IMG/VR virus record: IMGVR_UViG_3300033489_000001
Span: 190,023-254,022 of that record
Length of the DNA: 64,000 bases
Strand: one strand, 5' to 3'
Source: a virus
Taxonomy: Duplodnaviria; Heunggongvirae; Uroviricota; Caudoviricetes
Positions within the stretch are counted from its first letter, which is position 1. Every line of letters begins with the position of its first letter. Of this stretch, positions 1 through 64,000 are shown piece by piece. Made by a program: the position numbers and the translations under genes. The notes under the pieces were generated by a model. The model saw nothing but the letters and a program-made list of their open reading frames with translations, had not been told where the DNA came from and searched no databases.

Positions 1-3000
1 TTCAATTACAGAAAGTAAGTCTTCCTCTTTCAAACTAAAAGGCGGCCAGATGGGGTAGTGGAATCATTTCAATTACAGAGGAAGAATTACTCTTCCTCCT
101 TAAATCGTTGCCCTTCGTGATTTTGGTGAAGGATGTGTTTCAATTACAGAGGGATATTTGCTATCCCTCCTTTCACGCAGATGATCGCGTGCAGGGTCGA
201 TGAGGTTTCAATTCCAGAGGGATATTTACTATCCCTCCTTAGAGGATGGCGAGTATTATTATATTTTCGATATACCCTGTTTCAATTACAGGGAGGGATT
301 AATCCCTCCCCTTGTACCAGAGCCAACGGACGATAAGCCAGCAGTATTTCAATTACAGAGAGGAATTAATTCCCTCCCCTTCTTGGAAAGACTACACAAA
401 TATACTGTTTCAATTACAGAGAGGAATTAATTCCCTCTCCTTTGGCCGAACACGTCCGTGCCACCATCGTTATACCTGTTTCAATTACAGAGGGAGAATT
501 ACTCTCCCTCCTTTCAAAGCCGTTCTTTCCGGTGGACACTACTGGGCGCTGTTTCAATTACATTTCAACTACAGAGGAAAAGTAACTCTTCCTCCTCCTT
601 CTTCCGCAGTCCAAGCGGTTGGGGCGTTGCCGTGTAGTTTCAATTACAGAGGAAGAATTACTCCCCTCCTTTTCCACAACTCATAATCACGGGGCCACGA
701 AGCTTTTGTTTCAATTACAGAGGAAGAATTACTCTCCCTCCTCGACTGGGCATCCCGCCCCTGGGTTCAATGGAATTCAGTTTCAATTCCAGAGGAAGGG
801 ATTAACCTTCCTCCTTTAGTTTAGATATGTCAACCTTCCTGGTTTCAATTTCAGAGGAAGAATTACTCTTCCCCCTTGGAGTGCTTCCTAATGGATACCA
901 CTGTATGTACACCGTTTCAATTACAGAGGAAGAATTACTCTCCCTCCTTTTTGGAATTTGTTCCAAGAGGCTGAGCCATACGTCCAGTTTCAATTACAGA
1001 GGAAGAATTACTCTCCCTCTTTCACCTATACCGGCTGAGATAGAGATTTCGTCGCGTATGTTTCAATTACAGAGGAAGAATTACTCTCCCTCTTTTTGCC
1101 CTTAACGTCGCGCTATGTGAAACAAAATTTCAATTCCGGAGGGAGAATTACTCTCCCTCCTTGTGTGGCGTTAGTGGTTGGTGTACAGCAACTACTATCG
1201 TTTATTTCAATTTCAGAGGGGAGGATTTCCCTCCTTACCTTATAGGACAGGTAATAAGATGACCGCCGTACGGTTTCAATTACAGAGGGAAAATTACTTT
1301 CCCTCCTTATTTCAAGTTCAGCCCAGCTAACTACTTTGTTTCAATTCCATTTCAATCTCAGAGGGAGAATTACTCTCCCTCCTTATCTGTACTTACTCAC
1401 GACCGCGTGGTCTGTAGCTCCGTTTCAATTCCAGAGGAAGAGTTGCTCTCCCTCCTTCTTTCGCAGTAGTCCAAATACGCGAGATACTTGGCTGTTTCAA
1501 TTCCGGAGGGAGAGTAATTCTCCCTCCTTCATATCATTGTTGTAGGTCCTCTAGGACAGGGGTTTCAATTGCATTTCAATTCAGGAGGGAGAATTACTCT
1601 CCCTCCTTACGCGGGACTCCATCATTTGGAGTAAGAAGTTACCCGTTTCAATTACAGAGGAAGGGATTAACCTTCCTCTTTTAGTTTCGATATATTAACT
1701 TCCCCTGGTTTCAATTCCAGAGGGATATTTACTATCCCTCCTTGGGTTAGCTACTAATCCTTGTTTCAATTACAGAGGAAGAGTTATTCTTCCTCCTTAT
1801 CCAAAAAACCACGTTTGGAGCCGGAGATTGGTTTCAATTGCAGGGAGGGATTAATTCCCTCCCCTTCTTTGAAGCGCTTGAAACCTCAACATCAACTACG
1901 TTTCAATTACAGGGAGGGATTAGTTCCCTCCCCTTTGGCAAAGGTGCAAATACCCGTGCGTAGCCGGTTTCAATTGCAAGGAGGGATTAGTTCCCTCCCC
2001 TTCCGGTACATCGCCGCAAGCCAAATCGGGAGTCTTACTGTTTCAATTACAGGGAGGGATTAATTCCCTCTCCTTTGTTGTCTAGGGGAGGGGATGTACC
2101 CGTCTGACATCGGTTTTAATTACAGAGGGATACTTGCTATCCCTCCTTTATCGTCTGCAATTGCATTAGAGCCGAGCTGTTTATTTCAATTTCAGAGGGA
2201 TAGTAAATATCCCTCTCTATGTAACGATTTACAACTTGACGGTTTGTGTTTTTCAATTTCAGAGGGATATTTACTACCCCTCCTTCAGGACTACGGCATG
2301 TTCATGATTTCGCCGCGTTTCAATTTCATTTCGATCTCAGAGGGATATTTACTATCCCTGCTTCCCCGGTTAACCTACTCCTGAAGAGGGAATCAGTACG
2401 TTTCAATTACAGAGGGAGAGTTACTCTCCCTCCTTCTCTTATTCTGTTCCGCTCAAGGATAGAAGCCAAAGTTGCGTTTCAATTACAGAGAAGGAATTAC
2501 TCTTCCTCCTTAAATGTTGCTCGGGGAAATGCCGGTTGAACCTTTCCCGGTTTCAATTACAGAGGAAGAATTACTCTCCCTCATTGAGAAGCATGACCGC
2601 TATCCACAGTTTATGGAAGAGCCGTTTCAATTTCAGAGGGAGAATTACTCTCCCTCCTCTGGTTATTTTCGGGAACGAAACCCCTAATCTCGTTTCAATT
2701 ACAGGAGAAGAATTACTCTCCTCCTTGATTCCTTTCCAAATCTCCCGGACTATCGGACTGTTTCAATTGCAGGGAGGGATTAGTTCCCTCCCCTTCTAGA
2801 TTACCATTCGTGTCCCGCGCGAGATGCAGCGGGTTTCAATTACAGGGAGGGGTTAGTTCCCTCCCCTTATCATATTGAGTCATACCCCCGTGGCCATGAC
2901 TAAGTATGTTTCAATTGCAGGGAGGGATTAATTCCCTCTCCTTGAATGCTAAAGTTGTTTGTTGGGCGATCGAACTTCTGTTTCAATTGCAGGGAGGGAT

Positions 3001-3605
3001 TAGTTCCCTCCTCTTTATTTGATCGCGAATATAACAGGGCCGAACTCGAGGGGTTTCAATTACAGAGGAAGAATTACTCTCCCTCTTTTATTGGGGTCGG
3101 CTTTATCGCGGCGAGTAAGCTTTCTGTTTCAATTACATTTCAATTAAGGAGGAAGAATTACTCTCCCTCCTTGCATTCGAGCAAGGACTCGGTGTGCGCC
3201 GTAGTCTGGTTTCAATTACAGAGGAAGAATTACTCTCCCTCCTTGTCTCAAGACCGGCTCGTAGGGAATGTGCGCTAAACGTTTCAATTACAGAGGAAGA
3301 GTAACTCTCCCTCCTTGCCCTATCGGCTATAGAGAGGGAGAAGTGGCCAATGTTTCAATTACAGAGGAAGAGTAACTCTCCCTCCTTGAGATAGCTCTTT
3401 TCTCCCGTGTCGTCGATGAGTCTGTTTCAATTACAGAGGAAGAGTAACTCTCCCTCCTTTTCCTTGGAATGTCCGCATCCCGCCTGAGAAGCAAGATGTT
3501 TCAATTACAGAGGAAGAGTAACTCTCCCTCCTTGTCTTTTCTTTTTGGGCATCCCTTAATTTTAGGTTGGTTTCAATTACAGAGGAAGAGTAACTCTCCC
3601 TCCTT
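1..3605 (-). CRISPR. CRISPR array, about 51 repeats / 50 spacers in window, continuing past the left edge; 36-nt repeat, leader-end form (minus) AAGGAGGGAGAGTTACTCTTCCTCTGTAATTGAAAC
   Basis: Repeats recur about every 70 nt from 1 to 3605 with mostly 31-40 nt unique spacers (a few 19-29 nt). On the minus strand repeats end ATTGAAAC, stem mismatches become G-U wobbles, and the last 5 repeats (3281-3605) are identical. Confidence 0.98.
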
Positions 3606-3805
3606 AGTACATTTTAATTTCGCAAGGAATTCAACGCCTTATACTATCGTTTTAGAGCACTTCTTGTGCTTCCACACCGGAAGACCCTAAAGTATAAAGA
3701 AATAGAATCCTTGATTTAGCAAATCTATTAAATTGTCAAAGAACTTGTTTTCGAGCACCCTCCAGCTTTTAAGGAGGATATGACCGCTCGAAAACCCCTA
3801 GGAAC
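3606..3805 (-). promoter_or_regulatory. Probable CRISPR leader
   Basis: Non-coding, fairly AT-rich stretch next to the homogeneous end of the array and downstream of the cas operon. Confidence 0.6.
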
Positions 3806-4006
3806 TTAGACTCTCTGCCATCGGCTGATACCCTCTTCATCTTTAGGAGGGTTCGCTGGCCGTACCGTACCTTTAATCCTCAAGATGGCTACTGCCGCCG
3901 CCGCTTGTTGCGAGCGTGCCCCGAAGTGGTCAGCGATCTCTTGAGTGGTTTTGATCCTGTTTCCTATGAATGTATATACTTTATCTGAACTCAGTTTCTC
4001 TTTCAT
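3806..4006 (-). CDS. Small winged-HTH DNA-binding protein
   Basis: TTQEIADHFGARSQQAAAAVAILRIKGTV fits a wHTH pattern; last gene before the array. Confidence 0.65.
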   Translation of the reverse strand: MKEKLSSDKVYTFIGNRIKTTQEIADHFGARSQQAAAAVAILRIKGTVRPANPPKDEEGISRWQRV

Positions 4007-4021
4007 TTTTCACCTCACTTT

Positions 4022-4792
4022 CTAACGGAAGCTTTGGACTTCCGTGTCAAACTTCTTTCCAACTCGTATCCGATTTTTGTGCAGTTCCAATCGGATAGTC
4101 GCCATCCGTAAGGGCCGCTTCTCGCTCTTATAAATGTGGTAACCCCCTGCCCAACCTATCCAACCTTGCTCAACAAGTTTTAATTCTTTCAAGTTAGGCC
4201 CTAGGATACGTTCCGGAGTAAGCTTCCAGTTCTTGAATGTCTCGCAGAGTTTTTCAGTGTGCGTCTTGAGGGCTACCTGTGCCTCTATTCTTTTGCCGTC
4301 TAAAGTGTTTCGATCCAAGGTATTGTTTAGGATTAGAACGCAAGTGGCCGCTTGCTCTAGGGTATGTTGTACAATGTCTTGGAGAAGTTCCATTTCAGTG
4401 TTCCACCACTTACCCCCTACGTTATAACTGTCATCAAACCCGTAGATAGCCAGAGGATAGTTAGTCAATCCAATTTCTCTTCTTTCTTCTTTGGATAAAC
4501 TGGCAACGAATCTTGCTTTGATATAACCATCCGCTCTAGCGGCCATCCACGGGACGTTATCTTTCCAATGCTGATATATAATATCTAGCTTTTTATCTAT
4601 CCCAATGAATTGCTTTGGGTTGTGCAGTTTATCGGCCAGAAGAGCGTACATTTCCTTTCCGCTTTCTCCGACTAACTCTAGGTAACTGTATTTGAGCTTA
4701 CCCGCCCCATCCCATAATTCTTCGCAAGTGGAGATAAATCGTAAATTGATCAGCCTCCAGTCGTCTTTTCTATAATCGGTAATGTTTGTCAT
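4022..4792 (-). CDS. Divergent class I SAM-dependent methyltransferase-fold protein
   Basis: YLELVGESG (motif I-like), QFIGID (beta2 acidic motif), AIYGFDDSY (beta4), terminal YHIY..MATIRLEL hairpin; start overlaps the helicase stop (TAATG). Confidence 0.5.
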   Translation of the reverse strand: MTNITDYRKDDWRLINLRFISTCEELWDGAGKLKYSYLELVGESGKEMYALLADKLHNPKQFIGIDKKLDIIYQHWKDNVPWMAARADGYIKARFVASLSKEERREIGLTNYPLAIYGFDDSYNVGGKWWNTEMELLQDIVQHTLEQAATCVLILNNTLDRNTLDGKRIEAQVALKTHTEKLCETFKNWKLTPERILGPNLKELKLVEQGWIGWAGGYHIYKSEKRPLRMATIRLELHKNRIRVGKKFDTEVQSFR

Positions 4793-7107
4793 TACAGGTT
4801 TTCTAACCTAGAGTGGAGTGCAGCGTTCCCTTGTTTTTGGAACAAGGTGTAAACCTCATCGATAACCTTTTTTGGTTTAGTGCCTAATTGATGTGCTTCT
4901 TTAGGGGTCAGGTTACTTAGAAAGTTTTCGTCAGGGCATACTCCTGCTAGGTTAATTGCACCCCAATGATCCACAACAATCGGATATCTCCCAAAATGTG
5001 GAGAGGTACGAATACGGGTTATTTTGTCCGGTCCTTTATCTTGAATCTCGGCACGAAGGATAGGCGGAGATTTCCTTCTGACTACCCAGTCATTATAGAG
5101 GTCATTCACAATAATCGTGTGTTTCACCCAAGGGCTTTGTAGCACGATCCATTCCGATAAATCCCCTCGGAAGCCTTTGTATAAACCTGAGCGTAAATGC
5201 TCATGGTGAGTACGGAAGGATATTTCCGGGTTCACAGGGTCCCAATCCTTTATGGTAGGATACCTCTTTTGTGTGCTAAAGAAGAGGTCAACTCGTTCCT
5301 TAAGCTCTTCTAGAGAACCTAACGGTTGGACTTTGGTTATGATACTCTTAGCTCGAATGCGGACGGATTCAAGGAGCTGGATGTCAATTTTATAAACCTC
5401 CTCCTCTATCTCTGGCACCTCATTTTTGAACTCTTCAAATAAAGCCAGGAGTTGGGCTAAAACAGTTCCGCTCAAATCTTCCTTCAAACTCTGTAAAAGT
5501 TGTAAAAGTTTTTCCTTTGCTTTTTTATGCACGCGAGCAAAGTCTAGGGCTAAAAAAGCGCTAAAAGCTATTTCATCTATTTCAATCTTATGCACCTCAG
5601 CCCATGTTTTAAGGCAATAAAGACGCCCACCGGGACCTAGGCTGGCATACCTTCCCTCGTCCAAGGGAGACTCATGATTTTCTATCCATTTTTGAGCTAA
5701 TTGCTTCAACTCGAATTGAGTTTGGTTTTCTTTGTCCGTACTGACCACATAAAGATTGGAGATTTCAGTACTAATCTCTCTTTTACGTGAAGGAGACATT
5801 CCATCATAAAAATTGCGGAATAGCTTTCCTAGAAATGAAGCACTGTTTAAGGAATCAACAAGCGCCAGCGCTCTGAAAAGGATACCCATATGTTCCTCTC
5901 GACGGGCCGCAGCATCTTCTACACCTCCAACGACGAATATTAAATGGACCTTATTCAGCCACTTTTTTGGGTAACCTTTGAATAGTGCCGTTATGCCATC
6001 TAGCCGAAACTTATTGCGAAGGATTCTTCCTAAGAACTGCTCGAAGAGGACCATCGATTTGGGAATTCCGTATAAAAAAGCCAAACACCTGGAGGGGGAG
6101 TCAACACCTTCCACAATTCGAGAAATCCCTATAAAAATTGTTTGAAACATTGAGTACCGAGCGATACCCAGTTTGATGTGTTCAGCCTCTCTTTCCAGTG
6201 CCCTAAAGAACTCAGGAACGTTTTCCTTTTCTCCATAGCACTTTATAACACCGTTACCTATGACTCTTTTAATCTCTGCAATGGTCTCTTTGTTATCGTT
6301 TTCTCCTCTAGGTTTTAAGCGCAAGATGGCGGGCAACCGCTTAAATCGGTTCCATAATTTTTTTATAGTTAGAGCCCCTTCATGAATGTCAATAGGGATC
6401 AAAATGGCATCATCGTTTGAAGTTCCGCCCCCCTTCACATGAACTATTTCGGATGTAATTTCTTGAGGGCACATTCCCGCAAGCATGAGATCAACTAGAG
6501 ATCTGGTACAGACAAAATCCTCTTTTAGAACAACGGGGAGCTTATCTGACCTATAGGGGGTGCCAGTAAGTTTTCCTATGATCACACCCGCCGCCCGAAG
6601 AGTATCTTCGGCGTGACCTAATTTGAGAATATCGGTTCCTACAGGGGAATGTTGAGCTTCATCAACAAGAAGAAGGAACTTTTTTGCGGGATTTCTTTTT
6701 AAGTGATCTATTACATATTCCTGGACTTTTGGCTCAATAAAAAGACTGTGAGTAAGAGCCAAAATTCTGCCTCGTTTACCAAACTTAGTCCGAAACTCCT
6801 TGCCATCTTTTACGGCTTCTACCAGTCCAATTTTGAACTCTCCCCCGGACCATTTGATGATACTATTGGAGTATCTTGAGAAATGATCTCTAACCGCAGT
6901 GGTCGGAGTAATGACCACTGCATAGTTGAATACTCTATCAACAATTAATTTGGCTGCAAGTGCAAGACCCATAATGGTTTTGCCCCCTCCCGTGGCGTAA
7001 TGCAGCACAAATGAACGAAGCTTTTCCCCTACTTCTTTGAGGAGGTCTACAAAGTCTTCATCCTGATAGGCTCGAAGGTGTATACTAAGTTTTTGTAAAA
7101 AAGCCAT
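4792..7107 (-). CDS. SF2 helicase of ResIII/RadD type (not Cas3; no HD domain)
   Basis: LRAYQ (Q motif) at the N-terminus, TGGGKT, VDEAQH, LTGTPYRSD, IVEGVDSP, EQFLGRILR; long C-terminal extension. Confidence 0.9.
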   Translation of the reverse strand: MAFLQKLSIHLRAYQDEDFVDLLKEVGEKLRSFVLHYATGGGKTIMGLALAAKLIVDRVFNYAVVITPTTAVRDHFSRYSNSIIKWSGGEFKIGLVEAVKDGKEFRTKFGKRGRILALTHSLFIEPKVQEYVIDHLKRNPAKKFLLLVDEAQHSPVGTDILKLGHAEDTLRAAGVIIGKLTGTPYRSDKLPVVLKEDFVCTRSLVDLMLAGMCPQEITSEIVHVKGGGTSNDDAILIPIDIHEGALTIKKLWNRFKRLPAILRLKPRGENDNKETIAEIKRVIGNGVIKCYGEKENVPEFFRALEREAEHIKLGIARYSMFQTIFIGISRIVEGVDSPSRCLAFLYGIPKSMVLFEQFLGRILRNKFRLDGITALFKGYPKKWLNKVHLIFVVGGVEDAAARREEHMGILFRALALVDSLNSASFLGKLFRNFYDGMSPSRKREISTEISNLYVVSTDKENQTQFELKQLAQKWIENHESPLDEGRYASLGPGGRLYCLKTWAEVHKIEIDEIAFSAFLALDFARVHKKAKEKLLQLLQSLKEDLSGTVLAQLLALFEEFKNEVPEIEEEVYKIDIQLLESVRIRAKSIITKVQPLGSLEELKERVDLFFSTQKRYPTIKDWDPVNPEISFRTHHEHLRSGLYKGFRGDLSEWIVLQSPWVKHTIIVNDLYNDWVVRRKSPPILRAEIQDKGPDKITRIRTSPHFGRYPIVVDHWGAINLAGVCPDENFLSNLTPKEAHQLGTKPKKVIDEVYTLFQKQGNAALHSRLENL

Positions 7108-7149
7108 CTAAGCTACTCCGTGTACATTTTACCGAAAACCTAAAACGTG

Positions 7150-7193
7150 ACAGAGAGGGGAAAGAGATTTTTTACATCCCTTCCCCCTCTCTG
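7150..7193 (-). terminator. Long hairpin between cas7 and helicase (terminator or stability element)
   Basis: ACAGAGAGGGGAA / TTCCCCTCTCTGT 13-bp stem, followed on the minus strand by a broken T-run. Confidence 0.55.
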
Positions 7194-7209
7194 TTGGATT
7201 AGCTAGCCT

Positions 7210-8145
7210 TTATGGGTCGATCTCTTCGACAGTAATACCGAGCTTGTCGAGCCCAGTTTTATCAACTTCTACCGTGTAATCCGAGAATGCACTAGGCTTA
7301 GGAACATCCGTATGGATGTTTATGCGTCGGTACAACTTCATGGCCTGAGCATTTCCGTACGGAGACTCGTGATGGAACAGGATGATCTTTTCGACGCAAG
7401 CTCCGAAACGGGTCGTGCTCTTGGTTTGGTCGTACATATGCCTGAAGAGTTCGATGAAAAGTTCGTAATCGTCGTAGCTGAAACCCGTTCTCTTTGCACG
7501 GAACGGATCGATGGAAAACTGGGTAACGCTTACCTCAAAAGGTATATAGGACATCTTACCCATTTCCCGGCTTTTTGTTTTTGCATCAGCGATGCTGGTA
7601 ACTACCGGACGTGTAATAGAGGCTTCTTCTGGATTGATAATGTCAACGCTAAGGCTGAACCCCATTTGAATCGGACCTGTAAGATGGTCGTTGATAGGCG
7701 ATGTCAGGACGCCACCAAAAAAACGCATATCAAGATATTTCTTACACAGTACTTGCACTGTTTGTTCGATCTGTTCTGGGGTGAGGGGATTCCCTTTGGC
7801 CTTTTTTCCTTTTTTGGGCTCTTCCTCGTCTACTTCGATATTTTCGATCTTGACCTTATCTAGCTTGACCCCAGCGGTGGCAAGGGCTTCGCGGAAGATC
7901 TGCTCTAGAGGCTGGCCGTTCGGACGGATATAGAGTTCGTGCCCTCTTAGACTTGCTCCATACCGGATCTTGTATTTAGGCCCTTGTGGAGTCATAATTC
8001 CCCTTCCTGTATAGGGATCTATACGGCGAAGGTTACCATCAGGGTTTAGTTGAAGGTTGCCATTTGTGCAACTTACAACCCCCACTCCATCTGTACGTCG
8101 GTCGTAAACCGAAGCTCCTGCTTTGTTACCGTTTGATTTTTTCAT
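7210..8145 (-). CDS. cas7: Cas7 (type I-C, Csd2-like)
   Basis: NGNLQLNPDGNLRRIDPYTG, YLDMRFFGGV, GPIQMGFS, EEASITR, KRTGFS, HESPYGNA match Cas7c motifs. Confidence 0.93.
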   Translation of the reverse strand: MKKSNGNKAGASVYDRRTDGVGVVSCTNGNLQLNPDGNLRRIDPYTGRGIMTPQGPKYKIRYGASLRGHELYIRPNGQPLEQIFREALATAGVKLDKVKIENIEVDEEEPKKGKKAKGNPLTPEQIEQTVQVLCKKYLDMRFFGGVLTSPINDHLTGPIQMGFSLSVDIINPEEASITRPVVTSIADAKTKSREMGKMSYIPFEVSVTQFSIDPFRAKRTGFSYDDYELFIELFRHMYDQTKSTTRFGACVEKIILFHHESPYGNAQAMKLYRRINIHTDVPKPSAFSDYTVEVDKTGLDKLGITVEEIDP

Positions 8146-8257
8146 CTGATCTGATTCACTTTCTTTCTTTCTTGTTGTTTGATTCGTTATCCCATTCGTT
8201 ATCCCATTCGTTCTTTTTAATTATCTGGGGAAAGATTTCTTCTGAAAAAGAAGAGAC

Positions 8258-9958
8258 TTACTTCCTCTTCTTTCCCTTTACTTTTTCTTCTGTCTTCTCT
8301 TCTGGTTTCTTTTCCCCTTTATGGTTTTTCTGATAGTATAAAAAAGCTAAGAAATGACCAGAAAGGGTCCACTGATTTGAACATCCTTGCGTAATAAGCG
8401 CCCTTTCTACGTCGGTCAATCTATGCATAAGGTTGGTAATATTTACCCCCGCTCTGCTGTAGTCGGAATCCAACTCTTGGAACATAGCCACCCAATGGTT
8501 CCGATTTTTCTTTTCTAATCTTTCTGCAATGTGGAAAGTACCCTGAGTCATCCTCTGGTAAGCCACTACCGGATTAGCTAAAGCCATGCTTAGGATTGTA
8601 CCGGGACTTATGGAATTGCGTTGATGCGCTTGCTGCTTCATTCGGCAGAAAATGGCGATCATACGCCCTAGTGTGTAGTTGGGATCTTTTTCTCTTACTA
8701 GCTCTTGATTCAAATAAACTTTCGGATCAGGCTCTTTTGAAGGATCGTAATTTCCATGATTTAGCACAACGGGTATTCCTTTCCTGTATTGGTAAGCATT
8801 AAACCATCGTTCTTGCATGTAGTCTGTAACTTGACGCCCCCTTAGTTGAGATACCTCTTGTGGATAAGGTTCATTTGTGAGGATTGACCATAGGGCGTAA
8901 AAAATGATAGAGTTCTGGACCTCTTTTGCAGAGCTTAGCCAGAAGTTCGAAACACTCCAAAAACTCCATTCATTAAACTCCTCCCGGAAGCTTAAAAGAG
9001 AAGAAAGAAGCTTCTGTACAGGAATGTGTTCATACCGCATAACCGCATAACGAATTTTTCTCAGTTTCAGTAATGCGGCGCATATATCCGTGGTATCTTT
9101 TTTCGAGATTTTTTCTAACTCGCTCCAAGCTTGTTCTAACTTTTCTTTCTTATCCCCTCTTAGAATTGTAATGGCCAATGGAATGATGGGATGCTCTTTT
9201 TTCTCATGGGGCCACAAAACCAGCCAAGTGTCCTTTGCCAACATGTAAGAGCTGGCGGGCTCTCGTTGTGGTTTTAGCAAACTGTGCAAAGCAGCCGAAT
9301 AGGCTTCAGCTGCCTCGTTAGAAACGGGGAAATTTTCCCCGTACGAGTAGCCACGATACCAGGTAGCCCTCTCGTTAAAAGAAACCAATTTATCCGATCC
9401 CCCTTGGATACCAAGATGTAGACGGGCTAGCCTTTTTTTCTTCCCCGTTATTAGGCAAGAGCCCAGTTTTCCCTCTTCCGCCTTCAGTTCATCTTGTTCT
9501 TGGAGCCAAGCTTGAACGGCAGCATATTCGGCCAAAGGCTTTGTACCGTTGCAAAGGACGATGGTATCCCCCGGTTCTACTGCATGTGTCTTCTTGGTAG
9601 CATCGCGGAAAAGGTAGCCATCATCGGTTACCTTCTGAATTTCCCAATTAAGCCGTAAACAGTGCTCAACTGCTTTTTTGAGGTTAGGGTTTTTAGCTAC
9701 GATTTCCTTAGTAGTAGCCCAGAAAGCCGCATCCTTATCTAAAGCGTACTTAGCTACCTCATAGCAATGGTTCGGTACGGACGACGCATTAGACCCATGG
9801 CACACGGGTTGAGGTACACATAGCGTAGCTTTCTTCTGTTGTACTAGCTTCCCGGTGTTCAGGTCAAAACACCATACGTTTAAAAAGTTGCGATCATAAA
9901 CGACGGGTTTTTTACCAATTCGATTCCCATAGGCCGTTAAGGAGGAAAGGAGGTCCAT
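8258..9958 (-). CDS. cas8c: Cas8c (Csd1) with C-terminal Cas11-like domain
   Basis: CLITG..RLARLH, KLVSFNE, ENFPVS.EAAEAY..AL..LL; C-terminal YTLGRMIAIF Cas11 motif; abuts cas5. Confidence 0.9.
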   Translation of the reverse strand: MDLLSSLTAYGNRIGKKPVVYDRNFLNVWCFDLNTGKLVQQKKATLCVPQPVCHGSNASSVPNHCYEVAKYALDKDAAFWATTKEIVAKNPNLKKAVEHCLRLNWEIQKVTDDGYLFRDATKKTHAVEPGDTIVLCNGTKPLAEYAAVQAWLQEQDELKAEEGKLGSCLITGKKKRLARLHLGIQGGSDKLVSFNERATWYRGYSYGENFPVSNEAAEAYSAALHSLLKPQREPASSYMLAKDTWLVLWPHEKKEHPIIPLAITILRGDKKEKLEQAWSELEKISKKDTTDICAALLKLRKIRYAVMRYEHIPVQKLLSSLLSFREEFNEWSFWSVSNFWLSSAKEVQNSIIFYALWSILTNEPYPQEVSQLRGRQVTDYMQERWFNAYQYRKGIPVVLNHGNYDPSKEPDPKVYLNQELVREKDPNYTLGRMIAIFCRMKQQAHQRNSISPGTILSMALANPVVAYQRMTQGTFHIAERLEKKNRNHWVAMFQELDSDYSRAGVNITNLMHRLTDVERALITQGCSNQWTLSGHFLAFLYYQKNHKGEKKPEEKTEEKVKGKKRK

Positions 9959-10597
9959 CTAAGCCACCTCCTTAACTTTCATGATCCCCCACTTTTTTAC
10001 TTCTTCCCACGATGGATAGTGAACCACGCCCCTCTTTACTTGGAGAGGAGCAAAGTACTGTGGTTGCCGAGGATCAGTAAAGTCCGTTCCGAAATAAGAA
10101 AGGCCAAGATCTTGGGTTAGATCGATTGCTTTTGGAAGAGGCCCCTCGTGCAGTTCCACTAAGGCCATGCACTCACGGATACCGAAGTAGACTTGTCTCC
10201 TCTGTCTCCCCCGCTTTGCACGTTCGGCAAACATTTTGTCAAACTTTGGGATCGTATCTTCTGGCGGATTCGCGTTAGAAGAAAGTTCCATGTGCCCAAT
10301 AAAGAGATAGTCCACATTTCTCAGGTAAACGTTGGTTCTTTGGGTGTGCTGTTTCTCATGGGTGTACGGCCCCGGCCCGTTAAATTTCAGTTCGTTTTGG
10401 GTTATGATTATGTAGCGAGGTTCCGCTAAAATATGAACCTCTGTGACGAACCAATTGACCGCTAGATGTCCCATGATGCCCCTGAAAAGCCCTACCCCCG
10501 CATCATGCGACCCTATGATTTGCGAATGTCTTTCCGATCGGAAAGCCGGTGGGGTCCACATCGCAAATGGACCACTTGCGCGGATAATCCAGTTCAT
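9959..10597 (-). CDS. cas5: Cas5c (Cas5d), divergent
   Basis: GPFAMWTPPAFRSER, QRTNVYLRNVDY, KMFAERAKRG..VYFGIREC match Cas5c; start reassigned to 10597 because GGAG lies 6 nt upstream. Confidence 0.9.
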   Translation of the reverse strand: MNWIIRASGPFAMWTPPAFRSERHSQIIGSHDAGVGLFRGIMGHLAVNWFVTEVHILAEPRYIIITQNELKFNGPGPYTHEKQHTQRTNVYLRNVDYLFIGHMELSSNANPPEDTIPKFDKMFAERAKRGRQRRQVYFGIRECMALVELHEGPLPKAIDLTQDLGLSYFGTDFTDPRQPQYFAPLQVKRGVVHYPSWEEVKKWGIMKVKEVA

Positions 10598-10759
10598 ATT
10601 CATCTCCATTTGATCTGCGGTTGTATATACAACCAGTTTTTCAAGCGTTCCAACGATAAGATATGGCAACCTTCCTGTAAAGAGAAAATTGAAAGAAAGT
10701 TACAAGTCTATGAAACTACAACTGTTTCATAGACTTGTAACAAGAAGCGCTAATTACCA

Positions 10760-11719
10760 TTAAACAGTCTGACCTAGGCTTTTTAGGAAAGCGAGGGCTT
10801 TATCCTCAACTTCTTCGTTGTCTAGAGCGCCGGTTAGAACCACTTGTACAGCGCCTTCTATACCCGTAACGCTAAACGTAAACGTTGACGGATTCTGGGG
10901 GTCGATTTGCTCTTCTACTTTGAATTGTTTTGGCACGTATACACGATAAAGCCGAGGACCTTGGTCGTGATCTACCTGCTCAAAGATATTCTTTTGGCAA
11001 CCCATGGCCAGGACTTGGGAAATATAAGCGTCTAGCTCGTTAGAGAGCCCTTTTGGTTCTTTTACTTTTAACTTTTGATCAATCTTTTTTAACTCCTGAG
11101 CAACCTCTTGGAAGGACATTGTCTTTTTTCCCAACACGGCCTTGATCTTCTCTTGCATAGTCCGTTGAGGCTTTTCTAGCACAGGTTGATCTGCTGATTG
11201 TTTCTCATAGGAAGCTAACATGGCATTAGTCCTATCCCTGGTGAGCTTGTTGTAGCGGTCCCGGAAGTGATGCCAGGCTCGTTTACTTCCTGGGTATTTG
11301 GAATGGAAGTAGTTTGCTATTTCTTTGAAAGACACCTTTTGTTCATCGTGTAGAGCTTCTAAAAGGTCGTCTTGTTCGGTAGTCCATCCCGTATTCAAGT
11401 TGGCAATAACCTTCTTGGCCACTTGTTGATCTTTGTCTTGACGGTAGATCTCTTTTAAGGCTTGTTCTGGAATCCTCAGACGTGATCTGGCTCCTTTAGC
11501 CCCTTTTGTCTCTTTCATGTCCTCTGCAAAACCCCCTTCCCGGCTTTTTTCGTGTAGCTGGTGAACACGGGTTTCACATCCCTTTTTTGTTCTTTTACTC
11601 CCCTTAAAGCGATTGTTTAGTTGGATGGTTATGTCCGAAAGTGCTATCCCTGAATTGTATAGGGAAGCTAACATCTGATCCTGTTCTAGCGTCCATAGGC
11701 TTTCTTTTTTGATCTTCAT
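10760..11719 (-). CDS. Tandem Myb/SANT-like DNA-binding protein with an additional HTH-like segment
   Basis: Two repeats: WTLEQDQML...KRTKKGCETRVHQL and WTTEQDDLL...KRAWHHFRDRYNKL. Confidence 0.75.
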   Translation of the reverse strand: MKIKKESLWTLEQDQMLASLYNSGIALSDITIQLNNRFKGSKRTKKGCETRVHQLHEKSREGGFAEDMKETKGAKGARSRLRIPEQALKEIYRQDKDQQVAKKVIANLNTGWTTEQDDLLEALHDEQKVSFKEIANYFHSKYPGSKRAWHHFRDRYNKLTRDRTNAMLASYEKQSADQPVLEKPQRTMQEKIKAVLGKKTMSFQEVAQELKKIDQKLKVKEPKGLSNELDAYISQVLAMGCQKNIFEQVDHDQGPRLYRVYVPKQFKVEEQIDPQNPSTFTFSVTGIEGAVQVVLTGALDNEEVEDKALAFLKSLGQTV

Positions 11720-11756
11720 TTCTCCTCACTTGTAGATGAAGTCTTTCAATACTTTC

Positions 11757-11786
11757 ATTACTACACCGAAAAAAGGACTTATGCAA
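11757..11786 (-). promoter_or_regulatory. Promoter of the Myb-cas operon (genome-wide motif TTGnnn-N17-TAGTAA, spacer ending CGGTG)
   Basis: Minus strand TTGCAT-17 nt-TAGTAAT; same motif found at 11 or more other gene starts. Confidence 0.75.
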
Positions 11787-11934
11787 GTATTTTAGTAAAA
11801 GATCAATAGTTGTACTTCGGATAAACCTACCCCTGGCATAGAAAATCCTTAGAATTCAATAACTTACATTGCAAAAGTGTTAGATCAAGAAAAAGATAAA
11901 AACGAAGGCCCCCGACGCACCTTGTTTCAGTTTT

Positions 11935-11958
11935 AACTTCAACTTAGAAGTTGAAGTT
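11935..11958. promoter_or_regulatory. Perfect palindrome, candidate operator
   Basis: AACTTCAACTT-AG-AAGTTGAAGTT upstream of the cas promoter. Confidence 0.45.
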
Positions 11959-11966
11959 TGATCTCT

Positions 11967-12171
11967 ATATACTGTACAAAAGAAGATTGGTTACTCTTCT
12001 TCCCAATTCATGTGTTAGATTAAAAAGAAAGACCCGAACTTTATTCAAGCCGGGTCTTTCTCCTTCCTATTAAAAGGAAGGTAGCTTCGTATTTCTATAT
12101 CTCAATTCCGCGCTGTAAAGCCTATGCCAATCACTATTTCAATTAACAGGAAAAAAATTTACCTTCTTCCC
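11967..12171 (-). repeat. Isolated degenerate CRISPR repeats and hairpins upstream of the cas operon
   Basis: 12136-12171 ATTTCAATTAACAGGAAAAAAATTTACCTTCTTCCC and 11967-12004 resemble the array repeat; handle-like ATCTCAATTCC at 12099-12109; 11-bp stem at 12026-12061. Confidence 0.6.
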
Positions 12172-12336
12172 AATTGTTTTCTTCTCAGGATCTACCTAAA
12201 AATAAACTTTTGTAAATTATACCCAGAAAGCACTAAGCGCAACTAAAAAATTAGTGTGGCATGACTCCAGAAAGATATTATTCGATTTCAAAGTGGGCGT
12301 CTGGGCATAGTCTAGAGAGAGGTTACACCAATTTTC

Positions 12337-14532
12337 CTAAACGTTTTCTTCGCCTTGTGGGGTTGGTTCATTCTCTGCATAAGGAAAGACAACACTGTCA
12401 ATTAAGTCTAATAGGTAGGCCGATACATTTCCGGTGAAATATTCTTCCCCTGTCATGTGAGAATGTCCCGTCTTGTGCTCATACCCTATTTTGTCCCCAC
12501 AAAAATTGAGTGTGAGCACCGAAGCTATGGCATCATTCCTGAACTCTGCACTTATAGTATCGTTTTTGACGTAAAGTTCCGTCGGAGTGCAATTTAGACC
12601 AAGGTCCTCGAAGAAAGCCTTGATTGTAACAAAGGTCAGAGTACTAACTGTAGTATGCTTACCATAGAGTGAATCAATCTTGTCAAGCACGGCTTTATAG
12701 AGGATATACTTTGTATAGCTTTGTGGGGGGAACACTTGTTATTCTGTCCCCTTATAAGTGTTTTCATAAGTGTTAAATGCCTAGTACTGAAAAAGGTGGT
12801 CTAGTAGTCCTTGCTTGTAATCAGAAATCTTTTTTCTAACCATAAGCGCCATACGATCAAATAGGTCTATGGGGTAAGTATCAATTCGCTGGTCAAGATA
12901 TTCAAGGGAGCAAGTTTCTTCTATTATTTCCCAGACACGATTGAAGTCTTCTTGTGGCACCCCTTCTTGTTTTAAGATTCGGCGAAGACAAGTTCGAGTA
13001 GCGTCAATTAGGGAGAATTCAAAGGTTTTTCCACACGTATCACACTGAATAAAGACAGAGCCTTTTTTCTTACTCCGCCAGACGGATTCCTTCAGGGATT
13101 CGGATTCGGTTATTGCTGAATGCCTGAGTATGTGCGTACACAAAATCTCTTTACCAGAATAATACCATTTGTTATTTATGATTAGACTAAACATAATTTA
13201 TTAATTTATTAATTTTTGGGTTATGGCAGTAGGGTTTTCCGCTCTGTTTGCGAGGTACTCGTCATGTGCCATTATTCTTATGGTGTTAATATCAAATGGA
13301 AATTCAATAGTAATGTTAAGGCTTCGCACAGTATCATAAGTCTCTTTGAATAAGCACCATAAAGCTTCATTTTCTATTTCCGGGGTTTCTTCGTAGATAG
13401 CTCCCATGGCGCTAGCAATGACCGTTGCACGTTCAACTATATCATAAGCGAGGTCTCCGGAAGTAGTACGCTCTCTTAGCATTGGTATTAAAATTATTCC
13501 AATGTCTAGTTGCTCACCTGTTAGATGTTCTTTGTTGGCTTCAAAGCATTTCTGTAAATTGGTACACCATTCAGCGTCCAGGTCTAAAATAGCTCCTGGT
13601 TGTTTGCTTTCTATTAGATAGAGCATTTGCCGGAAGACTTTATAGTAATGATACATAACTTATACCCTTTAGTATTCATCCTTTAGTAAGCTTTGGTTGG
13701 AAAGCTAGTGTTGCGTGTATGTCTTCTACATGAACAAACTCGGAACAAATGAAACAAGTGGGTTTCTTTACAGTAGCCCCCATTGAACATTTGGTGTGGG
13801 CTCCTGCCGCTATCTTTTCCAAGGGGGCCAATCCATTATCTTTACACCATTTTTTATAGCTTTCCTTCCAACACAGAGAGCAATAACTCTTGAAGTTTTG
13901 ATCAGGGGGTAGGAACTCTACCTCCCCGTGTATTGCGCATGTTTGTTTCATTTTCCTTCTTCCGGCAGCATAAGAGGTTCGTAAGAAACCACTTCTTTTA
14001 GCAATCTAAAGCCAATTAATTTGATAGGTGCAGCACCACCTTTAAAATTCTTAAGGTTCTCACAATAGTCTCTCGCCCGTTTCATAATTACATAACAGAG
14101 ATTGGCCGGAGGAAGGTCATTAAAGAATATAGTTACGCTATGATAAGCAGGCCATTTACCAGGGGAATTTTTATCTATTTTCGTTTGATGCTTTTTTGCT
14201 TCTTCTCTATATTTATCAATTGTATGCTGTTTCTCCCACTCAGAATCCGGATACTCATTACCAAGTCCGTCGTTCCACCAACCAGGAGTAGGCCAAATTT
14301 GGGTGGGACGGCAGCAGCCGTGATTATCTGGGACGTGGAGTATTAAATCACCAAACAGTTTTGCTAAAGTAGTGTTTTTGCACCCCTCTGCAAACAGTCT
14401 TGCCTCGTCTTCACCTATTCCGCATTCTCCAATTTGACCTGTACAGTAAGCCGTCATTTCTCTTTCAAAGTTACCAGCATACTTCTCCGTATCAATTACG
14501 AATAGGTACTTATTGATTTGTTCTTTAGCCAT
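12337..14532 (-). other. Five hypothetical phage CDSs (12337-12735, 12781-13194, 13201-13656, 13676-13951, 13948-14532)
   Basis: Co-directional, closely packed ORFs; no motif recognised. Confidence 0.7.
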
Positions 14533-14553
14533 TGTTTCGTTCTTGTATAAGGT

Positions 14554-15144
14554 TCAAACCTTTGGCCAAGTATTTTGACCGCTATAAAGTCCCATCTCTT
14601 CCGGGTTAGTTTCGGCATAAGTTTGGTCTGGGATCTCGCTAGGAACTTCATTGAGTTTAATCGCACGATCCCATAGGATTGTTGCCGTTGCCGTAGCGAG
14701 ATTCAAGCAATAATGGTTGCGCGTTGGAATGATAACGAACCTGTAGCAAAGGCGTAAAATGCTTTGTGGAATTGAACCGTCTTCCGGGCCAAAGATATAG
14801 ACAGCATTTTTTGGATGCTCAAAATCTTGTAGCCGTTCAGAATTTGGGCGAACTTCGATGGCTACCGGCGTCACATTTTTGAATTGTTCAAGAGGTCGAT
14901 CAAATTGAATCATCTCAACGTCTCTGTACCCCTTCATGCGCTCTTCACGGGGGAGTTTGCCTCGACTTTCAATTTCCATTTGCACGCGGTCCCCGGTATA
15001 CCAAACTTGGCTAAGGCCATAGCAAGAAGCCAAGCGCACAACCATCCCTACGTTGTGAGCGAAGCGGGGGTCAATAAGCACAATTGAAGGAGGTGCTCCA
15101 ATCGGAGGCGCTTTTTTCCCGATGATCAGAGTTTGTTGTTCCAT
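14554..15144 (-). CDS. SpoU/TrmH-family RNA methyltransferase
   Basis: PRFAHNVG, YIFGPEDGS, VIIPT..CLNLATA (SPOUT motifs). Confidence 0.85.
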   Translation of the reverse strand: MEQQTLIIGKKAPPIGAPPSIVLIDPRFAHNVGMVVRLASCYGLSQVWYTGDRVQMEIESRGKLPREERMKGYRDVEMIQFDRPLEQFKNVTPVAIEVRPNSERLQDFEHPKNAVYIFGPEDGSIPQSILRLCYRFVIIPTRNHYCLNLATATATILWDRAIKLNEVPSEIPDQTYAETNPEEMGLYSGQNTWPKV

Positions 15145-15154
15145 CTTGCCTTAA

Positions 15155-16879
15155 TTAGGACATCTTTACAGACCAAACGGCTCCGTCCTTGAGGTATATA
15201 ACTTTCTGATCCCATGTAGAAAGCTGCATATCCGTTGAAATAAATTTGTCTGCCACCTTCTTTATGGAGCCGTTAAGAGGAACGAAGATACATAGCTCGC
15301 CGTCATTTAAAATGGATGCTACTACACCACGCGGAAGGATGGCGAGATTGTGCTCCGCGCTATCTACGTCCCCTTGCCATAGTTTGTAGTTATCGTATCT
15401 TTCATCCAACGTAAGCTCAAATTTTCGGTATTGGCCTTGGTTGTTTATGGCGATCAAACTGATAAACCGATAGCCAGATTTAGCTGTAATGACACTCCAA
15501 CCGTCTAACTCTTTAACCCTAAGTTGAATACAAGAATTGGTACTAAAAGGTGTGATTACAAAAGTGGCTCCAAAGGCGTCTTGTACTCCAACCCCGTCAA
15601 ACCAGTTCGTAGAGTTGATCATCGCCCCCCATGTGTTTCCTAATGATAAAACGGGCCTACCAAAATGGTGAAGGACCAACTCACTTAATCCTTTTTCGGT
15701 AACGGCGAAGAGTCTATTCTCGTATCGAACTAACTTTCGAGTAGTTAGTTCGAGAGGTAATTCTTTTTCTTTTTCCCCATCTGAGAAGAAAAACTTACCC
15801 ACGTTCGCTTTAACTTCTCCCCGTACCCAACCGTGATCTGTTTTTATTATTTCGCAGTCAGTATCCGCATTCTTGAAAGGTTTCTTCTTACTACTTAGGT
15901 CTATAACGTCACCGGATTTCAGCAACACGGCTCCACAATGAAAAACCTTCAATGCTGCGTTAGTTAAATCTTCAAACAGCTTGTCGTATACCAGCACGCC
16001 GGAAGCAGTTATTTGAGCACGATGCTTTTGCACAACAACCGTGGCTAAGCCCGTTGCATATGGCGATGGCGGTTTGGCCCTCAAACCATCTTGGAAGGTA
16101 GCTCTGTACCAGTCTAGCAATTGCCCTGGAATGACGTTAAAGTCCCTTACTGCGTTGTTGAGTTTTACACCAGGAGCAAACACAGAAGCATTTGCCTTCA
16201 TTCGGCTAACTATATCACCCCGCTTAAATCCATCAAGTGTCCCCTTATAAGGGTGTATGCCAGCATACACTTGGAAAGTCACAACACCCCAAGCAAACCA
16301 GTCTGTTAATTGATCAAAGGTTTTACTATGCCAATCACGGATTGATAGCATGATGACGGTTGCGGGCCATTTGCCAATTGCCCAAGAGTCAACATCTATA
16401 GCCTTTGGTTCGGGTTTTGATTTCTGTTTGAGATCAACCAACCAGTTCATTTCATTGGCGTCTACCATGACAGCCTGGTACTCATGTGCGGTACTAACAA
16501 CCCCTCGCATTCCTTCAACTAACTTAGATGCCTCGTCTTTCCCAAATCCATGACTTTGCTGAAAGTCTCCGGTAAATACTCTTGGGAGAGGTTCGGCATC
16601 TGCAAAATCCATGTAATAGCCAATTGGTTCTCCAGAAGGTGATCTGACTAATCCCTGTGGGGCCACAATGCATGGATGTTGAATTTTTGCAAGAAGCTCA
16701 ATTTTATCTGGAATGTTCTCTCGTTGCATTTTTCCCGTGTCAGTGTAAATCTTGATCACGGTTGCGGATGCAACGTATATAGACCCTTCACCCCCGGTGG
16801 CTTTATAGTCACCGGGCTTTAATTTCAACAAACCTCGTTTATCGAGTACAACTTCTAAGTTGCCTTTTGCGCTAGTCAT
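15155..16879 (-). CDS. Ser/Thr protein kinase-like protein (TerY-P type)
   Basis: GGEGSIY, VIKIY, HEYQAVMVDANEMNWLV, IDVDS; long C-terminal domain. Confidence 0.85.
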   Translation of the reverse strand: MTSAKGNLEVVLDKRGLLKLKPGDYKATGGEGSIYVASATVIKIYTDTGKMQRENIPDKIELLAKIQHPCIVAPQGLVRSPSGEPIGYYMDFADAEPLPRVFTGDFQQSHGFGKDEASKLVEGMRGVVSTAHEYQAVMVDANEMNWLVDLKQKSKPEPKAIDVDSWAIGKWPATVIMLSIRDWHSKTFDQLTDWFAWGVVTFQVYAGIHPYKGTLDGFKRGDIVSRMKANASVFAPGVKLNNAVRDFNVIPGQLLDWYRATFQDGLRAKPPSPYATGLATVVVQKHRAQITASGVLVYDKLFEDLTNAALKVFHCGAVLLKSGDVIDLSSKKKPFKNADTDCEIIKTDHGWVRGEVKANVGKFFFSDGEKEKELPLELTTRKLVRYENRLFAVTEKGLSELVLHHFGRPVLSLGNTWGAMINSTNWFDGVGVQDAFGATFVITPFSTNSCIQLRVKELDGWSVITAKSGYRFISLIAINNQGQYRKFELTLDERYDNYKLWQGDVDSAEHNLAILPRGVVASILNDGELCIFVPLNGSIKKVADKFISTDMQLSTWDQKVIYLKDGAVWSVKMS

Positions 16880-17745
16880 TCACTAACTCCAATCACTGCA
16901 TACGAGAAATCATCCTGTGGTCCTTTACCAATTTTGAATGAGTTCTTGAGTTCACGAATAGCTCGACGCTTTGCAAACTCACCATCGGTCGTCTTGAATG
17001 CTAGCATAGCAAGTACTGCTTTCTGCCATTCATATTGATCGATTTGTGTGACCCCATCCGTGAATAGTGCTACATATTTAACATTGTCCTGTATGCGTAT
17101 ATTGATACCATCTATACCGGTAGCCAAATCATGGGAACTTTTAACACTCTCTATAAGAGTACCATCTGCCTTGTAGCCATAGCTCTCTTCGAGTAGCTTG
17201 TCTTTAGCATGTATGTTACCCCCATGTGCTGAAATAAAATCGTTGAGTCTACCCCGATATGAAAGATAAAATGGTATATTGTTAGCCCACTCAAACTTAG
17301 ACATCCAGATCTCACCATTCGCTGATTTGGTAGCTACTACTCCATCCCCCATGATGTTTATAAAGCTACGACCGTCCTTTCTTCGAATGGCATATATACA
17401 AGTTGCTAGTAAATCATCTGGATGAAGATCTAGCTCACTACTTAATGTTGCTAGAGATTGATCTCTTTCCTTGTCAATAAAAGTGTCTTCAAATATTGAC
17501 TCTCCGTTTCGATATGAAGGGGAGAAAACTTTCTTGATTGCTGACGCTGTCGTTAAAACATTTAGTCGAGCACCAAGATCTGTTCGTAGGCCAGAAGAGC
17601 AACCATCTGAAACTATAGCATAGGCAAGGTCATCAACCCTACACTCAGCCCCGGCATAGTCTTGGCAAGGTTTACCCGCACCAACGTGGAGTTGCCCAAT
17701 GCAAAAATAGCTATCTGTAAAAAAGTTCATATAGAGTGTAAACAC
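16876..17745 (-). CDS. PP2C-like protein phosphatase
   Basis: GQLH...PCQD, AIVSDGCSS, MGDG, LFTDG, QDD motifs; start may be at 17730. Confidence 0.88.
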   Translation of the reverse strand: MFTLYMNFFTDSYFCIGQLHVGAGKPCQDYAGAECRVDDLAYAIVSDGCSSGLRTDLGARLNVLTTASAIKKVFSPSYRNGESIFEDTFIDKERDQSLATLSSELDLHPDDLLATCIYAIRRKDGRSFINIMGDGVVATKSANGEIWMSKFEWANNIPFYLSYRGRLNDFISAHGGNIHAKDKLLEESYGYKADGTLIESVKSSHDLATGIDGINIRIQDNVKYVALFTDGVTQIDQYEWQKAVLAMLAFKTTDGEFAKRRAIRELKNSFKIGKGPQDDFSYAVIGVSE

Positions 17746-17747
17746 AA

Positions 17748-17767
17748 AGGCCGGGCAATCCCGGCCT
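17748..17767 (-). terminator. Hairpin between vWA and PP2C genes
   Basis: AGGCCGGG/CCCGGCCT 8-bp stem followed by TTGTGTTT on the minus strand. Confidence 0.5.
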
Positions 17768-17789
17768 CATTTTGTGTCTAGCTTCCATT

Positions 17790-18563
17790 TCAGATAGTTG
17801 CCGCTATGTTCTTGCTTGGCCCGCCGGTTCCTAATGCTTGGCTTTGGCTAGAAATAGACTGAGATACGAACTCCGCCAGTTTAGCCAGTTTGCCTTTAGT
17901 GGCGTCAGCAACATCGATGTATTTGTCAATGCCAGCTTCCGTTTGGAAGACCATCAACTCTTGCTGGACCTCTTTAGCATTGATGCCTATGAGCACCGTA
18001 ACCAGAGATTCTAGCTTCTCATCTTTGACCGCACTAAGGATCTCTTTCTTGATCATCGCTGGAGTAGCTGTTGATAGATTATTCGGCGGTGGGGGGTACT
18101 CGCAACCATCGGTAATGATAAACACAATGCCGTTAGCTGAGAAGTCGTCCTTTATTAGATGCTCACCGTAAGCTACGGTTGCGCCAACCGCTGAAAAGGC
18201 CGCATCGTAGAGGGGCGTTTGACCACTGGTACGGAAGGGCGGGTAAATTTTATCAGGATCTATCTCCACTAAGGGCATAAACCCGTGTAGCTCGTTGACA
18301 TTGTTTGGTTGCGCAGTTGAGAATATAGCTACCCGTAGCAATAAGTTGTTGCTTCTTGGAGACTTCTTGCAAGCATCAACCGCTGCTATTAGTGCGTTTC
18401 GCAACTCTGTTTCCCAACCACCTACAGATCCCGTTACGTCTATTAAGATGGATACTACAGTGTACTCTGTAGCCCCTAAGTGATCAGTTCGAATTGCTGA
18501 AAACCCAAAGTTTTGCAATCCTTTGATTGCACTACTAAACATTTCACCACCAAGTTTTGGCAT
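17790..18563 (-). CDS. vWA-domain protein (TerY-like)
   Basis: MIDAS-like DVTGS, GQTPLYDA, IITDG. Confidence 0.88.
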   Translation of the reverse strand: MPKLGGEMFSSAIKGLQNFGFSAIRTDHLGATEYTVVSILIDVTGSVGGWETELRNALIAAVDACKKSPRSNNLLLRVAIFSTAQPNNVNELHGFMPLVEIDPDKIYPPFRTSGQTPLYDAAFSAVGATVAYGEHLIKDDFSANGIVFIITDGCEYPPPPNNLSTATPAMIKKEILSAVKDEKLESLVTVLIGINAKEVQQELMVFQTEAGIDKYIDVADATKGKLAKLAEFVSQSISSQSQALGTGGPSKNIAATI

Positions 18564-18599
18564 ATTCTTGTTATCTCACTTTCTGTTGTTCAAAGACTC

Positions 18600-19412
18600 T
18601 TACTTTAAGAAATCTTTTGAATTTACTAAATGCATACCCCGCTTTTCCATTTCACGGAGCCACTGTTGCGACATTGTCGGGAAATCCGCACCAGGTACAG
18701 CAGCTATTGAACTGGTGCAATCAGTGAGGATATGGAACTTCTTGATGTGCTCTGGACCGATGTTATCGGCAATCTGGGTTACTGTTTTTCTCAAACAGTG
18801 GCTTAACGCTTCCCCGGCAGCGAGTACAATGTCTGCTTTCTCTAGCATTTCTAGGAAAGGGGTGTTGAGTGACGTTGTAGGATCATCTGGGTCCGGAACT
18901 TCGGCCATTAGAGCACCGTAATGCTCAGTCCACGGATTCGATCCTTTGGTCACGTAATTGACCATACTGAATTCTTTATCTGACCACTCTTGTAGAACCT
19001 CATTGAGTGCCGCGTGTATGTTATGTCCTGGTGTACCAATCAAACAATGTGGGTTCCAGATCTGGAGCTTGTAGGTACCTTGTGCTTCTAACTGTTGTGT
19101 GTATTTAAGCGAACGTGCCCTGGCCTCTTGCGCTCGTGGTGTCCAGATACCGTTAGCAACATCGTCGGCTGAAATAAAGTCAAACGGATTCGGCCGTTTA
19201 CCTGAACTATTCACCCACCAAATCGGATGGGCAATGTCGATTAACCGGTGACTATCCATTGTGATGTGGATATCATCGATTTTTTTCATATTCCTTCTGA
19301 CAAAGACTGCTAACCGGTCCATGTCAGCATTAGCACCTTTTACAGGCAGTGCTGAATCGCCAAAATCGCAGAAATCATACTGTGGATCAATTACTAATAG
19401 ATCGATCTTCAT
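18600..19412 (-). CDS. Nicotinamidase / isochorismatase-family cysteine hydrolase
   Basis: VIDPQYDF, DSH, WNPHC, KGSNPWTEHY, AGEALSHC. Confidence 0.9.
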   Translation of the reverse strand: MKIDLLVIDPQYDFCDFGDSALPVKGANADMDRLAVFVRRNMKKIDDIHITMDSHRLIDIAHPIWWVNSSGKRPNPFDFISADDVANGIWTPRAQEARARSLKYTQQLEAQGTYKLQIWNPHCLIGTPGHNIHAALNEVLQEWSDKEFSMVNYVTKGSNPWTEHYGALMAEVPDPDDPTTSLNTPFLEMLEKADIVLAAGEALSHCLRKTVTQIADNIGPEHIKKFHILTDCTSSIAAVPGADFPTMSQQWLREMEKRGMHLVNSKDFLK

Positions 19413-19541
19413 CTAATATTGTCTCCTCTTTTTGTTATGGTTAAAACTAATTTGCGTAACTAAGTAAGTGCTTTGAGTCTTCATTAGGAGTACCGGCCTT
19501 TCACCGGCCCGGAGAGTTCTGGGACTCTCTAACATAAGTGC

Positions 19542-19970
19542 TTACGTCGCTGATGCCGCTGCTAACATCATAGGGATGGGGTCCTTCTCTAAAGCAATAC
19601 CCACTACCGAACACATAGCGCAAGCGACCAAAATCATGTGTACTGTTTGTAGCTTGTGCGCTAGGTCCATATCCTTCCACTCAACACACGATGGGTTGGT
19701 CAGCGGGCCTTTGGTAGGGTCATCATTCTTCTCAGGCCCGTACACGTAACCCTTCTTCTTTTTACCCGCAAGCCAGTCTTCATGTTCCTTTTTCGCGCTG
19801 AACTTGCCTTCTGCAACTTCAGTAACGAAACGAAACGTGTCCTTACGTTGCCAGTCTAATGCAGCATCCCAGTCTTTCAGAGTGTAATCTTTCAAGACTG
19901 TTCGTAGGTACTTCTGGTGCATGAAATGCACCGCTTTAGCAACAATTTCAATCCCTTCAGTGCGATCCAT
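19542..19970 (-). CDS. RyR-domain-like protein
   Basis: HEDWLAGKKKKGYVYGPEKND...NPSCVEWKDM resembles the phage RyR repeat. Confidence 0.65.
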   Translation of the reverse strand: MDRTEGIEIVAKAVHFMHQKYLRTVLKDYTLKDWDAALDWQRKDTFRFVTEVAEGKFSAKKEHEDWLAGKKKKGYVYGPEKNDDPTKGPLTNPSCVEWKDMDLAHKLQTVHMILVACAMCSVVGIALEKDPIPMMLAAASAT

Positions 19971-20042
19971 CCAATAAAGGAGAACCCCTTTCTATATTGC
20001 AGGCCAAATACCAGTAAAGACCATCCCTACTGGCCCTAACGG

Positions 20043-20423
20043 TCAAGTTAGTTCAGAACTAACCTGACCGTTAATCTCTACAATGCCCATCGGTTCCAAT
20101 AAAATTGATGTTTCACCGATGTAGCATATTTTAAATGTATAGTTCTTTATCACAATCGTTTCGCCAACTGTGAGAACGCACCAATGTGGAGGGACAGGTT
20201 CCCCGTTGGGTCTAAGTAAAACTTTCGTTGGTTTATTAGATTCCGGTAAGAGTTCATATTCACCATTTGCCCCATACCTTACTCCAATCCACGGTTTATT
20301 AGATTCCGGTAAGGGTTCATATTCCCCGCTTGCTCCACGTATTACCCCAATCCACGGTTTTTTGTTAGAGGCTTCCGTTGATTCTTCAACTAATTGCTCA
20401 AATCTGTTTGTCTCTTGATTCAT
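20043..20423 (-). CDS. Hypothetical protein with an internal 21-aa (63-nt) tandem repeat
   Basis: NKKPWIGVIRGASGEYEPLPES / NKPWIGVRYGANGEYELLPES / NKP. Confidence 0.7.
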   Translation of the reverse strand: MNQETNRFEQLVEESTEASNKKPWIGVIRGASGEYEPLPESNKPWIGVRYGANGEYELLPESNKPTKVLLRPNGEPVPPHWCVLTVGETIVIKNYTFKICYIGETSILLEPMGIVEINGQVSSELT

Positions 20424-20430
20424 TTAGCCC

Positions 20431-21159
20431 TCAAATCTCAAAACTAAATCCTTTTTTAATAGCTCGCTGGTACGCCTTTTTGTCAAAAATATAATAAGGT
20501 GCTGGCCGATGTTGACCCGTTTGCTTCTTCCCGGTTGCAAGAAGTACTTTTGTGGCTAGTATTCGTTTACGAAAGTTAGACGCATCTAACTTTCGTCCCG
20601 TAACCCCCTCGTAAAGATTACGAAGTTCGGACAAGGTAAACTTTGGCGGAAGAAGATTGAATCCTATCGGTTCATACCGAATTTTCATGCGAAGGCGCTC
20701 GATTGCTTTGATCAAGATTCTTCTGTGATCAAACGCGAGCTTGATTCGGGTTTGGGCTGTATCAACTCCAATCCAATCAGTCGCAGAAGTATTTTTCCCG
20801 CTGGATAGGACATAATCAGCCGCCCTAACAAGCGCGAAGTGGGCCACCGAAATTACACGTCCCCTAGGATCACGATCGGGATAACCAAAGGTGTAGAGTT
20901 GCTCTATATAAGTAAGGTTGATGTTCGCTTCTTCTTTTAGCTTTCGCTTAGCAGCATCTTCAAGCGATTCCCCCTGATTATCAACCTCATCACTAACATT
21001 TACGAAACCCCCCGGAAGCGCCCAGTGATCCTTGAAAGGTTCTTCTTTTCTCCGCACTAAAAGGATTTGCAAAGGTTCCACGGTGGAAGATGGATTGAAC
21101 CCAAAAACAACGCAATCTACAGTCACGGAAGGACGAGGGAATTCGTAAGCGTACTTCAT
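20431..21159 (-). CDS. nrtR: NrtR-family Nudix/wHTH regulator of NAD metabolism
   Basis: PSVTVDCVVF, WALPGGF, Nudix box GESLEDAAKRKL, EQLYTFG..DRDPRGRVIS, FTLSELRNLYE, NFRK. Confidence 0.88.
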   Translation of the reverse strand: MKYAYEFPRPSVTVDCVVFGFNPSSTVEPLQILLVRRKEEPFKDHWALPGGFVNVSDEVDNQGESLEDAAKRKLKEEANINLTYIEQLYTFGYPDRDPRGRVISVAHFALVRAADYVLSSGKNTSATDWIGVDTAQTRIKLAFDHRRILIKAIERLRMKIRYEPIGFNLLPPKFTLSELRNLYEGVTGRKLDASNFRKRILATKVLLATGKKQTGQHRPAPYYIFDKKAYQRAIKKGFSFEI

Positions 21160-21184
21160 GGTTAGGGTCAGCCATACTTTATCG

Positions 21185-21205
21185 TTTTGGTAATGTCAAC
21201 CATAA
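21185..21205. promoter_or_regulatory. NrtR box (operator) overlapping a TTGACA upstream of nrtR
   Basis: TTTTGGT-AATGTCA-ACCATAA, a 21-bp palindrome with GT-N7-AC core; arms extend over 21178-21212. Confidence 0.7.
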
Positions 21206-21541
21206 CGATAAACTTTCTTATAACCTGTTGTAATTGCTACCGTTTTTTCTTTTCTATATAACGCCTTTTCCACTCGGCTATGCCTTCAGCTATACAGCGT
21301 GAGCAATAGTCACGGCCGTCTTGATTGGATTTCAAAAAGAACACTTCGCCGTGTATAGGGCATTTGCCCGTATTCTTTTGATCTACTACTCGGTGCCAAG
21401 AAGGATTGTCTTGCATTCCCCTTATTACACCGAGAAGAAAGAGGGATCGATAATTATTTTGTGAAATCAGCTTTGGCAGCTATGGGTCAAAAAGACTTGA
21501 CAGCCTGACTTGCCTGTATTGCAAGGAGATTTACTTGCGAA

Positions 21542-21787
21542 ATGAGTGCTCATCCAAAATTTGAAGAACAACGCCGAACCGTTCTGGTTCACCCGGAAAC
21601 TCTAAGGGAAGGCCGCCCCAGACTTTGGGCTTTTGGCTATCGGGACTATGCCAAACTATTTGGAATTACAGAAGAAGCTGTACGAAATATGGTTAAGCAT
21701 GGTTTCGATCCTAGTGACCTGGAACAGGTTTGTGCGGAATGGCTGAGACGGGGTTCAACTCGTTTGGTTCGAGACGGCAACTGGTGA
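21542..21787 (+). CDS. Small HTH protein
   Basis: DYAKLFGITEEAVRNMV. Confidence 0.55.
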   Translation: MSAHPKFEEQRRTVLVHPETLREGRPRLWAFGYRDYAKLFGITEEAVRNMVKHGFDPSDLEQVCAEWLRRGSTRLVRDGNW

Positions 21788-21802
21788 AAAGGAGAGATTT
21801 CG

Positions 21803-22876
21803 ATGCAAATAAACGTTTATAAAGAAACAGTGTTTTTTAAAGATGACGGTTTTGAATTTGTAGTGGTCTTCAATCGTACTATCCGATTACCGGAGGATGG
21901 TAAAGTACATGCCCTGCCCCCATCGCTTGGGCCTTTTCCGATTCATTTGGTAGATGACTTTAAAGATAAGGTTCCACCGGAATGGGTAGAACATGGCGGA
22001 GTATTTTTGCCTGTTCATCCACGAGAAGCGATGTGGCTTCGTTTTTCTGGCTCTACGGCCGCTGTAAAGGTCGCAGCAGGGATGATCAATGCGGTGAGCG
22101 GTAAGCCTTGGGACCCCAAACTGATCGCCGGAGAGGGCGACGTACAGGATTATATGGTGGCCCCGTCTCCGCAAACTTGGTTGGACGGCTTCAATACGGG
22201 AGCGGGCGTTATCAAGCAATTCGTGGGAATGGCTCTAGGTATGGGTTATACAGTCGAAGGACAGATCACGGGGGAAGAGAAGTTTGGGGGCATCCAGCTC
22301 TTAGTTGTTCCCCCCAAGCCGGGAAAGATACTGGAAAGACTGAAAGGGGTGATGCGGGGCATGACCCTCGGGGACAATGAGTTTAACTTCTCTTCTATGG
22401 ACGGCATGAAAAGTTGCAATGGCTATTCTGCCCCCTCCGTCATGAGATCCTATCAACCACAGACTCGCTTAACTAAAGGGGCTCAGGTTGGATTGGCGGC
22501 CGGAGGGGAGATGAAGCAGAAGATTTATCCTGACCCGCACGGCCTAGACACTTGGGATCAAGATAAAACAGGCCGCCTGTACGTCCACATGATCAATGCG
22601 GAAATGTATCAGCAAATCACTGGAAAGATGCCTCCTGCCCTACCCCAATCGGCTCAGGATTACCTCAAGGCTAATGGAGCATGGTTTGACCTGGCAGACG
22701 GACAAATGGGCGATGTAACGGCTTCCAAAGAGTTAGCCGGAGTCAAGACCGTAGCCGGTAAAGATAAAGAGCATGGCTTTGAAGGACAGCAGGATGATTC
22801 GCCGGTCGAAGAGAAGAACGTGATGACCTATCCCATGCCCGCTGGTTCGGTCCCTGTTCGGAATGGTAAGTGGTGA
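21803..22876 (+). CDS. Conserved protein of unknown function
   Basis: FNRTIRLPEDGK..LPPSLG.FP, GGVFLP..PREAMW, QTWLDG, KQFV...G.GYTVEGQITGEEKFGG recall a widespread uncharacterised family. Confidence 0.7.
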   Translation: MQINVYKETVFFKDDGFEFVVVFNRTIRLPEDGKVHALPPSLGPFPIHLVDDFKDKVPPEWVEHGGVFLPVHPREAMWLRFSGSTAAVKVAAGMINAVSGKPWDPKLIAGEGDVQDYMVAPSPQTWLDGFNTGAGVIKQFVGMALGMGYTVEGQITGEEKFGGIQLLVVPPKPGKILERLKGVMRGMTLGDNEFNFSSMDGMKSCNGYSAPSVMRSYQPQTRLTKGAQVGLAAGGEMKQKIYPDPHGLDTWDQDKTGRLYVHMINAEMYQQITGKMPPALPQSAQDYLKANGAWFDLADGQMGDVTASKELAGVKTVAGKDKEHGFEGQQDDSPVEEKNVMTYPMPAGSVPVRNGKW

Positions 22877-22881
22877 GCCCT

Positions 22882-23268
22882 TTAATTTAGAAGAGCTTGC
22901 AGAAATACGACGCAACCCTTGTCTCCTCCCAGACCAATTTGCCAATCCTTACCGGGCTCCATAGCTACATCTTTATTCATAATCGCTCCCGTGAAGCCGA
23001 ACCACGTAGCCATTGTGAAAGCGGCTATGGGATGGGGTAAACGTCCAGGAACGGGAACAGATATGGAAAGGTGCCGGTATATTAGCCCTTCGTCTTTTGT
23101 CATCGTAAAAACGCAACGGTAATCATTGATCTGCGCTACGTATTCCGGGCGATCTCCGGGAATAAAAGAGGTGGTTCCAATCACGTAATAGTTTTCGGGT
23201 CTGTTGGCGAACTCGAGCAGTTTTTCCACTTTCTGCTTGTTAGTCTCGTCAAAAATGAGTGCTTTCAT
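22882..23268 (-). CDS. Hypothetical protein
   Basis: ORF interrupted upstream by the TnpB element; YRHLSIS motif. Confidence 0.6.
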   Translation of the reverse strand: MKALIFDETNKQKVEKLLEFANRPENYYVIGTTSFIPGDRPEYVAQINDYRCVFTMTKDEGLIYRHLSISVPVPGRLPHPIAAFTMATWFGFTGAIMNKDVAMEPGKDWQIGLGGDKGCVVFLQALLN

Positions 23269-23341
23269 TGGGAGTTCCTAAACTTCTCGGTCGTTCATAT
23301 CTCCCAATTGTTGCCAAGGCTTATAGCTAGGCATTCGGGAC

Positions 23342-24589
23342 TCAAACTAATAACCTTTCGGTTCTTAGGTCAAGATTTAATTCCGATTCTTGCTTCATAA
23401 AGGACCGCCCTCGACCATGCCCTGCCCCTTCGGGGCTCCCGGCTTTGGTCTCCGGTCTTACGTCCTCTCCACAAGCATTTAGTGTCTCTCGATACCTTAG
23501 AGCGACATTTCTTAGGTTTATTGAGGCATTGGCGTCGCGATCATGTACCGCCCCGCAAGAGGGGCATACCCATTCGCTCTCGCCAAGAACCAATTCTTTG
23601 TAGATATATCCGCAACAAGAGCACGTCTTGCTCGATGGAAAAAACCTGCCCGCAAGGGCAATGTTGCTTCCACTGAGCTTCGACTTGTATTCTACCTGAC
23701 GATGAAATTCATAAAAAGCTGCATCTTGAATCGATTTAGCTAACTTATGATTCTTAAGAATCCCTCTTACATTAAGATCTTCTATCCCTATAAATCGGAA
23801 AGTTCTGACCAGCTTAGATGTGATCCGATGCCAAACATTAGATCTGATCTGAGCTACTTTCCGATGAGCTTTGGCAAGCCGAAGGCAGGCCTTTGCTCGA
23901 TTGGATGAACCCTTCTGCTTCTTACTCAGAGACTTACTAAGAATCCTTATTTTCCTCTCAGCTTTTCTAAGAGGTTTAGGGTTCTCAATCTTTTCTCCAG
24001 TAGAAAGAGTAGCTAGGGTTTTAATACCAACATCTACGCCCACCGCGTCTTGGCTATCGCACGCATGGGCATAGACAAAGGTTTCATCCGGGATTTGAAT
24101 TGAAAAAGAAGCAAACCATTTGTCAACAGATCTTGAGATTACAACTGATTTAACCTCTCCTTTGAATCGAAGAGATTGAATCATCTTAATAGGCTTCTTT
24201 AGGAGAGGGAGTTTTAGGTATTTTCCTGTTACTTTGAAATCATTCTCTCCTACATAAAATGAATCCTTAGACTTACCCTTCTTCTTGAATTGAGGGTACT
24301 TAGATTCTTTTTTGAAGAATCTTTTGAAAGCATCTCCTAAATTTTGAATAGCTTTTTGAGGAGCCCACTTAGAAACTTCTCTAACCCAAGGAAATTGATC
24401 ATCCTTAATTGAGTTGAATTCCTTAACTAAGGAGTAACCTGACATTCCTTTTTCACTTTGAGAGTATTTATCCTTCCAAGTCTTCAAAGCCCAGTTATAG
24501 GCAAATCTTGCCGTACCGCTGGCCTTACGCAAGTAGCGTTCGGCCTCTTGGTTGGGGCAGAGTTTGATCCTATGAGCTAATTGAGGCAT
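23342..24589 (-). mobile_element. tnpB: Solo TnpB (IS200/IS605/IS607 OrfB), RuvC intact; omega-RNA expected over the 3' end
   Basis: N-terminal HTH (RIKLCPN..GTARFAYNWAL), VGVDVG, IEDL, CxxC..CxxC, DRDANASINL; no tnpA nearby. Confidence 0.93.
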
Positions 24590-24638
24590 CTTTTTAGAGA
24601 AATTACACTAGGGTTAGAAAAGAGTCAATCTTAAGCTG

Positions 24639-24926
24639 TTAAATGGAAGTTTGATAGTTTGAGTCCTGAATGCCTACGCTGGCGATTATCCATTCGCAGG
24701 ATTCTCGACTTCTATTTAGGGGATTCATCCCCAGATATAAGCAACAGAACTCGGAGATTCCAAACCCACCTCTAGAGGCGAGACACTCTAATGACTGCCG
24801 TGTTCCGAATAATTTTACATATGTCTCGTATGCTTTCTCAGCCTCACACCATCTGATCGTGCCCCCTCGCTGTATTGGGAATCGTCTGTCATTACTTTTT
24901 AGGCTTGGTTTTAACTCAGTGCTCAT
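24639..24926 (-). CDS. Hypothetical protein
   Basis: ORF preceded by a CGGTGTAACAAT promoter-like motif. Confidence 0.6.
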   Translation of the reverse strand: MSTELKPSLKSNDRRFPIQRGGTIRWCEAEKAYETYVKLFGTRQSLECLASRGGFGISEFCCLYLGMNPLNRSRESCEWIIASVGIQDSNYQTSI

Positions 24927-25180
24927 CCCCCCCCCATTGTTACACCGGATTTATAAAAATCAAGGGCCTGAAAAAAGGGGTACTCTTTTCGGTGTATTTA
25001 CCTTTGTGTCAGATCTAAACTATGAAGAGTTGGCCAAGGTCGCCTTTGAAACCTATTGTAAAAGTCTTGATAAAAAAGGCAGAACGTGGCGGGAGCTTCC
25101 AACGGAGCGCAGAGTGGCTTGGATTGCCTCCGTTCAAGAAGTGATCGGCCTAGTCACCGCTGCTGACCTAACGTAAAAAC

Positions 25181-26107
25181 ATGAAAATTTTATATGTAAC
25201 CGACCTCCATGGGAATGAATGGAAATATGAAAAGACCTTAGAGGTGGCTCTCAGAGAAAAGGTCTCTTTGGTGATCAACGGTGGGGATATGCTCCCGTTT
25301 TTGGATTCTTTGAAGAAGGTCTATCCGGATGACTTTATTACAGAGTACCTAACTGATCACTTTCATCAATTTGATAGGGCCAAGATTCCCTACCTCTGTT
25401 TTCTTTGCAACGATGACTTGCGTATTTATGACTCAATTTTCGATAGTGTGTGCTCGGATTTTGAACACGTAAAAAACATAGCTCAGCGAAAAGTAGAATT
25501 TTTAGGCCATGAGTTTATAGGGATGAACTTGGTAAATGATTACCCTTTCAGACTTAAAGACAGATGCCGCTTAGATTCTAAAAAAGATCACGCTTGTGCA
25601 AGACAATTTGGAACGGCATTACTTTCAGACACTAATTCTACTGACAGAGGCAATCCGTTCATCACCATAAAAGATTATAACGCTTATCTAAAAACCATCC
25701 TGACAATTAAAGACGAATTAGATAAACTTCCTACGCCGCGTGATCCAAAAAAGTGTTTTTACGTTATTCATGTTCCTCCTTACGGATTAGGCTTGGATGT
25801 GTGCGGAGACGGTAGAGAAGTGGGCTCTTACTCGGTTAGAGATTTTCTCCAATTAGGACAACCGGCCTTTGCATTGCATGGCCACATTCATGAATCCCCG
25901 AGAGTTAGCGGAAAGTGGTACGCTCAGCTTGGAGAAACGCTTTGCATTCAACCCGGACAATACCCTATGCAACCACCTAAGAAGAAAGAATTCTTAGATT
26001 ACTATCTGACTTATGTATTGATCGACCTAGAAGAACAAACCATCGAGCGGGTTGACGAACCGGAATGCCAGGCTAAAGCTAGTATATTCAAATATGCCTC
26101 AAGATAA
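25181..26107 (+). CDS. Calcineurin-like metallophosphoesterase
   Basis: TDLHG, GGD, CNDD, HVPP, HGHIHE. Confidence 0.9.
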   Translation: MKILYVTDLHGNEWKYEKTLEVALREKVSLVINGGDMLPFLDSLKKVYPDDFITEYLTDHFHQFDRAKIPYLCFLCNDDLRIYDSIFDSVCSDFEHVKNIAQRKVEFLGHEFIGMNLVNDYPFRLKDRCRLDSKKDHACARQFGTALLSDTNSTDRGNPFITIKDYNAYLKTILTIKDELDKLPTPRDPKKCFYVIHVPPYGLGLDVCGDGREVGSYSVRDFLQLGQPAFALHGHIHESPRVSGKWYAQLGETLCIQPGQYPMQPPKKKEFLDYYLTYVLIDLEEQTIERVDEPECQAKASIFKYASR

Positions 26108-26522
26108 AGTATTACTCCTTACTGTCGGACTTCCCAGATCCGGAAAATCCACCTGGTCCTCGACTAAGCTCAAAGAGTTTCCCGTGGTCAATCCTGACAA
26201 TATCCGTTTGGCTGTACACGGGCAACCTTTCGTAGGAGAAGCGGAGCCTCTGGTTTGGGCCTTTGCCACCTATATGGTCGAAACCCTGTTCCTAACAGGT
26301 TACAATCAGGTTATATTAGATGCCACCAACGTAAAGAGGTCCGATAGAGATAAATGGAAGTCTCCTAAATGGTTGCGAAAGTACAAGATTTTTGAAACGC
26401 CTAAAGAAACCTGCATCCAGCGGGCGTTAGAAGGGGACAAAGAATATTTAGTGCCGGTTATTGAACGGATGGCCCTTGCGTATCAACCAATAGAAGAAGA
26501 CGAGTGGGACCAGTTTACTTAG
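26094..26522 (+). CDS. P-loop kinase, AAA_33 / polynucleotide 5'-kinase-like
   Basis: VGLPRSGKST, NPDNIR, ILDATN, CIQR. Confidence 0.85.
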   Translation: MPQDKVLLLTVGLPRSGKSTWSSTKLKEFPVVNPDNIRLAVHGQPFVGEAEPLVWAFATYMVETLFLTGYNQVILDATNVKRSDRDKWKSPKWLRKYKIFETPKETCIQRALEGDKEYLVPVIERMALAYQPIEEDEWDQFT

Positions 26523-26608
26523 GCCAATTGTTTGTGTCTTTAAAACATGAAGAGGGCTCGTTTTGGTGTAAGTTTGGAGATCTAACGTTGTAAGGATGGA
26601 GGTTCTAA

Positions 26609-26857
26609 ATGTCTGATAGTCACATTGGGAAAACATTCAAGGATACAATTTCAGGTTTTACTGGATTATGCACTGGTCATACCTTTTACATAAGTGGTTG
26701 TGATCAGTTATTACTAGCGCCTAAGGTCAATGATAAAGGAGAACTACAAGAATCTCACTGGTTTGATGTCCAACGTTGTCAACAAGTTGGTGAGACGGTA
26801 GTGACTCTAGATAATGCAGAGACGCCCGGTCATGATAAGCCAGCTCCTAAGAAATGA
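26609..26857 (+). CDS. Small conserved phage protein
   Basis: DTISGFTG...YISGCDQ...P...WFDVQR. Confidence 0.65.
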   Translation: MSDSHIGKTFKDTISGFTGLCTGHTFYISGCDQLLLAPKVNDKGELQESHWFDVQRCQQVGETVVTLDNAETPGHDKPAPKK

Positions 26858-27205
26858 CACGAGCCCCGCTCACTAAAACATGGAAGGGGCTTGTTTTAAT
26901 AAACTTAGACCCGTTATCTGTAAGTCCTTTGGTCGCCCACGCAATTGCTTGAGCTAACGTGACCGGCGTAGTAGGCGTCGGAAGTGTTGGGATAGGCGGT
27001 GTTGGGACCGGCACGTTACCGCCAAGAGCGTCAAAATCGGAAACAAGAGTGGCCCAATCGAAACCGTTGGAGCCTTAGTTTGCCCTTTAGCAACTTGGTC
27101 AGGAGTTAATAGGACGTACAATTCGCCACCATTAGCTGTAACGCAGAGCTTATTAATAGCTGCCCAAGTCAGCGTACCGAGCATCCCCCAAGTGTGGTAA
27201 CACGG
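26850..27205 (-). pseudogene. Frameshifted gene remnant, possibly the C-terminus of a papain-like peptidase
   Basis: HTWGMLGTLTW..GELYVLLTPDQ..KAP joins NGFDWATLVSDFDALGG and a Pro/Thr tail if one A is restored near 27065. Confidence 0.35.
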
Positions 27206-27338
27206 CGGTTGTTATCACGGGGCCGGTGAGCAAACGTGTTTTTTGAAAAAATTTGCTTTTTTATTTGACAGGCGGTTTTTTTCGGTGCATTATTACCCGG
27301 TAACGTAAAAACACCTTTTAGAGGTGCAATTTTCAGAT

Positions 27339-27416
27339 ATGAAACAGAACAGACAGATTTCGCCGATGCCCGTAGGGCCGCATAGCTATCCAATAGATAG
27401 CTTTATTCGGAACTGA
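27339..27416 (+). CDS. Leader peptide 1 MKQNRQISPMPVGPHSYPIDSFIRN upstream of tRNA cluster 1
   Basis: Follows TTGACA(27265)-N17-CATTAT; 19 of 24 sense codons after the start are read by tRNAs encoded at 27573-36774. Confidence 0.6.
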   Translation: MKQNRQISPMPVGPHSYPIDSFIRN

Positions 27417-27572
27417 TCCGTCTCAACTGTAGGCGGGTCAAAAAGAACCCGCCACGAAACACTTGCTATTTCTCGGCGGGGGATGTGAAAGGAGAAAGCA
27501 AGATGTTTGAACGTTCACCACAATTACCCGGTCACCCGTGCATTTCGAGGCACGGTGCAATCAGCGTATGAC

Positions 27573-27646
27573 CGGGGTAAGGGCTTGATGGTAAGCCGCC
27601 TGGCCTGGGACCAGGAGTTGTGCAAGTTCGACCCTTGCTACCCCGA
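27573..27646 (+). tRNA. tRNA-Pro(TGG), C33
   Basis: Acceptor CGGGGTA/TACCCCG; loop CCTGGGA; GTTCGA. Confidence 0.9.
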
Positions 27647-27699
27647 CTGGAAAATTTCAGTGATAGTGAAATAATGGTGAACGAATATTGAAAATTTAT

Positions 27700-27784
27700 G
27701 GTATCACGGGCACCGCTACTTAAGCTCTGGCGGATGTGCTGGGCGGGGTTGCTCCCGCTGTTTCGGGAAACCGGAGCTGGTACC
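27700..27784 (+). ncRNA. Unidentified four-way-junction structured RNA
   Basis: Closing stem GGTATCA/TGGTACC encloses three hairpins, the last capped by GAAA; no T-loop. Confidence 0.4.
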
Positions 27785-27795
27785 TTCCCTTTTGA

Positions 27796-27867
27796 TGCGG
27801 GATGACGCAGTGGAAGCGTGCAAGCCCCATAAGCTTGATGTCGTGGGTTCAAATCCCACTCCCGCTA
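27796..27867 (+). tRNA. tRNA-Met(CAT), initiator-like (1:72 mismatch), C33
   Basis: Loop CCCATAA; stem CAAGC/GCTTG. Confidence 0.88.
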
Positions 27868-27939
27868 CTAGTTAGAAGAGAATAAAGGCTTGAAAATGAC
27901 TTGGATAGACTCTAACAATGTTGAGGTTGACGATCTTCC

Positions 27940-28013
27940 GCCCCGTAACGCATCTGGGGGTGCGGTTGCCTTGTCACGGCAATGTTGGAGGAGTTCGATT
28001 CTCCCACGGGGCG
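27940..28013 (+). tRNA. tRNA-Asp(GTC)
   Basis: GCCCCGT/ACGGGGC; loop TTGTCAC. Confidence 0.9.
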
Positions 28014-28152
28014 CTAACCCAATTTGATCAAGTTTAGGCAGGTTTAGGGCAGTTTACAAAGAAACGATAACTTTACTAACTTTCGTATAAATGAGGAGAC
28101 AAGAAGAGTGAAAACTCGACCCCTACATAGCAGCTGCGGATGGCACTCTCAC

Positions 28153-28226
28153 GTTGTCCGTAGTTCAATGGTAGAACGTTGGGCGGTGGACCCAAAAATG
28201 ACAGTTCAATTCTGTTCGGATAACCA
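28153..28226 (+). tRNA. tRNA-His(GTG), G33
   Basis: G-1:C73 8-bp acceptor; loop CGGTGGA; encoded CCA. Confidence 0.9.
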
Positions 28227-28279
28227 AATCCGCTCCTATACCGTGCCGCGAGAGGCGGCAACTTTGACGGACGGTATAG

Positions 28280-28363
28280 GCATCGGACGGTGAATGGTAC
28301 ACCAACAGACTGTAAATCTGCGGAGCTTGCTCTATGAAGGTTCAAATCCTTCCCGATGCACCA
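28280..28363 (+). tRNA. tRNA-Tyr(GTA)
   Basis: Loop CTGTAAA; long variable arm; CCA. Confidence 0.93.
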
Positions 28364-28690
28364 AATCAATAGGAGTGGAAATCTTTTTCGGGACACAAAA
28401 GAGTTGAAAGGCTCACCGATTTCAATTATCAGGAAGGCGTGAAACCTTCCCTTGCTTTTCAGGTTTTACCCAAAAGAAGACTACCTCTTAGAACCACATA
28501 CCTTTTCAAGGAGTACCCTTTGGATTTATTGAATGCAAGCTGAGAGTATGCGATTTCACAATCTTCAAATACGAAGCCCAAAAACCAAACAGGAGAAAAC
28601 TGCTAATCAAGAGGGTTGGCACAGGGCAAAACGAAGGTCAATAAATCTCCCTTCCAGATGGGACGATATCTTCTTTAAACTACAGCGAAG

Positions 28691-29334
28691 TTGGAAGGCT
28701 CATCGAAAAACAAAGTTCAAACCAAAGTAACTACCATGAAACCCTACGGCGTAAAAATTGAAGAGTGGCCTGACGTGGCGGATATTCAAGCGATGGGCAG
28801 TAAAGGCTCTGTAGGCCGTTTGGCCGGGCGCTCCGGAGATTACCATCCTTACATCCGAGGCTCTAATAAAGCCCGAACCCGGCGGTACTGGAAGCGCCTT
28901 GCTCGTGCGGAAAGCAAGCGATTGTGTGTATGAAAGACTCCAAACCTAAAGGATGGGTTTTATTAGAAACCCTAAATATAGGCATTGTGAACTACGATGA
29001 TGACCCAATAAAAATGGCTCTCCTCGTTGAACAAGGCTCTTATAGGTATGTCCTAAAACCTGGAGGACGCTTAGGTGTTGAGCCCTTTCTATCTGAAAAT
29101 ATAAAGGGCACGAATTGAAAATTCAAGTTATCTGTCATCTGAGGTATGACTGACAAGTTTGAAAAGGTAAAACAAGTTTGGAGAGGCAACCAGCCAATAA
29201 CAGTTACGGTTCCTGGCCTTCACGGAGGAGCGGGAGACGTTGTAAAGAGGTTCACGGAACAGATTGGTATCAAACCCTGTTCGGCATGTGAAAAGCGGAG
29301 ACAACTTCTAAATCAAAGGTTACGATTCAAATAA
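28691..29334 (+). other. Three small hypothetical CDSs
   Basis: ORF track 28691-28933, 28924-29118, 29146-29334; tandem and co-directional. Confidence 0.55.
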
Positions 29335-29523
29335 GATCGTACTTTATGAGGATTGTTAAAGAATTTTTAGAGGGTATCAAGATTATTCGAGAATATCTTG
29401 AAATTAAATGTGAGGAATTAGAAGCTAGTAGTAGGGACGAAGTAGATGTGAAATTAAGTCCCTTCATCACTATTACATTAAAAAAGCGTTCAAAGAAAGG
29501 AAGAAAAGTAGCTTAGAAAATAC

Positions 29524-29911
29524 GGGTGCGTCACGGTTTCGACGGAGGAATGAAAACAATTGTAGCGTGCCCTGGTTGGTCGAAGGGCCAAGTAAAAAAT
29601 CGACCAAAACATAACTGCAAACGATAATGCAGCCCTCCCTCTCGCCATTGCGGCCTAGGGACGTTTCGCCAAGGAGATTCCGACTACCTTAGTGAGGCGT
29701 AAATTGAACGGATGCGAACTCAGGAGGAAGTTTCTGATCGACCTGAGCCAAGTACGAGATCAGTGGTGGTGGTGGTGGCGGTAACCCCGCCCCCGGAGGA
29801 TGCTGGTTGCAGCTTCTGAAGCCTCCTAAAAAACTAAGAAAAAGCAGATACGCACGTAGACGCAATTGTTAGTAGTTTTTTCGGACGCGGGTTCGACTCC
29901 CGCCGCATCCA
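29524..29911 (+). ncRNA. ssrA: tmRNA; tag ANDNAALPLAIAA (29617-29658)
   Basis: 5' GGGTGCG..GGTTTCGAC, 3' GGTTCGACTCCCGCCGCATCCA, G3-U70 pair, resume codon after ATAACT, tag ending AA-stop. Confidence 0.95.
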
Positions 29912-29968
29912 AAAGTACCGAGTTGGGAACCTGCACGCGGTGTACTTTGCACTCAAGATTAGAGACTA

Positions 29969-30481
29969 ATGCCCAACTATAAACGTAAAAAATGCTCTAA
30001 GTGTCACAAAACATTTGTGCCTAGCAGTGGCCACTTAAAATGCCCCACCTGTCGTGCTAAAGAACGACCTCGAATAAAATGTATAGATTGTGGAGAGTCA
30101 ATTATATATGACCGCGAACGTTGCCGTAAATGCGCAGATATGAAGCAAAAGGTGGAATCTAACGGAAATTGGAAAGGTGGAAAGACACGTCATAAAGCTG
30201 GCTACGTCTTAGTTCGTGTACCAGAACACCCCAGAGCTACAAAAAACTGCAAGTATGTATTCGAGCACATTCTGGTTATGGAGGAAGAACTCGGACGTTA
30301 CCTTCTCCCTGAAGAGAAAATTCACCATAAGAATGGAATGAAAAGTGATAACCGCACATCAAACTTAGAGGTATGGACAACGGCTCATCCCATTGGGGCC
30401 AGGATAAAAGACTTGGTTGTGTGGGCTAAAGAGCTTCTTGGATTATATGACCCCAAAGCACTACGGGTACATAAAAAATGA
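29969..30481 (+). CDS. HNH homing endonuclease with Zn-finger N-terminus
   Basis: NWKGG, EHILVME, IHHKNGMKSDNRTSNLE; directly after ssrA. Confidence 0.9.
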   Translation: MPNYKRKKCSKCHKTFVPSSGHLKCPTCRAKERPRIKCIDCGESIIYDRERCRKCADMKQKVESNGNWKGGKTRHKAGYVLVRVPEHPRATKNCKYVFEHILVMEEELGRYLLPEEKIHHKNGMKSDNRTSNLEVWTTAHPIGARIKDLVVWAKELLGLYDPKALRVHKK

Positions 30482-30764
30482 ACGTATTAGATGCACTATC
30501 AGAGGTTTCCGGCTTAAGTAAAGCAGAGACGGAAAAAATCTTTGAGACTGTAAAAGCAAACATCAAGCGGCTTAATGAATGCAGTGGGCCGCATGACTTT
30601 GAGAAGGTTGGAGAAGGCTTTAGAGCGATCTACCGTTGTAAGAAATGTGCTGGAGAGATCAGTCAGCGAGATCACGGTTGGTACGCAAAAGGTTTGGATC
30701 ATGGTAAGGCGAGCAAATAGGCGGATGCTGATAAGTGGGCAGGTAACACCTGCTAATGGCCTAT

Positions 30765-30843
30765 CCATCCGTAGCTCAATTGGTTAGAGTCCCCGTCTCA
30801 TAAACGGGATGAGATCCCGGTTCAAGTCCGGGCGGGTGGACCA
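30765..30843 (+). tRNA. tRNA(CAT), elongator Met or Ile2
   Basis: Loop CTCATAA; CCA. Confidence 0.88.
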
Positions 30844-30925
30844 AAGGTGAAAAGATTATGTTGAAACTAATTGAAAAAATGCTCGGAGGGATCACGCAGG
30901 GTGAGCCTGCTATAAATGATCTCTT

Positions 30926-30997
30926 GCGGGCATGGTCTAACGGTATGACGTGGGTTTTCCAAACCTAAGATGAAAGTTCAATTCTTTTTGCCCACAC
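30926..30997 (+). tRNA. tRNA-Gly(TCC), degenerate acceptor stem
   Basis: Loop TTTCCAA; top of acceptor mispaired. Confidence 0.7.
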
Positions 30998-31078
30998 TGT
31001 GAGAATAAAGAAATAACCATGGACCGCAAAATCACACATGACGAACACTTTACCAGCGGCTGCTACAGCATTGATCAT

Positions 31079-31151
31079 GCTCCGGTAGCTCCAACGGTAG
31101 AGCGCTTGACTGAAGATCAAGGCGTTGTTGGTTCGATTCCAACCCGGAGCA
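31079..31151 (+). tRNA. tRNA-Phe(GAA)
   Basis: GCTCCGG/CCGGAGC; loop CTGAAGA. Confidence 0.93.
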
Positions 31152-31714
31152 CTCCTAACAATATGGATGCCATATCGAAATTTTTTGAATCCCAAAAGAC
31201 TCACAAAAAGTTAGCAGAGGTACTTGCTGAACATTTTAAGCCTTTTACCAAGTGACGAACAGCAAATCCTGGATGAACTTTATGAGAGTCTCCACTTACG
31301 AGCTAGATAGGCGCACGAGATTATTAGCGGAAACGAAGCTAGCCATGGCGGAACAAGAAGAAAAAGAAATGGCATCCATATATAGCGAACCCCACGTCGT
31401 AAGTGAAGGCGGAACCGCCTGTAGGAGCGCTTACCCTAAGTGCGAGGGATGCCCTTATGTTAGCCGGGGGTGCCTGAAATCCATTACCAAACCAGTAGAA
31501 GGCCGTACCCTCCTTTACGGAGGAACCTTAGAACAAGTAGAGAAACAATTAGCTTGTGATCACGATTGGCATGGGCCAGGTATAGATGAACTTAGCCGGT
31601 ATAATAAGTGCATGAAATGTTTTGCTCTAGAGCGTGATATGGATCAAGAAAAATATTATAGGGAGATTGGGCTCATTACCGAGCCGGTGAAAGACCGGCA
31701 AAAACGTAGGTAAT

Positions 31715-31788
31715 GGGATCATAGCTCAGCCCGGTAGAGCAAACGGTCGATAACCGTTAGGTCGTTGGTTCAAATCCAACTGGTCCTA
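31715..31788 (+). tRNA. tRNA-Ile(GAT), C33
   Basis: AACGG-TCGATAA-CCGTT. Confidence 0.92.
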
Positions 31789-32883
31789 CAAATGAAGATC
31801 GAACCAATCCCACAAGTTCAAAAAACAAGACATTGTCCCAGGTGTGGTATTGAAGTTACGCCTAGAACCGAGTCTTGTCCTTCATGTAAAAAGGTCCTAT
31901 TCGCTAGAAAATATTCAGTGCAGGCTAAAGCTTTCGGATACCTCTTTGGAGCCCTAATAACGCTTGCTAGCGTGGAAAGGTTTGTAAGAGGATTCAACGA
32001 TCTGAATGAGATGGCAGTGGCGGCCGTAGTGGTTGTTTCGTTTATTGGACTATCAAGTGCCAGGTTTGTACAACTTCTGATGCCACAAGATTTAGCCGTT
32101 TGGAAGCCGGTTCAGCATTCAATAAGGCCAATTCAACATTTGATAAAAAGATGTTAGGGTAAATGCCCCCTCTACCTAAAATGACTTTAAAACCAGGTTG
32201 CACAGTTCATTTCCAAGGTTGGGGTAACTACTATACTAATCTTAAAACACTCTTACATGAAGCTAAAGAAGGTTATGTGGAACTCAAAGGAGAAGGTGAA
32301 CTATTTTGTGTAGATAACCCTCAAGAGCGTCTTATTGGATTTCAACTATACATCGCTAATAAGGTTGTTTGGAAGACGTGGGATTTTATGATTGGTATAG
32401 ATGACTTCAAAGCTTGTGTAAAGAAAGATCCACGTCTTGCGTATCTTGATACTACCAAAGGACGCCTAGAGTGGGCAGCTAAAATTGAAAATATGTTCCA
32501 ACTGGGCCTACCGAAAAGATCTTGAACATCTATTCCTTTCGGTGTAATAATAAGTACCATGAAACAAATTTTAATCTTAGCCTTTGGTTGTGCTCTTCTG
32601 TTCGGTTGCACTGAGCAACAGCGAGCGAAACAATTTGGCGGCTCTACTTCCACTGCCCTGCCTTGTGACCGTAAGCTAGAAATGATTACCTGGAAGGATT
32701 CTGACTTGTGGCTCCTTACAAGGCAGATGCGAGCGGGTGAAGAATCGGAAACGCATTCCTTTGTTGAAAGTTCAAACTTGGGCTTTGCAGAAGGAAAAAT
32801 CACAGTCACGGAATCTCGGTGCAGGTAAAAATCAATGTTGAAGGCTAAGTACAGATTGAGGCGAAGATCCCTAAATAGGTTTT

Positions 32884-32959
32884 GGGGGTGTAGCCTAGAG
32901 GATTAGGCACCGGTTTCCTAAACCGGCTTTTTACGTAGGTTCGAATCCTATCACCCCCG
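32884..32959 (+). tRNA. tRNA-Arg(CCT)
   Basis: Loop TTCCTAA. Confidence 0.92.
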
Positions 32960-32963
32960 CTAC

Positions 32964-33039
32964 GGGAGTGTAGCTCAACGGATTAGAGCGCCCGGCTTCT
33001 ACCCGGAAGATGAGGGTTCGATTCCTTCCATTCCTGCCA
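32964..33039 (+). tRNA. tRNA-Arg(TCT)
   Basis: Loop CTTCTAC; CCA. Confidence 0.92.
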
Positions 33040-33568
33040 AGAGAAGGTTTGGTGATGCATAATCAAGATATTGAGAAGCTAGTGCGGCAATTAGATGAAG
33101 ATGGGCGTATCGTTTTATCCGAAGGTACAGGGCTTGGAGTAAGAAAAGAAAGACGTTACGGCTCGGTTTCCGATATGGATTACTTCCTCTTTAAGGGATG
33201 GGGTGAAGAAGGTAATCTTGAAGTAGCTTCTTCCTTAGAAGCCGTGAAAAAAGCTTGTTCCATCATGCAAGCGGAATCCACACTGATGGAATTGATAGAT
33301 CTCGGATTACACAGTTCCCCTCGCACTATTTTTTGAAATTTCCCCTTGCATCCATCAAAAGAGTTTGTCATAATCTCTAACGAGGAAACGATGTTTACTC
33401 TAAGCCTAGAAGGATTGAGCCGTTTAGAAGGCTCTTTTTCTGCCTACGATCGGCGTATGGGGATGCTGGTCAGTAAGAGTAAGCGAAGCTCCAGTCTAAA
33501 ACCGGGCTCTGGAATAAATACCACCGGGTCGGCTAACTAAGCTGACCCATACAGTGTTGGTAGATTAT

Positions 33569-33641
33569 TCCGGAGTGGCTCAATTGGTAGGGCACCTAGC
33601 TGTTAACTAGGTTTATGTTGGTTCGAGTCCAACCTCCGGAG
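33569..33641 (+). tRNA. tRNA-Asn(GTT)
   Basis: TCCGGAG/CTCCGGA; loop CTGTTAA. Confidence 0.93.
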
Positions 33642-33688
33642 CTTTATGATGCTTAGACGGATAAAACGCAACGGCTTTTCTCAGATGA

Positions 33689-33761
33689 GGGTCGTTAGCT
33701 TAGTTGGTAGAGCAGCGGGCTTTTAACCCGACGATCACAGGTTCGATCCCTGTACGACCCA
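33689..33761 (+). tRNA. tRNA-Lys(TTT)
   Basis: Loop CTTTTAA. Confidence 0.93.
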
Positions 33762-33776
33762 CCCTCGCACAATATT

Positions 33777-34445
33777 ATGATGAAACGTTGTACAGGTTGT
33801 AAACGTGAAAAATCGACTAAAGAATTTAATGCTAATAGAAGCCGTAAAGATGGTTTATCAAACCGATGTAAAACTTGCAACAAAACATATGCAAAAGCAT
33901 ATCAAGCCGCTAAAGTAACACGTACTGGCAGAATGTGTAGAATATGTAGACGATCTAAACCATTAGATGACTTTTCGTTAGTTAGAAAAGGGATTAGACG
34001 GCGGGTATGTAAGGAATGTGTATATGAAAGAAAGCGTAAAACACGAAATACTTGGGGCATCAAGAACCGAGAGCGCCTTAACTTACAACAGCGAATGAAC
34101 CGCAAAAATCCCGAATTAACACCTAGATTTGTGTTGGTGGATTCAAGGAGAAGCGATAAACGAAAGAAACTAGAGAATGATCTTACCTTAGATTTTGTAA
34201 CTACTATTTTGAAAAAGGCTTGTAGTTATTGTGGTGAAACAGGAATTAGAATGACTCTGGATCGGATAGACAACAGCAAAGGCCACACTCAAGATAATGT
34301 TCAAGCTGCCTGCATAAGGTGTAATTATCTTCGAAGGGACATGCCTTACGAAGCATGGTTAGTTGTGGCAAAAGGTGTAAAAAAAGCTAGGAAGCTGAAA
34401 TTGTTTGGGTTATGGTTAGGGAAAATAACAAGTAGAAAACATTGA
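33777..34445 (+). CDS. HNH endonuclease with tandem Zn fingers
   Basis: CTGCKREK..F...DG....CKTC; CSYCG..TLDRIDNSKGHTQDNVQAACIRCN. Confidence 0.88.
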   Translation: MMKRCTGCKREKSTKEFNANRSRKDGLSNRCKTCNKTYAKAYQAAKVTRTGRMCRICRRSKPLDDFSLVRKGIRRRVCKECVYERKRKTRNTWGIKNRERLNLQQRMNRKNPELTPRFVLVDSRRSDKRKKLENDLTLDFVTTILKKACSYCGETGIRMTLDRIDNSKGHTQDNVQAACIRCNYLRRDMPYEAWLVVAKGVKKARKLKLFGLWLGKITSRKH

Positions 34446-34535
34446 TCACTTTTTCAAAGTAGAAATCCTTCAAGATGCTAATCCAACTAAATAGACCTAA
34501 GTTCAAGCGCACGGAGAGGTGCGCTTACAGGATTT

Positions 34536-34608
34536 GGGTCTGTAGCTCAGTTGGTAGAGCATCCGGCTCTTACCCGGAACGTCGCGAGTTCAATCCCCGC
34601 CGGACCCA
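34536..34608 (+). tRNA. tRNA-Lys(CTT)
   Basis: Loop CTCTTAC. Confidence 0.92.
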
Positions 34609-35130
34609 CTAGAAAAGGCCAATACATATGATTATCATTGTGAATGGCGTTGAGATAAGATTTCGCACATTAAGGATGCTATCTTTTGATGAGGTTGTGA
34701 GGTTAGCTGGAAAGCCCGTAGGCCCGCTCTATACCGTGACCTATAAGAAAGCGGGAGGGCAAAAAACGGAAGGTTCAATGCGGGTGGGGGATGTAGTAAA
34801 GATCAAGGACGGCACCATTTTTTAATGTTGCCCTCACTTGAGCTGTATTGATTCCGGGGGTATTTTATCAGTTTGACTTTCATTCTTCTTGAGCAATATC
34901 CCCTATTGATGCCTTATCTTCTTAATGAATGAGGTTCATCAATTAAAGTAAGCCCGCCTTCTTTAATGAGCGGGACGCAACGTAAGCGGTGATCTAACTA
35001 CCAGGATGGATTCTTAAATCCAAAAGATACTCTGGAAAGCCTATACCGTCTTCGAGGCTTTTAGACGATTAGGGTTTTCTTCTGATGATATTTATTTGCA
35101 CACGGAAGCTCTATCTCCACTGTGAAACTT

Positions 35131-35165
35131 GCTAGGTACGGCAAATTTAGTAAGGTTGCTTGATC
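35131..35165 (+). repeat. 35-nt exact direct repeat (second copy 39171-39205)
   Basis: GCTAGGTACGGCAAATTTAGTAAGGTTGCTTGATC. Confidence 0.9.
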
Positions 35166-36684
35166 TGGCATTTAGTCGGTGTAATATAACCGGGATGGAA
35201 ACCAGAGATTTACATCCAGATGAAATTAGTAACAAGAATCTTCTTGAGCATATCAGAGGAGCTGATGGGGGCTTACCTCCCACGTTTGTTGGGATGACTT
35301 TTGTTCGTCATGTTAAAGAAGGAAGAGGATGGGATTCTGAATTTGCATGGGCAATTTATATTAGTCACGATCCCTGTCATGATGATCATCGTAAACGCTC
35401 AGTACTAGGAGATGACCGCAGTACCGTTATTGCCTTTCATCGAAACAAAGGGATTTTCCGCATTATTGGACGGGAGCTGCCTAAAAAGTTAGCTTTGGAG
35501 CTTGCAAGAGGAGACCTGCCAAAGATTGGAGAACAACCTCCTTATACCAACGGCCGTTTGTTATATTTTTGGTTTCTTTATGACTGGGAATCCCGCGACA
35601 AGCAGCTCTTACTAAAGCCTCCTGGGCCTGATTATGTTTATAGACCAAATGAGAAACTTTACCGTTGTGTACTTGGAATTGATCCTCCTTTGGATAAGAC
35701 GATCGATGAGATCTTAGCTTCTGTAGAATTTGAAGAGGCTAAGACAAAAGAGCCCTTAGGCTCTAAGGAATTTTCCGAGTACCTCGCCCATCATCTATTT
35801 AGCGAGGTTCATAAATTTATGCCTCCGGAAACCTTTGGGTATGGGCTTCCTGGGATTCAATCCAGATTCTTTCGAGGTGAATCCGCATTCACATTGAAAT
35901 CAAAGTGGGGTAACTATATAGTTCAAGTCACAAAGATTCTGGACCCATCAAGTTAAAGGATTCCAAGAATTACGAACTAAGAAAGAGGTGGACTCATGTT
36001 ATTACTGACCCCTTGGGCGTGTATTATAGGCGCAATTGCTTTCATCGTTCTTCTCTTTTTGGTCGAGTTAGATCGTTTTGGTTTTGCCACGCTATTGATG
36101 ATTGCAACGATAGTGGCGGCTCAATACTTTCACATAGCCGATATTTTGGGATGGGTAAGTAAGAACTACGCTTGGACACTAGTTTACGTCATTGTTTATC
36201 TGATATTGGGAATAGGTTGGTCGATTGGAAAGTGGGTTTTATTTCTACGAAAGTTCAACCGGAAGCGGCTAGAAGCTGTTTCTGCTGTACAGTCAACCGC
36301 AAAACAAGAAGACCCTCCAACACAATCTGTAAAGGATATTTCCGTCCACTTGAAACATGAGATGTATAAGGGGACTTATTTATCACAGAGACCCAAGGCA
36401 TCGGACTACAAGGGGACAATAATCGCATGGATGATCTGGTGGCCCATATCTATGATTAGCACCTTCTTGAATGATCCCGTCAGAGAACTATTCAACATCG
36501 TCTATGACCAGCTCAGTGGACTTTATCAAACCCTCGCTGACAAGATCGTTTCAGATATTGAGAAGAAGTAAACCTCCCCGGTGAACCTAAAGGCTTGACA
36601 CAACCCTCGATAGGTGTATGATAGGAGATATGTTTTTCGGACGGGCCACAGAAAGCAGTACGCGCTCTGAGAGTAAAATCTTTC

Positions 36685-36774
36685 GGAGAGGCGACGAACA
36701 TTGGTGAGTCGTGGCATTTTGCTAAAATGTTGGGCGTAACTGTCCTGGGGGTTCGATTCCCTTCCTCTCCGCCA
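36685..36774 (+). tRNA. tRNA-Ser(GCT)
   Basis: Loop TTGCTAA; long variable arm; CCA. Confidence 0.92.
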
Positions 36775-37628
36775 TGCTGAAGAGAAAGTACAAAGGGCTG
36801 AGGTGGGCGGCTACCATTGCAGGTATGGCAGCCATAGTGGCCTTTAGTGGGCATCTTTATCCGGTCCTCAATAAGCCTGGCTTTGTTATTGCCGGATGGG
36901 TTATGTTAGGTACAAGCTTTACCCTTGTGCTCTCAGTGAAGCTCCTTGAGTGGAAGGACGCTAGGGATAAAATTAATTGAGGACAAGATGAAAAAGGTCT
37001 GCCTAGATAGAGAAGCTATTCTAAAGAATCAACTTCTAACTCCGAAAATGAAAAAACTTTTAGAATGGGAAAAGGCTTTCGAACGTGCTCTAAAAACATG
37101 GCGACTAGAGCATGTTTTTATTGATCCTCAATATCGGGACGCTTTGCAAAAAGAGTTAGATGTGCTAAAAGGCTAACATGCTGCTCTTCCTTTGGAAAGT
37201 ATATTGGTTTTTTGAAGCCGTTGTTATCTTCCCCTTACGGCGTGCCCGGCGTGGATGGCGTGAACATCACCCCGTTCTTTCCGTTAGATTAGCCACATGG
37301 GCTCATCAACGTCAGCATCACTCGCTGTATCGAGCTATTCAACTTTTCTGGGGAGTTAGAAACAAGTGGCGTTTCGATATTGCCCCTAAGTTCTCAAGTT
37401 GGTGGTTTGAGCTAACCTTACCCTTACGCCCTAAATGCAAAAAACATAACCGCTCCTTACTCTTTTTAGGGGCTTGTTTCATGTGTATTTTTGAAGAAGC
37501 AAGGCGTAAAGAACGGCTGCAAGCGTTGACTAGTAAACGATAAGTATTTCAAGCTACTTAGGGTTAGAAAAAGTGGACTCCTACCAAGCACCTCTAATCC
37601 TAAGTAGCTTGAAAATACTTATAGGATG

Positions 37629-38519
37629 CTAAGTAGCTTTCAATACTTTTCGAGCCTGAAGAGCTGCTGCTATCTTAGCTCTATGTTCTTTTGTTTTAGG
37701 ACGACCTTTTGTAGCAGCACTCAATTTTGCTCGTGTTTCATCTGAAAGAGATTTGCCTATTTTCGAAGCTCTAATCTTTTCCCTAGTTTCTTCTGAAACG
37801 GTAGCCCCAGAGTCTCGCCATTCTTTCCAACGCTTTTTATTGCACGAACTTATGATCGCACGCTGTTTAGCAGATATAGTCTTACCTTTGTGTATTCGAC
37901 TCACGGCCTCTCTAGCTGCGGGATCTATGAATTGACGTAAGGTGGCTTGTCGGAGTTTTTCTTTGGTTTCTGCACTGTGTGGTTTACGTTTTATAGGATT
38001 TAGCCTACGCCGTTTCCAAGCGGCCTTCATTTTAACTTTAGCAGATTCTGGCCTGGGTTTACCCCGACTTAAGATCTGAGCTTTACGTAATGCCTCTAAT
38101 GACTTTTCAGTGGGTCGTGGAGGTTTGTATCCGGGGGTATTACGGCGTCTTTCCCAAGCAGCTTTAATACTCTGACTAGCTTTTTTCTTACTTTCAACAG
38201 TTTTTTCATACCCCAGAATACCCCCACCCCCATCAGTTAAATTTGTCAGGTTGCAACCGAGTGTACGAAAATATTTAATCCAGTAGCATTCCGCTTCATT
38301 CCCATTTAACACTGGAACTTTTTGTATTACTCTGATCTCTGGTTTGATCCCAGCTTGTATCAATTTCTGTAACCAAAAATCTTTATGCGTCTTTTTATGT
38401 TTGCTACAATAAAGATGTTCGTAAAGGCGTTTACTAAGTTTTGCGGAAGTCCATCCGATATATCTGATTTCATCCGAAAAAGGATCTATGAGAGCATATA
38501 CTGTGGCCCATTGATTCAT
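37629..38519 (-). CDS. GIY-YIG homing endonuclease with NUMOD3 repeats
   Basis: VYALIDP..IRYIGWT..RLYEH, E..WI, YNLT-like CNLTDGG; HSAETKEKL-type repeats. Confidence 0.9.
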   Translation of the reverse strand: MNQWATVYALIDPFSDEIRYIGWTSAKLSKRLYEHLYCSKHKKTHKDFWLQKLIQAGIKPEIRVIQKVPVLNGNEAECYWIKYFRTLGCNLTNLTDGGGGILGYEKTVESKKKASQSIKAAWERRRNTPGYKPPRPTEKSLEALRKAQILSRGKPRPESAKVKMKAAWKRRRLNPIKRKPHSAETKEKLRQATLRQFIDPAAREAVSRIHKGKTISAKQRAIISSCNKKRWKEWRDSGATVSEETREKIRASKIGKSLSDETRAKLSAATKGRPKTKEHRAKIAAALQARKVLKAT

Positions 38520-38603
38520 CCTCTATAGAAACCTTATAATATGGTTTGTTACACCACCTTAGATTTATTTTTATCTGATAAAAAATGTAGCTGAGGAAAA
38601 AAT

Positions 38604-39203
38604 ATGGCTATTCTAACTTTACAAGTGCCGGAAGAAACTGCACGAGTTTTACGAGAAATTCCAGTTCCAGGAAACCAAGAAAAAGATGAAGCTCACGTTA
38701 CGATCCTATTCTTCGGAAAAGAACTACCAATTACTCAAATCAGTTCTATGCTTCCAGTGATCTATGAGATTACTTCAAAGACACTTCCCTTTTCTGTGTC
38801 AACCAATCACATTTCAACTTTTCCATCGGGAGCCGATGGTGTCCCAGTTATTGCAAGATTAAACTCCCCATCTTTACATATCTTTAGAGAGACGCTATGT
38901 AAAGCTTTCGATGATGTGGGTCTGTTCTACGATACTAAATTTAAAACATACAAACCGCACTTCACCTTGGCGTATGCCTCCGATCCTAAGACGACCGTAG
39001 GCATTGACATCCCTGAAGTGTCTTGGGGCGCTCACGAAGTAGTTCTTTGGGGGTCCGACCAAGGCACCGGGCGGCTAATCATCAAGTTCCCCCTGAGCTT
39101 ACCTGAGGGGAAGGTTTCAACGCTCAGAATGCCCCAAGAGTCTGTTTTGTACCGATCCTTTGTGAAGCTCGCTAGGTACGGCAAATTTAGTAAGGTTGCT
39201 TGA
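38604..39203 (+). CDS. 2H phosphoesterase / LigT-like 2',3'-cyclic phosphodiesterase
   Basis: Two HxT motifs: AHVTI and PHFTL. Confidence 0.85.
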   Translation: MAILTLQVPEETARVLREIPVPGNQEKDEAHVTILFFGKELPITQISSMLPVIYEITSKTLPFSVSTNHISTFPSGADGVPVIARLNSPSLHIFRETLCKAFDDVGLFYDTKFKTYKPHFTLAYASDPKTTVGIDIPEVSWGAHEVVLWGSDQGTGRLIIKFPLSLPEGKVSTLRMPQESVLYRSFVKLARYGKFSKVA

Positions 39204-39227
39204 TCCGTTGTAGGGGAGGGATGCCCA

Positions 39228-41413
39228 ATGATAGATTGTAAAGATTGCAAACTAGCCTGTGGGATGTGGCCAAAAAATATGCATAAAGGTGAGTTTCATT
39301 TACTTTGGCAATGCGATAGCAAAATAACCGAAGTGGGGGAGAAGTCTTTTACCGTCTGTGATACGACTGATCCAGAAAAACTAAGCGAGATATTAATTGA
39401 AGACATATCTGAGGGGGCCGACCGAAAATTAATCAAACTGGGAGCTTTACTAAGAGAATGTGAAGGTTATCTTGACTCTTTGGGTGGACATCGGGCTCAT
39501 GTGAATGTAAAAGTTTTTATCCGTTAATAGACTGTTTGCTTTTTGGTGTATGCAATTGTATATGCTTATGATCGTATAACAACTCAAACTATCCATGAAT
39601 AACCCAACCAAAGAGGAATTAGAGGAAGCTTTTGCCTTTCTTGAAAGATATCCGATCAAACGAGATCTTAGAAGTTTAACTGAGAATGAGTACAATAGAG
39701 AACAAGCTAGGAAGTTTTTGTCCATATTAACCCCCAACTCTTCGTTAGCAAAAAGAATGCAGAATATAGCAGAAGGAAAAGATGAGTAATCTTCTAGAAA
39801 ATGTGGTGGCTATCACTATCACGCGGCTGGAGGCCGCTGGAGGTGATTGTCATGGCAAACCACAAAAGAGGTCGTCCGAAAAATAGGCGCGCAGGTTGCC
39901 TTATGTGCAAGAGGCACAAAGCAAATGGGGCTAAGGGGAAATTGATAAATCAGACTTGGCAAGAACGTAGAGCTGTTCTTTCTGAAAAAGAACAACGAAA
40001 CGAAATAGAAGCATGGAAGACGGAAAAATAGTTTACGAAAAAATGAGTTACTCCAGTTGTATCGCTTATGGAACAACTCTTCCTAGTCTCTTCTTTGCTG
40101 AAGAGACTATTTACGAAATGGAATACCCAGTTTGGTATCCAAATGGACATATTTACATTGCAAACCGTAAACCTAGATATACCCCTCCTGAAAAATAACA
40201 GTATGCATTAGGGTCACTTTCTCATATGCAAATATTACAGATAGGTAAGTAGAATTGATGCCTATTTTTCTTGTCTTTAAAGTTAAAGAGTTATCTTGTC
40301 CCCCTCCTCCAAATGGCTGGTGGTTAACCATTGCTGGTTTGCTACTGATTATTAGTGGCTTGTGTAATATGTGGCAACTTAGGACTATATTGAAAGAAAA
40401 GGGAAAGACTTTAGATGTTCTAAAACAACTTATGGCTATGAGTAGTGAAAATATAGAGTTAAGCCATGTACATTCTTCTTGTCCTTACCAAAATTGGGTC
40501 GCAAGTAGCTGCAACCTTTATTACAAAAGTAAAGCTGAACAAAAAGAAGTGGACTCAAAACAAACTCAAAATTAACGTAACTGTCTAACCAATAAATTTC
40601 TTTCAGGCCAGGGATAGTTTATCGTAGCCCTGAAAGCATCCCTTATATAAGGCTTCCCATCTGGTCTGCATTTGCTGATATCATTGCAAGTCATTAATTG
40701 TTCTCTAAATACGCCCCTGTAGTAAGATGCCGCAGCCGCTTTCAATCTGGGGTTGGATTCATAATCAGCTTGAATATAGCCTACCAGATACCAATAAGCT
40801 TCAGTAAGGTCTTCTTGACAACTAGCTCCAGTCTTGATTTTGATGTTTAATTCTTCAATTTTTTGAGTTAGTTCAGGATGCTTTGTTGAACTTGGGGTGG
40901 GGTAACCGTGATCGTGAATATTGATTTCTTGTTGAGCTATATTTCTGACTTGAGCACAGACATAGACAGTAGCACTTCCAACAGCTGTAATGATACTTAT
41001 TACAATTGTCCAGATGCCTATGATTTTTTGGATTTGGATTTGATTTGGCACATCAGGTCTTATTTTTTAAGGGCTAACATCAAACCTAAGATAACAACTA
41101 CTGCTATTAGGAAGGGCACCACCAAATATACCCATGTGGCTTTCACAACCACGTAATTACTTCCGGGGGGTAAACTCTTCATTATCTCTGGTTGTTCTGC
41201 TCCCCGTTTTAATTCAATATCTGGAAGAGGCTGATCTTTTGGTAGGGGTAGGTTTCCGGAAAGGAGTAGATCTCTTGAGGAATCTAATTTTATTACCTCT
41301 TCAATTGTTTTGACACGTTGTTCTAACGCACGAAGTTCTGCATCATATTTTTCCGAGTTTTCTTCGTATTTTACTGTCAAGGCAGACTGGTCTTTTATAA
41401 ATTGCAACCGCAC
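39228..41413. other. Small hypothetical CDSs (+: 39228-39527, 39595-39789, 39801-40031, 40013-40198, 40255-40575; -: 40572-41051, 41060-41413)
   Basis: ORF track; several have single transmembrane segments. Confidence 0.55.
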
Positions 41414-41509
41414 ACTAGAGGTAAAGAATAGAAGCTTTTGTTGGAAACATTACAAAAGCATAAAAAACGCTTGACAACCTTCTCCCCTTAGTCTAGTCTG
41501 ATAGACAGT

Positions 41510-41593
41510 ATGTTTCAGCGCCTTTCAGCTTCTCTCCTTCTATCTTTATCATTGCTTTTAACTAAGCTGCGAGCGCTCCCGTCTATCCACTAA
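41510..41593 (+). CDS. Leader peptide 2 MFQRLSASLLLSLSLLLTKLRALPSIH upstream of the Leu/Ser tRNA cluster
   Basis: Follows TTGACA(41471)-N17-TAGTCT; 10 Leu codons (all six types) and 5 Ser codons. Confidence 0.8.
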   Translation: MFQRLSASLLLSLSLLLTKLRALPSIH

Positions 41594-41640
41594 TCTAGTC
41601 CCTAGCGCCCGCAGCAGCCCATAACCAGGGGCTAGCACAA

Positions 41641-41723
41641 GCGGGTGTGGCGGAACGGAAGACGCACCAGGTTTAGGCCCTGGCGTTCGAAAGAACGTGG
41701 GGGTTCAAATCCCTTCGCCCGCA
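41641..41723 (+). tRNA. tRNA-Leu(TAG)
   Basis: CCAGG-TTTAGGC-CCTGG; long variable arm. Confidence 0.93.
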
Positions 41724-41729
41724 CTGTGA

Positions 41730-41812
41730 GCAGGTGTGGTGGAATGGCAGACACGCCGGATCGAGGGTTCGGTGGCTTCAAAACCGTGCTGGTTCAAATC
41801 CAGTCACCTGCA
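41730..41812 (+). tRNA. tRNA-Leu(GAG), C33
   Basis: CCGGA-TCGAGGG-TTCGG. Confidence 0.9.
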
Positions 41813-41865
41813 CCGGTAGTTCACGGAAATAGCTATGTTTACGGTTACTTGAACATTAAGGATAA

Positions 41866-41950
41866 GCTCCGATGGTGGAACTCGGCATACACCCCGGTCT
41901 TAGAAGCCGGGGCTCGAAAGAGCGTACAGGTTCAAATCCTGTTCGGAGCA
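41866..41950 (+). tRNA. tRNA-Leu(TAG), second isodecoder
   Basis: Loop CTTAGAA. Confidence 0.92.
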
Positions 41951-41954
41951 CTAC

Positions 41955-42037
41955 GGAAAGCAAACTGGTCCGGGATCAGCCCCGCCTTGAAAGCGGTGGG
42001 CACCGAGAGGTGTGGAGTTCGACCCTTCTGCTTTCCG
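41955..42037 (+). tRNA. tRNA-Ser(TGA)
   Basis: Loop CTTGAAA; G73. Confidence 0.9.
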
Positions 42038-42044
42038 CCGGTTT

Positions 42045-42128
42045 GGAGGATGAACTGGCCGTGGGGTCAGACCTGCTTCGAAAACAGGATGCACCGAGAG
42101 GTGTGGAGTTCGAGCCTTCCGTCCTCCG
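42045..42128 (+). tRNA. tRNA-Ser(CGA)
   Basis: Loop TTCGAAA; variable and T arms shared with the Ser(TGA) gene. Confidence 0.88.
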
Positions 42129-42147
42129 CTGATCTTTGAAAAGTTAT

Positions 42148-42235
42148 GCGGATATGGTGAAATTGGCAGCCACGGTAGTCTCAAAAGCTACTGGTCTAAA
42201 AAACCGTACTGGTTCGAGTCCAGTTATCCGCACCA
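42148..42235 (+). tRNA. tRNA-Leu(CAA)
   Basis: Loop CTCAAAA; CCA. Confidence 0.93.
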
Positions 42236-42236
42236 T

Positions 42237-42321
42237 GCGGGCGTGGCGTAATTGGCAGCCGCGTCAGACTTAAAATCTGGTGGTCTAAAAAACCGTGCTG
42301 GTTCAAGTCCAGTCGCCCGCA
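42237..42321 (+). tRNA. tRNA-Leu(TAA)
   Basis: Loop CTTAAAA. Confidence 0.93.
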
Positions 42322-42384
42322 CAAAAACAATGGATTATCAAAACAATTGTTGAAGTTTACATTTGGTTTGGTATCCTCTGCGGA

Positions 42385-43017
42385 ATGACAGCCAAGCCTG
42401 AGTATAGACATCCAAACACTAAATGCAGTATTTGTGAAAAACCAGTATATCGGCGTCCAAATGAATTACTTAGACTAAAAAATGTATATTGTTGTAGAAA
42501 ATGTCAAGGGGCACCAAGAAAGGCAACTCTTAAATCAAAAATTTGTCCCCAATGTAAGAAAGAATTTACGCACCCTTCGTACCAACCCAGAACGTATTGT
42601 TCGCTTTCTTGCTCCAGCCTAGCAAGACGCGGAAGGCATCATAAACATAATAAGGGATATTTGCCCCGGAACGTTGATCGTCTCTTGCATTTGCTAGAAG
42701 AAGCTAAAACAACTCACTGCATGATTGAAGGATGTTTGTACGAAAACACTCTCGATGTACACAGGCTGATAACTGGCAAAAAAGGAGGAAAATATAAGAA
42801 AGGTAATATGTTTGCTTTATGCCCCAATCACCACGCTGAATTGCATAGAGGTGTCATTGAGGTCCAAAAGGTAGGCCCCTATAAACTAAAAATTGTTAGA
42901 ATAATAGCAAAAACGCAATTAGATAAATATGCAAGGCAATGGCGTATATGGAAAATGAGTCTAATTGATAACAAAAAAGGCCATGCTGATATTGGAAGAC
43001 AGCCGGATATTGGTTAG
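42385..43017 (+). CDS. HNH endonuclease with Zn fingers, inserted in the tRNA cluster
   Basis: CSICEK, CPQCKKEF..YCSLSC, LDVHRL...GG.Y...N...LCPNHHAELH; start reassigned to ATG 42385. Confidence 0.82.
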   Translation: MTAKPEYRHPNTKCSICEKPVYRRPNELLRLKNVYCCRKCQGAPRKATLKSKICPQCKKEFTHPSYQPRTYCSLSCSSLARRGRHHKHNKGYLPRNVDRLLHLLEEAKTTHCMIEGCLYENTLDVHRLITGKKGGKYKKGNMFALCPNHHAELHRGVIEVQKVGPYKLKIVRIIAKTQLDKYARQWRIWKMSLIDNKKGHADIGRQPDIG

Positions 43018-43080
43018 CCGGGCTCGCCTGGAAAGCGGGTGGCCGTAAAAGGTCTAAGAGTTCGATTCCCTTGTCTTCCG
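42994..43080 (+). tRNA. tRNA-Ser(GGA)
   Basis: Loop CTGGAAA; long variable arm. Confidence 0.92.
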
Positions 43081-43131
43081 CTAAAGCGAGGCTGAAAAGC
43101 CCTTGGCGGTTCGATCCCGCCCCTTTCCGCC
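43080..43131 (+). pseudogene. 3' half of a Ser-type tRNA
   Basis: Variable arm GGCT-GAAA-AGCC, T arm GGCGG-TTCGATC-CCGCC, CCTTTCC-G-CCA; no 5' half. Confidence 0.7.
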
Positions 43132-43173
43132 AAAATAGTTCTTGAATTTTTCCTCTCTCCGGTGTAGTAACAA

Positions 43174-44333
43174 ATGGAGGACAAAACAATGACCATACCT
43201 ATTCACCAAGAGCCTGACATAGGCAGTCCACATGAAAAGTGTTGCTTTTGCAGGACCCCAACTCCTTATTGGACTTCACTTGATACCCGTAAACCGGGTG
43301 ACCAGGTTGCTTGTTGCCCGTCTTGTGCCAAACGTGGGGATGCAATTGACGTACCTTCAAAGAAGGTTTGGTGCCGTCGTGAGCGGATAGTGGAGGGCTT
43401 CTAAAATGGATTTTCCCTATCTTATTCAAAGAGTAATTTTCCTGGTTCATCCTTTGGAAGACAAAAAGGGTGTGGACAAGTATTTTCACTTTGACTATAT
43501 GGGCTCATCTGAATTCGAATGGGGTGTTCTTCCCAAAGCTCTAAAAGAAATGAGAGCGGCGCTCACGGATGAATGGAAGCCCAAAAAGATTCAAGTCAAA
43601 GATAAGGTTGTCTGGTACGTTGGGGCCGAAGAATCTTTCCTTTGTGCTGAAGCTCTCTTCTTAGACCAATTGGGCAGTCGGAGATGCCGCCTAAAGGAGA
43701 TCACCGGGATAGCTGATTCCATAAGTCCTAAAGAGCCACCGGCAGCCTACAGCGGTTATGACGGATGGTGGGCTCTTGACGGAGAACCTCCTTGGGCCTT
43801 TTTCATAAAGAAAGAATATGCTCAGGAGTGGCTCAAAGGATTGCGAGAAAAGAGATAATTGAGCTTTAGAAGAAGGGTACAAAAGAATGAATCTAACTGG
43901 AATGCGGCCGATGATGGTTGGTGAAGTGGTACAAGCCGGGGATAGAATGATCTATGCAAGTACCGTGGCTGTAATTACAGTGTGCAAGTATGGCTACGGC
44001 TGTTGTGTGGGTCACGTGGTTGAACCGCAAGATAACTACTGGACCGACCGTCTTTTTATTAAAGCAGAAGCTTTAAAAACTTGAACTTTCTCTCCCCTCG
44101 GTGTAGTAATAGGGATGCGAAACAAGCATGGATACGATCATACAACAGGCGAAGGCCAAAAGCGGATGATGTACGAGTCCAGACCATTTAAATCGTCTCC
44201 CATACCAACACTCACATACTACCAAGAAGGCGAGTATGGTTCTGACCCAATCCTGGACAGCGAGGGAAACCCCACTGGCCTCATACGAATGGTACCTACG
44301 GGCCGTGTAGTAGACCTATCTGTGAAGAAATAA
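43174..44333 (+). other. Four hypothetical CDSs (43174-43404, 43406-43858, 43887-44084, 44115-44333)
   Basis: ORF track; two start directly after the recurrent promoter. Confidence 0.65.
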
Positions 44334-44370
44334 TCCTTGAACTTTACTTCCTTTCGGTGTAGTAATAGTT

Positions 44371-44556
44371 ATGCGTTATTACCCTTCAGATGATGCTCTA
44401 ATTATTAAATCCTGGTGCGATAATCCGGAAGAACAAGCTATAGAGCAGGCTAGGCATTTAGCTTGCCTCCCCTTCGCTTTCAAACAGATTTGTTTGATGC
44501 CGGATACGTACCTAGGATATGGGGTGCCGATTGGCGGGGGCATCCGTTAGTTCTTG
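44371..44556 (+). pseudogene. Truncated 5' fragment of a second rtcB (61 aa)
   Basis: IKSWCDNPEEQAIEQARHLACLPF...LMPDTYLGYGVPIGG then stop. Confidence 0.8.
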
Positions 44557-44600
44557 AGCCTTATTGTGTGTTAATAATCCATTTATGTTTCAATGAAGTG

Positions 44601-45398
44601 ATGCCCATTTCACTGAAACACCTAGATTTAACTATTCCTGAACTGGCTTACTTATTAGGTTTTCTTCAGACCGATGGAACTATGGCAAAAGAAAGTAGGA
44701 ATAGAGGTCGCATTGTTGTAGAGGTATCTAAACGTGACAGAGATATACTAAGAAAACTCAAAAAAATCATTCCTGTTTACTCTTCTTTGAGGACAAGAAA
44801 AAGAGATACTAATTTTAAGAAAGATCATAATAGTGTCATTTGGCGTGTATTTGATCAATCTATACGAGAACTATTTAATTTAGCAGGCTTACCGTACGGT
44901 AAAAAATCTGACTTGGTGTGTGCCCCAAATGTTCCCTTTTCCAAGCCCGATTACTATCGTGGCATTATTGATGGGGATGGCTCATTAGGTTTTACTAGCG
45001 CTGGATTCCCTTTTTTGTCTTTAACAACAGCAAGTTCTTCTTTAGTGGATAGTTATTTGACTTACTTATTCTCATTGACAGGAAAGAAGAAGATTCTGCA
45101 TCCTAATAAACGAGACGCCGTGTACAATCCATGCGTTTTTAAAGAAGACGCGCAGACCGTTGCTAAAAATTTATACTATGAAGGTTGTTTGTCTTTAGAT
45201 AGAAAGAAACGATTAGCCCACTCTATTCTTTTGTGGCAACGTCCGAATAATATGCGAAAACGAGGGAATTTTAAACATTGGACGCCGGAAGAGGATGCTG
45301 TAGTTAAACGTGAATCAACAACTATAGCCGCCAACCTACTTGGACGAACTGAGATAAGTATTCGTGTGAGGGCCAGTCGAATTCGGAAACGGAAATAA
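44601..45398 (+). CDS. Double-motif LAGLIDADG homing endonuclease
   Basis: AYLLGFLQTDG and YYRGIIDGDGS; C-terminal WTPEED HTH; start reassigned to 44601. Confidence 0.9.
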   Translation: MPISLKHLDLTIPELAYLLGFLQTDGTMAKESRNRGRIVVEVSKRDRDILRKLKKIIPVYSSLRTRKRDTNFKKDHNSVIWRVFDQSIRELFNLAGLPYGKKSDLVCAPNVPFSKPDYYRGIIDGDGSLGFTSAGFPFLSLTTASSSLVDSYLTYLFSLTGKKKILHPNKRDAVYNPCVFKEDAQTVAKNLYYEGCLSLDRKKRLAHSILLWQRPNNMRKRGNFKHWTPEEDAVVKRESTTIAANLLGRTEISIRVRASRIRKRK

Positions 45399-45435
45399 TC
45401 CTTGATCTTCTTCCTCTTTCGGTGTAGTAATAAGT

Positions 45436-46542
45436 ATGGGCAAACCTATTAAAATATTTGCTGACAATCCTGATCCGGCTACAATGAATCAATTCTATGA
45501 GGCAATGAAGCAAGATAGTGCGGTTCAGGGAGCGATCATGCCAGACGTTCATAAAGGATATACGCTTCCTATTGGATCGGTCGTGGCCACGGAGGGTATG
45601 ATTTATCCTGCATGGGTCGGATACGATATTGGGTGTGGTGTATGCGCAACCCTGACTAGTTTTGACAAGAGAGAGATAGACATTCATCGTGAAGCAATCT
45701 TCAAGAAAATTTACGAAACGGTTCCCATTGGGCTTGGGGTGCATCATGCGAAGATTCAGGAACCGTGGGATACTAAACAACTTCAGCATACAAAAAAGCT
45801 AGCTACCATCTATAAGGACAAGCATGGGGAGCTACAATTAGGGTCGTTAGGGTCAGGTAACCATTTTATTGAGGTCGGATACGATGAAAATGATGGGATC
45901 TGGGTCGTTGTTCATAGCGGTTCTCGTGGGGTTGGCCATGGCGTTGCTTCTCACTACATGGCATTAGCATCCGGGGGAGGCCAAAAAGAATGGCACTTTG
46001 GGTTAAAAACCGACAGTCAAGAAGGTCAAGACTATATTGCTGATCTAGATTTCTGTCTTGCCTTTGCACTTGAAAACAGGCTCAGGTTATTAAACAGCAC
46101 TATAGCTTCAATCCAAACCTTTTGTTCCGGTGGAAAAGGGCTAAGCTCAGAACTTATCAACCGAAACCATAATCATGCTGTACAAAAAGATGGTAGATGG
46201 ATCCATCGAAAGGGGGCTACTCATGCTGAGGAAGGGATGTTTGGTGTTATCCCTGGAAACATGCGCGATGGTTCTTTCATTGTTATAGGAAAAGGCAATC
46301 CAGAATCTTTATGCTCTAGCTCTCACGGTGCTGGTAGAGTAAAAGGTCGAGCAGAAGCAAAAAGAACCATAACACTAGAGCATTTTCAGGATCAAATGAG
46401 AGAGGTTACGGCTAGAGTTGATGAAACCGTCCTTGATGAATCTCCAGGCGCTTACAAGAATATTTTTGAGGTTATGCTCCTTCAAAGAGATTTGGTAGAA
46501 GTGCTGCACAAAGTAAACCCAATGATTAACGTCAAAGGATGA
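45436..46542 (+). CDS. rtcB: RtcB RNA ligase
   Basis: MPDVHKGY.LPIG, VGYDIGCG, LGSGNHFIE, HSGSRG, HNH, HRKGA, SSSHGAGR, DESPGAYK. Confidence 0.96.
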   Translation: MGKPIKIFADNPDPATMNQFYEAMKQDSAVQGAIMPDVHKGYTLPIGSVVATEGMIYPAWVGYDIGCGVCATLTSFDKREIDIHREAIFKKIYETVPIGLGVHHAKIQEPWDTKQLQHTKKLATIYKDKHGELQLGSLGSGNHFIEVGYDENDGIWVVVHSGSRGVGHGVASHYMALASGGGQKEWHFGLKTDSQEGQDYIADLDFCLAFALENRLRLLNSTIASIQTFCSGGKGLSSELINRNHNHAVQKDGRWIHRKGATHAEEGMFGVIPGNMRDGSFIVIGKGNPESLCSSSHGAGRVKGRAEAKRTITLEHFQDQMREVTARVDETVLDESPGAYKNIFEVMLLQRDLVEVLHKVNPMINVKG

Positions 46543-46907
46543 AAACCGTAATGTCCGAGCAAGAAGACTTGGTTGAAATCCTTGTCAAATTAGAGCCCTT
46601 GGCGGTTATTAAAGGATGACACGGAGTGCTATGCCTCTCAAAAAACATACGACTGTGGTGGGCATAAAATGGAGGCAAGATAAAGACAACTTGGCTTTTT
46701 ATCGTGGCCCAATCTATTTCTTAGCAAATGATCCAAAATGTAGCCGCCGTGGTAACTTTGGTATGTTTGATGGGGAGAAGGTAACAACATCGGGTAATAC
46801 ACTAGAGGTAAATTATGATGCCATCACCGATTGGTTGCCTTTTGAAGACGTGGCAAATCTTCTTCCTATTGATGTGCAAGACCTAAATTAGAAATAGGAT
46901 AAAAATA

Positions 46908-47957
46908 ATGAGTGACAATAGAGCTTTAGCAACGATTAGGCGGGTGGCCTCCATAGAAGTCATTCCGAATGCCAATAACATTGAACTAGCTCATATTGAC
47001 GGATGGCAATGTGTTGTCAAAAAAGGAGAGTTCACTTCCGGTGACCTTGGCGTTTATTTTGAAATCGACTCTTATTTGCCAATCGAACCTCGGTACGAGT
47101 TCTTACGTAAGTCTTCGTATAGGAAGCTACCCGAGTTAACTGACAGGCGTTGCGAAGGTTTTAGACTTCGTACGGTTAAGCTCAGAGGCGCTTTATCACA
47201 AGGCTTGCTGCTACCTCTATCTACGTTTCCTGAACTAGATAATGCAGAGGTTGGCTCAGATGTAACCCAGACTCTCAATGTAGCCTTATTTGAGCCTCCA
47301 ATAGATGCATCTCTAGAGGGTAAGGTCAAAGGCTTATTTCCAGGGTATCTCCATAAGACACACCAGGATCGCATACAAAATGTTCTAGAATATCTTACGC
47401 TATATAAAGATGAGTTGTATGAAGTAACAGAAAAGATAAACGGCACATCAATGACCGTGTTGTATAACAAGGGCTACTATGGTGTGTTTGGTCACGCTAT
47501 GGAATTCTGTCTCGATACTCCTAACGCGTTCATTAGAGTAGCTGAAGCGTTAGGTATCGAAAAGGCTCTAAGAGCGCTAAACAAGAATATAGCTATCCAA
47601 GGTGAGCTTGCTGGCGAGGGTATCCAGGGAAATCCCTTGAAGATTAAAGGGCATAAGTTTCTAGTGTTTGATATTTGGGATGTTGATACATGCAAGTACT
47701 TTACAGCGGTAAAGCGTAACCTCATACTAAGAGAGCTTGTTGACGTAGGACTCAAACTAGACCATGTGCCTGTAGTAAAGATTATGTATCTCAGAGATAT
47801 TCCGGAGCTAACACTTGAGAAATTATTAGCATTTGCTGATGGCATGTCTTTGATTAACCCAAAAGTACGTAGAGAGGGCGTTGTCTTCAAGTCTTTTGAA
47901 AACGTAGATGTACCATCATTCAAAGTTCTCTCGAATGATTACTTGCTACACGAGTGA
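46908..47957 (+). CDS. ATP-dependent RNA ligase, Rnl2/DRB0094 type
   Basis: VYFEIDS, TEKINGTS (motif I), QGELAG, VFDI, REGVVFK, FKVLSN. Confidence 0.92.
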   Translation: MSDNRALATIRRVASIEVIPNANNIELAHIDGWQCVVKKGEFTSGDLGVYFEIDSYLPIEPRYEFLRKSSYRKLPELTDRRCEGFRLRTVKLRGALSQGLLLPLSTFPELDNAEVGSDVTQTLNVALFEPPIDASLEGKVKGLFPGYLHKTHQDRIQNVLEYLTLYKDELYEVTEKINGTSMTVLYNKGYYGVFGHAMEFCLDTPNAFIRVAEALGIEKALRALNKNIAIQGELAGEGIQGNPLKIKGHKFLVFDIWDVDTCKYFTAVKRNLILRELVDVGLKLDHVPVVKIMYLRDIPELTLEKLLAFADGMSLINPKVRREGVVFKSFENVDVPSFKVLSNDYLLHE

Positions 47958-48246
47958 GGGGTTTCCGTCATGCTGCGGTTGCGGGTACTGTTGTCTCAAA
48001 GCGCCGTGCATTGTAGCCTATAAGGAATACGGAGCGTTTGTTACAATATGCCCAGGTTTGCGTTGGAACGGAGAGAGGCACGTATGCAAACTTATGGAGC
48101 TTCCCGGCCCTAAAGGTGAGCTTTATCGAAGAGAATTGTTTGCCGGAGCCGGGTGTACTAGTAACTTGAACTCATGGCGAAGAGAAAAACTTAAAAACAG
48201 AATAGTTGAAGTTCAAAAGAGGTATCAACGTTTAGCCACAAGATAA
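47908..48246 (+). CDS. Cys-rich (CxxCxxCC) protein
   Basis: CCGCGYCCLKAPC; start uncertain. Confidence 0.5.
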   Translation: MYHHSKFSRMITCYTSEGFPSCCGCGYCCLKAPCIVAYKEYGAFVTICPGLRWNGERHVCKLMELPGPKGELYRRELFAGAGCTSNLNSWRREKLKNRIVEVQKRYQRLATR

Positions 48247-48464
48247 AGAAAAGTCATGACGAAAGAAACCAGACGGGACTTAATTTTAGGAGAGATCAGC
48301 GATAGAGTTGCTGATTTATTGTATTACAACAGAAAAGAAGATGAGGAACTACCTGTTGGAGAGATAGAAAAGGCTATAGCTTCTGGAGAGATTAGTGTAG
48401 ACGAAATGGCGGCTAAATTCCGGGAAGTTATTGAAGAATCTTTGAAGGAAGACTCCGAAGAAAA

Positions 48465-48731
48465 ATGAAACATCAAACTAGAGAAGTAATGACTCCTGAG
48501 AACCCGCGCTGGAGTAAATTCATAGAGTTGCTTGAGGGGCCGGAGGGGTGTAATTTCAAGAAAGATAAAAAGCGTGCATATACTTGGAAGTGTAAAGGTG
48601 GTACCGACAAATCCTATGCAATCGCAATTCTTAAAGAAATGGGCAACATAGATATAGATGCTTCAGTGGAATATTTCGATGAACACGGGGGTCACTGCGA
48701 TTGTGAGATTGTTTTTAATGTGAACCTTTGA
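48465..48731 (+). CDS. DUF2695-like protein
   Basis: GGHCDCEIVFN C-terminal motif. Confidence 0.65.
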   Translation: MKHQTREVMTPENPRWSKFIELLEGPEGCNFKKDKKRAYTWKCKGGTDKSYAIAILKEMGNIDIDASVEYFDEHGGHCDCEIVFNVNL

Positions 48732-48743
48732 GGAAGTAAGTTA

Positions 48744-49697
48744 ATGGATTTTAAAGCAATAGCTGAGAAAAATAAGATCCTCGAAATTCAAGTTGGTTCC
48801 CACTTGTTTGGAACTAACACGCCGGACAGTGATTTGGATTTAGTAGGCATCTTTCTGCCCTCCGAAGAGATGGTTTACGGTTTTCAAGAATGTGACGAAG
48901 TGGACCTGAGCATAGTGGCTAAAGATGAAACCGGGCGAAATACCTCGGAAGCTATTGACCGAAAATATTACGAGTTCCGAAAGTTTGTTCGCTTGGCTAT
49001 GCAGAATAACCCAAACATTTTGCATGTGCTATTTGTAGATCAGAAGAACATTGTAGCTATCAACCAGGCTGGAAAAAGACTACTAGCCAAGGCCGAGCTT
49101 TTTCCTCACAAAGGAGCGCATCACCGGTTTGTCAAATATGCCGATGGGCAACGACACAAGATGAGGATTAAACCCGAAAACTATGCCAAGTTGGAACAAG
49201 GACTAGAGGTTCTCAGTAAAGTAGACCCTCACATGGTTTTAGGTGAACTACGCAATACCCCTCCCTTTGTTGATAAGGGTAAAGGGAGGCATATTTGCTT
49301 AGGCGACTTGAACTTTGAGGCTGGAGTATACGCAAAGAAAGCCATTGGGATGATCAAGACTCGGTTAAGCAAAGCTACGAGCCGGGTTCAGCTCTATACA
49401 AAATTTGGTTTTGACGTGAAATTTGGATCAAATCTCATCCAGCTTTTGAAAGAAGGCATTGAGATAATGAACACGGGGCGGATTGTGATGCCTTTAGCTT
49501 ACCGGCAAGACATCCTGGATATCAAGCAGGGGAAGTATTCCGTGGAAGAGATTTTGAAGTGGGCCGACGATTTGGTTGAGGAAGCCAGGGGGGCTTATGA
49601 AACGTCCAAACTGCCCACCGAACCCCGTAGCAAAGAGATTGAAGCCTTCGTTATGGAAGAAGTGAGAGGCTTCTTGACGCGATCCCTAATATGCTAA
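48744..49697 (+). CDS. Pol-beta-family nucleotidyltransferase (RlaP-like)
   Basis: GSHLFGTNTPDSDLDLVGIF, NNPNIL..LF, K..SNLIQLL. Confidence 0.85.
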   Translation: MDFKAIAEKNKILEIQVGSHLFGTNTPDSDLDLVGIFLPSEEMVYGFQECDEVDLSIVAKDETGRNTSEAIDRKYYEFRKFVRLAMQNNPNILHVLFVDQKNIVAINQAGKRLLAKAELFPHKGAHHRFVKYADGQRHKMRIKPENYAKLEQGLEVLSKVDPHMVLGELRNTPPFVDKGKGRHICLGDLNFEAGVYAKKAIGMIKTRLSKATSRVQLYTKFGFDVKFGSNLIQLLKEGIEIMNTGRIVMPLAYRQDILDIKQGKYSVEEILKWADDLVEEARGAYETSKLPTEPRSKEIEAFVMEEVRGFLTRSLIC

Positions 49698-49813
49698 TTG
49701 GCCCCTTAACCATTAAATAATCTAAATCGCGTTCACTTCTACCTAAGAAATAAAAATTCTATTCCTCCAGTGTATTAGGGATAGATATTAATTCTTAATC
49801 GGAGAAAAGGTAG

Positions 49814-52800
49814 TTGTGCTTAATGAGTAAATCAACGCGAGAGCTTATGCTTGAGTCCGAAACGACGGCTTTACGTCAATACATTGCGAGGTGCGTGGCA
49901 TGTCCTGATGATAACCCACGATCTTTATCTAAGAGAATTGATCAATTGCTTGCAGCAGAACGTGAGCGGGATCAGTTGAAGATAGAAGTGAAAAATTTAC
50001 AGGAAAAGCTTAGAATAAAAAATCTCACTAAGTAAGGGAATGTTATGAGATTTGATGGACTTGACAAAATAAAGGATATGTCTTTGGAAGAAGCGAACGA
50101 GTGGCTTCTCAAGGATATGCAGAAAATGACTAGGCAAACTGTTATTCTTGCCTTCTTTGGGATCTTGGCGTTAGTATTAGTGCTCGCTTTTGCGGGCCAA
50201 TGACCAGGGATCAGCATGAAAATTGGAACGAAGTCCCTGCTATTTGGAGTTCACCAAGTACTCTTGCACCCTCTGATGGTTGCATGGGCTTGGAAGAAAC
50301 TTTACGGATTCCCTTGGGACTTTCGTCTATGGGTTTGTTTCATCGTTCATGATTGGGGTTATTGGGGGGCTCCTGAAATGGACGGGCCAATTGGAGATCA
50401 ACATCCTAGACTTGGTGCCCAAATTGTTCATAAACTTTTAGACAGAAACAATAAGTGGGATTGGTATAACTTGTGTATCCACCATTCTAGGTTCCTCGCT
50501 GCTAAAAGCGGAAATCTCCCCTCACGCCTTTGTATGGCCGATAAGCTATCCGTGACATTAGAACCCTGGTGGTTTTATTTACCCCGTGCTTGGGCTTCCG
50601 GAGAGTTGAAAGAGTATATGAACTCCTCAAAGCCTGAGGGAAAACACGGGCACCTGAAACTAAAAACTGATACTTCAAAAGGGTGGTATCAATCTTTTCA
50701 AGTGTCTATGCAAAAGTACGTTGGCGGGCATAAGGATGGTCAAAAAGATTTGATTACACCGGTTAAATAAAGTAATATGGCGCGAATACTTGTTTACTCC
50801 ATACTCCTAAGTACCCCTTTCCTCTTTTGGGGTCTTAATCGATGTTTGACTAAATTTATGTGTATGAACCGTTCGGAATTTTTAGAGTATAGGAGAGGTG
50901 TAATAGAATGGGCAAGAAAGAAGAAATCCTTTCTAACACCGGCTTGGGAGAAGATGCGAGACGTTGGGGCGGATACCCAAAAAGCGCTTGGGGTAAAGAT
51001 TCCTATGCCGTGGTAGTTTCTGACAGTAGAAGGATGATTGTCTTATATACCGGCGGGCCAGCCATAAAGATGGAGCTGGACGAGTCAGGTATGGCCCCGG
51101 AAGACATTTTGCCTATAGAAGGAGCAGGGGACGGAATATCCGTTTGGGTTGGTAAAGCTAAATGGGAGCCGGGGCCGTATGACTGCACAGAGGATGGTGA
51201 GACAATTCTTGACGGGGAGTTTCGTGATCCAACGGACCAGGAGTGGGAGTACATTCGTAAAGGCGAGTCCCCTTGGAACGAAGCCGATTGGGGTTGGGTT
51301 GAAGAAGAGGTTTTGGAGATAAGTGCTCGCCCGTTGATCAAAGCTTGAAGTAGGATTCAATTTATTACCACACCGGAATAAGGTAGGATTCAATTTAAAA
51401 CTTGAATTATTCTTTCCTCCGGTGTAGTAATAGATATGGACGCAACAACATTATTAGCCCTTGAAAGAGTCACAAAACAAGCTGCTAAAGCTGCTAAAGC
51501 TCGTGAAGAAGTAGCTGCGGGGGACTACAAGTTCGACACCGTTTTGACCTTCAACTTGAAGGGCGAACTTCGGGTTGCGGAAGATTTTGAGTGGACACCC
51601 ACGGTATCAATTCCAATAAAAGAGACGTTAGCTCTCTTCATGCGTTATTGTGGAGCCACCCGTGAAGCGGCGATGGCGGGCCTGATGCGGGCCATGAAAG
51701 AGGCACATGAACTTGAAGAAAAAGGGGAAACGTGTATTGCCGAGCTTGCCGACCTGAAAGAGATGGAAAAGCAGGTAGTAGAGAGCTTAGGGCAACTTCC
51801 GAAAGAGCTTAAGAAGGGTGCGGTAACCGGCAAATTAACGCTTACCGAGATTGTGTCAACGCCCCCGATGGAAACCGAAGTGAAAAAGGCGGCGTAGTTC
51901 TTCTTAGGAAGGGGAGAAAAGCACATGGCAAAAGTGGTACAATACATGCAATCAGTCACGGAAGAAGTGACCGTACGGGCCGGAATGCGAGAAATGATCA
52001 TCCGATCCACACGGACGGAGACCGTGGCTTTCCTAACGGATGGGATTGAGACCCTTGAACTCGTAACCGCCTCCAAAGGTGCTATTGGCTACGGTACAGT
52101 GTCACTTCTCGCCAGCGAGACGGTCCCACGCCTTTTACTTACGGCCTAGGTTTGATGCTTACAAAAAATAAAAGGATGGGACGTCCAATCAAAGGAGAAG
52201 CCGCCGCAACGGAAATGGTGCGGATACGGTTACCTCACAGAATCAAAACTCTTTGGCAGCAAGCGGCGGCGGCACGTGGTTTAACCCTGACCGATCTTAT
52301 TGCTTTGGGAGTGCAGAATTTACAGCGTGACAAGAAAGGAAGTTATGGCAAAACGTAATGCAGAACCAAGAGTTAGGTTAGGTAAAGGCGAAAGTGTTGT
52401 TACAGCATTTGCTTACCCCTGTGATGGGCCGGGATGGGCTAATAATCCGGTAGTCGTAATCATTCGAGAGGTTGACAAAAAGCTGCGGGAAGAGATGATG
52501 CAACCCTCGGAACTCTCACGAGAGATGGTCCTTCTTTACGGGATTAGTCATGCCGTCCATTCGGCCATGACTAATGAAGCCCATAAGAAACTGACCGAGC
52601 CCGCCAGTGTAAAGCTTGTCAAAAAGAGCAGATGAAGTGTAAGGCCAAGAATTGAGTTCTTGGAAAAGATAAGGAAAGACGTCCAAAAAATAAACTAAGG
52701 AGTCAATCGATGGAGATCCCGATCAAAGAACTTAGAGGTAAGCCTTTTGCTAAAGCGGGCACCGTGGATATGGAAGCCATGACGGCGGAGTTCAAAAAGC

Positions 52801-53084
52801 TGTTCATCGCGGCTGTTGAAAAAGCTTATCCAGAGTATATCATAAGGTTTAAGCCAAAAGAAAAACCTGCTGAGTTAGAACTCAAAGACGTTCCTAATAA
52901 AGACGCCCTCATGGAGTGGTTTGGCAATCAGGTTTTTCGGCTAGATCATGGAACTTCGGTAAATTCTTCTATACAAGACAATAATGGGAGAATTAATGCT
53001 CTTTTTTGGACAACTCAGATAAACGAAATCGCCGAACAAGTTTTTAGTGGGATAGACTACGATAAATTTTATTTGGAGCCCTAG
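49814..53084 (+). other. Hypothetical CDSs (49814-50035, 50216-50770, 50777-51016, 50908-51348, 51436-51897, 51925-52149, 52152-52358, 52300-52635, 52710-53084)
   Basis: 50216 has an HD-like VHDWGY motif; 52152 looks ribbon-helix-helix-like (VRIRLP..WQQAAAARGLTLTDLI). Confidence 0.6.
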
Positions 53085-53236
53085 ACCTTTTCTTGTAAAC
53101 GGTGTATCATAAGACTTCGGGTAGTTCTCATTTTCATTTGATTGTCAATTGCGGTCCCCAGGCTTCCTTTCTCTTGGGGACCGCCTCCTTTAAAAATCAT
53201 TATTTTTGGTGGCGCTGAGTTGTTTCTCTTGCCCCA

Positions 53237-53266
53237 AAAGTTAGCTCGCCATCTTCAAGAGCGAGA
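53237..53266 (+). repeat. 30-nt element repeated at 59980-60009 (29/30 identical)
   Basis: AAAGTTAGCTCGCCATCTTYAAGAGCGAGA; both copies sit just upstream of a start codon. Confidence 0.85.
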
Positions 53267-53280
53267 TAGAAGTATGTAGT

Positions 53281-53697
53281 ATGAAAATTCTCGTGATTGA
53301 CGATGTTCAGCTAATACGGGAATGGTTTTTAGACGTTCTCGAACCGTTAGGCCATGAAGTTCGGCTGGTGGCGGATGCCGAGTCAGCTCTTGACCAATTC
53401 CATGAGACAAGGTTCGACCTGGCTTTTTTCGATCACGACCTTAGTGGCAAAATGAACGGATCACAGCTTGCTAGTCAGATTTTAGAGCACCCCAAAAAGT
53501 ATAAGCGTCCACGTCTTGTTTGGGTTCACTCTCACAACCTTAACGGGGCTCTTAACATCGAAGCCAAATTTAAAGCCGCCGGAATTGAATGCTGGTTAGA
53601 GCAATACATCCATTGCATCGGCTACAAGCAAGATTTCAAGAACACGGTTGAAGCGCTCCTAGAGGGCAAGCCCATACCGTCAAGAGAGTTCAGATAA
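53281..53697 (+). CDS. Receiver-fold protein, cyclic-phosphate-processing (cREC) type
   Basis: VIDD, FDHDLSG, VHSHNLNGA (DHDL and HSxN signature). Confidence 0.7.
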   Translation: MKILVIDDVQLIREWFLDVLEPLGHEVRLVADAESALDQFHETRFDLAFFDHDLSGKMNGSQLASQILEHPKKYKRPRLVWVHSHNLNGALNIEAKFKAAGIECWLEQYIHCIGYKQDFKNTVEALLEGKPIPSREFR

Positions 53698-54540
53698 TTC
53701 TTGAATTCTTCCTACCTCCGGTGTAGTAATAGATATGGAACAAGCTCGTATTAGTACCGCCGATCTAAAGGTACAGATGGCCAACTACTTCAGCGCGAGA
53801 GTTGAGGAATTACACAGCCTTTCCTACGAGGACATAATGAGGCTGATTCCTCCGGCGTGGGTAGGGTTACGAGAGAGGATCGTGAAAAGGCATAAAACTT
53901 CGCCTAATTTTTGGCAAATCGTTTGAAAAGAATCTATGTATAAGATTGAAAAGCCCTGCTTTTTCTTAGTGCGTTCAACTATAGAAACCTGCCCAGATAT
54001 TGCGGGTCCGAATTGTAAATTTCTTACTACCGCTCCACATTGGAGTGAGTGCTGCTTCGGAGGGAGTAGTGCATATCTTGTTGATTATAAGAAACGACAA
54101 GCTGCCACTGTTCGGCGAGAGGCTAAAAAAGGAGCATCTAAATGAACGATTATAGTGTAAAAAGAGGTACCTCCAGGAGAAAAAAGCCGGTTCCAAACAT
54201 TTTGATGTACCACTTGCCCAATCGTCACGCTAAGGATGACGATAAGCAAGTTGAATGCGGTACAGAATCCTGGCCCACAGAAGTAACTTGTCCTGATTGT
54301 AAGAAGAGTCACATACGTTGGGCGGAAGACGGATATGTACCGGGACATCGTATTTGCCCCGTGTGCGGATCTCATTGGTCTCTTGAAGCTCCGGCCTCAC
54401 CGGGTGGCCAATGGATTCTTAGACGTGCAAGATTTTACAGCTAAAACGAAATGTCCGATGCGGTGGGAAACCTGGGCCTCTATTCGCTCTACAAATAACG
54501 AAAAACTTGAATTTTATCCTTCTCCGGTGTAGTAGTAGAT

Positions 54541-54921
54541 ATGGAAGCTATACTGGAGAAAGAAATGATCACCGCTGAGACCTGCTTGACTTGTGGGGCA
54601 TGTTGCATTCCATATGAAGAAGAGACTTTCGTTGATCTCCTCTCGGAAGACTTAGAGAGGCTAGGGCCGGAAGTGGCCCGCCGATTGGTAGAAGAAGAGG
54701 CTCTAAAGATTAAAAAGATCCATCCCACTAAGGGACTTCTCAATAAATGCACCGTTTGCGTTTGCATCGCCCTTAGAGGAAATCCTTTCCACAAAGTTCG
54801 GTGCTCCATCTACCAAGTCCGGCCTCAGGCTTGCCGGGACGCAGTCAAACCCGGCACCCGGATATGCCGCAACGTACGAAGCCATTACGAGCGGGTAGTT
54901 AGGAATTTTGAAGAAGATTAA
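54541..54921 (+). CDS. YkgJ-family Cys-cluster protein
   Basis: CLTCGACC, C..L.G...VRCSIY..RPQACR. Confidence 0.8.
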   Translation: MEAILEKEMITAETCLTCGACCIPYEEETFVDLLSEDLERLGPEVARRLVEEEALKIKKIHPTKGLLNKCTVCVCIALRGNPFHKVRCSIYQVRPQACRDAVKPGTRICRNVRSHYERVVRNFEED

Positions 54922-55802
54922 GAAAGATCTTGAATTAGTTCTTTCCCCGGTGTAGTAATAAATAGAAGATGATCAGGCCCCATATATCCCCCCGAATTGA
55001 TTGCATGAATGCAAAGGGAAGCCTTTGTTCGGCCGAACGAAGCCTTTTGGCGTTATGCAAAGTCCATTCGGGGATTGTCACTGGGGCCGCCTTATCCCGT
55101 CCGTAGCTCAGAGGCAGAGCGCCATTCTAGATGGAGACGTGGTCCCGAACACCACCAGATGGGCCGCATGAAAAACTTCTACTCAGAAGGGGAGGCGCTA
55201 GGTAAAAAAGGTAAGAGGGATATCTCTTGCTTTGCCTTAAAGGGGCTTATCAGCCCCTCCCCTTGTGGGTAGAAACAATGAAATGAGGATAAAATGGAAG
55301 AACGCCCGATAAAGGTAGAGCTGTCTAGCGCCCTTTATTCCATGCTGGCCCTGATCACCTTCTGGCTGTTTATAATTATGTTAAATATAAGCAGCTTACC
55401 CAAAGACATTCAGGTAGCTAACCCGGCTTGTGTCTGTGCCCTAGGAAAGAAGTGAAGCAACTTCCGACGCAAACGGCGGAAGTCTAAAGGACCGAAGGAC
55501 TCCATTAATTTTATGGCAAAAAAGCAGATAGCTAAGAAGATGATTATATCCCTTAAGAGCATACAAGCATGGCGAGAGGTTCTAGGACTCGGTGGTTGGT
55601 CTCACGCTGACATAGAGCGGATTGATTGGATGCTCGAGACAATCAAAGCGCAGCGGATTGAACTGGACGAGGTGAAAAAAGAGTTAAGGGAAGTGGTATA
55701 TAAGATAGGGGATAAAGGGATCGGGTCTTATTAGGCGGGGACCTAAAACTTTTGTAACTTAGGCTAAGAGTCGGGGTAGATCTTTCTTAGCCCAAGGTGT
55801 AA

Positions 55803-56564
55803 ATGGACAACTCGCAGTTATCTAAAGGTTATTTGGCTATAGACGTTACGGCCTTAGCCCTGGAAGAGCAGTTAGACGATATTGGGAAGGCTGCGGAGTT
55901 CACAGGATGGCCTAGTTGTGTGAAAATAAAATTTGATGAGGAGCGTTCCCGCTTCGTGCTCTATACTGAGAATGCCGAGACAGTTTTAAACTACACGTCA
56001 GATGGCAAGGTGGCTGTCCCATTATATGACCGCCGATGGTTCGAGGGCTGCATTTTTGGGGAAATGGAAGTGGTAGGCAAAAGGTTAGGCGATGATGAAA
56101 CATTCGAAATAGTGAAGGATCTTTCATACAACCGTCCTTTGCCCATTCATTCGTTCGCTTTCAACATCGAAGACAGTCAGGTTGTGCCAACCAAGGTGTT
56201 GTTCTTTTATAAAGCCCTGACCCGGCAGTTGATTCGCTTGCATTTAGGCAGAAACACCACAGTGGATTTCCCTGGGGACCCTTTCTTATATACTGACCGG
56301 GGATGGCAGCGTGCGAGCGCCACGGCTGGTCGTTCCTTACGCCTGGTATCTGATATGGCTTTATGGAGAGCAGCCAACCCAAAGGCAAGTAGACGGGATT
56401 ACTGCCCCGTGGAGCGGGTGGAAGCCATCCGCTCCAAAGATGTCCGGGAGATGTTTAGCTTTAGCTTCGATCCGAAAGATGCCGATGGTCTTCTCATAGC
56501 CATTCCAGGACCAAAAGGTCAAAAAGACCTGGCTGTGATAAAGCTTGCAGGGCGCAATTTGTGA
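55803..56564 (+). CDS. Protein with a degenerate Hint (intein-like) domain
   Basis: EG|CIFGEMEV (block A-like), PFLYTDRGWQRA (block B-like, His missing), VERVE...MFSF (block F-like), ends GRNL. Confidence 0.5.
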   Translation: MDNSQLSKGYLAIDVTALALEEQLDDIGKAAEFTGWPSCVKIKFDEERSRFVLYTENAETVLNYTSDGKVAVPLYDRRWFEGCIFGEMEVVGKRLGDDETFEIVKDLSYNRPLPIHSFAFNIEDSQVVPTKVLFFYKALTRQLIRLHLGRNTTVDFPGDPFLYTDRGWQRASATAGRSLRLVSDMALWRAANPKASRRDYCPVERVEAIRSKDVREMFSFSFDPKDADGLLIAIPGPKGQKDLAVIKLAGRNL

Positions 56565-56908
56565 AACTAAAACTTGAACTAATCCCGCTTCCAGTGTAGT
56601 AATAGATATGGACGCTGCTGACAATTATAAAAACCGTCTGATTGAAAGTGGGGACCTAAACGGGGCCATTCATTTCTGTGTGAACAATATGAAACGCGAT
56701 TATGCCGCTGCCCGTGAAGAGGTCTATAAAGCCCACTACGCGGGGAAGGGTTTACCTAGGCCTACTGAAAAGTACGTTGGTTATTAGTCCCACTCATTAA
56801 GTAGGTGGGCTTACTTTAATTGATGACTCATTCTGTAAAAGAAGATAAGGCATCAATTAGGTAGTATTGTTCAAAAAGAATGAAAGTCAAAAAGCAAGCG
56901 GAGTAAAG

Positions 56909-57250
56909 ATGGAGCAAGCGGTTCTTATATCGGTCTTCGATCTTGCGGGGCCGGAATGCTGGATGGACACTGACGGGCAACTCCTTTATGATAAGTTCGT
57001 TCCACTGCTTCGGGAAGGGAAAAAGGTAGCCCTGTCTTTTAAGTACGTGGAGATGATCACCCCCACGTTTCTCAATGCCGCCATTGGCCAGCTTTACAGT
57101 GAATTCACCGAGGAGCAGATTCGTGAGCTGTTATCGGTAACAGACTTGGGGCCGGAAGACCTGGCTGACCTAAAGAAGGTTGTGGATAACGCTAAGAGGT
57201 ACTTCGCCAGCAAAGATAAAAAATCTTGTGCTTTTTCTATTGACAAGTAG
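56909..57250 (+). CDS. STAS-like (DUF4325-type) protein
   Basis: DGQLLY..L.EG.KV.LSF..VE.ITPTFLNAAIGQLY. Confidence 0.8.
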   Translation: MEQAVLISVFDLAGPECWMDTDGQLLYDKFVPLLREGKKVALSFKYVEMITPTFLNAAIGQLYSEFTEEQIRELLSVTDLGPEDLADLKKVVDNAKRYFASKDKKSCAFSIDK

Positions 57251-57279
57251 AAAGCGTTACGTCAGACTGAATCAATAAT

Positions 57280-57399
57280 ATGCGCACCCAGCTCACAACG
57301 ACCCTGACCGTGACTACAGCAACCCGCTGTACGGTCGTCGTATGCGCTGCGGCTGCCGCTACAGGTACCGGGCCTCTGGCTGCAATCATCTGGCGATAA
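57280..57399 (+). CDS. Leader peptide 3 MRTQLTTTLTVTTATRCTVVVCAAAAATGTGPLAAIIWR upstream of the Trp/Cys/Gly/Val/Ala/Thr tRNA cluster
   Basis: Follows TTGACA(57240)-N17-CAGACT; 28 of 39 residues are T, A, V, C, G or W. Confidence 0.82.
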   Translation: MRTQLTTTLTVTTATRCTVVVCAAAAATGTGPLAAIIWR

Positions 57400-57417
57400 T
57401 CCCAAGCCAGAATAGAT

Positions 57418-57488
57418 AGGCCAGAGGCGTTGGTTGCCGAGCAGACTCCAAATCTGCTGTGGACAGAGTTCGATTCTCTGCTGGCCTG
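57418..57488 (+). tRNA. tRNA-Trp(CCA)
   Basis: GCAGA-CTCCAAA-TCTGC. Confidence 0.9.
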
Positions 57489-57714
57489 CTAGCAGGGGTT
57501 GAACCATCGAATTGAAGGTGATGGAAGTGAGCATGAGCCCTAACGATCAACAGAAAATAGACTGTTCCTGGTATGAATGGCTCTCTGATTTATCACCCTT
57601 ATTTAAGCTCGCTATAGCTCTAGGGCTGGTTGCATTTACCGTATGGATGGCTTGGAGGCACTTATGAACAAACGAACGACTGGACCGTTGTGTAGAAGCT
57701 CTCGGATGGTTTTT

Positions 57715-57783
57715 GTCCCAGTCCATCCGGGATGGAAACGAGCTGCAAACTCGTTGAGATGGGTCCGACTCCCATCTGGGGCT
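57715..57783 (+). tRNA. tRNA-Cys(GCA), atypical D and T loops
   Basis: ACGAG-CTGCAAA-CTCGT; T loop TCCGACT. Confidence 0.82.
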
Positions 57784-57788
57784 CAAAT

Positions 57789-57859
57789 GCGAGTGTGATG
57801 CAACGGTAGCATGTCTCTTTGCCATGGAGGAAATTCGGGTTCGAACCCCGACGCTCGCA
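57789..57859 (+). tRNA. tRNA-Gly(GCC)
   Basis: Loop TTGCCAT. Confidence 0.9.
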
Positions 57860-57867
57860 CTGAATTT

Positions 57868-57939
57868 AGCGGCTGGGCCGGACGGTAAGGCGTCTCTTTT
57901 ACAAGGAGAAAAATATAGGTTCAACTCCTATAGCCGCTA
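57868..57939 (+). tRNA. tRNA-Val(TAC)
   Basis: Loop TTTACAA. Confidence 0.88.
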
Positions 57940-57982
57940 CTAGAGAAATGAGGTGGGCAAGAAAACAACAAAGATTGAAATT

Positions 57983-58055
57983 GGGGATGTAGCTCAGTCG
58001 GGAGAGCGCTGGTCCTGCAAACCGGAAGCCGCTGGTTCGATTCCAGTCATCTCCA
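57983..58055 (+). tRNA. tRNA-Ala(TGC), C33
   Basis: G3-U70; loop CCTGCAA. Confidence 0.93.
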
Positions 58056-58088
58056 CCGTAAAGAAGAAAGTTGAGGAAGTCATGTTTT

Positions 58089-58158
58089 GGGATCGTAGCT
58101 CAATTGGGAGAGCATCCGGTTCGCATCCGGGTTGTGGGATCGTTTCCCACCGGTTCCA
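58089..58158 (+). tRNA. tRNA-Ala(CGC), atypical T loop
   Basis: G3-U70; loop TTCGCAT; T loop ATCGTTT; very short variable region. Confidence 0.75.
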
Positions 58159-58208
58159 CTACTCAAGCACTACGCCGGGGACAAACGCACGGGTAACGCC
58201 CGTTTCCT

Positions 58209-58282
58209 GCCCCCGTAGCTCAATCTGGTAGAGCGCCTACCCCGTAAGTAGGATGTTGCAAGTTCAAGCCTTGTCGGGGGCT
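58209..58282 (+). tRNA. tRNA-Thr(CGT), C33
   Basis: CCTAC-CCCGTAA-GTAGG. Confidence 0.92.
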
Positions 58283-58289
58283 CTCCGAT

Positions 58290-58361
58290 GCCTCTGTCGC
58301 TCAGTGGTGGAGCACCTCTCTTGTAAGGAGGTTGACGTGGGTTCGATTCCCACCGGAGGCT
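58290..58361 (+). tRNA. tRNA-Thr(TGT)
   Basis: Loop CTTGTAA. Confidence 0.92.
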
Positions 58362-58365
58362 CTGT

Positions 58366-58439
58366 GCTGGCGTAGCTCAATGGTAGAGCCCCACCTCGGT
58401 AAGGTGGTGACGCAAGTTCGATCCTTGCTGCCAGCTCCA
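58366..58439 (+). tRNA. tRNA-Thr(GGT), C33
   Basis: CCACC-TCGGTAA-GGTGG; CCA. Confidence 0.93.
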
Positions 58440-58514
58440 TTTCGGTGTAGAAAGGGTCAAGAAAGATTTTTATGAGAAGGCAGGAGCAGGACCTCTCATG
58501 TTGGAGATCTAGCT

Positions 58515-59899
58515 ATGACTAATAATACAATTACAAATTGTGATGGCAAAGCTACTATTTACATCGAGTCTAAGTTCGAAACACATTGTCCATTATGCAA
58601 AGCTGAATATATAAACCACCAGCATCCTATGAAACCAGCAGGCGTTATAGGCTGGCGTAGTTGTAAATGTACATTTGAGACAAAAGAAGTTACACCAGGC
58701 GTATCTATCATTACACAAATTCCACCTAAAGCACCAGATACACAAGGATAAGGTCCTGCTACCGGCTCAAGTTGATTTCCAAAAATTCGGTGTAATACTT
58801 TAGCAATTACCTATGTTCATCACATTGACCAAAGATTTTTACGAAAAGGTTTACACCCTTCTAGTTGAACAAGCTTGTGCAGAACCCTCATATAAGGAAG
58901 ATTTCATCCGGTACTTCACAGACCCAAAGGAACATTTCCACACCTTGGAATGGCGGTTCCAGGGAAGGTTTGGTTTTGGGGGTAAATTCTGGCGTCAAAG
59001 CATAGGCCATAAAAGAGGGCCAGAGGGAGAAGGCGTTACTATTTACACGCACTATATCTCCTACTATCCCGAGAATTACACTAAAGAGTTAGATAAGCTG
59101 GCCACCGAAATTAACGAAAGTTTGATGAAGCTTACATGGGAAAATAAAATCGTTCGGATGGCGTTACTAGTCAAAGAGTAAGTATGGTCGAACGAGATCC
59201 TAACTCATTCCTTTTGTTGTTATAAATGTATTGACAGTGATTTTTAGATCACTGTCAATACCAAGAGAGCAATATCTGTTCAAAGAATTTCACTGGTTTC
59301 AATTACTGGTTTCAACCGCCTTCGATGATTAAAGTAGCTGAAACCTTTTTACTGCTTTTGCATTCAAAAGTCTTACTTAGAAAGATCGCAAGGGCAAGTC
59401 AAATTTTTAGGACGGACATCAATAAGGCCATCCGTCCGGTCCATGTCCAAAACGTCGCTTTGTTTTCGTTTCTAGCTAATATTGAAAAAGATCAAAATAG
59501 TGCTAAATAAGCATTATGAAAATGATGCTGTTAGGACTTGTGTTTCTTGCTGATGTGGCGTCCCCCGGTTCTTGCCTTTGTAATCGTAGTTCTGAAGAAG
59601 AGGAAGGCGTACCCGTTCCTGAATATACAGTAACTATCTCAATTCCCAGCTGTTCGTGCTTTAAAGATAATGCGGCTTGGGTTTATGTTTATAATGGAGA
59701 AGCCGGGGATTCCGAGCATTACAATCCAAGTTTTCAGACGATAGAGATCTTTTGCAATCAAAAATTATCAGGTGATGTTCAAGTCAAAGAAGGCCTTCAC
59801 GAAATTCAGGCTCTTACCTCCAAGGGTACTTATGCATCACGGGTTATCGAAGTAGTACCAGATGGGGGACCCCGCGAAGTAAACCTAACTTGTCCATAG
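58515..59899 (+). other. Hypothetical CDSs (58515-58751, 58813-59181, 59516-59899)
   Basis: ORF track; 59516 has a signal-peptide-like N-terminus. Confidence 0.55.
59229..59260. other. Perfect 13-bp inverted repeat containing TTGACA on both strands
   Basis: TATTGACAGTGAT-TTTTAG-ATCACTGTCAATA. Confidence 0.8.
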
Positions 59900-60032
59900 G
59901 TAGGTTTCTCAAAAAAATTGAGCTAAGCCAAAAAATTGATTGACAAGTCTTTGCTTTGGCTTCAAACTACTTGATAATCAAAGTTAGCTCGCCATCTTTA
60001 AGAGCGAGACAAACTGATCCTTTAGCCAACAT

Positions 60033-60092
60033 ATGTACCAACAACGACAACAGCGAGAGCAAGAACGGGAGCGACGCCAACAGCGTCGCTAA
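60033..60092 (+). CDS. Leader peptide 4 MYQQRQQREQERERRQQRR upstream of the Glu/Gln/Arg tRNA cluster
   Basis: 17 consecutive CAR/GAR/CGN codons; TTGACA at 59940 upstream. Confidence 0.85.
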   Translation: MYQQRQQREQERERRQQRR

Positions 60093-60106
60093 TACTCGTA
60101 GCTCAC

Positions 60107-60182
60107 GCACCTGTCGTCTAGTCTGGTTTAGGACACTGGCTTTTCACGCCAGCAAACACAAGTTCAAATCTTGTCGGGTGCG
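60107..60182 (+). tRNA. tRNA-Glu(TTC)
   Basis: CTGGC-TTTTCAC-GCCAG. Confidence 0.93.
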
Positions 60183-60189
60183 CCGGAAG

Positions 60190-60225
60190 GCTCCTATCGG
60201 CTAATCTGGTAGGCCGCTAGGAGCA
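60190..60225 (+). pseudogene. Internally deleted tRNA (acceptor stem plus D arm only)
   Basis: GCTCCTA-TC-GGCT-AATCTGGT-AGGCC-GC-TAGGAGC-A. Confidence 0.6.
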
Positions 60226-60229
60226 TTAG

Positions 60230-60301
60230 GCACCTGTCGTCTAAAAGGCAGGACCCCGGACCCTCAATCCGACAATACGAGTTCGATTCTCGTCAGGTGC
60301 G
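60230..60301 (+). tRNA. tRNA-Glu(CTC), C33
   Basis: CGGA-CCCTCAA-TCCG. Confidence 0.9.
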
Positions 60302-60306
60302 CTGAT

Positions 60307-60377
60307 TCGGGAGTAGCACAATGGCAGTGCGGTAGACTCTGGATCTATTAATGTTGGTTCGATTCCAGCCTCCCGAG
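60307..60377 (+). tRNA. tRNA-Gln(CTG)
   Basis: Loop CTCTGGA. Confidence 0.92.
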
Positions 60378-60384
60378 CCGGTTT

Positions 60385-60456
60385 GTCTCTGTAGATCAAC
60401 GGATAGATCTTCGGTCTACGGAACCGACAATATAGGTTCGAATCCTATCAGAGACG
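60385..60456 (+). tRNA. tRNA-Arg(ACG)
   Basis: Loop CTACGGA. Confidence 0.92.
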
Positions 60457-60468
60457 CTGAGAGTCTTT

Positions 60469-60541
60469 GCCCGTGAAGCTCAAATGGATGAGCCCTTGCT
60501 TCCGAAGCAAGAGGATGGAAGTTCGAATCTTCTCACGGGTG
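60469..60541 (+). tRNA. tRNA-Arg(CCG)
   Basis: Loop TTCCGAA. Confidence 0.92.
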
Positions 60542-60553
60542 CTTGAAAACTAT

Positions 60554-60627
60554 TCGGGCGTCGTTCAAAGGTAGGACACCGGTCTTTGACTCCGTTAATG
60601 TTGGTTCAATTCCAGCCGCCCGAGCCA
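60554..60627 (+). tRNA. tRNA-Gln(TTG)
   Basis: Loop CTTTGAC; weak anticodon stem; CCA. Confidence 0.87.
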
Positions 60628-60757
60628 GTAGACCTGTTTACAAGAAAGACAGGTCTGTTACAACTAGATTCGTCTCTCTCAATAGAAAAGGAAGCCCCAC
60701 CATTTCTACCTCTTCCACTACTGAATCTTTTTATAATTATTCTAGGGTATACCCTAA

Positions 60758-62197
60758 ATGAAAGCTAGGATCAGTTATGTGGCTTTAGAAACTAACTCTG
60801 GAAAGATCCAGAAGTTAGAAGAACTTTATACTATTTATAGGTCCTATGTTCAAACTTGTATTGACAAGATGATTTCGGATAAGAGCCCTAAAGTTCTCCC
60901 TTCAAACCGTAGAACCTATTTTCCAACTTCTGATATTTTAAGCTCTCAAATTTTAAAAAATGCCCAAATGCATAGTGTCCAAGTTGTAGAAACTTGGATC
61001 AAACAACGTTACGCTCACAAACTTAGGAAGTACTTAAATACTCAAGATCTAACTAGCCATCAAAAACTAGAACTTCGTTGCATAGGAAAATATCAACTCA
61101 AAAAGCCGGGTAAGTTCGGTAAAGGAATCATCTCACAAGAGATGATTGACCTTTATTGGGGTTGGGTTTGGAATCCTGAGATAGCTGGGAAAACCCCTCA
61201 AATCTCTGAATCTTTTCCGATGTGGATGTCAGAGATGACTTGTGTTTTTGGATCTTCCGAAGATTCAAGTCACTTTGGTTGGTGGCTCAGATTCTCTTCT
61301 TTGCAAAACGGAGTTAGGATTCAGATTCCTTTAGCTTATAACCCCTATCTCAAAAAGGTTGAAGGTTTAGCAAAATCTGTTTTAGTTAGGAAGCGTGAAG
61401 GCCGTTGGACTTTTCAATTTTGTGAGAAAGATCTTGAGGAAGAAAACGAAGAGGAAAAAAAGCCCAAAGAATTTGATGGCTCTCAAGGCAAAATAGGGAT
61501 TGATGTTGGATTAAACGTTATAGCTGCTACTTCTGATGGAAGGCTTTATGGGGAAGCTTTCAAATCAGAGTTTGACTATCTTTACGCCAAGGTTAGAAAC
61601 CTAAGATCCAACCGATTTAGGCAAGGACTCAAGAGTGATTCAAGAAGACTTGCTAGATTGGAAGTAAAGCTCTCGGGTCAAATTAAAACTATTACAGGAA
61701 CTATCTCTAACCAACTTGTCAAGGCTTACCTTAATTATACCTTCGTTATTGAGGACTTAGACTTAAGAGGTTGTAGGGGACAAAAGCGCTTCGCATATAG
61801 AGCGCTTCATTCTTCCTTAAGCCATAAGGCTAAGATTGAAGAAGTAAACCCCGCTTATACTTCTCAACCGTGTCCCTCTTGCGGTCATATTTCCAGGTCT
61901 AACAGATCTGGGGTAAAGTTTATCTGTCAGAACTGTGGCAGAAGATCTCATGCTGATGTGATTGGAGCGATCAATTTGCTCGGACGTTCCGGGGACAAAC
62001 AAATTGATCGTTGTGAAGATCCATCGGAAGTAAGAGCCCTTCTAAGAGAGCGAAGCCTACTTCGTAGGATCAGTTCCTTGGATCGGCTTAAAACAAAAGA
62101 GCTGAAACCGAACAGCCAGAGGCTTACTACCAAGGGATCTGAGAATTCAGACGTTGGCACAGCCTCAAATCAGGTAGAAGCTCATGTGCAAGTTTGA
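60758..62197 (+). mobile_element. tnpB: Second solo TnpB-like RNA-guided nuclease (479 aa, divergent N-terminus)
   Basis: IGIDVG, VIEDL, VNPAYTSQPCPSCG, CQNCG..HADVIGAINL; no tnpA and no adjacent CRISPR repeats. Confidence 0.88.
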
Positions 62198-62420
62198 GCA
62201 ACTTCCTGAATATGGTACTGGGTCATTCACGCTGAGCAATGCGAATGCCTCAACGAGCACATATGCGTCCGGCCAATGCGGTGAGGGCTGCCTTGTCGGG
62301 CCGCCTCCATCGATATATCCAGCTCCATTGCATACAGCATTTTTACATTTTGGGGCATAATTGATCCTTATAGGTTTTTAGAATCCTTGGTCTTGACTCT
62401 TGATTTTTTAATAAGTGGGA

Positions 62421-62696
62421 CTAGTTAGATTGCCAGGCTTCGTGTATGATCCTAAGGATACTTCCTGCCTCTAGCTTAGAGTACCAAAAGTACCCATACG
62501 AATCCTGCATGGTAAAGCTATATGTGGTGCAAACCTTTGTGGCTACTCGACTTTTCCAATTATTAGGGACAAGGTCAGGTTCCCCCAACATCACTTTTAG
62601 GCTGCACGGCTCATGGGGCATAAGCTCTAGTGCAATGCGATAGACGGGTAGCTTGCCCGTTCGGTCTTTGTGTACTTCTAGCTGGTCTTGGCTCAT
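62421..62696 (-). CDS. Hypothetical protein
   Basis: Preceded by the recurrent promoter at 62712-62740. Confidence 0.6.
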   Translation of the reverse strand: MSQDQLEVHKDRTGKLPVYRIALELMPHEPCSLKVMLGEPDLVPNNWKSRVATKVCTTYSFTMQDSYGYFWYSKLEAGSILRIIHEAWQSN

Positions 62697-62785
62697 GGGA
62701 TCCTCCTCTTATTACTACACCGGAGCCCCATAAAATTCAAGTTTTTCTTTCTAAATTAAATCTTTTTCTCAACGGAGGTTAGCCT

Positions 62786-62965
62786 CTAGTACCCCTCTTT
62801 GTTGGCCCAATTGTCCCCCTTTAGGATGAAACTGTTAGAAGAGATCAGCCTTTGAGTCTTGACAGATTTGCACTCAGGGCAATTTTCTTCCGGGGTTTCC
62901 GAGATCTTTTTTTCAACTTCCCAGGTCTTTCCACAATCAGCGCATTTGTACTCATAAGTGGGCAT
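62786..62965 (-). CDS. FmdB-family zinc-ribbon protein
   Basis: MPTYEYKCADCG...CPECKS..RLIS...F.LKG. Confidence 0.88.
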   Translation of the reverse strand: MPTYEYKCADCGKTWEVEKKISETPEENCPECKSVKTQRLISSNSFILKGDNWANKEGY

Positions 62966-63030
62966 TCCTAATTTACTCCTCTGCATTTTAATACACCTGA
63001 GAAAAGTTCCTTTTGTGTCTTGTGTAAGGC

Positions 63031-64000
63031 ATGGGCATCAAGAAAAACCTGATTGGGGTCGCTATGGGCCAAGGGCAGATCTCCCTGGACTTAGCAGAAC
63101 AAGCCGCTCCATCAACGCTTACCAATAAGATTCGGCTGTATTCCAAAGACGTGAGTGGGGTTGCCGAGTTCTTTGTTCGTGATGATCACGGGCATGAAGT
63201 TCAGATCACACGTAATGGTTCTGCTGGAGGAGCAAGTCTTACTGACGCCAATATCTGGACTCAAAAACAAAGTATGCCGCTACTGAGGATAACTCCACAA
63301 GCATCGGCACCGTCTGGAGTATTAGGAGATTTATACATACGGGACCCTTACGGTTTATTATATTTTCATGACGGCCTTGCTTGGAACCTCGTGGCTCCTC
63401 TCTCGAAATGGTTTGAGGTTCCAGCCTATACTGGAGGTCCTACTTGCGACACGGTAGCTGTTAGTGGGGATGGTACTACATGGGCCGTCTGTCAGTCTAT
63501 GGCTTACGGTTATGTGATGCTAACAACAAACAGGGGAGAGACATGGGCACCTATAACGGCTTTAGGCGAGAGTAACTGGGCCGCTTTTGCTATTGGTTAT
63601 GACAATCTAACTATGCTTGCCAGTGATAATACTGGCGTAATGCAAATGAGTCTTGATGGAGGAGCAACTTGGAATCCAGTTACTCCTGGAGGTAAAAGCT
63701 CAGCTGGTTGGTCAGGGGTGGCTATAGGTTCTGACAATCAAACAATGCTGGCTTGTTATCACAATAGTGGGATTGACGGTAAAATTTACATGACAACTAA
63801 CCGTTGGTCCACTTTTACTGAACTCACACCATTAGGTGCCACTGATGCACTTTGGAGAGGCGTAGCCATTGGACAAGATAATCTTACAATTTTAGCAGCC
63901 GTTTCAAACGGACGTGTTTGGAGATCAACTGATGGAGGGGCTACTACTTGGGATGATATATCGCCTACAGGAAGTAATGGCTATTGGACTCAACCTGGAA
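63031..64000 (+). CDS. Virion/tail-fibre-like protein with BNR/Asp-box repeats (runs off the window)
   Basis: Open frame from ATG 63031; TTNRGETW, SLDGGATW, STDGGATTW repeats. Confidence 0.75.
   Translation, partial: MGIKKNLIGVAMGQGQISLDLAEQAAPSTLTNKIRLYSKDVSGVAEFFVRDDHGHEVQITRNGSAGGASLTDANIWTQKQSMPLLRITPQASAPSGVLGDLYIRDPYGLLYFHDGLAWNLVAPLSKWFEVPAYTGGPTCDTVAVSGDGTTWAVCQSMAYGYVMLTTNRGETWAPITALGESNWAAFAIGYDNLTMLASDNTGVMQMSLDGGATWNPVTPGGKSSAGWSGVAIGSDNQTMLACYHNSGIDGKIYMTTNRWSTFTELTPLGATDALWRGVAIGQDNLTILAAVSNGRVWRSTDGGATTWDDISPTGSNGYWTQPG

What the first reader, a model, noticed from the sequence alone, without database searches (positions are those of the whole stretch)
1..3605. CRISPR repeats that covary: several repeat families with compensatory stem changes in one array
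In the sequence, at least six repeat types interleave. Minus-strand stems include GAGGGAGA/TCTTCCTC, GAGGGATA/TATCCCTC, GGGAGGGA/TCCCTCCC, GAGGGAAA/TTTCCCTC and GAGGAAGG/CCTTCCTC. Pairs swap A-U for G-C or U-A on both sides, while the 11-nt 3' tail GTAATTGAAAC is nearly fixed. Cas1-Cas2 normally copies the leader-proximal repeat, which gives uniform repeats. Inference: the array is long-lived and selected for RNA structure rather than sequence, or it was assembled by recombination; diverged repeats would also resist spacer loss.
Basis: partly seen in the sequence, partly recalled or inferred. Interest (0 to 1): 0.75.

Follow-up and report, generated by a model that had tools for sequence, protein, structure and literature searches.

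The report
Phage CRISPR array with non-identical repeats
A complete 411-kb soil phage carries a 65-repeat CRISPR array in which most repeats differ in sequence yet all keep the same RNA hairpin and the same 11-base tail. The repeat-cutting enzyme therefore seems to read shape in the stem and letters only in the tail, and the array has probably been kept for a long time without its own spacer-inserting genes.

Summary
Window 1-3605 holds 51 of the 65 repeats of one array, which starts 995 bases before the window. The array lies downstream of cas5c-cas8c-cas7 and an SF2 helicase, in a complete 411,618-bp phage that has no Cas1 or Cas2.

On the minus strand every repeat has the type I-C layout: 2 nt, a 9-bp stem with a basal G.U, a loop of about 5 nt, and an 11-nt tail G-N-AATTGAAA-Y. 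Of the 65 repeats, 56 are distinct, with 36 stem haplotypes. Pairing is kept in 94% of cells against 85% in shuffles. Seven of nine pairs show double-sided changes. The 123 arm substitutions leave 11 unpaired positions, where 51 are expected.

Hairpin stability does not decay along the array. Independent contigs from the source sample reproduce the junctions between repeat types.

My best reading is a long-lived array under selection for the Cas5c substrate shape, which drifts through G.U intermediates. DNA-level hairpin events and block rearrangement explain the interleaving; exchange between arrays is possible but no donor array was found.

A related 453-kb phage shows a milder version. Earlier notes of this scan report similar arrays in other huge phages. 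My paper searches found no description of such covariation within one array.

The parts
1..3605 (-). CRISPR array: 51 of its 65 repeats. The other 14 complete repeats, and the first two bases of the cut one, lie in the 995 bases before the window (L001:3028-4057). The 64 spacers are 19-41 nt long.
   Evidence: covariance model R1 hits all 65 repeats on the minus strand at E <= 2.6e-4
3209..3605 (-). Leader-proximal uniform block. The five repeats at 3281-3605 are identical (window:3570-3605:-). The next three (3053, 3126, 3209) differ from them mainly in the loop.
2760..3015 (-). Type C island (4 repeats; stem GGGGAGGGA/UCCCUCCCU). A second C island lies at 1831-2075 and a third at 279-442.
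   Evidence: contigs bridge 1832-2579 and 211-737
2113..2363 (-). Type B island (4 repeats; stem GGAGGGAUA/UAUCCCUCU, with a U-A transversion pair). Further B repeats lie at 137-240 and 1708-1743, and before the window.
780..841 (-). 37-nt type E repeat with a short 25-nt spacer (sp26). A diverged paralogous unit lies at 1645-1707.
551..597 (-). Repeat with an 11-nt tandem duplication of the tail. The same duplication occurs at 1338-1384, 1562-1607, 2317-2363 and 3126-3171, and once before the window.
3606..3805 (-). Leader. It holds a motif GTTCTTTGACAATT (3744-3731) and a CGAGCG...CGCTCG palindrome, both conserved in two related phage loci.
3806..4006 (-). 66-aa small ORF between the cas genes and the leader. 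Its counterparts in L039 and L041 are 72 aa.
4022..4792 (-). 256-aa protein with no family match.
4792..7107 (-). SF2 helicase (ResIII/DEAD) in the place of Cas3. No HD domain was detected.
7210..8145 (-). Cas7 (Csd2-like).
8258..9958 (-). Cas8c (Csd1-like).
9959..10669 (-). Cas5c-like protein, the presumed pre-crRNA endonuclease. Its likely true start is the ATG at 10609.
12136..12172 (-). Solitary repeat-like unit (hairpin plus GUUAAUUGAAAU) upstream of the cas operon.
28420..28454 (-). Solitary repeat-like unit (hairpin plus GAUAAUUGAAAU), ending 24 nt before a 106-aa ORF.

Best explanation
This is the CRISPR array of a type I-C-variant system (Cas5c, Cas8c, Cas7, and an SF2 helicase in place of Cas3) in a huge phage that has no adaptation genes.

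The array is read from the minus strand, from a conserved leader. Each repeat folds into a 9-bp hairpin whose 3' base lies exactly 11 nt from the repeat end. The Cas5c-like endonuclease would cut there, leaving the conserved handle G-N-AAUUGAAA-Y on the next guide.

Cas5c and Cascade read the stem as a shape and the handle as a sequence. The stem letters are therefore free to change as long as they pair. The purine arm and pyrimidine arm let A-U, G.U and G-C interconvert one transition at a time.

The phage cannot itself renew and homogenise the array. Only the 8 or so youngest repeats are uniform, presumably added with a host integrase acting in trans; that step is inferred. The older repeats have drifted under this constraint.

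DNA-level hairpin events add to the variety: loop inversions, tail duplications and GGGA slippage. So do copying of neighbouring repeats and block rearrangements, and together these give the interleaved islands of types A, B, C and E.

Shown here: the anatomy, the covariation, the strand, the absence of cas1 and cas2, and reproducibility in independent contigs. Inferred: cleavage by Cas5c, the age of the array, acquisition in trans, and the cause of the interleaving.
For: - Cas context and orientation. The same gene order, leader motif and a heterogeneous array occur in a 453-kb phage contig, and the same order and leader in a 10-kb contig.
- No Cas1 or Cas2 in a genome that CheckV rates 100% complete and that has direct terminal repeats.
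- Covariation: 94.4% paired against 85.1% shuffled, 58 double-sided cells against 19.6, and 7 of 9 pairs changed on both sides. Observed unpaired positions are 11 against 50.7 simulated.
- 36 stem haplotypes; G.U 30 against A.C 15 in pairs 2-9 (p = 0.018). The basal G.U is kept in 44 of 56 distinct rows.
- Tail positions 1 and 3-10 are at least 95% fixed, while loops and stems vary.
- Hairpin energy is -13.1, -13.6 and -13.1 kcal/mol in the three thirds of the array (rho 0.02).
- Spacer length SD is 1.4 near the leader against 4.6 elsewhere.
- Neighbouring repeats are more alike than distant ones: Hamming 5.7 against 7.7, and 39 runs against 54.9 when permuted.
- Loops GUAAU/AUUAC and GUAAA/UUUAC are exact reverse complements.
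- Contigs of 527, 603 and 748 nt from an independent assembly of the source run match at 100% across A/B/C/E junctions. A second study holds two pieces.
Against: - No RNA data exist, so neither transcription nor cleavage is shown.
- Drift after leader-end copying alone cannot place the complex types B and C in three or more separate islands, so an extra process is needed and was not identified.
- Repeats are related by descent, so the shuffle statistics overstate the number of independent events.
- The G.U to A.C excess is only 2 to 1.
- Published BhaCas5c reads the first three handle bases, whereas here handle position 2 is free.
- The Cas5, Cas8c and Cas7 matches fall below NCBIfam's curated cut-offs.
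- Al-Shayeb et al. note altered Cas5 active-site residues in this phage variant (PMC7162821). I did not check them.
Confidence: 0.65

Rival explanations
1. The array is a mosaic. It was spliced together by recombination between arrays of co-infecting phage lineages (or host arrays). Each donor was uniform for its own repeat type, so each island is an imported block. The compensatory changes arose between arrays, as is already known, and not within this one.
For: Types B and C each share several derived characters yet lie in three or more separate islands with unrelated spacers. Sub-variants recur between the two 4-repeat C islands. The related phage array also returns to an earlier tail variant deeper in the array.
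Against: No array with this handle and stem was found in IMG/VR, in 185,579 species genomes or in JGI metagenome contigs. Repeats within an island differ from each other by 1-3 bases, so in-place drift is needed anyway. Spacer GC content and length do not differ between islands. No spacer is shared with the related phage.
Confidence: 0.2
2. The paired changes are a mutational by-product at the DNA level, not the result of selection on RNA. Template switching within quasi-palindromes copies one arm onto the other, and short gene conversion spreads whole hairpins between repeats, so complementarity is kept automatically.
For: Exact loop inversions appear in at least three repeats. Most types are perfect Watson-Crick palindromes above the basal pair. 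The B-type G-C to U-A change has no pairing intermediate. Identical derived repeats lie 1.6 kb apart, for example L001:3515-3550 and window 1127-1162. A (CCCT)n expansion in one repeat shows slippage.
Against: A DNA-level process would erase mismatches symmetrically. Yet the commonest type keeps an internal G.U, almost all repeats keep the basal G.U, and G.U outnumbers A.C by 2 to 1 on the minus strand only. Such a process also does not explain the fixed 11-nt distance or the conserved tail, nor why solitary units elsewhere keep the same plan with unrelated stems.
Confidence: 0.1
3. The heterogeneity or the interleaving is an artefact of metagenome assembly through a repeat array.
For: Logan k=31 contigs show three alternative joints at identical or near-identical repeats: 102 to 1127, 707 to 3209, and 2977 back to 2758.
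Against: Contigs from the source run match 211-737, 1134-1736, 1832-2579 and 2758-2977 with no differences, and they span the junctions between types. A run of another study matches 2821-2971 and 3020-3170. Diverged repeats and unique spacers make collapse unlikely. The joints lie where 30 or more identical bases recur, as expected for a de Bruijn graph.
Confidence: 0.03

Closest known systems
Canonical type I-C CRISPR repeats processed by Cas5c/Cas5d (B. halodurans, S. mutans, D. vulgaris; PMC8524198; PDB 7KHA, 8DEX)
   Same: The repeat plan is 2-nt 5' overhang, stem, 5-nt loop and 11-nt 3' tail ending in AUUGAAAC. The Cas5 is homologous to the D. vulgaris pre-crRNA endonuclease (E 5e-16). 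Conservation is in the tail, not in the loop or stem letters.
   Different: The repeat is 36 nt with a 9-bp purine/pyrimidine stem, against 32 nt with a 7-bp GC-rich stem. 56 of 65 repeats are distinct. Handle position 2 is free. There is no Cas3, Cas1, Cas2 or Cas4.
[quoted passage not shown] 2020, PMC7162821)
   Same: A huge phage with Cas5d-like, Cas8c and Cas7 proteins, a non-Cas3 helicase and no adaptation genes.
   Different: That paper reports compact phage arrays (median six repeats), and in the passages I read it does not describe repeat heterogeneity. This array has 65 repeats. I did not test for a second CasPhi system.
Terminal-repeat polymorphism and degenerate trailer repeats of ordinary arrays (reviewed in PMC8047081)
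   Same: Older repeats carry substitutions. Polymorphism has been proposed to limit recombination between repeats.
   Different: In ordinary arrays one or a few terminal repeats are affected and dyad symmetry is often lost. Here almost the whole array varies and the hairpin is kept throughout.
Compensatory base changes between CRISPR repeat families of different genomes (Kunin et al. 2007, PMC1896005)
   Same: Stem pairs covary while the repeat ends stay conserved.
   Different: That covariation is between arrays of different organisms. Here it is among the repeats of one array, and among solitary units of one genome.
Solitary repeat units and crRNA-like regulators: Racr (PMC10651486), crRNA-like elements (PMC10120712), phage crlRNAs (bioRxiv 10.1101/2024.10.29.618823)
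   Same: About 13 hairpin-plus-handle units lie outside the array in this phage, mostly between genes.
   Different: They match the phage's own Cascade repeat rather than a known host repeat. Their role was not tested. They are not part of the array.

Membership tests
CRISPR array | Short direct repeats regularly interspaced by unique spacers of similar length | tested here: met
   65 repeats of 33-39 nt (plus six with an extra 11 nt). The 64 spacers are 19-41 nt, mostly 31-38. Only one spacer pair is similar.
CRISPR array | Adjacent cas genes and a leader on the transcribed side | tested here: met
   cas5c, cas8c, cas7 and the helicase lie upstream on the same strand. The leader motif is conserved in L039 and L041.
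CRISPR array | Repeats essentially identical within the array | tested here: not met
   56 distinct sequences among 65 repeats and 36 stem haplotypes. The median longest exact match between repeats is 10 nt.
Type I-C CRISPR-Cas | Cas5c, Cas8c (Csd1) and Cas7 (Csd2) effector genes, with no Cas6 | tested here: met
   Pfam PF09704, PF09709 and PF05107. NCBIfam TIGR01876, TIGR01863 and TIGR02589 at E 7e-20 to 2e-41, all below the curated cut-offs. PDB Cas5c match at 5e-16.
Type I-C CRISPR-Cas | Cas3 with an HD nuclease domain | tested here: not met
   The 771-aa protein matches only ResIII and DEAD. There is no HD or Cas3 family hit. Canonical relatives L042 and L043 have Cas3_HD.
Type I-C CRISPR-Cas | Adaptation module Cas1-Cas2-Cas4 | tested here: not met
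   No Cas1 or Cas2 match in the complete 411,618-bp genome, while the control genomes were positive. Cas4 was not searched.
Type I-C CRISPR-Cas | Repeat RNA of 2 nt + stem + pentaloop + 11-nt tail ending in AUUGAAAC | tested here: met
   compared with PMC8524198. The stem is 9 bp instead of 7.
Type I-C CRISPR-Cas | [quoted passage not shown] | not testable with these tools
   No run on record as RNA holds the stretch.
Huge-phage type I-C variant (Al-Shayeb 2020) | Phage-borne, without Cas1 and Cas2, with a helicase in place of Cas3 | tested here: met
   PMC7162821.
Rfam CRISPR-DR repeat families | Match to a curated CRISPR direct-repeat model | tested here: not met
   No CRISPR-DR family matched at E <= 1 over window 1-4100.

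The most novel reading that the evidence does not exclude
In huge phages that lack adaptation genes, the CRISPR array is a vertically inherited, hard-wired guide library. Its repeats are kept non-identical because that protects guides from recombinational loss.

The same hairpin-plus-handle module has been spread through the genome as Cas5-processed, crRNA-like regulatory genes. One guide within the array (sp26) would switch the phage's own cas operon.
Probability: 0.18. Interest if true: 0.8.

Novelty: new variant of a known kind. Interest (0 to 1): 0.6.

Why it matters
- The array acts as a natural mutational scan of a Cas5c substrate. It suggests which positions the enzyme and Cascade need (stem pairing, basal G.U, tail positions 1 and 3-10) and which they ignore (stem letters, loop, tail position 2).
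- It shows what happens to a CRISPR array that is kept for a long time without its own integrase. This bears on how phage-borne, nuclease-less CRISPR systems are used and inherited.
- It is a natural counterpart of the non-repetitive guide arrays that engineers design to avoid recombination (that comparison is from my own knowledge).
- If the same pattern holds across huge phages, as other notes of this scan suggest, it may be a general signature of adaptation-less phage CRISPR systems. Standard array finders, which expect identical repeats, may fragment or miss such arrays.

Tried and rejected
- RNA evidence: no listed holder of the stretch is on record as RNA, so expression and processing could not be examined.
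- Donor or sister arrays: a pattern for the handle plus the stem start found only single chance hits in IMG/VR. A two-repeat pattern found only unrelated 30-31-nt-repeat arrays of Bacteroidota type in genome and metagenome contigs.
- Close relatives: Cas7 alone found no viral locus. The 453-kb relative is not held as a record, so its Cas1 and Cas2 status could not be checked.
- Spacer targets: nothing meaningful in 50,697 phage records. Three leader-proximal spacers have no exact match in IMG/VR.
- Self-targets: only 12-14-nt chance matches, apart from sp26.
- Shared guides: no spacer is shared with the related phage loci. L039 has no spacer that matches its own cas5 upstream region.
- Segmental duplication as the main source of the array is rejected. 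Spacer-to-spacer similarity is no higher than in shuffles, except for the sp26/sp38 pair.
- Different origin of the islands judged by spacer composition: no difference in GC content or length.
- Rfam: no CRISPR-DR family match; only sub-threshold miRNA-like chance hits.
- Other arrays in the genome: a periodicity scan found only the main array, the mini-array near 334.9 kb, the terminal repeats and non-CRISPR repeat regions.
- A sigma-70 consensus scan did not call the leader promoter.
Full report
**What is there**

Window 1-3605 is the larger part of one CRISPR array. Reading the sequence and anchoring on the motif TTTCAATT gives 50 full repeats plus one cut by the window start. The window is bases 190,023-254,022 of a single 411,618-bp contig. 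In that contig the array begins at 189,027, so 14 complete repeats and the start of the cut one lie before the window. That gives 65 repeats and 64 spacers in all. The record is an IMG/VR virus with direct terminal repeats, rated 100% complete.

**Context and strand**

Upstream of the array, on the minus strand, lie these genes:
- a Cas5c-like gene (9959-10669)
- Cas8c (8258-9958)
- Cas7 (7210-8145)
- a 771-aa SF2 helicase with ResIII and DEAD matches but no HD domain (4792-7107)
- a 256-aa protein with no family match
- a 66-aa ORF, followed by about 200 nt of leader

The Cas5 is homologous to the pre-crRNA endonuclease of D. vulgaris type I-C Cascade (7KHA, 8DEX; E 5e-16). The whole genome gives no Cas1 or Cas2 match, while the control genomes do. 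This is the kind of system that Al-Shayeb et al. 2020 described in huge phages: a type I-C variant without Cas1 and Cas2, with a helicase instead of Cas3 (PMC7162821).

Only four other proteins are close to this Cas7, at 42-49% identity. Three were traced to their contigs:
- One sits on a 453-kb contig (L039) with the same gene order, a leader and an array.
- One sits on a 10-kb contig (L041) with the same order, which ends in the first repeat.
- One sits on a 5.7-kb contig (L040) with cas5, cas8c and cas7 but no array.

The leaders of the window, L039 and L041 share GTTCTTTGACAATT and a CGAGCG...CGCTCG palindrome. This fixes the minus strand as the transcribed one in the window. The minus-strand repeat ends in AUUGAAAC, as type I-C repeats do.

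**Anatomy of the repeat**

On the minus strand nearly every repeat consists of:
- 2 nt (AA)
- a 9-bp stem that opens with a G.U pair
- a loop of about 5 nt
- an 11-nt tail

This is the published type I-C plan of 2 nt + stem + pentaloop + 11 nt. [quoted passage not shown] Here the stem has 9 pairs instead of 7 and the repeat is 36 nt instead of 32.

Tail positions 1 and 3-10 are at least 95% conserved. Position 2 is free (T39, A11, G10, C5) and position 11 is C or U.

**The covariation is real**

- Of the 65 repeats, 56 are distinct, with 36 stem haplotypes.
- On the MAFFT alignment A1, 94.4% of pair cells are standard pairs. Shuffles give 85.1 +/- 0.7 and slid partners 56-73%.
- 58 cells carry changes on both sides, against 19.6 +/- 3.3 in shuffles. 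Seven of nine pairs show such a change.
- The baseline is high because one arm is nearly all purine and the other nearly all pyrimidine, so only A.C fails to pair.
- As an independent control I placed the observed 123 arm substitutions at random. That leaves 50.7 +/- 5.4 unpaired positions against 11 observed (0 of 5000).
- Because repeats share descent, cells are not independent events. By inspection there are at least eight separate double changes:
  - G-C/A-U at pair 6, linked by the G.U form that is the commonest type
  - G-C to U-A at pair 8 (type B)
  - G-C to A-U at pair 8 (a single repeat)
  - three pairs in type C
  - pair 4 in one repeat
  - pair 9 in type E
- Hairpin energy shows no trend along the array: -13.1, -13.6 and -13.1 kcal/mol in thirds, rho 0.02.
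- On the minus strand G.U outnumbers A.C by 30 to 15 in pairs 2-9 (p = 0.018). The basal G.U is kept in 44 of 56 distinct rows. A purely DNA-level palindrome would not show this asymmetry.

**It is not an assembly artefact**

Independent k=31 contigs of the source run match 211-737, 1134-1736, 1832-2579 and 2758-2977 without a single difference. These pieces span B/C/A, A/E/B and C/B/A junctions. A run from another study holds 2821-2971 and 3020-3170. The three odd joints in those contigs lie at repeats that share 30 or more identical bases, as expected for a de Bruijn graph. The global order of the blocks could not be checked without long reads.

**How the variety is arranged**

From the leader outward the map reads:
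- 8 type A repeats, the first five of them identical
- 4 type C
- 5 type A
- 4 type B
- 4 type C
- then A, B and E singles, a long stretch of type A, E again, three C-like repeats, two B repeats, and A with scattered B

Neighbouring repeats are more alike than distant ones (Hamming 5.7 against about 7.7). There are fewer runs than in permutations (39 against 54.9 +/- 2.8), but far more runs than there are types.

Spacers are all different. The exception is sp26 and sp38, which follow the only two 37-nt E repeats and are about 73% alike. That pair is an old duplicated unit in which the repeats (35 of 37 identical) have stayed closer than the spacers.

Spacer length is tight in the 12 leader-most units (SD 1.4) and ragged in the rest (19-41 nt, SD 4.6; Levene p = 0.005). 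This fits a young active end and an old decaying body.

Copying of the leader-proximal repeat followed by drift cannot by itself put types B and C in three or more separate islands. Some rearrangement, conversion between repeats, internal insertion or exchange between arrays must have acted as well.

I found no donor arrays, no difference in spacer composition between islands and no spacers shared with the relative. The cause of the interleaving therefore stays open.

**DNA-level events**

- Loops GUAAU and AUUAC, and GUAAA and UUUAC, are exact reverse complements. Each needs three specific substitutions, so loop inversion is the simpler reading.
- Six repeats carry an 11-nt tandem duplication of the tail, and two solitary units carry 10- and 12-nt versions.
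- One repeat carries a (CCCT)n expansion of its arm.

These events show that hairpin-prone DNA mechanisms contribute. Template switching could create some paired changes in one step. It does not explain the G.U asymmetry, the fixed distance to the tail or the conserved tail.

**The related phage**

The L039 array has about 49 repeats. It is uniform next to the leader (8 repeats), continues with a second type (about 13 repeats) and then becomes increasingly diverse, with irregular spacing. Its GC-rich core pairs are conserved. Only the top pair covaries (U.G, U-A, G-C, C-G), and the hairpin degrades toward the trailer. Heterogeneity therefore recurs in this clade, but the window's array is the clearer case.

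**Literature and earlier notes**

- Reviews state that repeats are identical throughout an array except at the terminal repeat, and propose that such polymorphism limits recombination (PMC8047081).
- Compensatory changes are known between repeat families of different genomes (PMC1896005).
- My searches found no description of pervasive, structure-preserving heterogeneity within one array.
- Earlier AI notes of this scan report the same kind of array in two other huge phages with type I-E systems (e1-5379081, e1-1907849), and for the part of this array before my window (e1-1859249). These are leads, not evidence, but they suggest a general pattern.

**Verdict**

The reading 'selected for structure, long-lived' is supported, and 'assembled by recombination' is neither shown nor excluded. 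The reduction of recombination substrate is real: only 3.6% of repeat pairs share 25 or more identical bases. I read it as a consequence of drift, not as a selected trait.

I class this as a new variant of a known kind: a CRISPR array of a known phage type I-C variant with an unusual and informative mode of repeat evolution.

Noticed in passing
genome G000:C1 handle ends at 139081+, 140793+, 143376+, 154080-, 164198-, 165299-, 324868+, 325010+, 334996-, 335069-, 343478+; in the window at 12136-12172(-) and 28420-28454(-): About 13 solitary or paired units of 'hairpin + [G/U]NUAAUUGAAA[C/U]' lie outside the array, mostly between genes. Their stems are unrelated in sequence but each pairs. Model R1 scores the best ones at 26-29 bits. 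They could be crRNA-like regulators, Cas5 processing sites in phage transcripts, or decoys. Earlier scan notes (e1-1859253, e1-1859254, e1-5456339) seem to have seen some of them.
   Followed up: partly
window 817-841 (spacer sp26) and window 10659-10677: The guide made from sp26 matches the minus strand just upstream of cas5 over guide positions 1-19. The single mismatch is at position 12, one of the every-sixth positions that Cascade flips out. The site lies between the terminator of the preceding gene and a possible promoter. I estimate about 0.012 such anchored matches genome-wide by chance. The bases 5' of the site are TTA, not the canonical TTC. The paralogous spacer sp38 does not match. 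This may be self-regulation of the cas operon.
   Followed up: partly
window 551-573, 1338-1360, 1562-1584, 2317-2339, 3126-3148; L001:3359-3381; genome 325010-325022 and 343478-343488: The 11-nt handle is tandemly duplicated in six array repeats of different stem types. It is also duplicated, with 12- and 10-nt units, in two solitary units. The event is therefore recurrent. A doubled handle would shift or lengthen the 5' end of the guide and might silence it.
   Followed up: partly
L001:3231-3266, window 1494-1529 and window 2183-2218: In these repeats the loop is the exact reverse complement of the usual loop for that type (AUUAC for GUAAU, UUUAC for GUAAA). This points to inversion of the loop by exchange between the arms.
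   Followed up: partly
L001:3796-3853 (genome 189795-189852): One repeat has its arm expanded into a (CCCT)6-7 microsatellite on the plus strand, so the GGGA-type arm is prone to slippage.
   Followed up: no
every repeat, e.g. window 3570-3605: The 5' end of each minus-strand repeat is AAGGAGG, a perfect Shine-Dalgarno sequence. The plus strand therefore carries 65 copies of CCUCCUU, the same letters as the 3' end of 16S rRNA. No start codon follows at a usable distance. It is probably a by-product of the purine-rich stem.
   Followed up: no
window 3731-3800; L039:14290-14360; L041:9960-10030: The leaders of three divergent phages share a palindrome CGAGCG...CGCTCG followed by GTTCTTTGACAATT. 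This looks like an operator plus promoter element for the small wHTH-like gene product encoded just upstream.
   Followed up: partly
window 11940-12135 (-): Downstream of the solitary unit at 12136-12172 come a spacer-like stretch of about 54 nt, a second hairpin (CCUUCC...GGAAGG), an intrinsic terminator and a further degenerate hairpin. A TATAAT box lies about 45 nt upstream. This is the layout of a small stand-alone RNA gene.
   Followed up: no
genome 1-500 and 411000-411618: The terminal-repeat regions hold a short motif that recurs every 69 nt. It appeared as periodic chance-length matches and in the periodicity scan.
   Followed up: no
window 1-3605, plus strand: On the plus strand 17 terminator-like hairpins were called, against about 5 expected. 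Most of them are repeat hairpins followed by CUU and a U-rich spacer. Antisense transcription through the array would therefore tend to stop.
   Followed up: no

Follow-up and report, generated by a model that had tools for sequence, protein, structure and literature searches.

Loss of the nuclease among class 1 CRISPR systems is seen in type IV and in the transposon-borne type I-F and I-B systems. In type IV-B, a CysH-like accessory enzyme with a small-molecule-type fold accompanies a class 1 effector that lacks a nuclease, and to our knowledge these systems have no helicase. Type IV-A systems with the DinG helicase are reported to achieve interference that is independent of a nuclease (PMC11519345, 10.1101/2023.06.23.546257). 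The closest described system is the 'type I-C variant' of huge phages, which has a Cas5d-like protein without Cas6, lacks Cas1 and Cas2, and carries a helicase in the place of Cas3 (Al-Shayeb et al. 2020, Nature 578:425, PMC7162821, Extended Data Fig. 9). The main text and legends of that paper name only the helicase, and neither the gene studied here, ORF X, nor the small protein encoded after it.

The locus described below belongs to a soil phage with a genome of 411,618 bp, which has direct terminal repeats and is rated complete. The window that was analysed is a stretch of 64,000 nucleotides of that genome (positions 190,023 to 254,022 of IMG/VR record IMGVR_UViG_3300033489_000001). The system itself is already published as the huge-phage type I-C variant, and ORF X was never named in it; what is new here is the predicted fold of X, its conserved SAM-type motifs and its family-wide linkage to the system. 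X is best explained as a signature gene of this type I-C variant of huge phages, in which Cas3 is missing.

RESULTS

Organization of the CRISPR locus

The operon has the order cas5c-cas8c-cas7c, SF2 helicase, ORF X, small wHTH-like protein, leader and array (Table 1). X thus lies between cas7c/helicase and the CRISPR array, as an earlier note on this DNA had placed it, between the Cascade genes and the array. The canonical features of type I-C that are present are Cas5c, Cas8c and Cas7c, all of which score below the NCBIfam cut-offs, and repeats ending ATTGAAAC. The canonical features that are missing from the complete genome are Cas3, with its HD nuclease and helicase, Cas1 and Cas2; a search of the 411 kb for Cas1, Cas2 and Cas3_HD found none of the three. 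The window system has the features of the variant reported by Al-Shayeb et al. (2020), namely a huge-phage genome, a Cas5d-like protein without Cas6, a helicase at the position of Cas3, and neither Cas1 nor Cas2. Directly upstream of cas5c lies an ORF for a Myb-like domain protein. Genes called upstream of cas5 in the other loci gave no Pfam match, and this ORF therefore seems not to be a conserved component.

A search of the supplementary GenBank files of the published study (PMC7162821) with an X-family motif located the same operon in GD_PHAGE_62_180. There Cas5, Csd1 and Csd2 are followed, in this order, by a 776-aa helicase, a 246-aa X homologue and a 72-aa small protein, and the deposited file labels each of the latter three 'hypothetical protein'. 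No description of a methyltransferase-fold partner for the type I-C variant turned up in the literature searched. Among the sequencing runs that contain this stretch no RNA run is listed, and the sole match is a soil metagenome, the probable source.

Table 1. Features of the CRISPR locus, in window coordinates
Feature	Position	Strand	Description
CRISPR array	1..3605	(-)	Fills the start of the window and extends to about -995; about 65 repeats in all
Repeats with duplicated end	551-597, 1338-1384, 1562-1608, 2317-2363, 3126-3172
Leader	3606..3805	(-)	About 200 nt; separates the small gene from the first repeat
Small protein, 66 aa	3806..4006	(-)	wHTH-like by sequence pattern; directly after ORF X
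ORF X, 256 aa	4022..4792	(-)	Orphan protein of predicted class I SAM-methyltransferase fold (translation, AF2 model, structure searches, family conservation)
SF2 helicase/translocase, 771 aa	4792..7107	(-)	Pfam ResIII, E 1.5e-8; in the usual place of Cas3
cas7c (Csd2-like)	7210..8145	(-)	Pfam Cas_Cas7, E 3e-48; NCBIfam cas_Csd2, 142.6 bits, below the 182-bit cut-off
cas8c (Csd1-like)	8258..9958	(-)	Pfam Cas_Csd1, E 1e-31; PADLOC Cas8c, E 1e-29
cas5c (Cas5d-like)	9959..10669	(-)	Pfam Cas_Cas5d, E 1.2e-9; PADLOC Cas5c, E 2.6e-26
Myb-like domain ORF, 319 aa	10760..11719	(-)	Pfam, E 1.6e-6

The array holds 64 spacers with a median length of 36 nt. Read on the minus strand, the repeats have a hairpin followed by ...TGTAATTGAAAC; since this repeat end is of the type I-C kind, the array reads in the direction of the cas genes. 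The spacers gave no match above chance to the phage's own genome or to the related loci, and no match to the phage collection. Identity among the repeats is confined to the five next to the leader (3281-3605). The older repeats vary at many positions, with the hairpin retained by paired changes and the ATTGAAAC-type tail retained as well. In five repeats the 11-nt repeat end is tandemly duplicated (plus strand GTTTCAATTNCATTTCAA...), so that the 3' handle sequence would occur twice on the transcript.

ORF X is a gene coupled to the helicase

The frame of X is open throughout, with no internal stops, and the peptides singled out in the earlier note are found in its translation at residues 37-45 (YLELVGESG), 62-66 (FIGID) and 117-123 (YGFDDSY). 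At the junction with the helicase the minus strand reads CTG TAA TG, in which the helicase stop (TAA, 4794-4792) and the start of X (ATG, 4792-4790) have base 4792 in common; the start/stop overlap (TAATG) described previously is therefore real. X is single-copy within the whole phage genome, as judged by a genome-wide search. It gave no match in Pfam, NCBIfam, PADLOC, PHROGs or the PDB sequences, and neither X nor the helicase gave a tblastn match in INPHARED, a collection of GenBank phages. Homologues were found down to E 4e-64, and an exhaustive profile search returned 128 representatives at E <= 1e-3, of which 81 have E <= 1e-10. These representatives stand for clusters at 50% identity, and nearly all have 190-300 aa. 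Because of the homologues at E 4e-64, the 128 profile representatives and the recurrent gene order, X is not a chance ORF, and it is virtually certain to be a real CRISPR-linked gene.

Gene order was compared at 14 distinct loci in which X could be placed, namely the window, twelve other loci and the published genome GD_PHAGE_62_180. The helicase is directly upstream of X in 11 of the 14, and Cas5c-Cas8c-Cas7c is upstream of X in 11 of the 12 loci with a flank that reaches that far. The helicase-X order holds also for distant members of the family, with profile E values of 3e-17 (L014) and 4e-8 (L015). In eight loci the start of X overlaps the stop of the helicase or is at most 4 nt away from it; this recurrence of a tight start/stop geometry in other loci bears out the coupling to the helicase that had been proposed from the window alone. 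In two further loci no stop interrupts the X frame ahead of the start that was called, and translation may therefore begin closer to the helicase stop. The small protein follows X in most loci. An alignment shows the motif ...QAxAAxAILRIK...SRW to be common to 8 loci, and the small protein is also present in L017 and GD_PHAGE_62_180. L017 is the one additional locus recovered when a metagenome collection was scanned with the X family; the same scan of IMG/VR gave no locus.

Some loci depart from this arrangement. In L007 (1614-10813) an array of about 57 repeats (4203-8888) is located between the helicase and X, and the genes called within the span of the array are probably spurious ORFs. In L013 (8206-10981) a helicase homologue that lacks RecA1, aligning to positions 190-697 of the profile, is followed by X and the small protein, with no Cascade genes upstream of X. 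The link between X and Cascade is not absolute because of this locus, which may be either decaying or a free-standing helicase-X-wHTH module. L008 is too short for the neighbours of X to be judged. In L006 (514-2639) two separate ORFs, covering profile positions 1-210 and 224-755, make up the helicase, which is whole in the near-identical L005. An extra small ORF follows the array in L010 (14156-14371) and in L012 (12426-12746); they are linked by way of the small-protein profile, to which one of the two had itself contributed, and this makes the evidence weak.

Predicted fold of X

The AlphaFold (AF2) model of X has a pLDDT of 82 and a pTM of 0.84, from an input alignment of five sequences with which 2 of the 5 models were poor (pLDDT about 50). 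ESMFold2 folds the protein at a pLDDT of 77-81. In the AF2 model the order of elements is beta1 (36-40), helix, beta2 (62-66), helix, beta3 (83-86), helix, beta4 (114-120), long helix, beta5 (151-158), helix, and a beta6/beta7 hairpin (212-238). The peptide YLELVGESG is found at the end of beta1, FIGID on beta2 and YGFDDSY at the end of beta4. The model and the match lists together indicate that the class I SAM-methyltransferase core is present, with its seven strands and C-terminal beta6-beta7 hairpin.

The model was used to search for structural homologues. The best 50 matches returned by Foldseek against the PDB were all methyltransferases, with E values of about 1e-4. VIA-align, which is independent of Foldseek, was run against 48,161 chains and gave Z-scores of 10.9-9.6 over 155-190 aligned residues; the matches are methyltransferases or spermidine/spermine synthases, with the one exception of a plant GRAS-domain protein (PDB code: 6kpd). 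Matches in BFVD and the ESM Atlas are viral and bacterial methyltransferases. A further structural neighbour in the ESM Atlas, PF28273 (PP_RS20740), was uninformative, the sole paper naming it giving it as a 'hypothetical protein'. The class I topology with a terminal beta-hairpin that the earlier note had read from the sequence is reproduced by the AF2 model and by all three structure searches, in which essentially all the best matches are methyltransferases. Structure prediction followed by Foldseek, the check suggested there, was carried out and returns a predicted Rossmann methyltransferase, and on these models X very probably has the methyltransferase fold.

The nearest solved structures are METTL13 (5wcj), Bud23 (4qtt), SgvM (8ftv), RlmO (4dmg), TrmN (3tma) and Trm14 (3tlj). 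The Rossmann core of X resembles theirs with Z-scores of 10.4-10.9 and an rmsd of 3.2-3.8 Å over 155-178 aligned residues, whereas the sequence identity amounts to 8-13% and none of the families ranks clearly ahead. Scores are level (Z 10.9 to 9.8) over enzymes that act on rRNA, tRNA, protein and small molecules, so that neither a subfamily nor a substrate is assignable. With so many methyltransferase families contributing matches in even measure, the searches establish a fold and not a function, and they do not discriminate between DNA, RNA, protein and a small molecule as substrate. In comparison to these solved methyltransferases, X is elaborated with a conserved N-terminal helix (K9, W12, R13, N16) and a C-terminal signature (Y221, S223, R229-M230, T232, R234).

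Conserved residues of the X family

Conservation was evaluated from an alignment of 95 sequences with a mean column identity of 19%. The canonical motif I of class I methyltransferases is (D/E)xGxGxG, located after beta1. The corresponding region of X is E39-L-V-G42-E-S-G45, in which position 39 is E or D in 97% of the sequences, G42 is found in 94% and G45 in 76%. Two of the three canonical glycine positions are substituted and only the glycines G42 and G45 are retained, in agreement with the degenerate Gly-rich motif noted before. In class I methyltransferases an acidic residue at the end of beta2 contacts the ribose of SAM and an acidic residue after beta3 contacts the adenine. Both are present in the X family: D66, at the end of beta2, is D or E in 96%, and D88 of the G87-D88 pair after beta3 is D, N or E in 97%. 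From their strand positions we infer that E39, G42, D66 and D88 are placed in the SAM pocket.

Residues K9, D120 and M230 are invariant across the family, N156 is conserved in 99% and R234 in 97% of the sequences. In the model, D120 is at the end of beta4, the site of motif IV, and N156 at the end of beta5. The N-terminal helix, in which the invariant K9 is accompanied by W12, R13 and N16, is specific to the family, and the hairpin carries Y221, S223, R229, the invariant M230, T232 and R234. Family members are basic, with a median pI of 9.0. The motif IV region of X reads G-F-D-D, with a family consensus of N-x-D, and fits no known catalytic signature, as it is neither (D/N/S)PP(Y/F/W) nor K-D-K-E and has no catalytic Cys motif. 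The K-D-K-E tetrad of 2'-O-methyltransferases was considered for K9, D120 and N156 and was rejected, as the second Lys is replaced by N156 and no conserved Glu follows. A candidate COMT-like metal site formed by D120, N156 and D160 is only a possibility.

Sequence models of known methyltransferases do not recognize the family. None of those in Pfam, NCBIfam and PHROGs matches X or the 95 and 27 members that were scanned, and no PADLOC methylase or DISARM model matches the scanned members. The family profile gave only chance-level matches to PDB sequences (an aminopeptidase and a glutaminyl cyclase), and hhalign of the 95-sequence profile against Escherichia coli RsmD returned a probability of 0.1%, in what is a weak test with a single-sequence template. 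The pattern of conservation speaks more for a functional enzyme that binds SAM and meets nucleic acid than for a dead scaffold, and we predict that X probably binds SAM and is catalytically active.

The helicase and its pairing with X

The helicase begins at the ATPase core, in the Q/Walker A region, and has the motifs GGGKT (40-44) and DEAQH (149-153). Its model comprises RecA1, RecA2, a helical stretch of poor confidence and, at residues 580-771, a C-terminal domain that is all-helical and confidently predicted; no HD or other nuclease domain is seen in it. Foldseek neighbours are mostly dsDNA translocases and repair helicases (Chd1/ISWI, XPB, RadD, HsdR), and the RNA helicases Brr2 and Dbp10 also appear among them. 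The matches in PADLOC are only weak, to PbeA (5e-6) and Cas3b (0.019). The C-terminal domain, encoded by window positions 4795-5370, has a pLDDT of about 90. It has no family assignment, and its invariant residues are S598, P617, F631, L638, L650 and W660. In the model this domain would be a candidate docking site for Cascade or for X.

Prediction of a complex between helicase residues 196-771 and X gave a median ipSAE of 0.39 (runs of 0.39, 0.00 and 0.63), against 0.00 for the best control; contact agreement between the runs is at least 0%, and the pLDDT of the partners is at least 77. Of 80 solved complexes 58 reach the mark applied in this prediction, as do 2 of 110 mismatched pairs; passes at 0.60 or under comprise only 7 of the 80 solved complexes and both mismatches. 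The predicted complex therefore lends weak support to a contact between the helicase and X. We consider it probable that X acts together with the helicase.

DISCUSSION

In its likely mode of action the window system is most like type IV-A, with a helicase and no nuclease. The two have in common a Cascade-like complex with a nuclease-free helicase, the lack of an adaptation module and carriage on a mobile element. The outcome described there is silencing and not cleavage, and the same is proposed for the window system. The two differ in their complexes, as type IV-A has Csf1-3 whereas the Cascade of the window is of I-C descent (Cas5c, Cas8c, Cas7c), and in their helicases, which are DinG there and a ResIII-type SF2 enzyme here; type IV-A is also not known to have a methyltransferase-fold partner. 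The likeness to type IV-B lies in an accessory protein joined to a nuclease-less effector. The accessory fold of type IV-B is an adenine-nucleotide alpha-hydrolase, in contrast to the predicted Rossmann methyltransferase of X.

The earlier note had also compared the helicase and X to the helicase-methylase pairs of type III restriction-modification (R-M) and DISARM-like modules. The likeness to type I and III R-M systems (HsdR/Res with HsdM/Mod) is that a gene for a ResIII-family SF2 translocase stands beside one for a SAM-methyltransferase fold, and that those systems have a separate specificity module, a role that Cascade and the crRNA would fill here. The difference is that X has neither a Pfam DNA-methylase match nor a (D/N/S)PP(Y/F) motif, and that the helicase has no endonuclease domain. 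The Pfam model N6_N4_Mtase, which covers type III Mod and HsdM, does not match the X family, in which (D/N/S)PP(Y/F/W) is not found. The PADLOC models of DISARM (DrmA, DrmB, DrmC, DrmMI/MII) match neither X nor the helicase. Membership in type III R-M or DISARM is thus unsupported, there being no Pfam methylase, PADLOC methylase or DISARM match, and with N-x-D / G-F-D at motif IV in place of (D/N/S)PP(Y/F), X does not belong with the R-M amino-methylases. Given the lack of a model match and the divergent motif IV, the resemblance is an analogy of parts, a translocase and a methylase fold; it is a likeness of parts and not of descent.

The best explanation that we can offer for the whole, and one that we regard as evenly balanced between right and wrong, is that an active X and the helicase form the effector that replaces Cas3 in a type I-C variant. 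X and the helicase would be made in fixed proportion, because start and stop overlap, and X would be in complex with the helicase. Cascade would locate the DNA target matched by the crRNA, and the helicase-X pair would be recruited as effector in the stead of Cas3. X could then transfer a methyl group to nucleic acid at or near the target, and the outcome would be marking or silencing of the target and not its degradation, as in type IV-A. With no enzyme that cuts DNA, and with a methyltransferase-shaped partner beside the helicase, the system may mark or silence its targets. More specific versions of this explanation are more doubtful. Methylation directed by the crRNA, the possibility raised in the earlier note, is compatible with the data; that X methylates the target DNA specified by the crRNA is a putative activity to which we give only a small chance. 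It is quite unlikely, if conceivable, that Cascade brings in the translocase and the methyltransferase as a pair, and that this pair places methyl marks on the DNA specified by the crRNA or along DNA reeled in by the helicase; the system would then be a putative natural RNA-guided epigenetic writer, silencing or tagging genes of the host or of rival phages without cutting them.

The degenerate motif I, and the lack of a methyltransferase HMM match among 95 members, would also be in keeping with X being a catalytically dead methyltransferase-fold adaptor, which bridges or regulates the helicase and Cascade while interference proceeds by roadblock or translocation as in type IV-A. Inactive methyltransferase-fold partners are known from other complexes, for instance METTL14 and Trm6. 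The strict pairing and translational coupling of X with the helicase are in line with such a role, as is the presence among the structural matches of Trm6-Trm61, a pair with an inactive subunit (5erg). However, the columns expected to contact SAM (E39, G42, D66, D88) are conserved at 94-97% and are among the best conserved in the family despite its mean identity of 19%, and an invariant Asp is found at the catalytic end of beta4, which is the pattern expected of a working cofactor pocket. On balance we judge a dead adaptor to be unlikely.

An active X might instead be an RNA methyltransferase that acts on the crRNA, for example on its ends after cleavage by Cas5c, or on target or host RNA, and not on DNA. 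X is basic, and many of the near structures are rRNA or tRNA enzymes (RlmO, TrmN, Trm14, Bud23, METT-10/METTL16, MnmM, Hen1), with RsmD-, RlmD- and RlmI-like families as neighbours in the ESM Atlas. Small-molecule and protein enzymes (SgvM, ChlM, METTL13) nevertheless score as high, with Z-scores of 10.4-10.9, and the neighbouring translocase resembles mostly dsDNA translocases (Snf2, XPB, HsdR), though Brr2 and Dbp10 appear. Nor does X have the K-D-K-E of the 2'-O-methyltransferases, with N156 at the second Lys, or the NPPY of the amino-methyltransferases. RNA as the substrate appears quite improbable to us.

Orphan methyltransferases are frequent in phages, and the BFVD matches of X include phage cytosine methyltransferases (E 3.5e-4 to 1.8e-3), as would suit an ordinary phage DNA methyltransferase that counters host restriction and came to lie in the cas operon by chance. 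It is very unlikely that X is such an enzyme: its position is held in 11 of 14 loci, even where identity falls to about 22%, it is single-copy and inside the operon, it has no N6_N4_Mtase match, and 256 aa leave no room for a target-recognition domain. Use of SAM for aminopropyl or aminocarboxypropyl transfer, or the mere sensing of SAM, is just as poorly credible, as the spermidine/spermine synthases among the matches (Z 9.6-10.1) are a small minority and the X alignment has no polyamine-synthase signature.

Returning to X as an active partner of the helicase, nuclease-less class 1 systems pose the question of what the consequence of target binding is, and here that consequence probably resides in two conserved proteins that are unstudied. 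Within the methyltransferase fold, X represents an orphan branch of at least 128 clusters at 50% identity, which is unlabelled in published genomes. If X is active, the system would be, as far as is known from the literature searched, the first in which a methyltransferase forms the core of a CRISPR effector module, and it would provide a natural scaffold, and a compact one, for modification guided by RNA. An inert X would likely be an adaptor that explains how a foreign helicase is fitted to a I-C Cascade.

Follow-up and report, generated by a model that had tools for sequence, protein, structure and literature searches.

For decades it has been debated what tRNA genes are for in phages and how they are regulated. 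The proposals now discussed are codon compensation and the replacement of tRNAs that have been cut by host anticodon nucleases (PMC10264068). The attenuators of amino-acid operons (trpL, hisL, leuL, thrL, ilvL and pheL, and pheM of pheST) resemble the locus described here in that the promoter and the first gene are separated by a short ORF, that this ORF is rich in codons whose decoding reports the controlled product, and that the leader is structured, with helices that overlap the ORF; some of them are multivalent (thr, ilv). The tnaC leader is similar in having a leader ORF without an intrinsic terminator, where a ribosome near the stop codon could mask a Rho entry site, but it senses free tryptophan via the nascent peptide and not the supply for a codon. 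In T-box riboswitches the status of a tRNA is also sensed in a 5' leader by codon-anticodon logic, while the tRNA is bound directly, translation is not involved and only one specifier codon is read. An array of spare tRNA genes, the L-array (trn operon) of Anabaena sp. PCC 7120, is induced when translation is impaired and is associated with rtcB (PMC8421152); the main text of that paper contains neither 'leader' nor 'attenuat'. We found no description in the literature of leader peptides before tRNA genes, in agreement with the original prediction that leader control of phage tRNA arrays is undescribed.

The window analysed here is a stretch of 64,000 nucleotides from the 411,618-bp genome of a soil phage (IMG/VR record IMGVR_UViG_3300033489_000001). 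ARAGORN identified 36 tRNAs and one tmRNA, all on the plus strand and all within the window. Five promoter-headed units were recognized (Table 1). Each is headed by TTGACA with an A/T-rich upstream stretch (at 27265, 41471, 57240, 59940 and 36595), followed after 16-17 nt by a -10-like hexamer with A at position 2 and T at position 6. The ORFs behind these promoters have 19-39 codons, and their stops lie 1-47 nt 5' of the first tRNA or inside the tRNA. The order of TTGACA promoter, short ORF and first tRNA, which had been predicted for four units, is seen in all of them, and the unit at 36595 adds a fifth. The starts of L2, L3 and L5 are of the leaderless type, 7-11 nt past the -10 hexamer; L1a and L4 have neither a Shine-Dalgarno (SD) sequence nor a leaderless start. 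Between the clusters lie genes of RNA repair, namely RtcB, an RNA ligase, RlaP and a 2H phosphoesterase. No close relative was found among GenBank phages, where DNA matches are only tRNA-sized and the best RtcB match is 51% identical. IMG/VR protein-anchored scans with four window proteins as queries gave no match, no homologue was found for the 127-aa neighbour of cluster 4, and no leader variants were present in contigs from two DNA runs of what is probably the source sample.

Table 1. Features of the five tRNA units, in positions of the window (tRNAs by ARAGORN).
Feature	Position	Strand	Description	Remark
P1	27265..27293	+	putative promoter: TTGACA, 17 nt, CATTAT; A/T-rich upstream stretch	-35 hexamer and start of -10 invariant in G001 and G003
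L1a	27339..27416	+	25-codon leader ORF: Pro x4, Met, His, Tyr	all four amino acids of the operon's tRNAs
Hairpin	27432..27453	+	invariant hairpin GGCGGGTC / ACCCGCC 3' of L1a	without U-run
SD helix	27460..27505	+	helix sequestering SD and AUG of L1b; loop GGCGGGGG can pair with ACCCGCC instead	three-phage consensus fold
L1b	27503..27571	+	22-codon ORF, AAGGAG SD	stop 1 nt before tRNA-Pro
Unit 1 tRNAs	27573..28363	+	Pro(UGG), Met(CAU), His(GUG), Tyr(GUA)	ARAGORN
Terminator	28432..28450	+	intrinsic terminator closing unit 1	
P5	36595..36622	+	putative promoter: TTGACA, 16 nt, TATGAT	11/12 consensus positions
L5	36630..36707	+	25-codon ORF, start 7 nt past -10 (leaderless type)	overlaps tRNA-Ser(GCU) by 23 nt
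Unit 5 tRNA	36685..36774	+	Ser(GCU), AGY reader	ARAGORN
P2	41471..41499	+	putative promoter: TTGACA, 17 nt, TAGTCT	
L2	41510..41593	+	27-codon ORF: 10 Leu and 5 Ser codons	start 10 nt past -10
Cluster 2 tRNAs	41641..43081	+	Leu x5 (UAG, GAG, UAG, CAA, UAA), Ser(UGA), Ser(GGA)	ARAGORN
P3	57240..57268	+	putative promoter: TTGACA, 17 nt, CAGACT	
L3	57280..57399	+	39-codon ORF: Thr x11, Ala x8, Val x4, Cys x2, Gly x2, Trp x1	start 11 nt past -10
Cluster 3 tRNAs	57418..58439	+	Trp, Cys, Gly(GCC), Val, Ala x2, Thr x3	ARAGORN
P4	59940..59968	+	putative promoter: TTGACA, 17 nt, CAAACT	
L4	60033..60092	+	19-codon ORF: Met-Tyr, then 17 consecutive Gln/Arg/Glu codons	
Cluster 4 tRNAs	60107..60627	+	Glu(UUC), Glu(CUC), Gln(CUG), Arg(ACG), Arg(CCG), Gln(UUG)	ARAGORN

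Do the codons of the leaders really mirror the tRNAs behind them? As a comparison set, 2,882 ATG ORFs of 15-60 codons were collected from the whole genome. L4 matches its own cluster in 17/18 codons (binomial 7e-16), L3 in 28/38 at the amino-acid level (9e-10; 20/38 under strict wobble) and L2 in 15/26 (2e-5). Each of the three ranks 1/2,882 for the codon set of its own cluster, and the matrix of leaders against clusters is diagonal. The predicted mirroring is therefore clear for L2, L3 and L4, and it is weak for L1a (7/24 for Pro/Met/His/Tyr, p 0.03) and L5 (3/24 for AGY, p 0.03), neither of which is significant alone. A leader rich in Thr, Ala, Val, Cys, Gly and Trp before exactly those tRNAs is what L3 represents, and L4, its initial Met-Tyr aside, consists of nothing but Gln, Arg and Glu before two tRNAs for each. 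As for the Leu/Ser-rich leader, the five Leu tRNAs were correctly described, but cluster 2 holds two Ser tRNAs, both UCN readers, and not three; Ser(GCU) belongs instead to the separate promoter-headed unit 4.9 kb upstream. The correspondence extends to codon boxes: the Arg codons of L4 are CGN in 7/7, with the AGR tRNAs sited elsewhere, and the Ser codons are UCN in 5/5 for L2 and AGY in 3/4 for L5. A stronger form of the claim, that the leader uses every decodable codon, stays within chance (P 0.10, 0.49 and 0.08).

The same comparison can be made free of reading frames. Among 823,000 sliding windows, L4-like composition is found at one locus genome-wide, L3-like at four (two under relaxed wobble) and L2-like at 17, and 17/18 matching codons occur in the genome only at L4. 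From these locus counts, the chance that an equally extreme locus lies within some 150 nt on the upstream side of its own cluster comes to about 3e-3 for L2, 7e-4 for L3 and 2e-4 for L4. Chance or an artefact of composition would be enough for L1a, L1b and L5, which taken alone are within chance, but it is rejected for L2-L4 by the genome-wide ranks and the frame-free window counts, and we give it almost no weight. Codon-matched leader ORFs are a real feature. Could they be small functional peptides with a composition unrelated to the tRNAs? L2 would be a hydrophobic peptide and resembles a signal or membrane segment, and Leu/Ser-rich windows exist at the 17 loci just mentioned; but L3, and L4 with only Gln, Arg and Glu, are implausible as folded peptides, and three independent matches to adjacent clusters would be left unexplained, which makes this explanation very improbable.

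The leader of unit 1 has counterparts in two related megaphages, G001 and G003, and by comparison of the three sequences it is a conserved two-ORF structured unit. An ORF is found at the same place as L1a in both relatives, its TGA stop lies 13-15 nt 5' of the hairpin in 3/3 phages, the C-terminus of L1a is similar to that of its G003 counterpart, and the indels are whole codons. The composition of this ORF follows the tRNAs behind it: His appears only in phages with tRNA-His in the unit, and in G001, where the unit has Pro and Met tRNAs only, the ORF is without Asp, Tyr and Phe. L1b shows no codon match to its tRNAs that is significant alone. It contains a conserved Pro-Gly-His/Arg-Pro-Cys core and a CCGTGC/GCACGG hairpin, and its ACCCGG segment is complementary to the 5' strand of tRNA-Pro; despite indels the second ORF is open up to or into tRNA-Pro in all three phages, with that of G001 and G003 extending into it. 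With regard to translational attenuation of the ermC type, considered for L1a and L1b only, the consensus fold places both the SD and the AUG of L1b in a helix with three compensatory pairs, and opening of the SD may be coupled to translation of L1a. Of the mixed peptide predicted before a mixed cluster, the ORF is present as L1a with a weak match of its own, while the single operon did not stand, since a terminator follows tRNA-Tyr and protein genes are mixed in among the tRNAs that come later. Conservation of the frames in relatives, checked in G001 and G003, holds for the L1 unit and not for L2-L4, which have no counterparts there.

Is the same design found in other phages? An uncultured phage contig has a codon-matched leader before a tRNA block, with a canonical terminator and antiterminator. 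In cultured phiCbK-like phages (Dolichocephalovirinae; on Caulobacter and Brevundimonas) the leader design is kept in frame, and the terminator stem shows a compensatory change. The leader of phiCbK itself is at JX163858.1 156312-156464 on the minus strand, and its cognate codons are those for Tyr, Gln, Asn, Val and Ile; between phiCbK and Kikimora, a phage of Brevundimonas pondensis, the composition of the leader follows the gain and loss of tRNAs, as it does for L1. A blind test for codon-matched ORFs before tRNA blocks was negative in G001 and G003 except for the L1 homologue and negative in Streptomyces phage Satis, and in G002 it gave only a weak Lys-rich candidate; the huge uncultured phage LR756500.1, like G001 and G003, has no equivalents of L2-L4. 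Matched short ORFs at other phage tRNA arrays were thus found in phiCbK-like phages and the uncultured contig, not in LR756500.1 or Satis, and in G001 and G003 for L1 only.

A hairpin followed by a U-run is absent between leader and first tRNA in 5/5 units, while canonical terminators are present elsewhere in the phage, at the end of unit 1 and upstream of P1. As no unit has such a terminator, classical attenuation is not established here; the idea of a supply-sensing leader is supported by codon match, structure and L1 conservation, but not in its classical terminator-based form. An Rfam scan (E<=1) returned tRNAs, the tmRNA and weak chance matches only, with no leader family and no T-box. 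Compared with codon shuffles of themselves, L3 and L4 have much stronger structure (z -4.7 and -5.1). Alternative pairings in L3 are formed by UCUGGC/GCCAGA repeats, and no other tRNA pairs with L3 as well as the 5' end of tRNA-Trp, for which the pairing segment is 57372-57381; the GCGACGC/GCGTCGC hairpin of L4 ends at the stop codon. L1 has a three-segment GGCGGG/CCCGCC system in addition to the SD helix; the outcome of masking by a ribosome is about that of shuffled leaders for most units. In the energy of the duplex that a leader forms with the 5' end of its cognate tRNA, L2 and L3 are the only ones to stand out, and L3 alone does so when compared with codon shuffles. With regard to Rho entry sites, the L2 leader has many C and few G (C/G 1.96, within the highest 5% of windows in the genome), and L3 and L4 have a modest C/G of 1.3 and are both structured. 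Two candidates were discarded: a suggestive pattern in which the leader would trap the first tRNA and a ribosome would free it, which 40-63% of shuffled leaders show as well for L1, L2 and L4, and a boxA-like motif noticed by eye in the 5' UTR hairpin of L4, which is absent from the other leaders.

These structures raise the question whether the leaders act as RNA only, through structure, processing signals or pairing with the first tRNA, the open frames being a by-product. The strong structure of L3 and L4, the pairing of L3 with tRNA-Trp and the conservation of L1 hairpins at the nucleotide level would all fit. But then it is unexplained why the ATG-headed frame alone spells the amino acids of the cluster in three units, why the indels in L1 are in frame and its stop position kept, and why the frame is conserved in phiCbK-like phages; we regard this explanation as distinctly unlikely. 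Another view is that the ORFs are translated without being supply sensors, the passage of ribosomes helping the transcript by blocking Rho, opening mispairings between leader and tRNA or aiding RNase P; in this view translation would be constitutive, or it would act by feed-forward, with more tRNA made when the leader is translated well. The stops are so close to the first tRNA, or inside it, that a terminating ribosome touches the 5' end of the tRNA, and the hairpins sit inside the ORFs with no terminator behind, as such help would have it. However, it needs no restriction to the codons of the cluster, still less a partition by codon box, and where other phages have the canonical form, it is wired so that a stall gives readthrough; we consider helper translation unlikely.

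We return to supply sensing: that the leaders are translated cis-acting ORFs, whose cognate codons sense the supply of charged tRNAs and whose ribosome occupancy sets tRNA output through RNA folding, is in our judgement fairly likely. The short ORFs would be translated directly behind strong host-type promoters, and each would be spelled, to the level of the codon box, in codons read by the tRNAs behind it. As the leader is written in the cluster's own codons, the time a ribosome spends on it would report the supply of those charged tRNAs. Occupancy by the ribosome would alter how the leader RNA folds and in this way determine the yield of mature tRNA from the unit: slow decoding, when a host tRNA is scarce or cleaved, would raise the output, and fast decoding would lower it. 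That a stall means ON is suggested by analogy with the trp, his, thr and ilv attenuators and with the phage leaders of canonical build described above; translation of the leaders, the output step and the link to tRNA cleavage are likewise what we infer. Since the units have no intrinsic terminator, the output step in this phage cannot be intrinsic termination. Two routes are candidates: Rho could terminate transcription once the leader has been vacated, as in tnaC, or ribosomes could gate the folding of the first tRNA and its processing by RNase P; the leader abuts the 5' end of this tRNA or pairs with it. The full scenario is more tentative and rather doubtful as a whole: five sensors resolved by codon box and free of terminators, working by ribosome-gated folding and processing of the first tRNA or by Rho, in an RNA-repair counter-defence island against tRNA-cleaving host nucleases. 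If the sensing idea is true, a feedback control of tRNA genes themselves would be described for the first time, in a phage that measures the tRNA pool per codon box and replenishes it as needed. The conservation of the design in phiCbK-like phages of Caulobacter crescentus makes the idea testable at the bench in a model host, and the leader design is a sequence signature by which such sensors may be spotted in other genomes.

How then do these units stand to the known systems? The codon-matched ORFs are probably regulatory and a variant of leader-peptide control not previously described. Compared with the attenuators of amino-acid operons, they are phage-borne, five units split the code by codon box, and the controlled genes are tRNA genes, so that the sensed molecule would be the product itself; moreover they have no hairpin with a U-run, several are leaderless, and their stops are right next to the first tRNA or within it. 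The leaders of phiCbK-like phages and the uncultured contig are alike in having TTGACA and a leaderless or SD-led ORF, written in the codons of the tRNA block, at the head of this block. They differ in that they carry a canonical terminator, have an antiterminator segment within the ORF and sit 50-250 nt ahead of the tRNAs, whereas the units of the present phage have no terminator and lie 1-47 nt from the tRNA, and between the two kinds there is no sequence homology.

Is every tRNA cluster of the window placed behind its own promoter and leader? TTGACA is not enriched genome-wide (213 copies vs about 244 expected), and one copy stands at the head of every tight tRNA cluster (27265, 41471, 57240 and 59940). 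A further copy at 36595 lies upstream of a lone tRNA-Ser(GCU). All five sites have an A/T-rich stretch upstream and, 16-17 nt downstream, a hexamer whose second base is A and whose sixth is T, and a short ATG ORF lies behind every one of them. L1a and L1b head cluster 1 (Pro/Met/His/Tyr), L2 heads cluster 2 (five Leu and two Ser), L3 cluster 3 (Trp/Cys/Gly/Val/Ala/Thr), L4 cluster 4 (Glu/Gln/Arg) and L5 the lone tRNA-Ser. The order promoter, short ORF and first tRNA in the original prediction was confirmed at all four clusters, and the unit at 36595 is added to them. Since the start codons of L5, L2 and L3 are 7, 10 and 11 nt past the -10 hexamer, their mRNAs would be leaderless or nearly so. 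L1b is preceded by AAGGAG; L1a and L4 lack both such a sequence and a leaderless start. The stop codon is 1 nt upstream of the first tRNA for L1b, 15 nt for L4, 18 nt for L3 and 47 nt for L2, and that of L5 is 23 nt inside its tRNA.

Do the leader codons mirror the tRNAs behind them? All 2,882 ATG ORFs of 15-60 codons in the genome were scored against the codon set read by the anticodons of each cluster, under standard wobble. The matches are 17 of 18 codons for L4 (binomial 7e-16), 28 of 38 at the amino-acid level for L3 (9e-10) and 15 of 26 codons for L2 (2e-5). All three outrank every other ORF of the genome for their respective clusters, and the score matrix of leaders against clusters is diagonal. 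When 823,000 sliding windows in six frames of the whole genome were scored, whether or not an ORF was present, the L4 score was reached at one locus only, L4 itself, the L3 score at four loci (two under relaxed wobble) and the L2 score at 17. The choice of codon box follows the tRNAs as well: Arg codons of L4 are all CGN (7/7), the AGR-reading tRNAs being located in another region, Ser codons of L2 are all UCN (5/5), and L5, ahead of tRNA-Ser(GCU), has AGY at three of its four Ser positions. Tested against the phage's own codon usage, this choice has P values of 0.047 (L4), 0.17 (L2) and 0.08 (L5). The proposed mirroring holds for L2, L3 and L4; scored by themselves, L1a (7/24 on Pro/Met/His/Tyr), L1b and L5 do not reach significance. 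The presence of each decodable codon in the leader was not significant. The supposed mixed cluster is really a Pro/Met/His/Tyr operon closed by a terminator at 28432-28450; the tRNAs beyond it lie scattered among protein genes and lack a promoter and leader like those of the five units. Of the three Ser tRNAs claimed for cluster 2, only two belong to it, and Ser(GCU) forms a separate unit. With these corrections, the observation of codon-matched leaders at tRNA clusters is confirmed.

The window is part of a single 411,618-bp contig (bases 190023-254022), and the genome's entire tRNA set (36 genes) and its tmRNA lie within it on the + strand; no tRNA-Asp was detected in the genome. Several tRNAs have a low or no score with the Rfam tRNA model, among them the first tRNAs of three of the five units (Pro, Trp and Ser-GCU). 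tRNA-Pro (27573-27647) scores 34.6 bits with this model, tRNA-Trp (57418-57489) and tRNA-Ser-GCU (36685-36774) matched only tRNA-Sec in Rfam at about 31 bits, and tRNA-Cys (57715-57784) and tRNA-Ser-UGA (41955-42039) are absent from the Rfam match list. The RNA-repair genes found among the clusters are compatible with a role against tRNA damage, though they are not proof of it. A perfect palindrome with two facing TTGACA hexamers (TTGACAGTGAT ... ATCACTGTCAA) is possibly an operator or a bidirectional promoter.

Leader ORFs and other features of the window
Feature	Position	Strand	Remark
L1a	27339-27416	+	ATG ORF
L1b	27503-27571	+	ATG ORF
L5	36630-36707	+	ATG ORF
L2	41510-41593	+	ATG ORF
L3	57280-57399	+	ATG ORF
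L4	60033-60092	+	ATG ORF
RtcB	45436-46542		between clusters
RNA ligase, PHA02142 OB fold	46908-47957		between clusters
RlaP nucleotidyltransferase	48744-49697		between clusters
2H/LigT phosphoesterase	38604-39203		between clusters
Cyclic-phosphate-type receiver domain	53281-53697		listed with RNA-repair genes
Metallophosphatase	25181-26107		listed with RNA-repair genes
Homing-endonuclease-like genes (HNH, NUMOD3, LAGLIDADG)	29969-30481, 37629-38519, 44463-45398	- for 37629-38519	among tRNA genes
51-codon ORF with hydrophobic stretch	57512-57667		in 225-nt tRNA-Trp/tRNA-Cys gap of cluster 3
Palindrome	59231-59258		
Hairpin	60630-60656		precedes TnpB-like gene
TnpB / IS605 OrfB-like gene (Cas12f1-like TNB domain)	60758-62197		immediately 3' of cluster 4
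Repeated element of about 40 nt	44075-44111, 51397-51439, 53700-53739, 54503-54555, 54928-54965, 56786-56860		at joints of source-run contigs aligned to the window

How are the leaders built? Between leader and first tRNA, a G+C-rich hairpin with a U-run is absent in all five units; such hairpins are present elsewhere in the phage. Compared with shuffled codon orders, L3 and L4 are much more stable (z -4.7 and -5.1), and L2, L5 and L1b slightly so. A segment of L3 pairs with the 5' strand of its first tRNA, the best partner among the 36 tRNAs, which one of 200 codon shuffles equals; for L2 the first tRNA ranks second of 36, and in the same test no such pairing was seen for L1, L4 and L5. In a partition-function folding model with a 30-nt ribosome mask, the naked transcript of all five units is predicted to keep the acceptor strand of the first tRNA paired in the leader, and a ribosome on the cognate codons would free it. 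Because 40-63% of dinucleotide-shuffled L1, L2 and L4 leaders show the same trap, trapping of the first tRNA and its release by the ribosome is a candidate mechanism and not a finding. The C/G ratio is 1.96 for L2 and 1.3 for L3 and L4, values that speak neither for nor against a Rho entry site.

Are these units conserved? The phage has no close relative among GenBank phages. Two related megaphages were compared: G001, a 416,539-bp IMG/VR contig reached via RtcB (63% identity), whose tmRNA tag differs by one residue from that of the window, and G003, a complete megaphage of 398,071 bp reached via a hairpin pattern. Most of their tRNA blocks lie directly behind protein genes, and a blind scan of both found no codon-matched ORF ahead of those blocks; L2-L4 therefore belong to the window phage only among the three. 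The L1 unit is common to all three, with its TTGACA promoter, an ORF-a TGA stop 13-15 nt 5' of an invariant GGCGGGTC/ACCCGCC hairpin, a helix burying the Shine-Dalgarno and AUG of ORF-b (three compensatory pairs), a conserved Pro-Gly-His/Arg-Pro-Cys core and CCGTGC/GCACGG hairpin in ORF-b, and an ACCCGG segment that complements the 5' strand of tRNA-Pro. The ORF-b frame stays open up to or into tRNA-Pro in each phage despite one 6-nt and one 1-nt indel. ORF-a of the window and of G003 have C-terminal residues in common and differ by indels of whole codons and a synonymous change at Ile. The frame is conserved in the relatives for the L1 unit; L2-L4 have no counterpart in either. In the window, ORF-a (Pro x4, Met, His, Tyr) precedes tRNAs for Pro, Met, His and Tyr; in G003, it lacks His and contains Pro x3, Asp, Tyr, Phe and Ile x4, ahead of Pro, Met, Asp, Tyr, Met, Phe and Ile; in G001, it has Pro x4 and Met and no His, Tyr, Asp or Phe, ahead of Pro, Pro, Met and Met. 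In this small sample of three phages, ORF-a content tracks the tRNAs behind it, as a codon-matched sensor predicts. In another IMG/VR phage (G002, IMGVR_UViG_3300028042_000001), an SD-led ORF of 14 codons, five of them AAA (Lys) and one GGA (Gly), at L014:5500-5581 ends 33 nt 5' of tRNA-Lys(UUU) and tRNA-Gly(UCC), a weak match (p 1e-3) in an A+T-rich genome.

Is there a canonical version in other phages? A 23-nt exact match to the unusual tRNA-Pro of the window led to an uncultured A+T-rich phage (L019, Ga0307378_10031349, 2590-2797). Its array of at least 17 tRNAs, also carried by the loci L017 and L018, is headed by a TTGACA promoter and a multivalent, SD-led ORF of 25 codons. Past residue 4 of this ORF, 20 of the 21 residues are among the ten amino acids of the downstream tRNAs. 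A canonical terminator stands right before the first tRNA and its 3' arm is repeated at the ORF end, which is thereby an antiterminator. A second TTGACA promoter lies upstream of tRNA-Thr(CGU) at L019:5078. A blind scan found another leader in Brevundimonas phage Kikimora (ON529857.1, L049:24660-24907), a 31-codon ORF abutted by a TTGACA promoter. Among its codons 4-17, all six downstream tRNAs (Tyr, Val(GAC), Ile, Val(CAC), Gln, Asn) are represented at least once, with no other such locus in 40 kb in six frames, and an internal antiterminator segment is followed by a terminator of 14 bp and its U-run. In a second Kikimora unit, four consecutive Pro codons use the codons of its three tRNA-Pro genes and are followed by a terminator. 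The first Kikimora leader, a leaderless ORF of about 31 codons, recurs in phiCbK-like phages of Caulobacter and Brevundimonas ahead of their Tyr/Phe-Val-Ile-Val-Gln-Asn tRNA block. It is present in 40 records of Dolichocephalovirinae, among them phiCbK itself (JX163858.1, L051:856-1183) and the loci L052 to L056. An alignment of seven members shows that the -35 hexamer, ATG, frame (3-nt indels), antiterminator and terminator are all conserved; in the terminator stem of CcrColossus and CcrPW there is a compensatory exchange, CCTGG/CCAGG. In phiCbK, where the block begins with tRNA-Phe, the leader contains Phe. The ORF is unannotated in most records, a few annotate the terminator, and Bambus has the ORF as a hypothetical protein. 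No codon-matched leader was found in LR756500.1 or in Streptomyces phage Satis. The design recurs among phages but is not universal.

How might such leaders work? Most likely the leader ORFs are translated and the dwell time of the ribosome reports the supply of the tRNAs encoded behind them. This sensing interpretation is partly supported: codon match, promoters, structure and conservation are established, and we infer translation, the sign of the response and a link to host tRNA cleavage. In the phiCbK-like phages and L019 the circuit is of the classical kind: a ribosome stalled at regulatory codons would leave the antiterminator free and allow read-through, and a fast ribosome would cover it and let the terminator form. 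The output step of the window must differ from the classical one because the terminator is missing, though the sensing half is present and extreme. One candidate is Rho-dependent termination on the vacated leader; another is that the ribosome gates the folding of the first tRNA or its processing by RNase P, as the leaders abut this tRNA or pair with it.

The existence of a conserved canonical version in phages of a model bacterium raises the interest of these units. A full-text literature search turned up no description of tRNA genes under the control of a leader ORF, either in phages or in bacteria, and T-box elements were excluded for the window leaders by an Rfam scan. Among known systems, the leader-peptide attenuators of amino-acid operons come closest, and the window units resemble them on the sensing side; the terminator that defines such attenuators was searched for and is lacking, so the units are not classed with them. 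In the spare-tRNA array of Anabaena, control is exerted via promoter repeats and not via a leader (PMC8421152).

Follow-up and report, generated by a model that had tools for sequence, protein, structure and literature searches.

To our knowledge, it is not known how phages regulate their large tRNA sets. Published cases of ribosome-mediated attenuation concern amino-acid, synthetase, resistance and transporter genes, and our literature search returned no account of leader-ORF control of tRNA genes in either phages or bacteria. The locus described here raises the question of whether a leader ORF of 25 codons, placed before a block of mixed tRNA genes, reads out the tRNAs that it precedes, and what the output of such a sensor might be. 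The locus lies in a stretch of 64,000 nucleotides (the window, whose numbering is used throughout) that was taken from a virus record of 411,618 bp (bases 190023-254022), which is complete and has direct terminal repeats. The source is an uncultured phage of 411 kb.

The tRNA island and its four leaders

Based on ARAGORN predictions, 36 tRNA genes and a tmRNA were present in the window, and a scan of the whole genome revealed no tRNA or tmRNA genes outside it. All of these genes are located on the plus strand, in four blocks (C1-C4). The first block, C1 (27573-36774), contains in this order the tRNAs for Pro, Met, Asp, His and Tyr, the tmRNA, and the tRNAs for Met, Gly (tcc), Phe, Ile, Arg (cct), Arg (tct), Asn, Lys, Lys and Ser (gct); small genes and homing-endonuclease-like genes are scattered among them. 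Its 15 tRNA genes serve 12 codon families. C2 (41641-43081) holds five Leu and two Ser tRNAs, C3 (57418-58439) holds Trp, Cys, Gly (gcc), Val, two Ala and three Thr tRNAs, and C4 (60107-60627) holds two Glu and two Gln tRNAs together with Arg (acg) and Arg (ccg). The tRNAs that a preliminary description of the locus had placed downstream of the leader were recovered, with two caveats. First, tRNA-Asp (gtc), at about 27938-28015, is a probable gene that was missed by default ARAGORN, called only at a relaxed threshold, and also matched the Rfam tRNA clan below threshold; when it is counted, the tRNA set of the phage spans all 20 amino acids. Second, ATA would be read by a phage tRNA only if a lysidine tRNA-Ile were present among the two CAT tRNAs.

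Directly upstream of C1, a metallophosphoesterase and an AAA_33 kinase are encoded at 25181-26522 and constitute a possible end-healing pair. The tmRNA (29524-29911) is situated inside C1, and an RtcB ligase (45436-46542) is encoded between C2 and C3. Taken together, the phosphoesterase/kinase pair, the tmRNA and RtcB suggest an island for RNA repair and translation rescue or supply. Homing-endonuclease-like genes at 29969-30481, 33777-34445 and 44463-45398 are found among the tRNA genes and adjoining rtcB. Two of them are Cys-rich and HNH-like by eye, and one was assigned to LAGLIDADG by Pfam; the label of 29969-30481 was given by eye only, and 33777-34445 produced only a sub-threshold match to Stc1. 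Immediately 3' of the last tRNA cluster, a TnpB-like ORF (60758-62197) with Cas12f1-like TNB and OrfB_IS605 domains was detected. A similar TnpB-like gene occurs in a metagenome contig (L036) that also carries an AAA_33 kinase and phosphoesterase pair.

Each of the four blocks is preceded by a short ATG ORF: L1 (27339-27416) before C1, L2 (41510-41593) before C2, L3 (57280-57399) before C3 and L4 (60033-60092) before C4. The four units are built alike, with an A-tract, TTGACA, 17 nt, a YAnnnT hexamer and then the ORF. This shared promoter pattern (TTGACA-N17-YAnnnT with an upstream A5+ tract), which was defined post hoc, occurs four times in 411 kb, in every case before one of the four leaders. 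The four promoter-plus-mini-ORF units divide all 37 tRNA/tmRNA genes of the genome among them. Since all tRNA genes lie behind the four leaders, the cluster belonging to a leader could be defined, without any free parameter, as the tRNAs that lie between it and the following leader.

Codons read by the tRNAs of the leader's own cluster amounted to 17/24 in L1 (17-19/24 depending on the wobble rule; P = 3e-3), 15/26 in L2 (P = 2e-7), 20/38 in L3 (range 20-27/38; P = 3e-6) and 17/18 in L4 (P = 2e-14). The leader-by-cluster table was strongly diagonal, with every off-diagonal cell depleted, and none of 100,000 permutations of codons among the leaders reached its trace of 69/106. C1 codons accounted for 17/24 codons in L1 versus 9/82 in the other three leaders (Fisher P = 2.7e-8). 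The partition was also visible for the split amino acids: L2 uses only TCN for Ser, L4 uses only CGN for Arg, and L1 uses AGC twice, AGA and GGG, with TCG and CGG as its two exceptions.

For comparison, a 20-mer of tRNA-Pro was found in 53 metagenome contigs in which the similarity ended at the tRNA, and these served as a negative control. Among the 101 tRNA blocks of these unrelated contigs, no match came near those of L3 and L4. The best short ORF of the control reached P = 3e-5, which is close to the value of 6e-6 obtained for L2 in the same scan, and the only stronger matches came from one 113-codon Glu-rich ORF present in two contigs.

A search for relatives by megablast against GenBank phages gave no close relative. 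A search for related loci with three neighbouring proteins and an exact search for the hairpin in IMG/VR both returned none, and a search with the terminase (PF03237) as an anchor gave no match. Homologues of the upstream phosphoesterase were rejected as a route to relatives, being mostly bacterial and not syntenic. Eight distant relatives were identified via a structural protein (47-64% identity), and three of these carry a tmRNA and tRNA arrays, in a different tRNA order and with a G+C content that is clearly higher by eye. No matched leader was detected in the approximately 50 tRNA blocks of these three genomes, and the element was absent from all relatives found. In two relatives (G002, L031:9730-10000 on the minus strand, and G006, L032:6390-6630), an ORF of about 50-60 codons is followed by a nearly identical GC hairpin terminator. 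This ORF lies upstream of a Tyr-Lys-Lys-Gln-Asn tRNA block and is not codon-matched to it.

Codon content of the first leader

The L1 unit is self-contained and comprises about 310 bp. It begins with a sigma-70-like promoter on the plus strand (27265-27293; TTGACA, 17 nt, CATTAT; 10/12 matches, with an A/T tract upstream), which ranked second among such sites in 14 kb. The first ATG downstream of the predicted transcription start is that of L1, and a re-reading of the sequence placed the ORF at 27339-27416, with its 25 residues and codons exactly as first listed, followed by TGA (27414-27416). A Shine-Dalgarno (SD) sequence was not found at the usual spacing; the sole SD-like motif, AGAGG, lies within a hairpin that the predicted transcript forms at its 5' end (27312-27326), where it is paired and 14 nt away from the ATG. 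Phage genes in general show the usual SD peak at -15 to -9. L2-L4 also have no SD, and L2 and L3 are near-leaderless. The stretch of about 400 nt between the terminator of an 82-aa gene and the L1 promoter (26858-27260) contained no convincing ORF on either strand and no Rfam match. A minus-strand gene overlapping the leader was considered and rejected, as the ORFs at 26954-27184 and 27169-27393 were without family matches.

Of the 24 non-start codons of L1, 17 are read by C1 tRNAs under strict wobble and 19 under generous wobble, compared to a background fraction of 0.41-0.49 in long ORFs (P = 2-3e-3). By fraction matched, L1 is the weakest of the four leaders, and this statistic alone is modest (P about 3e-3). 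L1 samples 12/12 of the C1 codon families within 24 codons, with one to four codons for each family. This coverage had P = 7e-5 in 200,000 ORFs simulated from phage codon usage; among the 1538 real small ORFs in the genome, one reached it. The match depends on the frame: the other two frames gave 9/24 and 7/24 matching codons and covered 7 and 5 families, compared to 17/24 and 12 in the L1 frame. Within codons 13-23, ten or eleven are C1 codons. The preliminary description had held that L1 samples nearly every tRNA of the cluster, and the coverage of all 12 families bears this out; it had also named random 25-codon ORFs as the comparison to be made, and these match C1 worse than L1 does, both in the fraction of codons and in coverage.

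On this evidence we consider it likely that L1 is a genuine codon-matched sensor. L1 does not consist of a single repeated codon because its tRNA block is mixed, and a mixed set of tRNAs is matched by a mixed sampler. Alternatively, the frame could have arisen by chance within a 5' leader that is not translated, the hairpins serving only to stabilise the RNA or mark it for processing. This would agree with the absence of a usable SD and with the low rank of L1 by fraction matched; as no relative with the element was found, conservation gives L1 no support either. Such a frame would, however, not be expected to cover all 12 families, to do so in one frame only, to form part of a diagonal four-leader table, or to have a promoter of the type common to the four leaders, and we regard this alternative as unlikely.

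A terminator-like hairpin with a T-rich tail (28432-28460) is located just 3' of tRNA-Tyr and could close a first transcription unit after the Pro, Met, Asp, His and Tyr tRNAs. Codons for these five proximal tRNAs make up 8/12 of L1 codons 9-20. Further promoter-like sites are present within C1, for example at 36595. Because C1 spans 9 kb and includes such terminator-like and promoter-like sites, one transcript may miss some of the sampled tRNAs. Two short ORFs within C1 extend into the 5' end of a tRNA gene, 32835-32906 into that of tRNA-Arg (cct) and 36618-36707 into that of tRNA-Ser (gct). The former has 4/22 AGR codons (P = 2.5e-3) and the latter 3/28 AGY codons (P = 1.6e-2), in agreement with the "secondary leaders" mentioned earlier for this DNA.

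Competing helices and a second ORF

The stop codon of L1 is overlapped by the first of four RNA segments on the plus strand that can form alternative helices. Segment 1 (27414-27423) pairs with segment 2 (27431-27440), segment 2 can instead pair with segment 3 (27447-27453), and segment 3 can instead pair with segment 4 (27475-27480). Folded as isolated hairpins, helix 1:2 (10 bp), helix 2:3 (7 bp) and helix 3:4 (6 bp) were nearly isoenergetic, at -11.6, -12.6 and -11.9 kcal/mol, respectively. The 1:2/2:3/3:4 layout is as originally proposed, with a helix 1:2 that is longer than had been reported, and it is non-random. A chain of three mutually exclusive helices (minimum 6 bp and 4 G-C pairs per helix, arms overlapping by 5 nt or more) was found in 0/2000 shuffles and in 0/4000 random 86-nt windows of the genome; its frequency in 121-nt windows was 0.55%. 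The result for the 4000 random windows is a further argument against a chance frame. Two other roles for the leader RNA were rejected. The hairpin is not a genome-wide repeat, as motif counts were near expectation, and an anti-tRNA helix sequestering the 5' strand of tRNA-Pro was not favoured, as the best L1:tRNA duplex was no better than shuffles (P = 0.47). For the other leaders, the corresponding values were P = 0.45 for L4, 0.016 for L3 and 0.12 for L2.

A classic attenuator of the trp/his type, with helix 3:4 (or 2:3) as an intrinsic terminator of transcription, would fit the helix layout and the overlap of the stop codon with segment 1. As had been remarked before, a U-tract is lacking downstream of every helix. 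No intrinsic terminator was found, the U-tract being absent after 27453 and after 27480, whereas such a tract is present in the phage's own recognisable terminators, as it is downstream of 26857. What comes after segment 4 is a ribosome-binding site, and we consider a trp/his-type attenuator highly improbable. A scan of 24000-44000 against Rfam (E<=1) returned tRNA, tmRNA and weak chance matches, with no T-box or other family. Nor was a C-rich, G-poor Rho site present, as the 78-nt windows downstream had C fractions of 0.19-0.26 and G fractions of 0.26-0.31. The downstream leader RNA was strongly folded (z = -3.4).

The ribosome-binding site after segment 4 belongs to a second short ORF, ORF2 (27503-27571, plus strand; 22 codons), which has an AAGGAG 8 nt before its ATG and whose stop codon is followed, after 1 nt, by tRNA-Pro. 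This AAGGAG is the only well-placed, strong SD in the leader. ORF2 itself was rejected as a codon-matched leader, since 10/21 of its codons are of C1 type by hand count, which equals the background. The strand that contains the AAGGAG and the ORF2 start codon (27491-27508) pairs with an anti-SD strand (27457-27473) located inside the loop of helix 3:4, giving a 16-bp hairpin of -15.9 kcal/mol (z = -2.7). The anti-SD:SD helix crosses helix 3:4 with a linker of 3 nt on one side, and in our judgement the two would be unable to coexist. In silico, the ribosome-binding site of ORF2 is accordingly sequestered by a helix that excludes the alternative one, as translational attenuation requires. This predicted hairpin over the ORF2 start would be a fourth level of the toggle, which the earlier reading overlooked.

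The strong SD of ORF2 and the frequency of small genes in phage tRNA regions would also be compatible with L1 and/or ORF2 encoding small functional peptides, the codon match then being incidental. The neighbouring small ORFs have no family matches that would give such peptides a context, and a peptide function fails to explain the partition at the level of codons (Ser AGY versus TCN, Arg AGR versus CGN). We find this explanation improbable.

The influence of ribosome position on the fold was assessed with folding models. On 27410-27510, state A, in which helices 1:2 and 3:4 are formed and the SD is open, had -28.5 kcal/mol, compared to -30.9 kcal/mol for state B (helix 2:3 and the anti-SD:SD helix). 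For the full leader at equilibrium, helix 2:3 formed with P = 0.96 at every ribosome position except with the A site at codon 21, where state A reached 0.6 and SD accessibility doubled. The stability of helix 2:3 in nearly all equilibrium folds also speaks for a chance frame. The attenuator proposed at the outset stands in its codon match, its four-member set and its helix layout, whereas termination of the trp type finds no support, given the missing U-tract, the G-rich RNA and this predominance of helix 2:3. A different result was obtained for RNA up to 27442, in which segment 2 has emerged and segment 3 is still absent. Here, helix 1:2 had P = 0.94-0.98 without a ribosome or with a ribosome in codons 2-21. 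The value decreased to 0.89 with the ribosome at codon 22 and to 0.59 at codon 23, and helix 1:2 no longer formed (P = 0) once codons 24-25 or the stop were reached. From these models we infer that the position of the ribosome would hardly select the state at equilibrium and would do so co-transcriptionally, such that a ribosome keeping pace blocks helix 1:2 and leads to state B, and a lagging ribosome allows state A. The kinetic logic would be the same as in known attenuators, as far as thermodynamic models indicate. For the helices acting as a ribosome-set switch, we see the case as evenly balanced.

In the folding models, the ribosome-binding site of ORF2 appears as the feature directly under control of the toggle. 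Since the anti-SD:SD helix would control an ORF next to tRNA-Pro, it points to translational rather than transcriptional attenuation, and the likeliest direct output predicted by the models would be an erm/toiL-like translational attenuation of ORF2. We put forward the ribosome-binding site of ORF2 as the direct output only tentatively. L2-L4 have no second ORF, and a comparable helix chain occurs in L3 only, so that the output is not uniform across the set.

A real L1 sensor could also act through Rho termination or RNase cleavage within a 157-nt untranslated stretch, with ORF2 being irrelevant or a second sensor. The codon evidence (17-19/24 codons, 12/12 families, diagonal table) fits such an output equally well, no intrinsic terminator is present, and known leader ORFs of this type act via Rho (toiL-topAI, PMC12121999; mgtCBR, PMC3641672). 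The base composition and folding of the stretch given above (G-rich and structured) would nevertheless make it a poor loading site for Rho, and such an output would offer no explanation for the anti-SD:SD helix or for the strong SD of ORF2. We judge this output to be rather unlikely.

In the proposed model, which retains ORF2 as a relay, L1 would be one of four translation-sensing mini-ORFs, each behind a sigma-70-type promoter and heading a tRNA block. The fold would depend on how far the first ribosome has advanced along L1 by the time segment 2 leaves RNA polymerase. With a ribosome lagging in codons 2-22, segment 1 would be free, helix 1:2 would form first and helix 3:4 next (state A), and the AAGGAG of ORF2 would be open. 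With a ribosome that keeps pace and is located on the last codons or the stop, segment 1 would be covered, helix 2:3 would form (state B), and the anti-SD:SD hairpin would close the ORF2 start. In this model, L1 probably gauges the reading speed of its codons. Slow decoding of the sampled codons would then activate the translation of ORF2, whose reading frame extends to 1 nt short of tRNA-Pro. Our guess is that a ribosome on the ORF2 stretch shields (or unfolds) the nascent leader against premature termination or cleavage, and we speculate that the yield of tRNA precursor would then rise at times of low decoding capacity, such as those that follow the action of tRNA-cleaving host defences. The model as a whole, with L1 as a translation-sensing leader, the helix toggle and the ORF2 relay, seems to us plausible, with a probability slightly short of even.

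Known systems and biological meaning

Several known leaders share individual features with L1. Like L1, the enterobacterial leaders thrL, ilvL (ilvGMEDA), trpL, hisL, leuL and pheL are short 5'-leader ORFs rich in sensed codons, and the multivalent ones (thrL and ilvL) have several amino acids per leader, as in L1. Overlapping 1:2/2:3/3:4 helices, with a stop codon adjoining segment 1, are also common to these attenuators and L1. Unlike them, L1 precedes tRNA genes and not genes for biosynthetic enzymes, its codons are spread over 12 families with one to four in each where those leaders have codon runs, and it has neither a terminator U-tract nor a good SD, its segment 4 leading into a ribosome-binding-site hairpin.

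The closest mechanistic analogues of L1 would be translational attenuation of the erm/cat type and the toiL uORF. In ermC and cat leaders, the position of the ribosome on a uORF decides between helices that mask the ribosome-binding site of the next ORF and helices that leave it accessible. In the toiL-topAI system of E. coli, stalling at various toiL positions opens the topAI ribosome-binding site, and translation of topAI then prevents Rho termination, with Rho acting downstream (PMC12121999). Thus, toiL responds to stalls at many positions, as a mixed sampler such as L1 would. The signal in erm, cat and toiL is an antibiotic, whereas that of L1 would be tRNA supply. In addition, the downstream ORF of L1 has only 22 codons and abuts a tRNA gene, and its toggle has four levels as opposed to two or three.

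The Salmonella mgtCBR leader contains tandem short ORFs, one of which senses charged tRNA, and stem-loops chosen by translation (PMC3641672). It resembles L1 in having two short ORFs in one leader and no canonical intrinsic terminator, and differs from it in having protein-coding targets and specific sensors (Pro codons, ATP) instead of a 12-family sampler. In mycobacteria, leaderless polycysteine short ORFs act as attenuators (bioRxiv 10.1101/834739). These are likewise mini-ORFs without an SD or leader at the 5' end of an operon, whose codons sense amino-acid or tRNA supply, and they resemble the near-leaderless L2 and L3; unlike L1, they respond to one amino acid only, precede protein-coding genes and function in a different host. 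The nearest published case to L1 is the tRNA array of Anabaena. The Anabaena trn operon and other cyanobacterial tRNA arrays are induced under translational stress via the protein repressor TrcR and, similar to the phage island, they are supernumerary tRNA arrays with RNA-repair genes nearby (PMC8421152, PMC10272220). In contrast to L1, they are controlled by the TrcR repressor, and no leader ORF has been described for them.

What would be new here is the logic of ribosome-mediated attenuation at tRNA genes, with a mixed codon sampler and probably a translational relay as output. L1 is the most informative of the four leaders, as it extends the principle beyond homopolymeric codon runs and also displays a likely translational relay, predicted from its folding, instead of a terminator. 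The broader reading of L1 as a general decoding-capacity gauge for the 15-tRNA block, whose four-level toggle and relay ORF raise tRNA output as soon as any one of the sampled codons is decoded slowly, is one that we hold to be doubtful. If true, leaders 1-4 would give block-by-block feedback control of the complete tRNA set, and decoding capacity would come under a direct supply-and-demand loop, with a leader ORF reading out the tRNAs under its own control. This feedback would possibly be a counter-measure to host immunity that cleaves tRNA. Host defences of this kind have been described (PMC10264068, PMC11555353), and the finding would tie phage tRNA arrays, RNA-repair genes and tmRNA to them.
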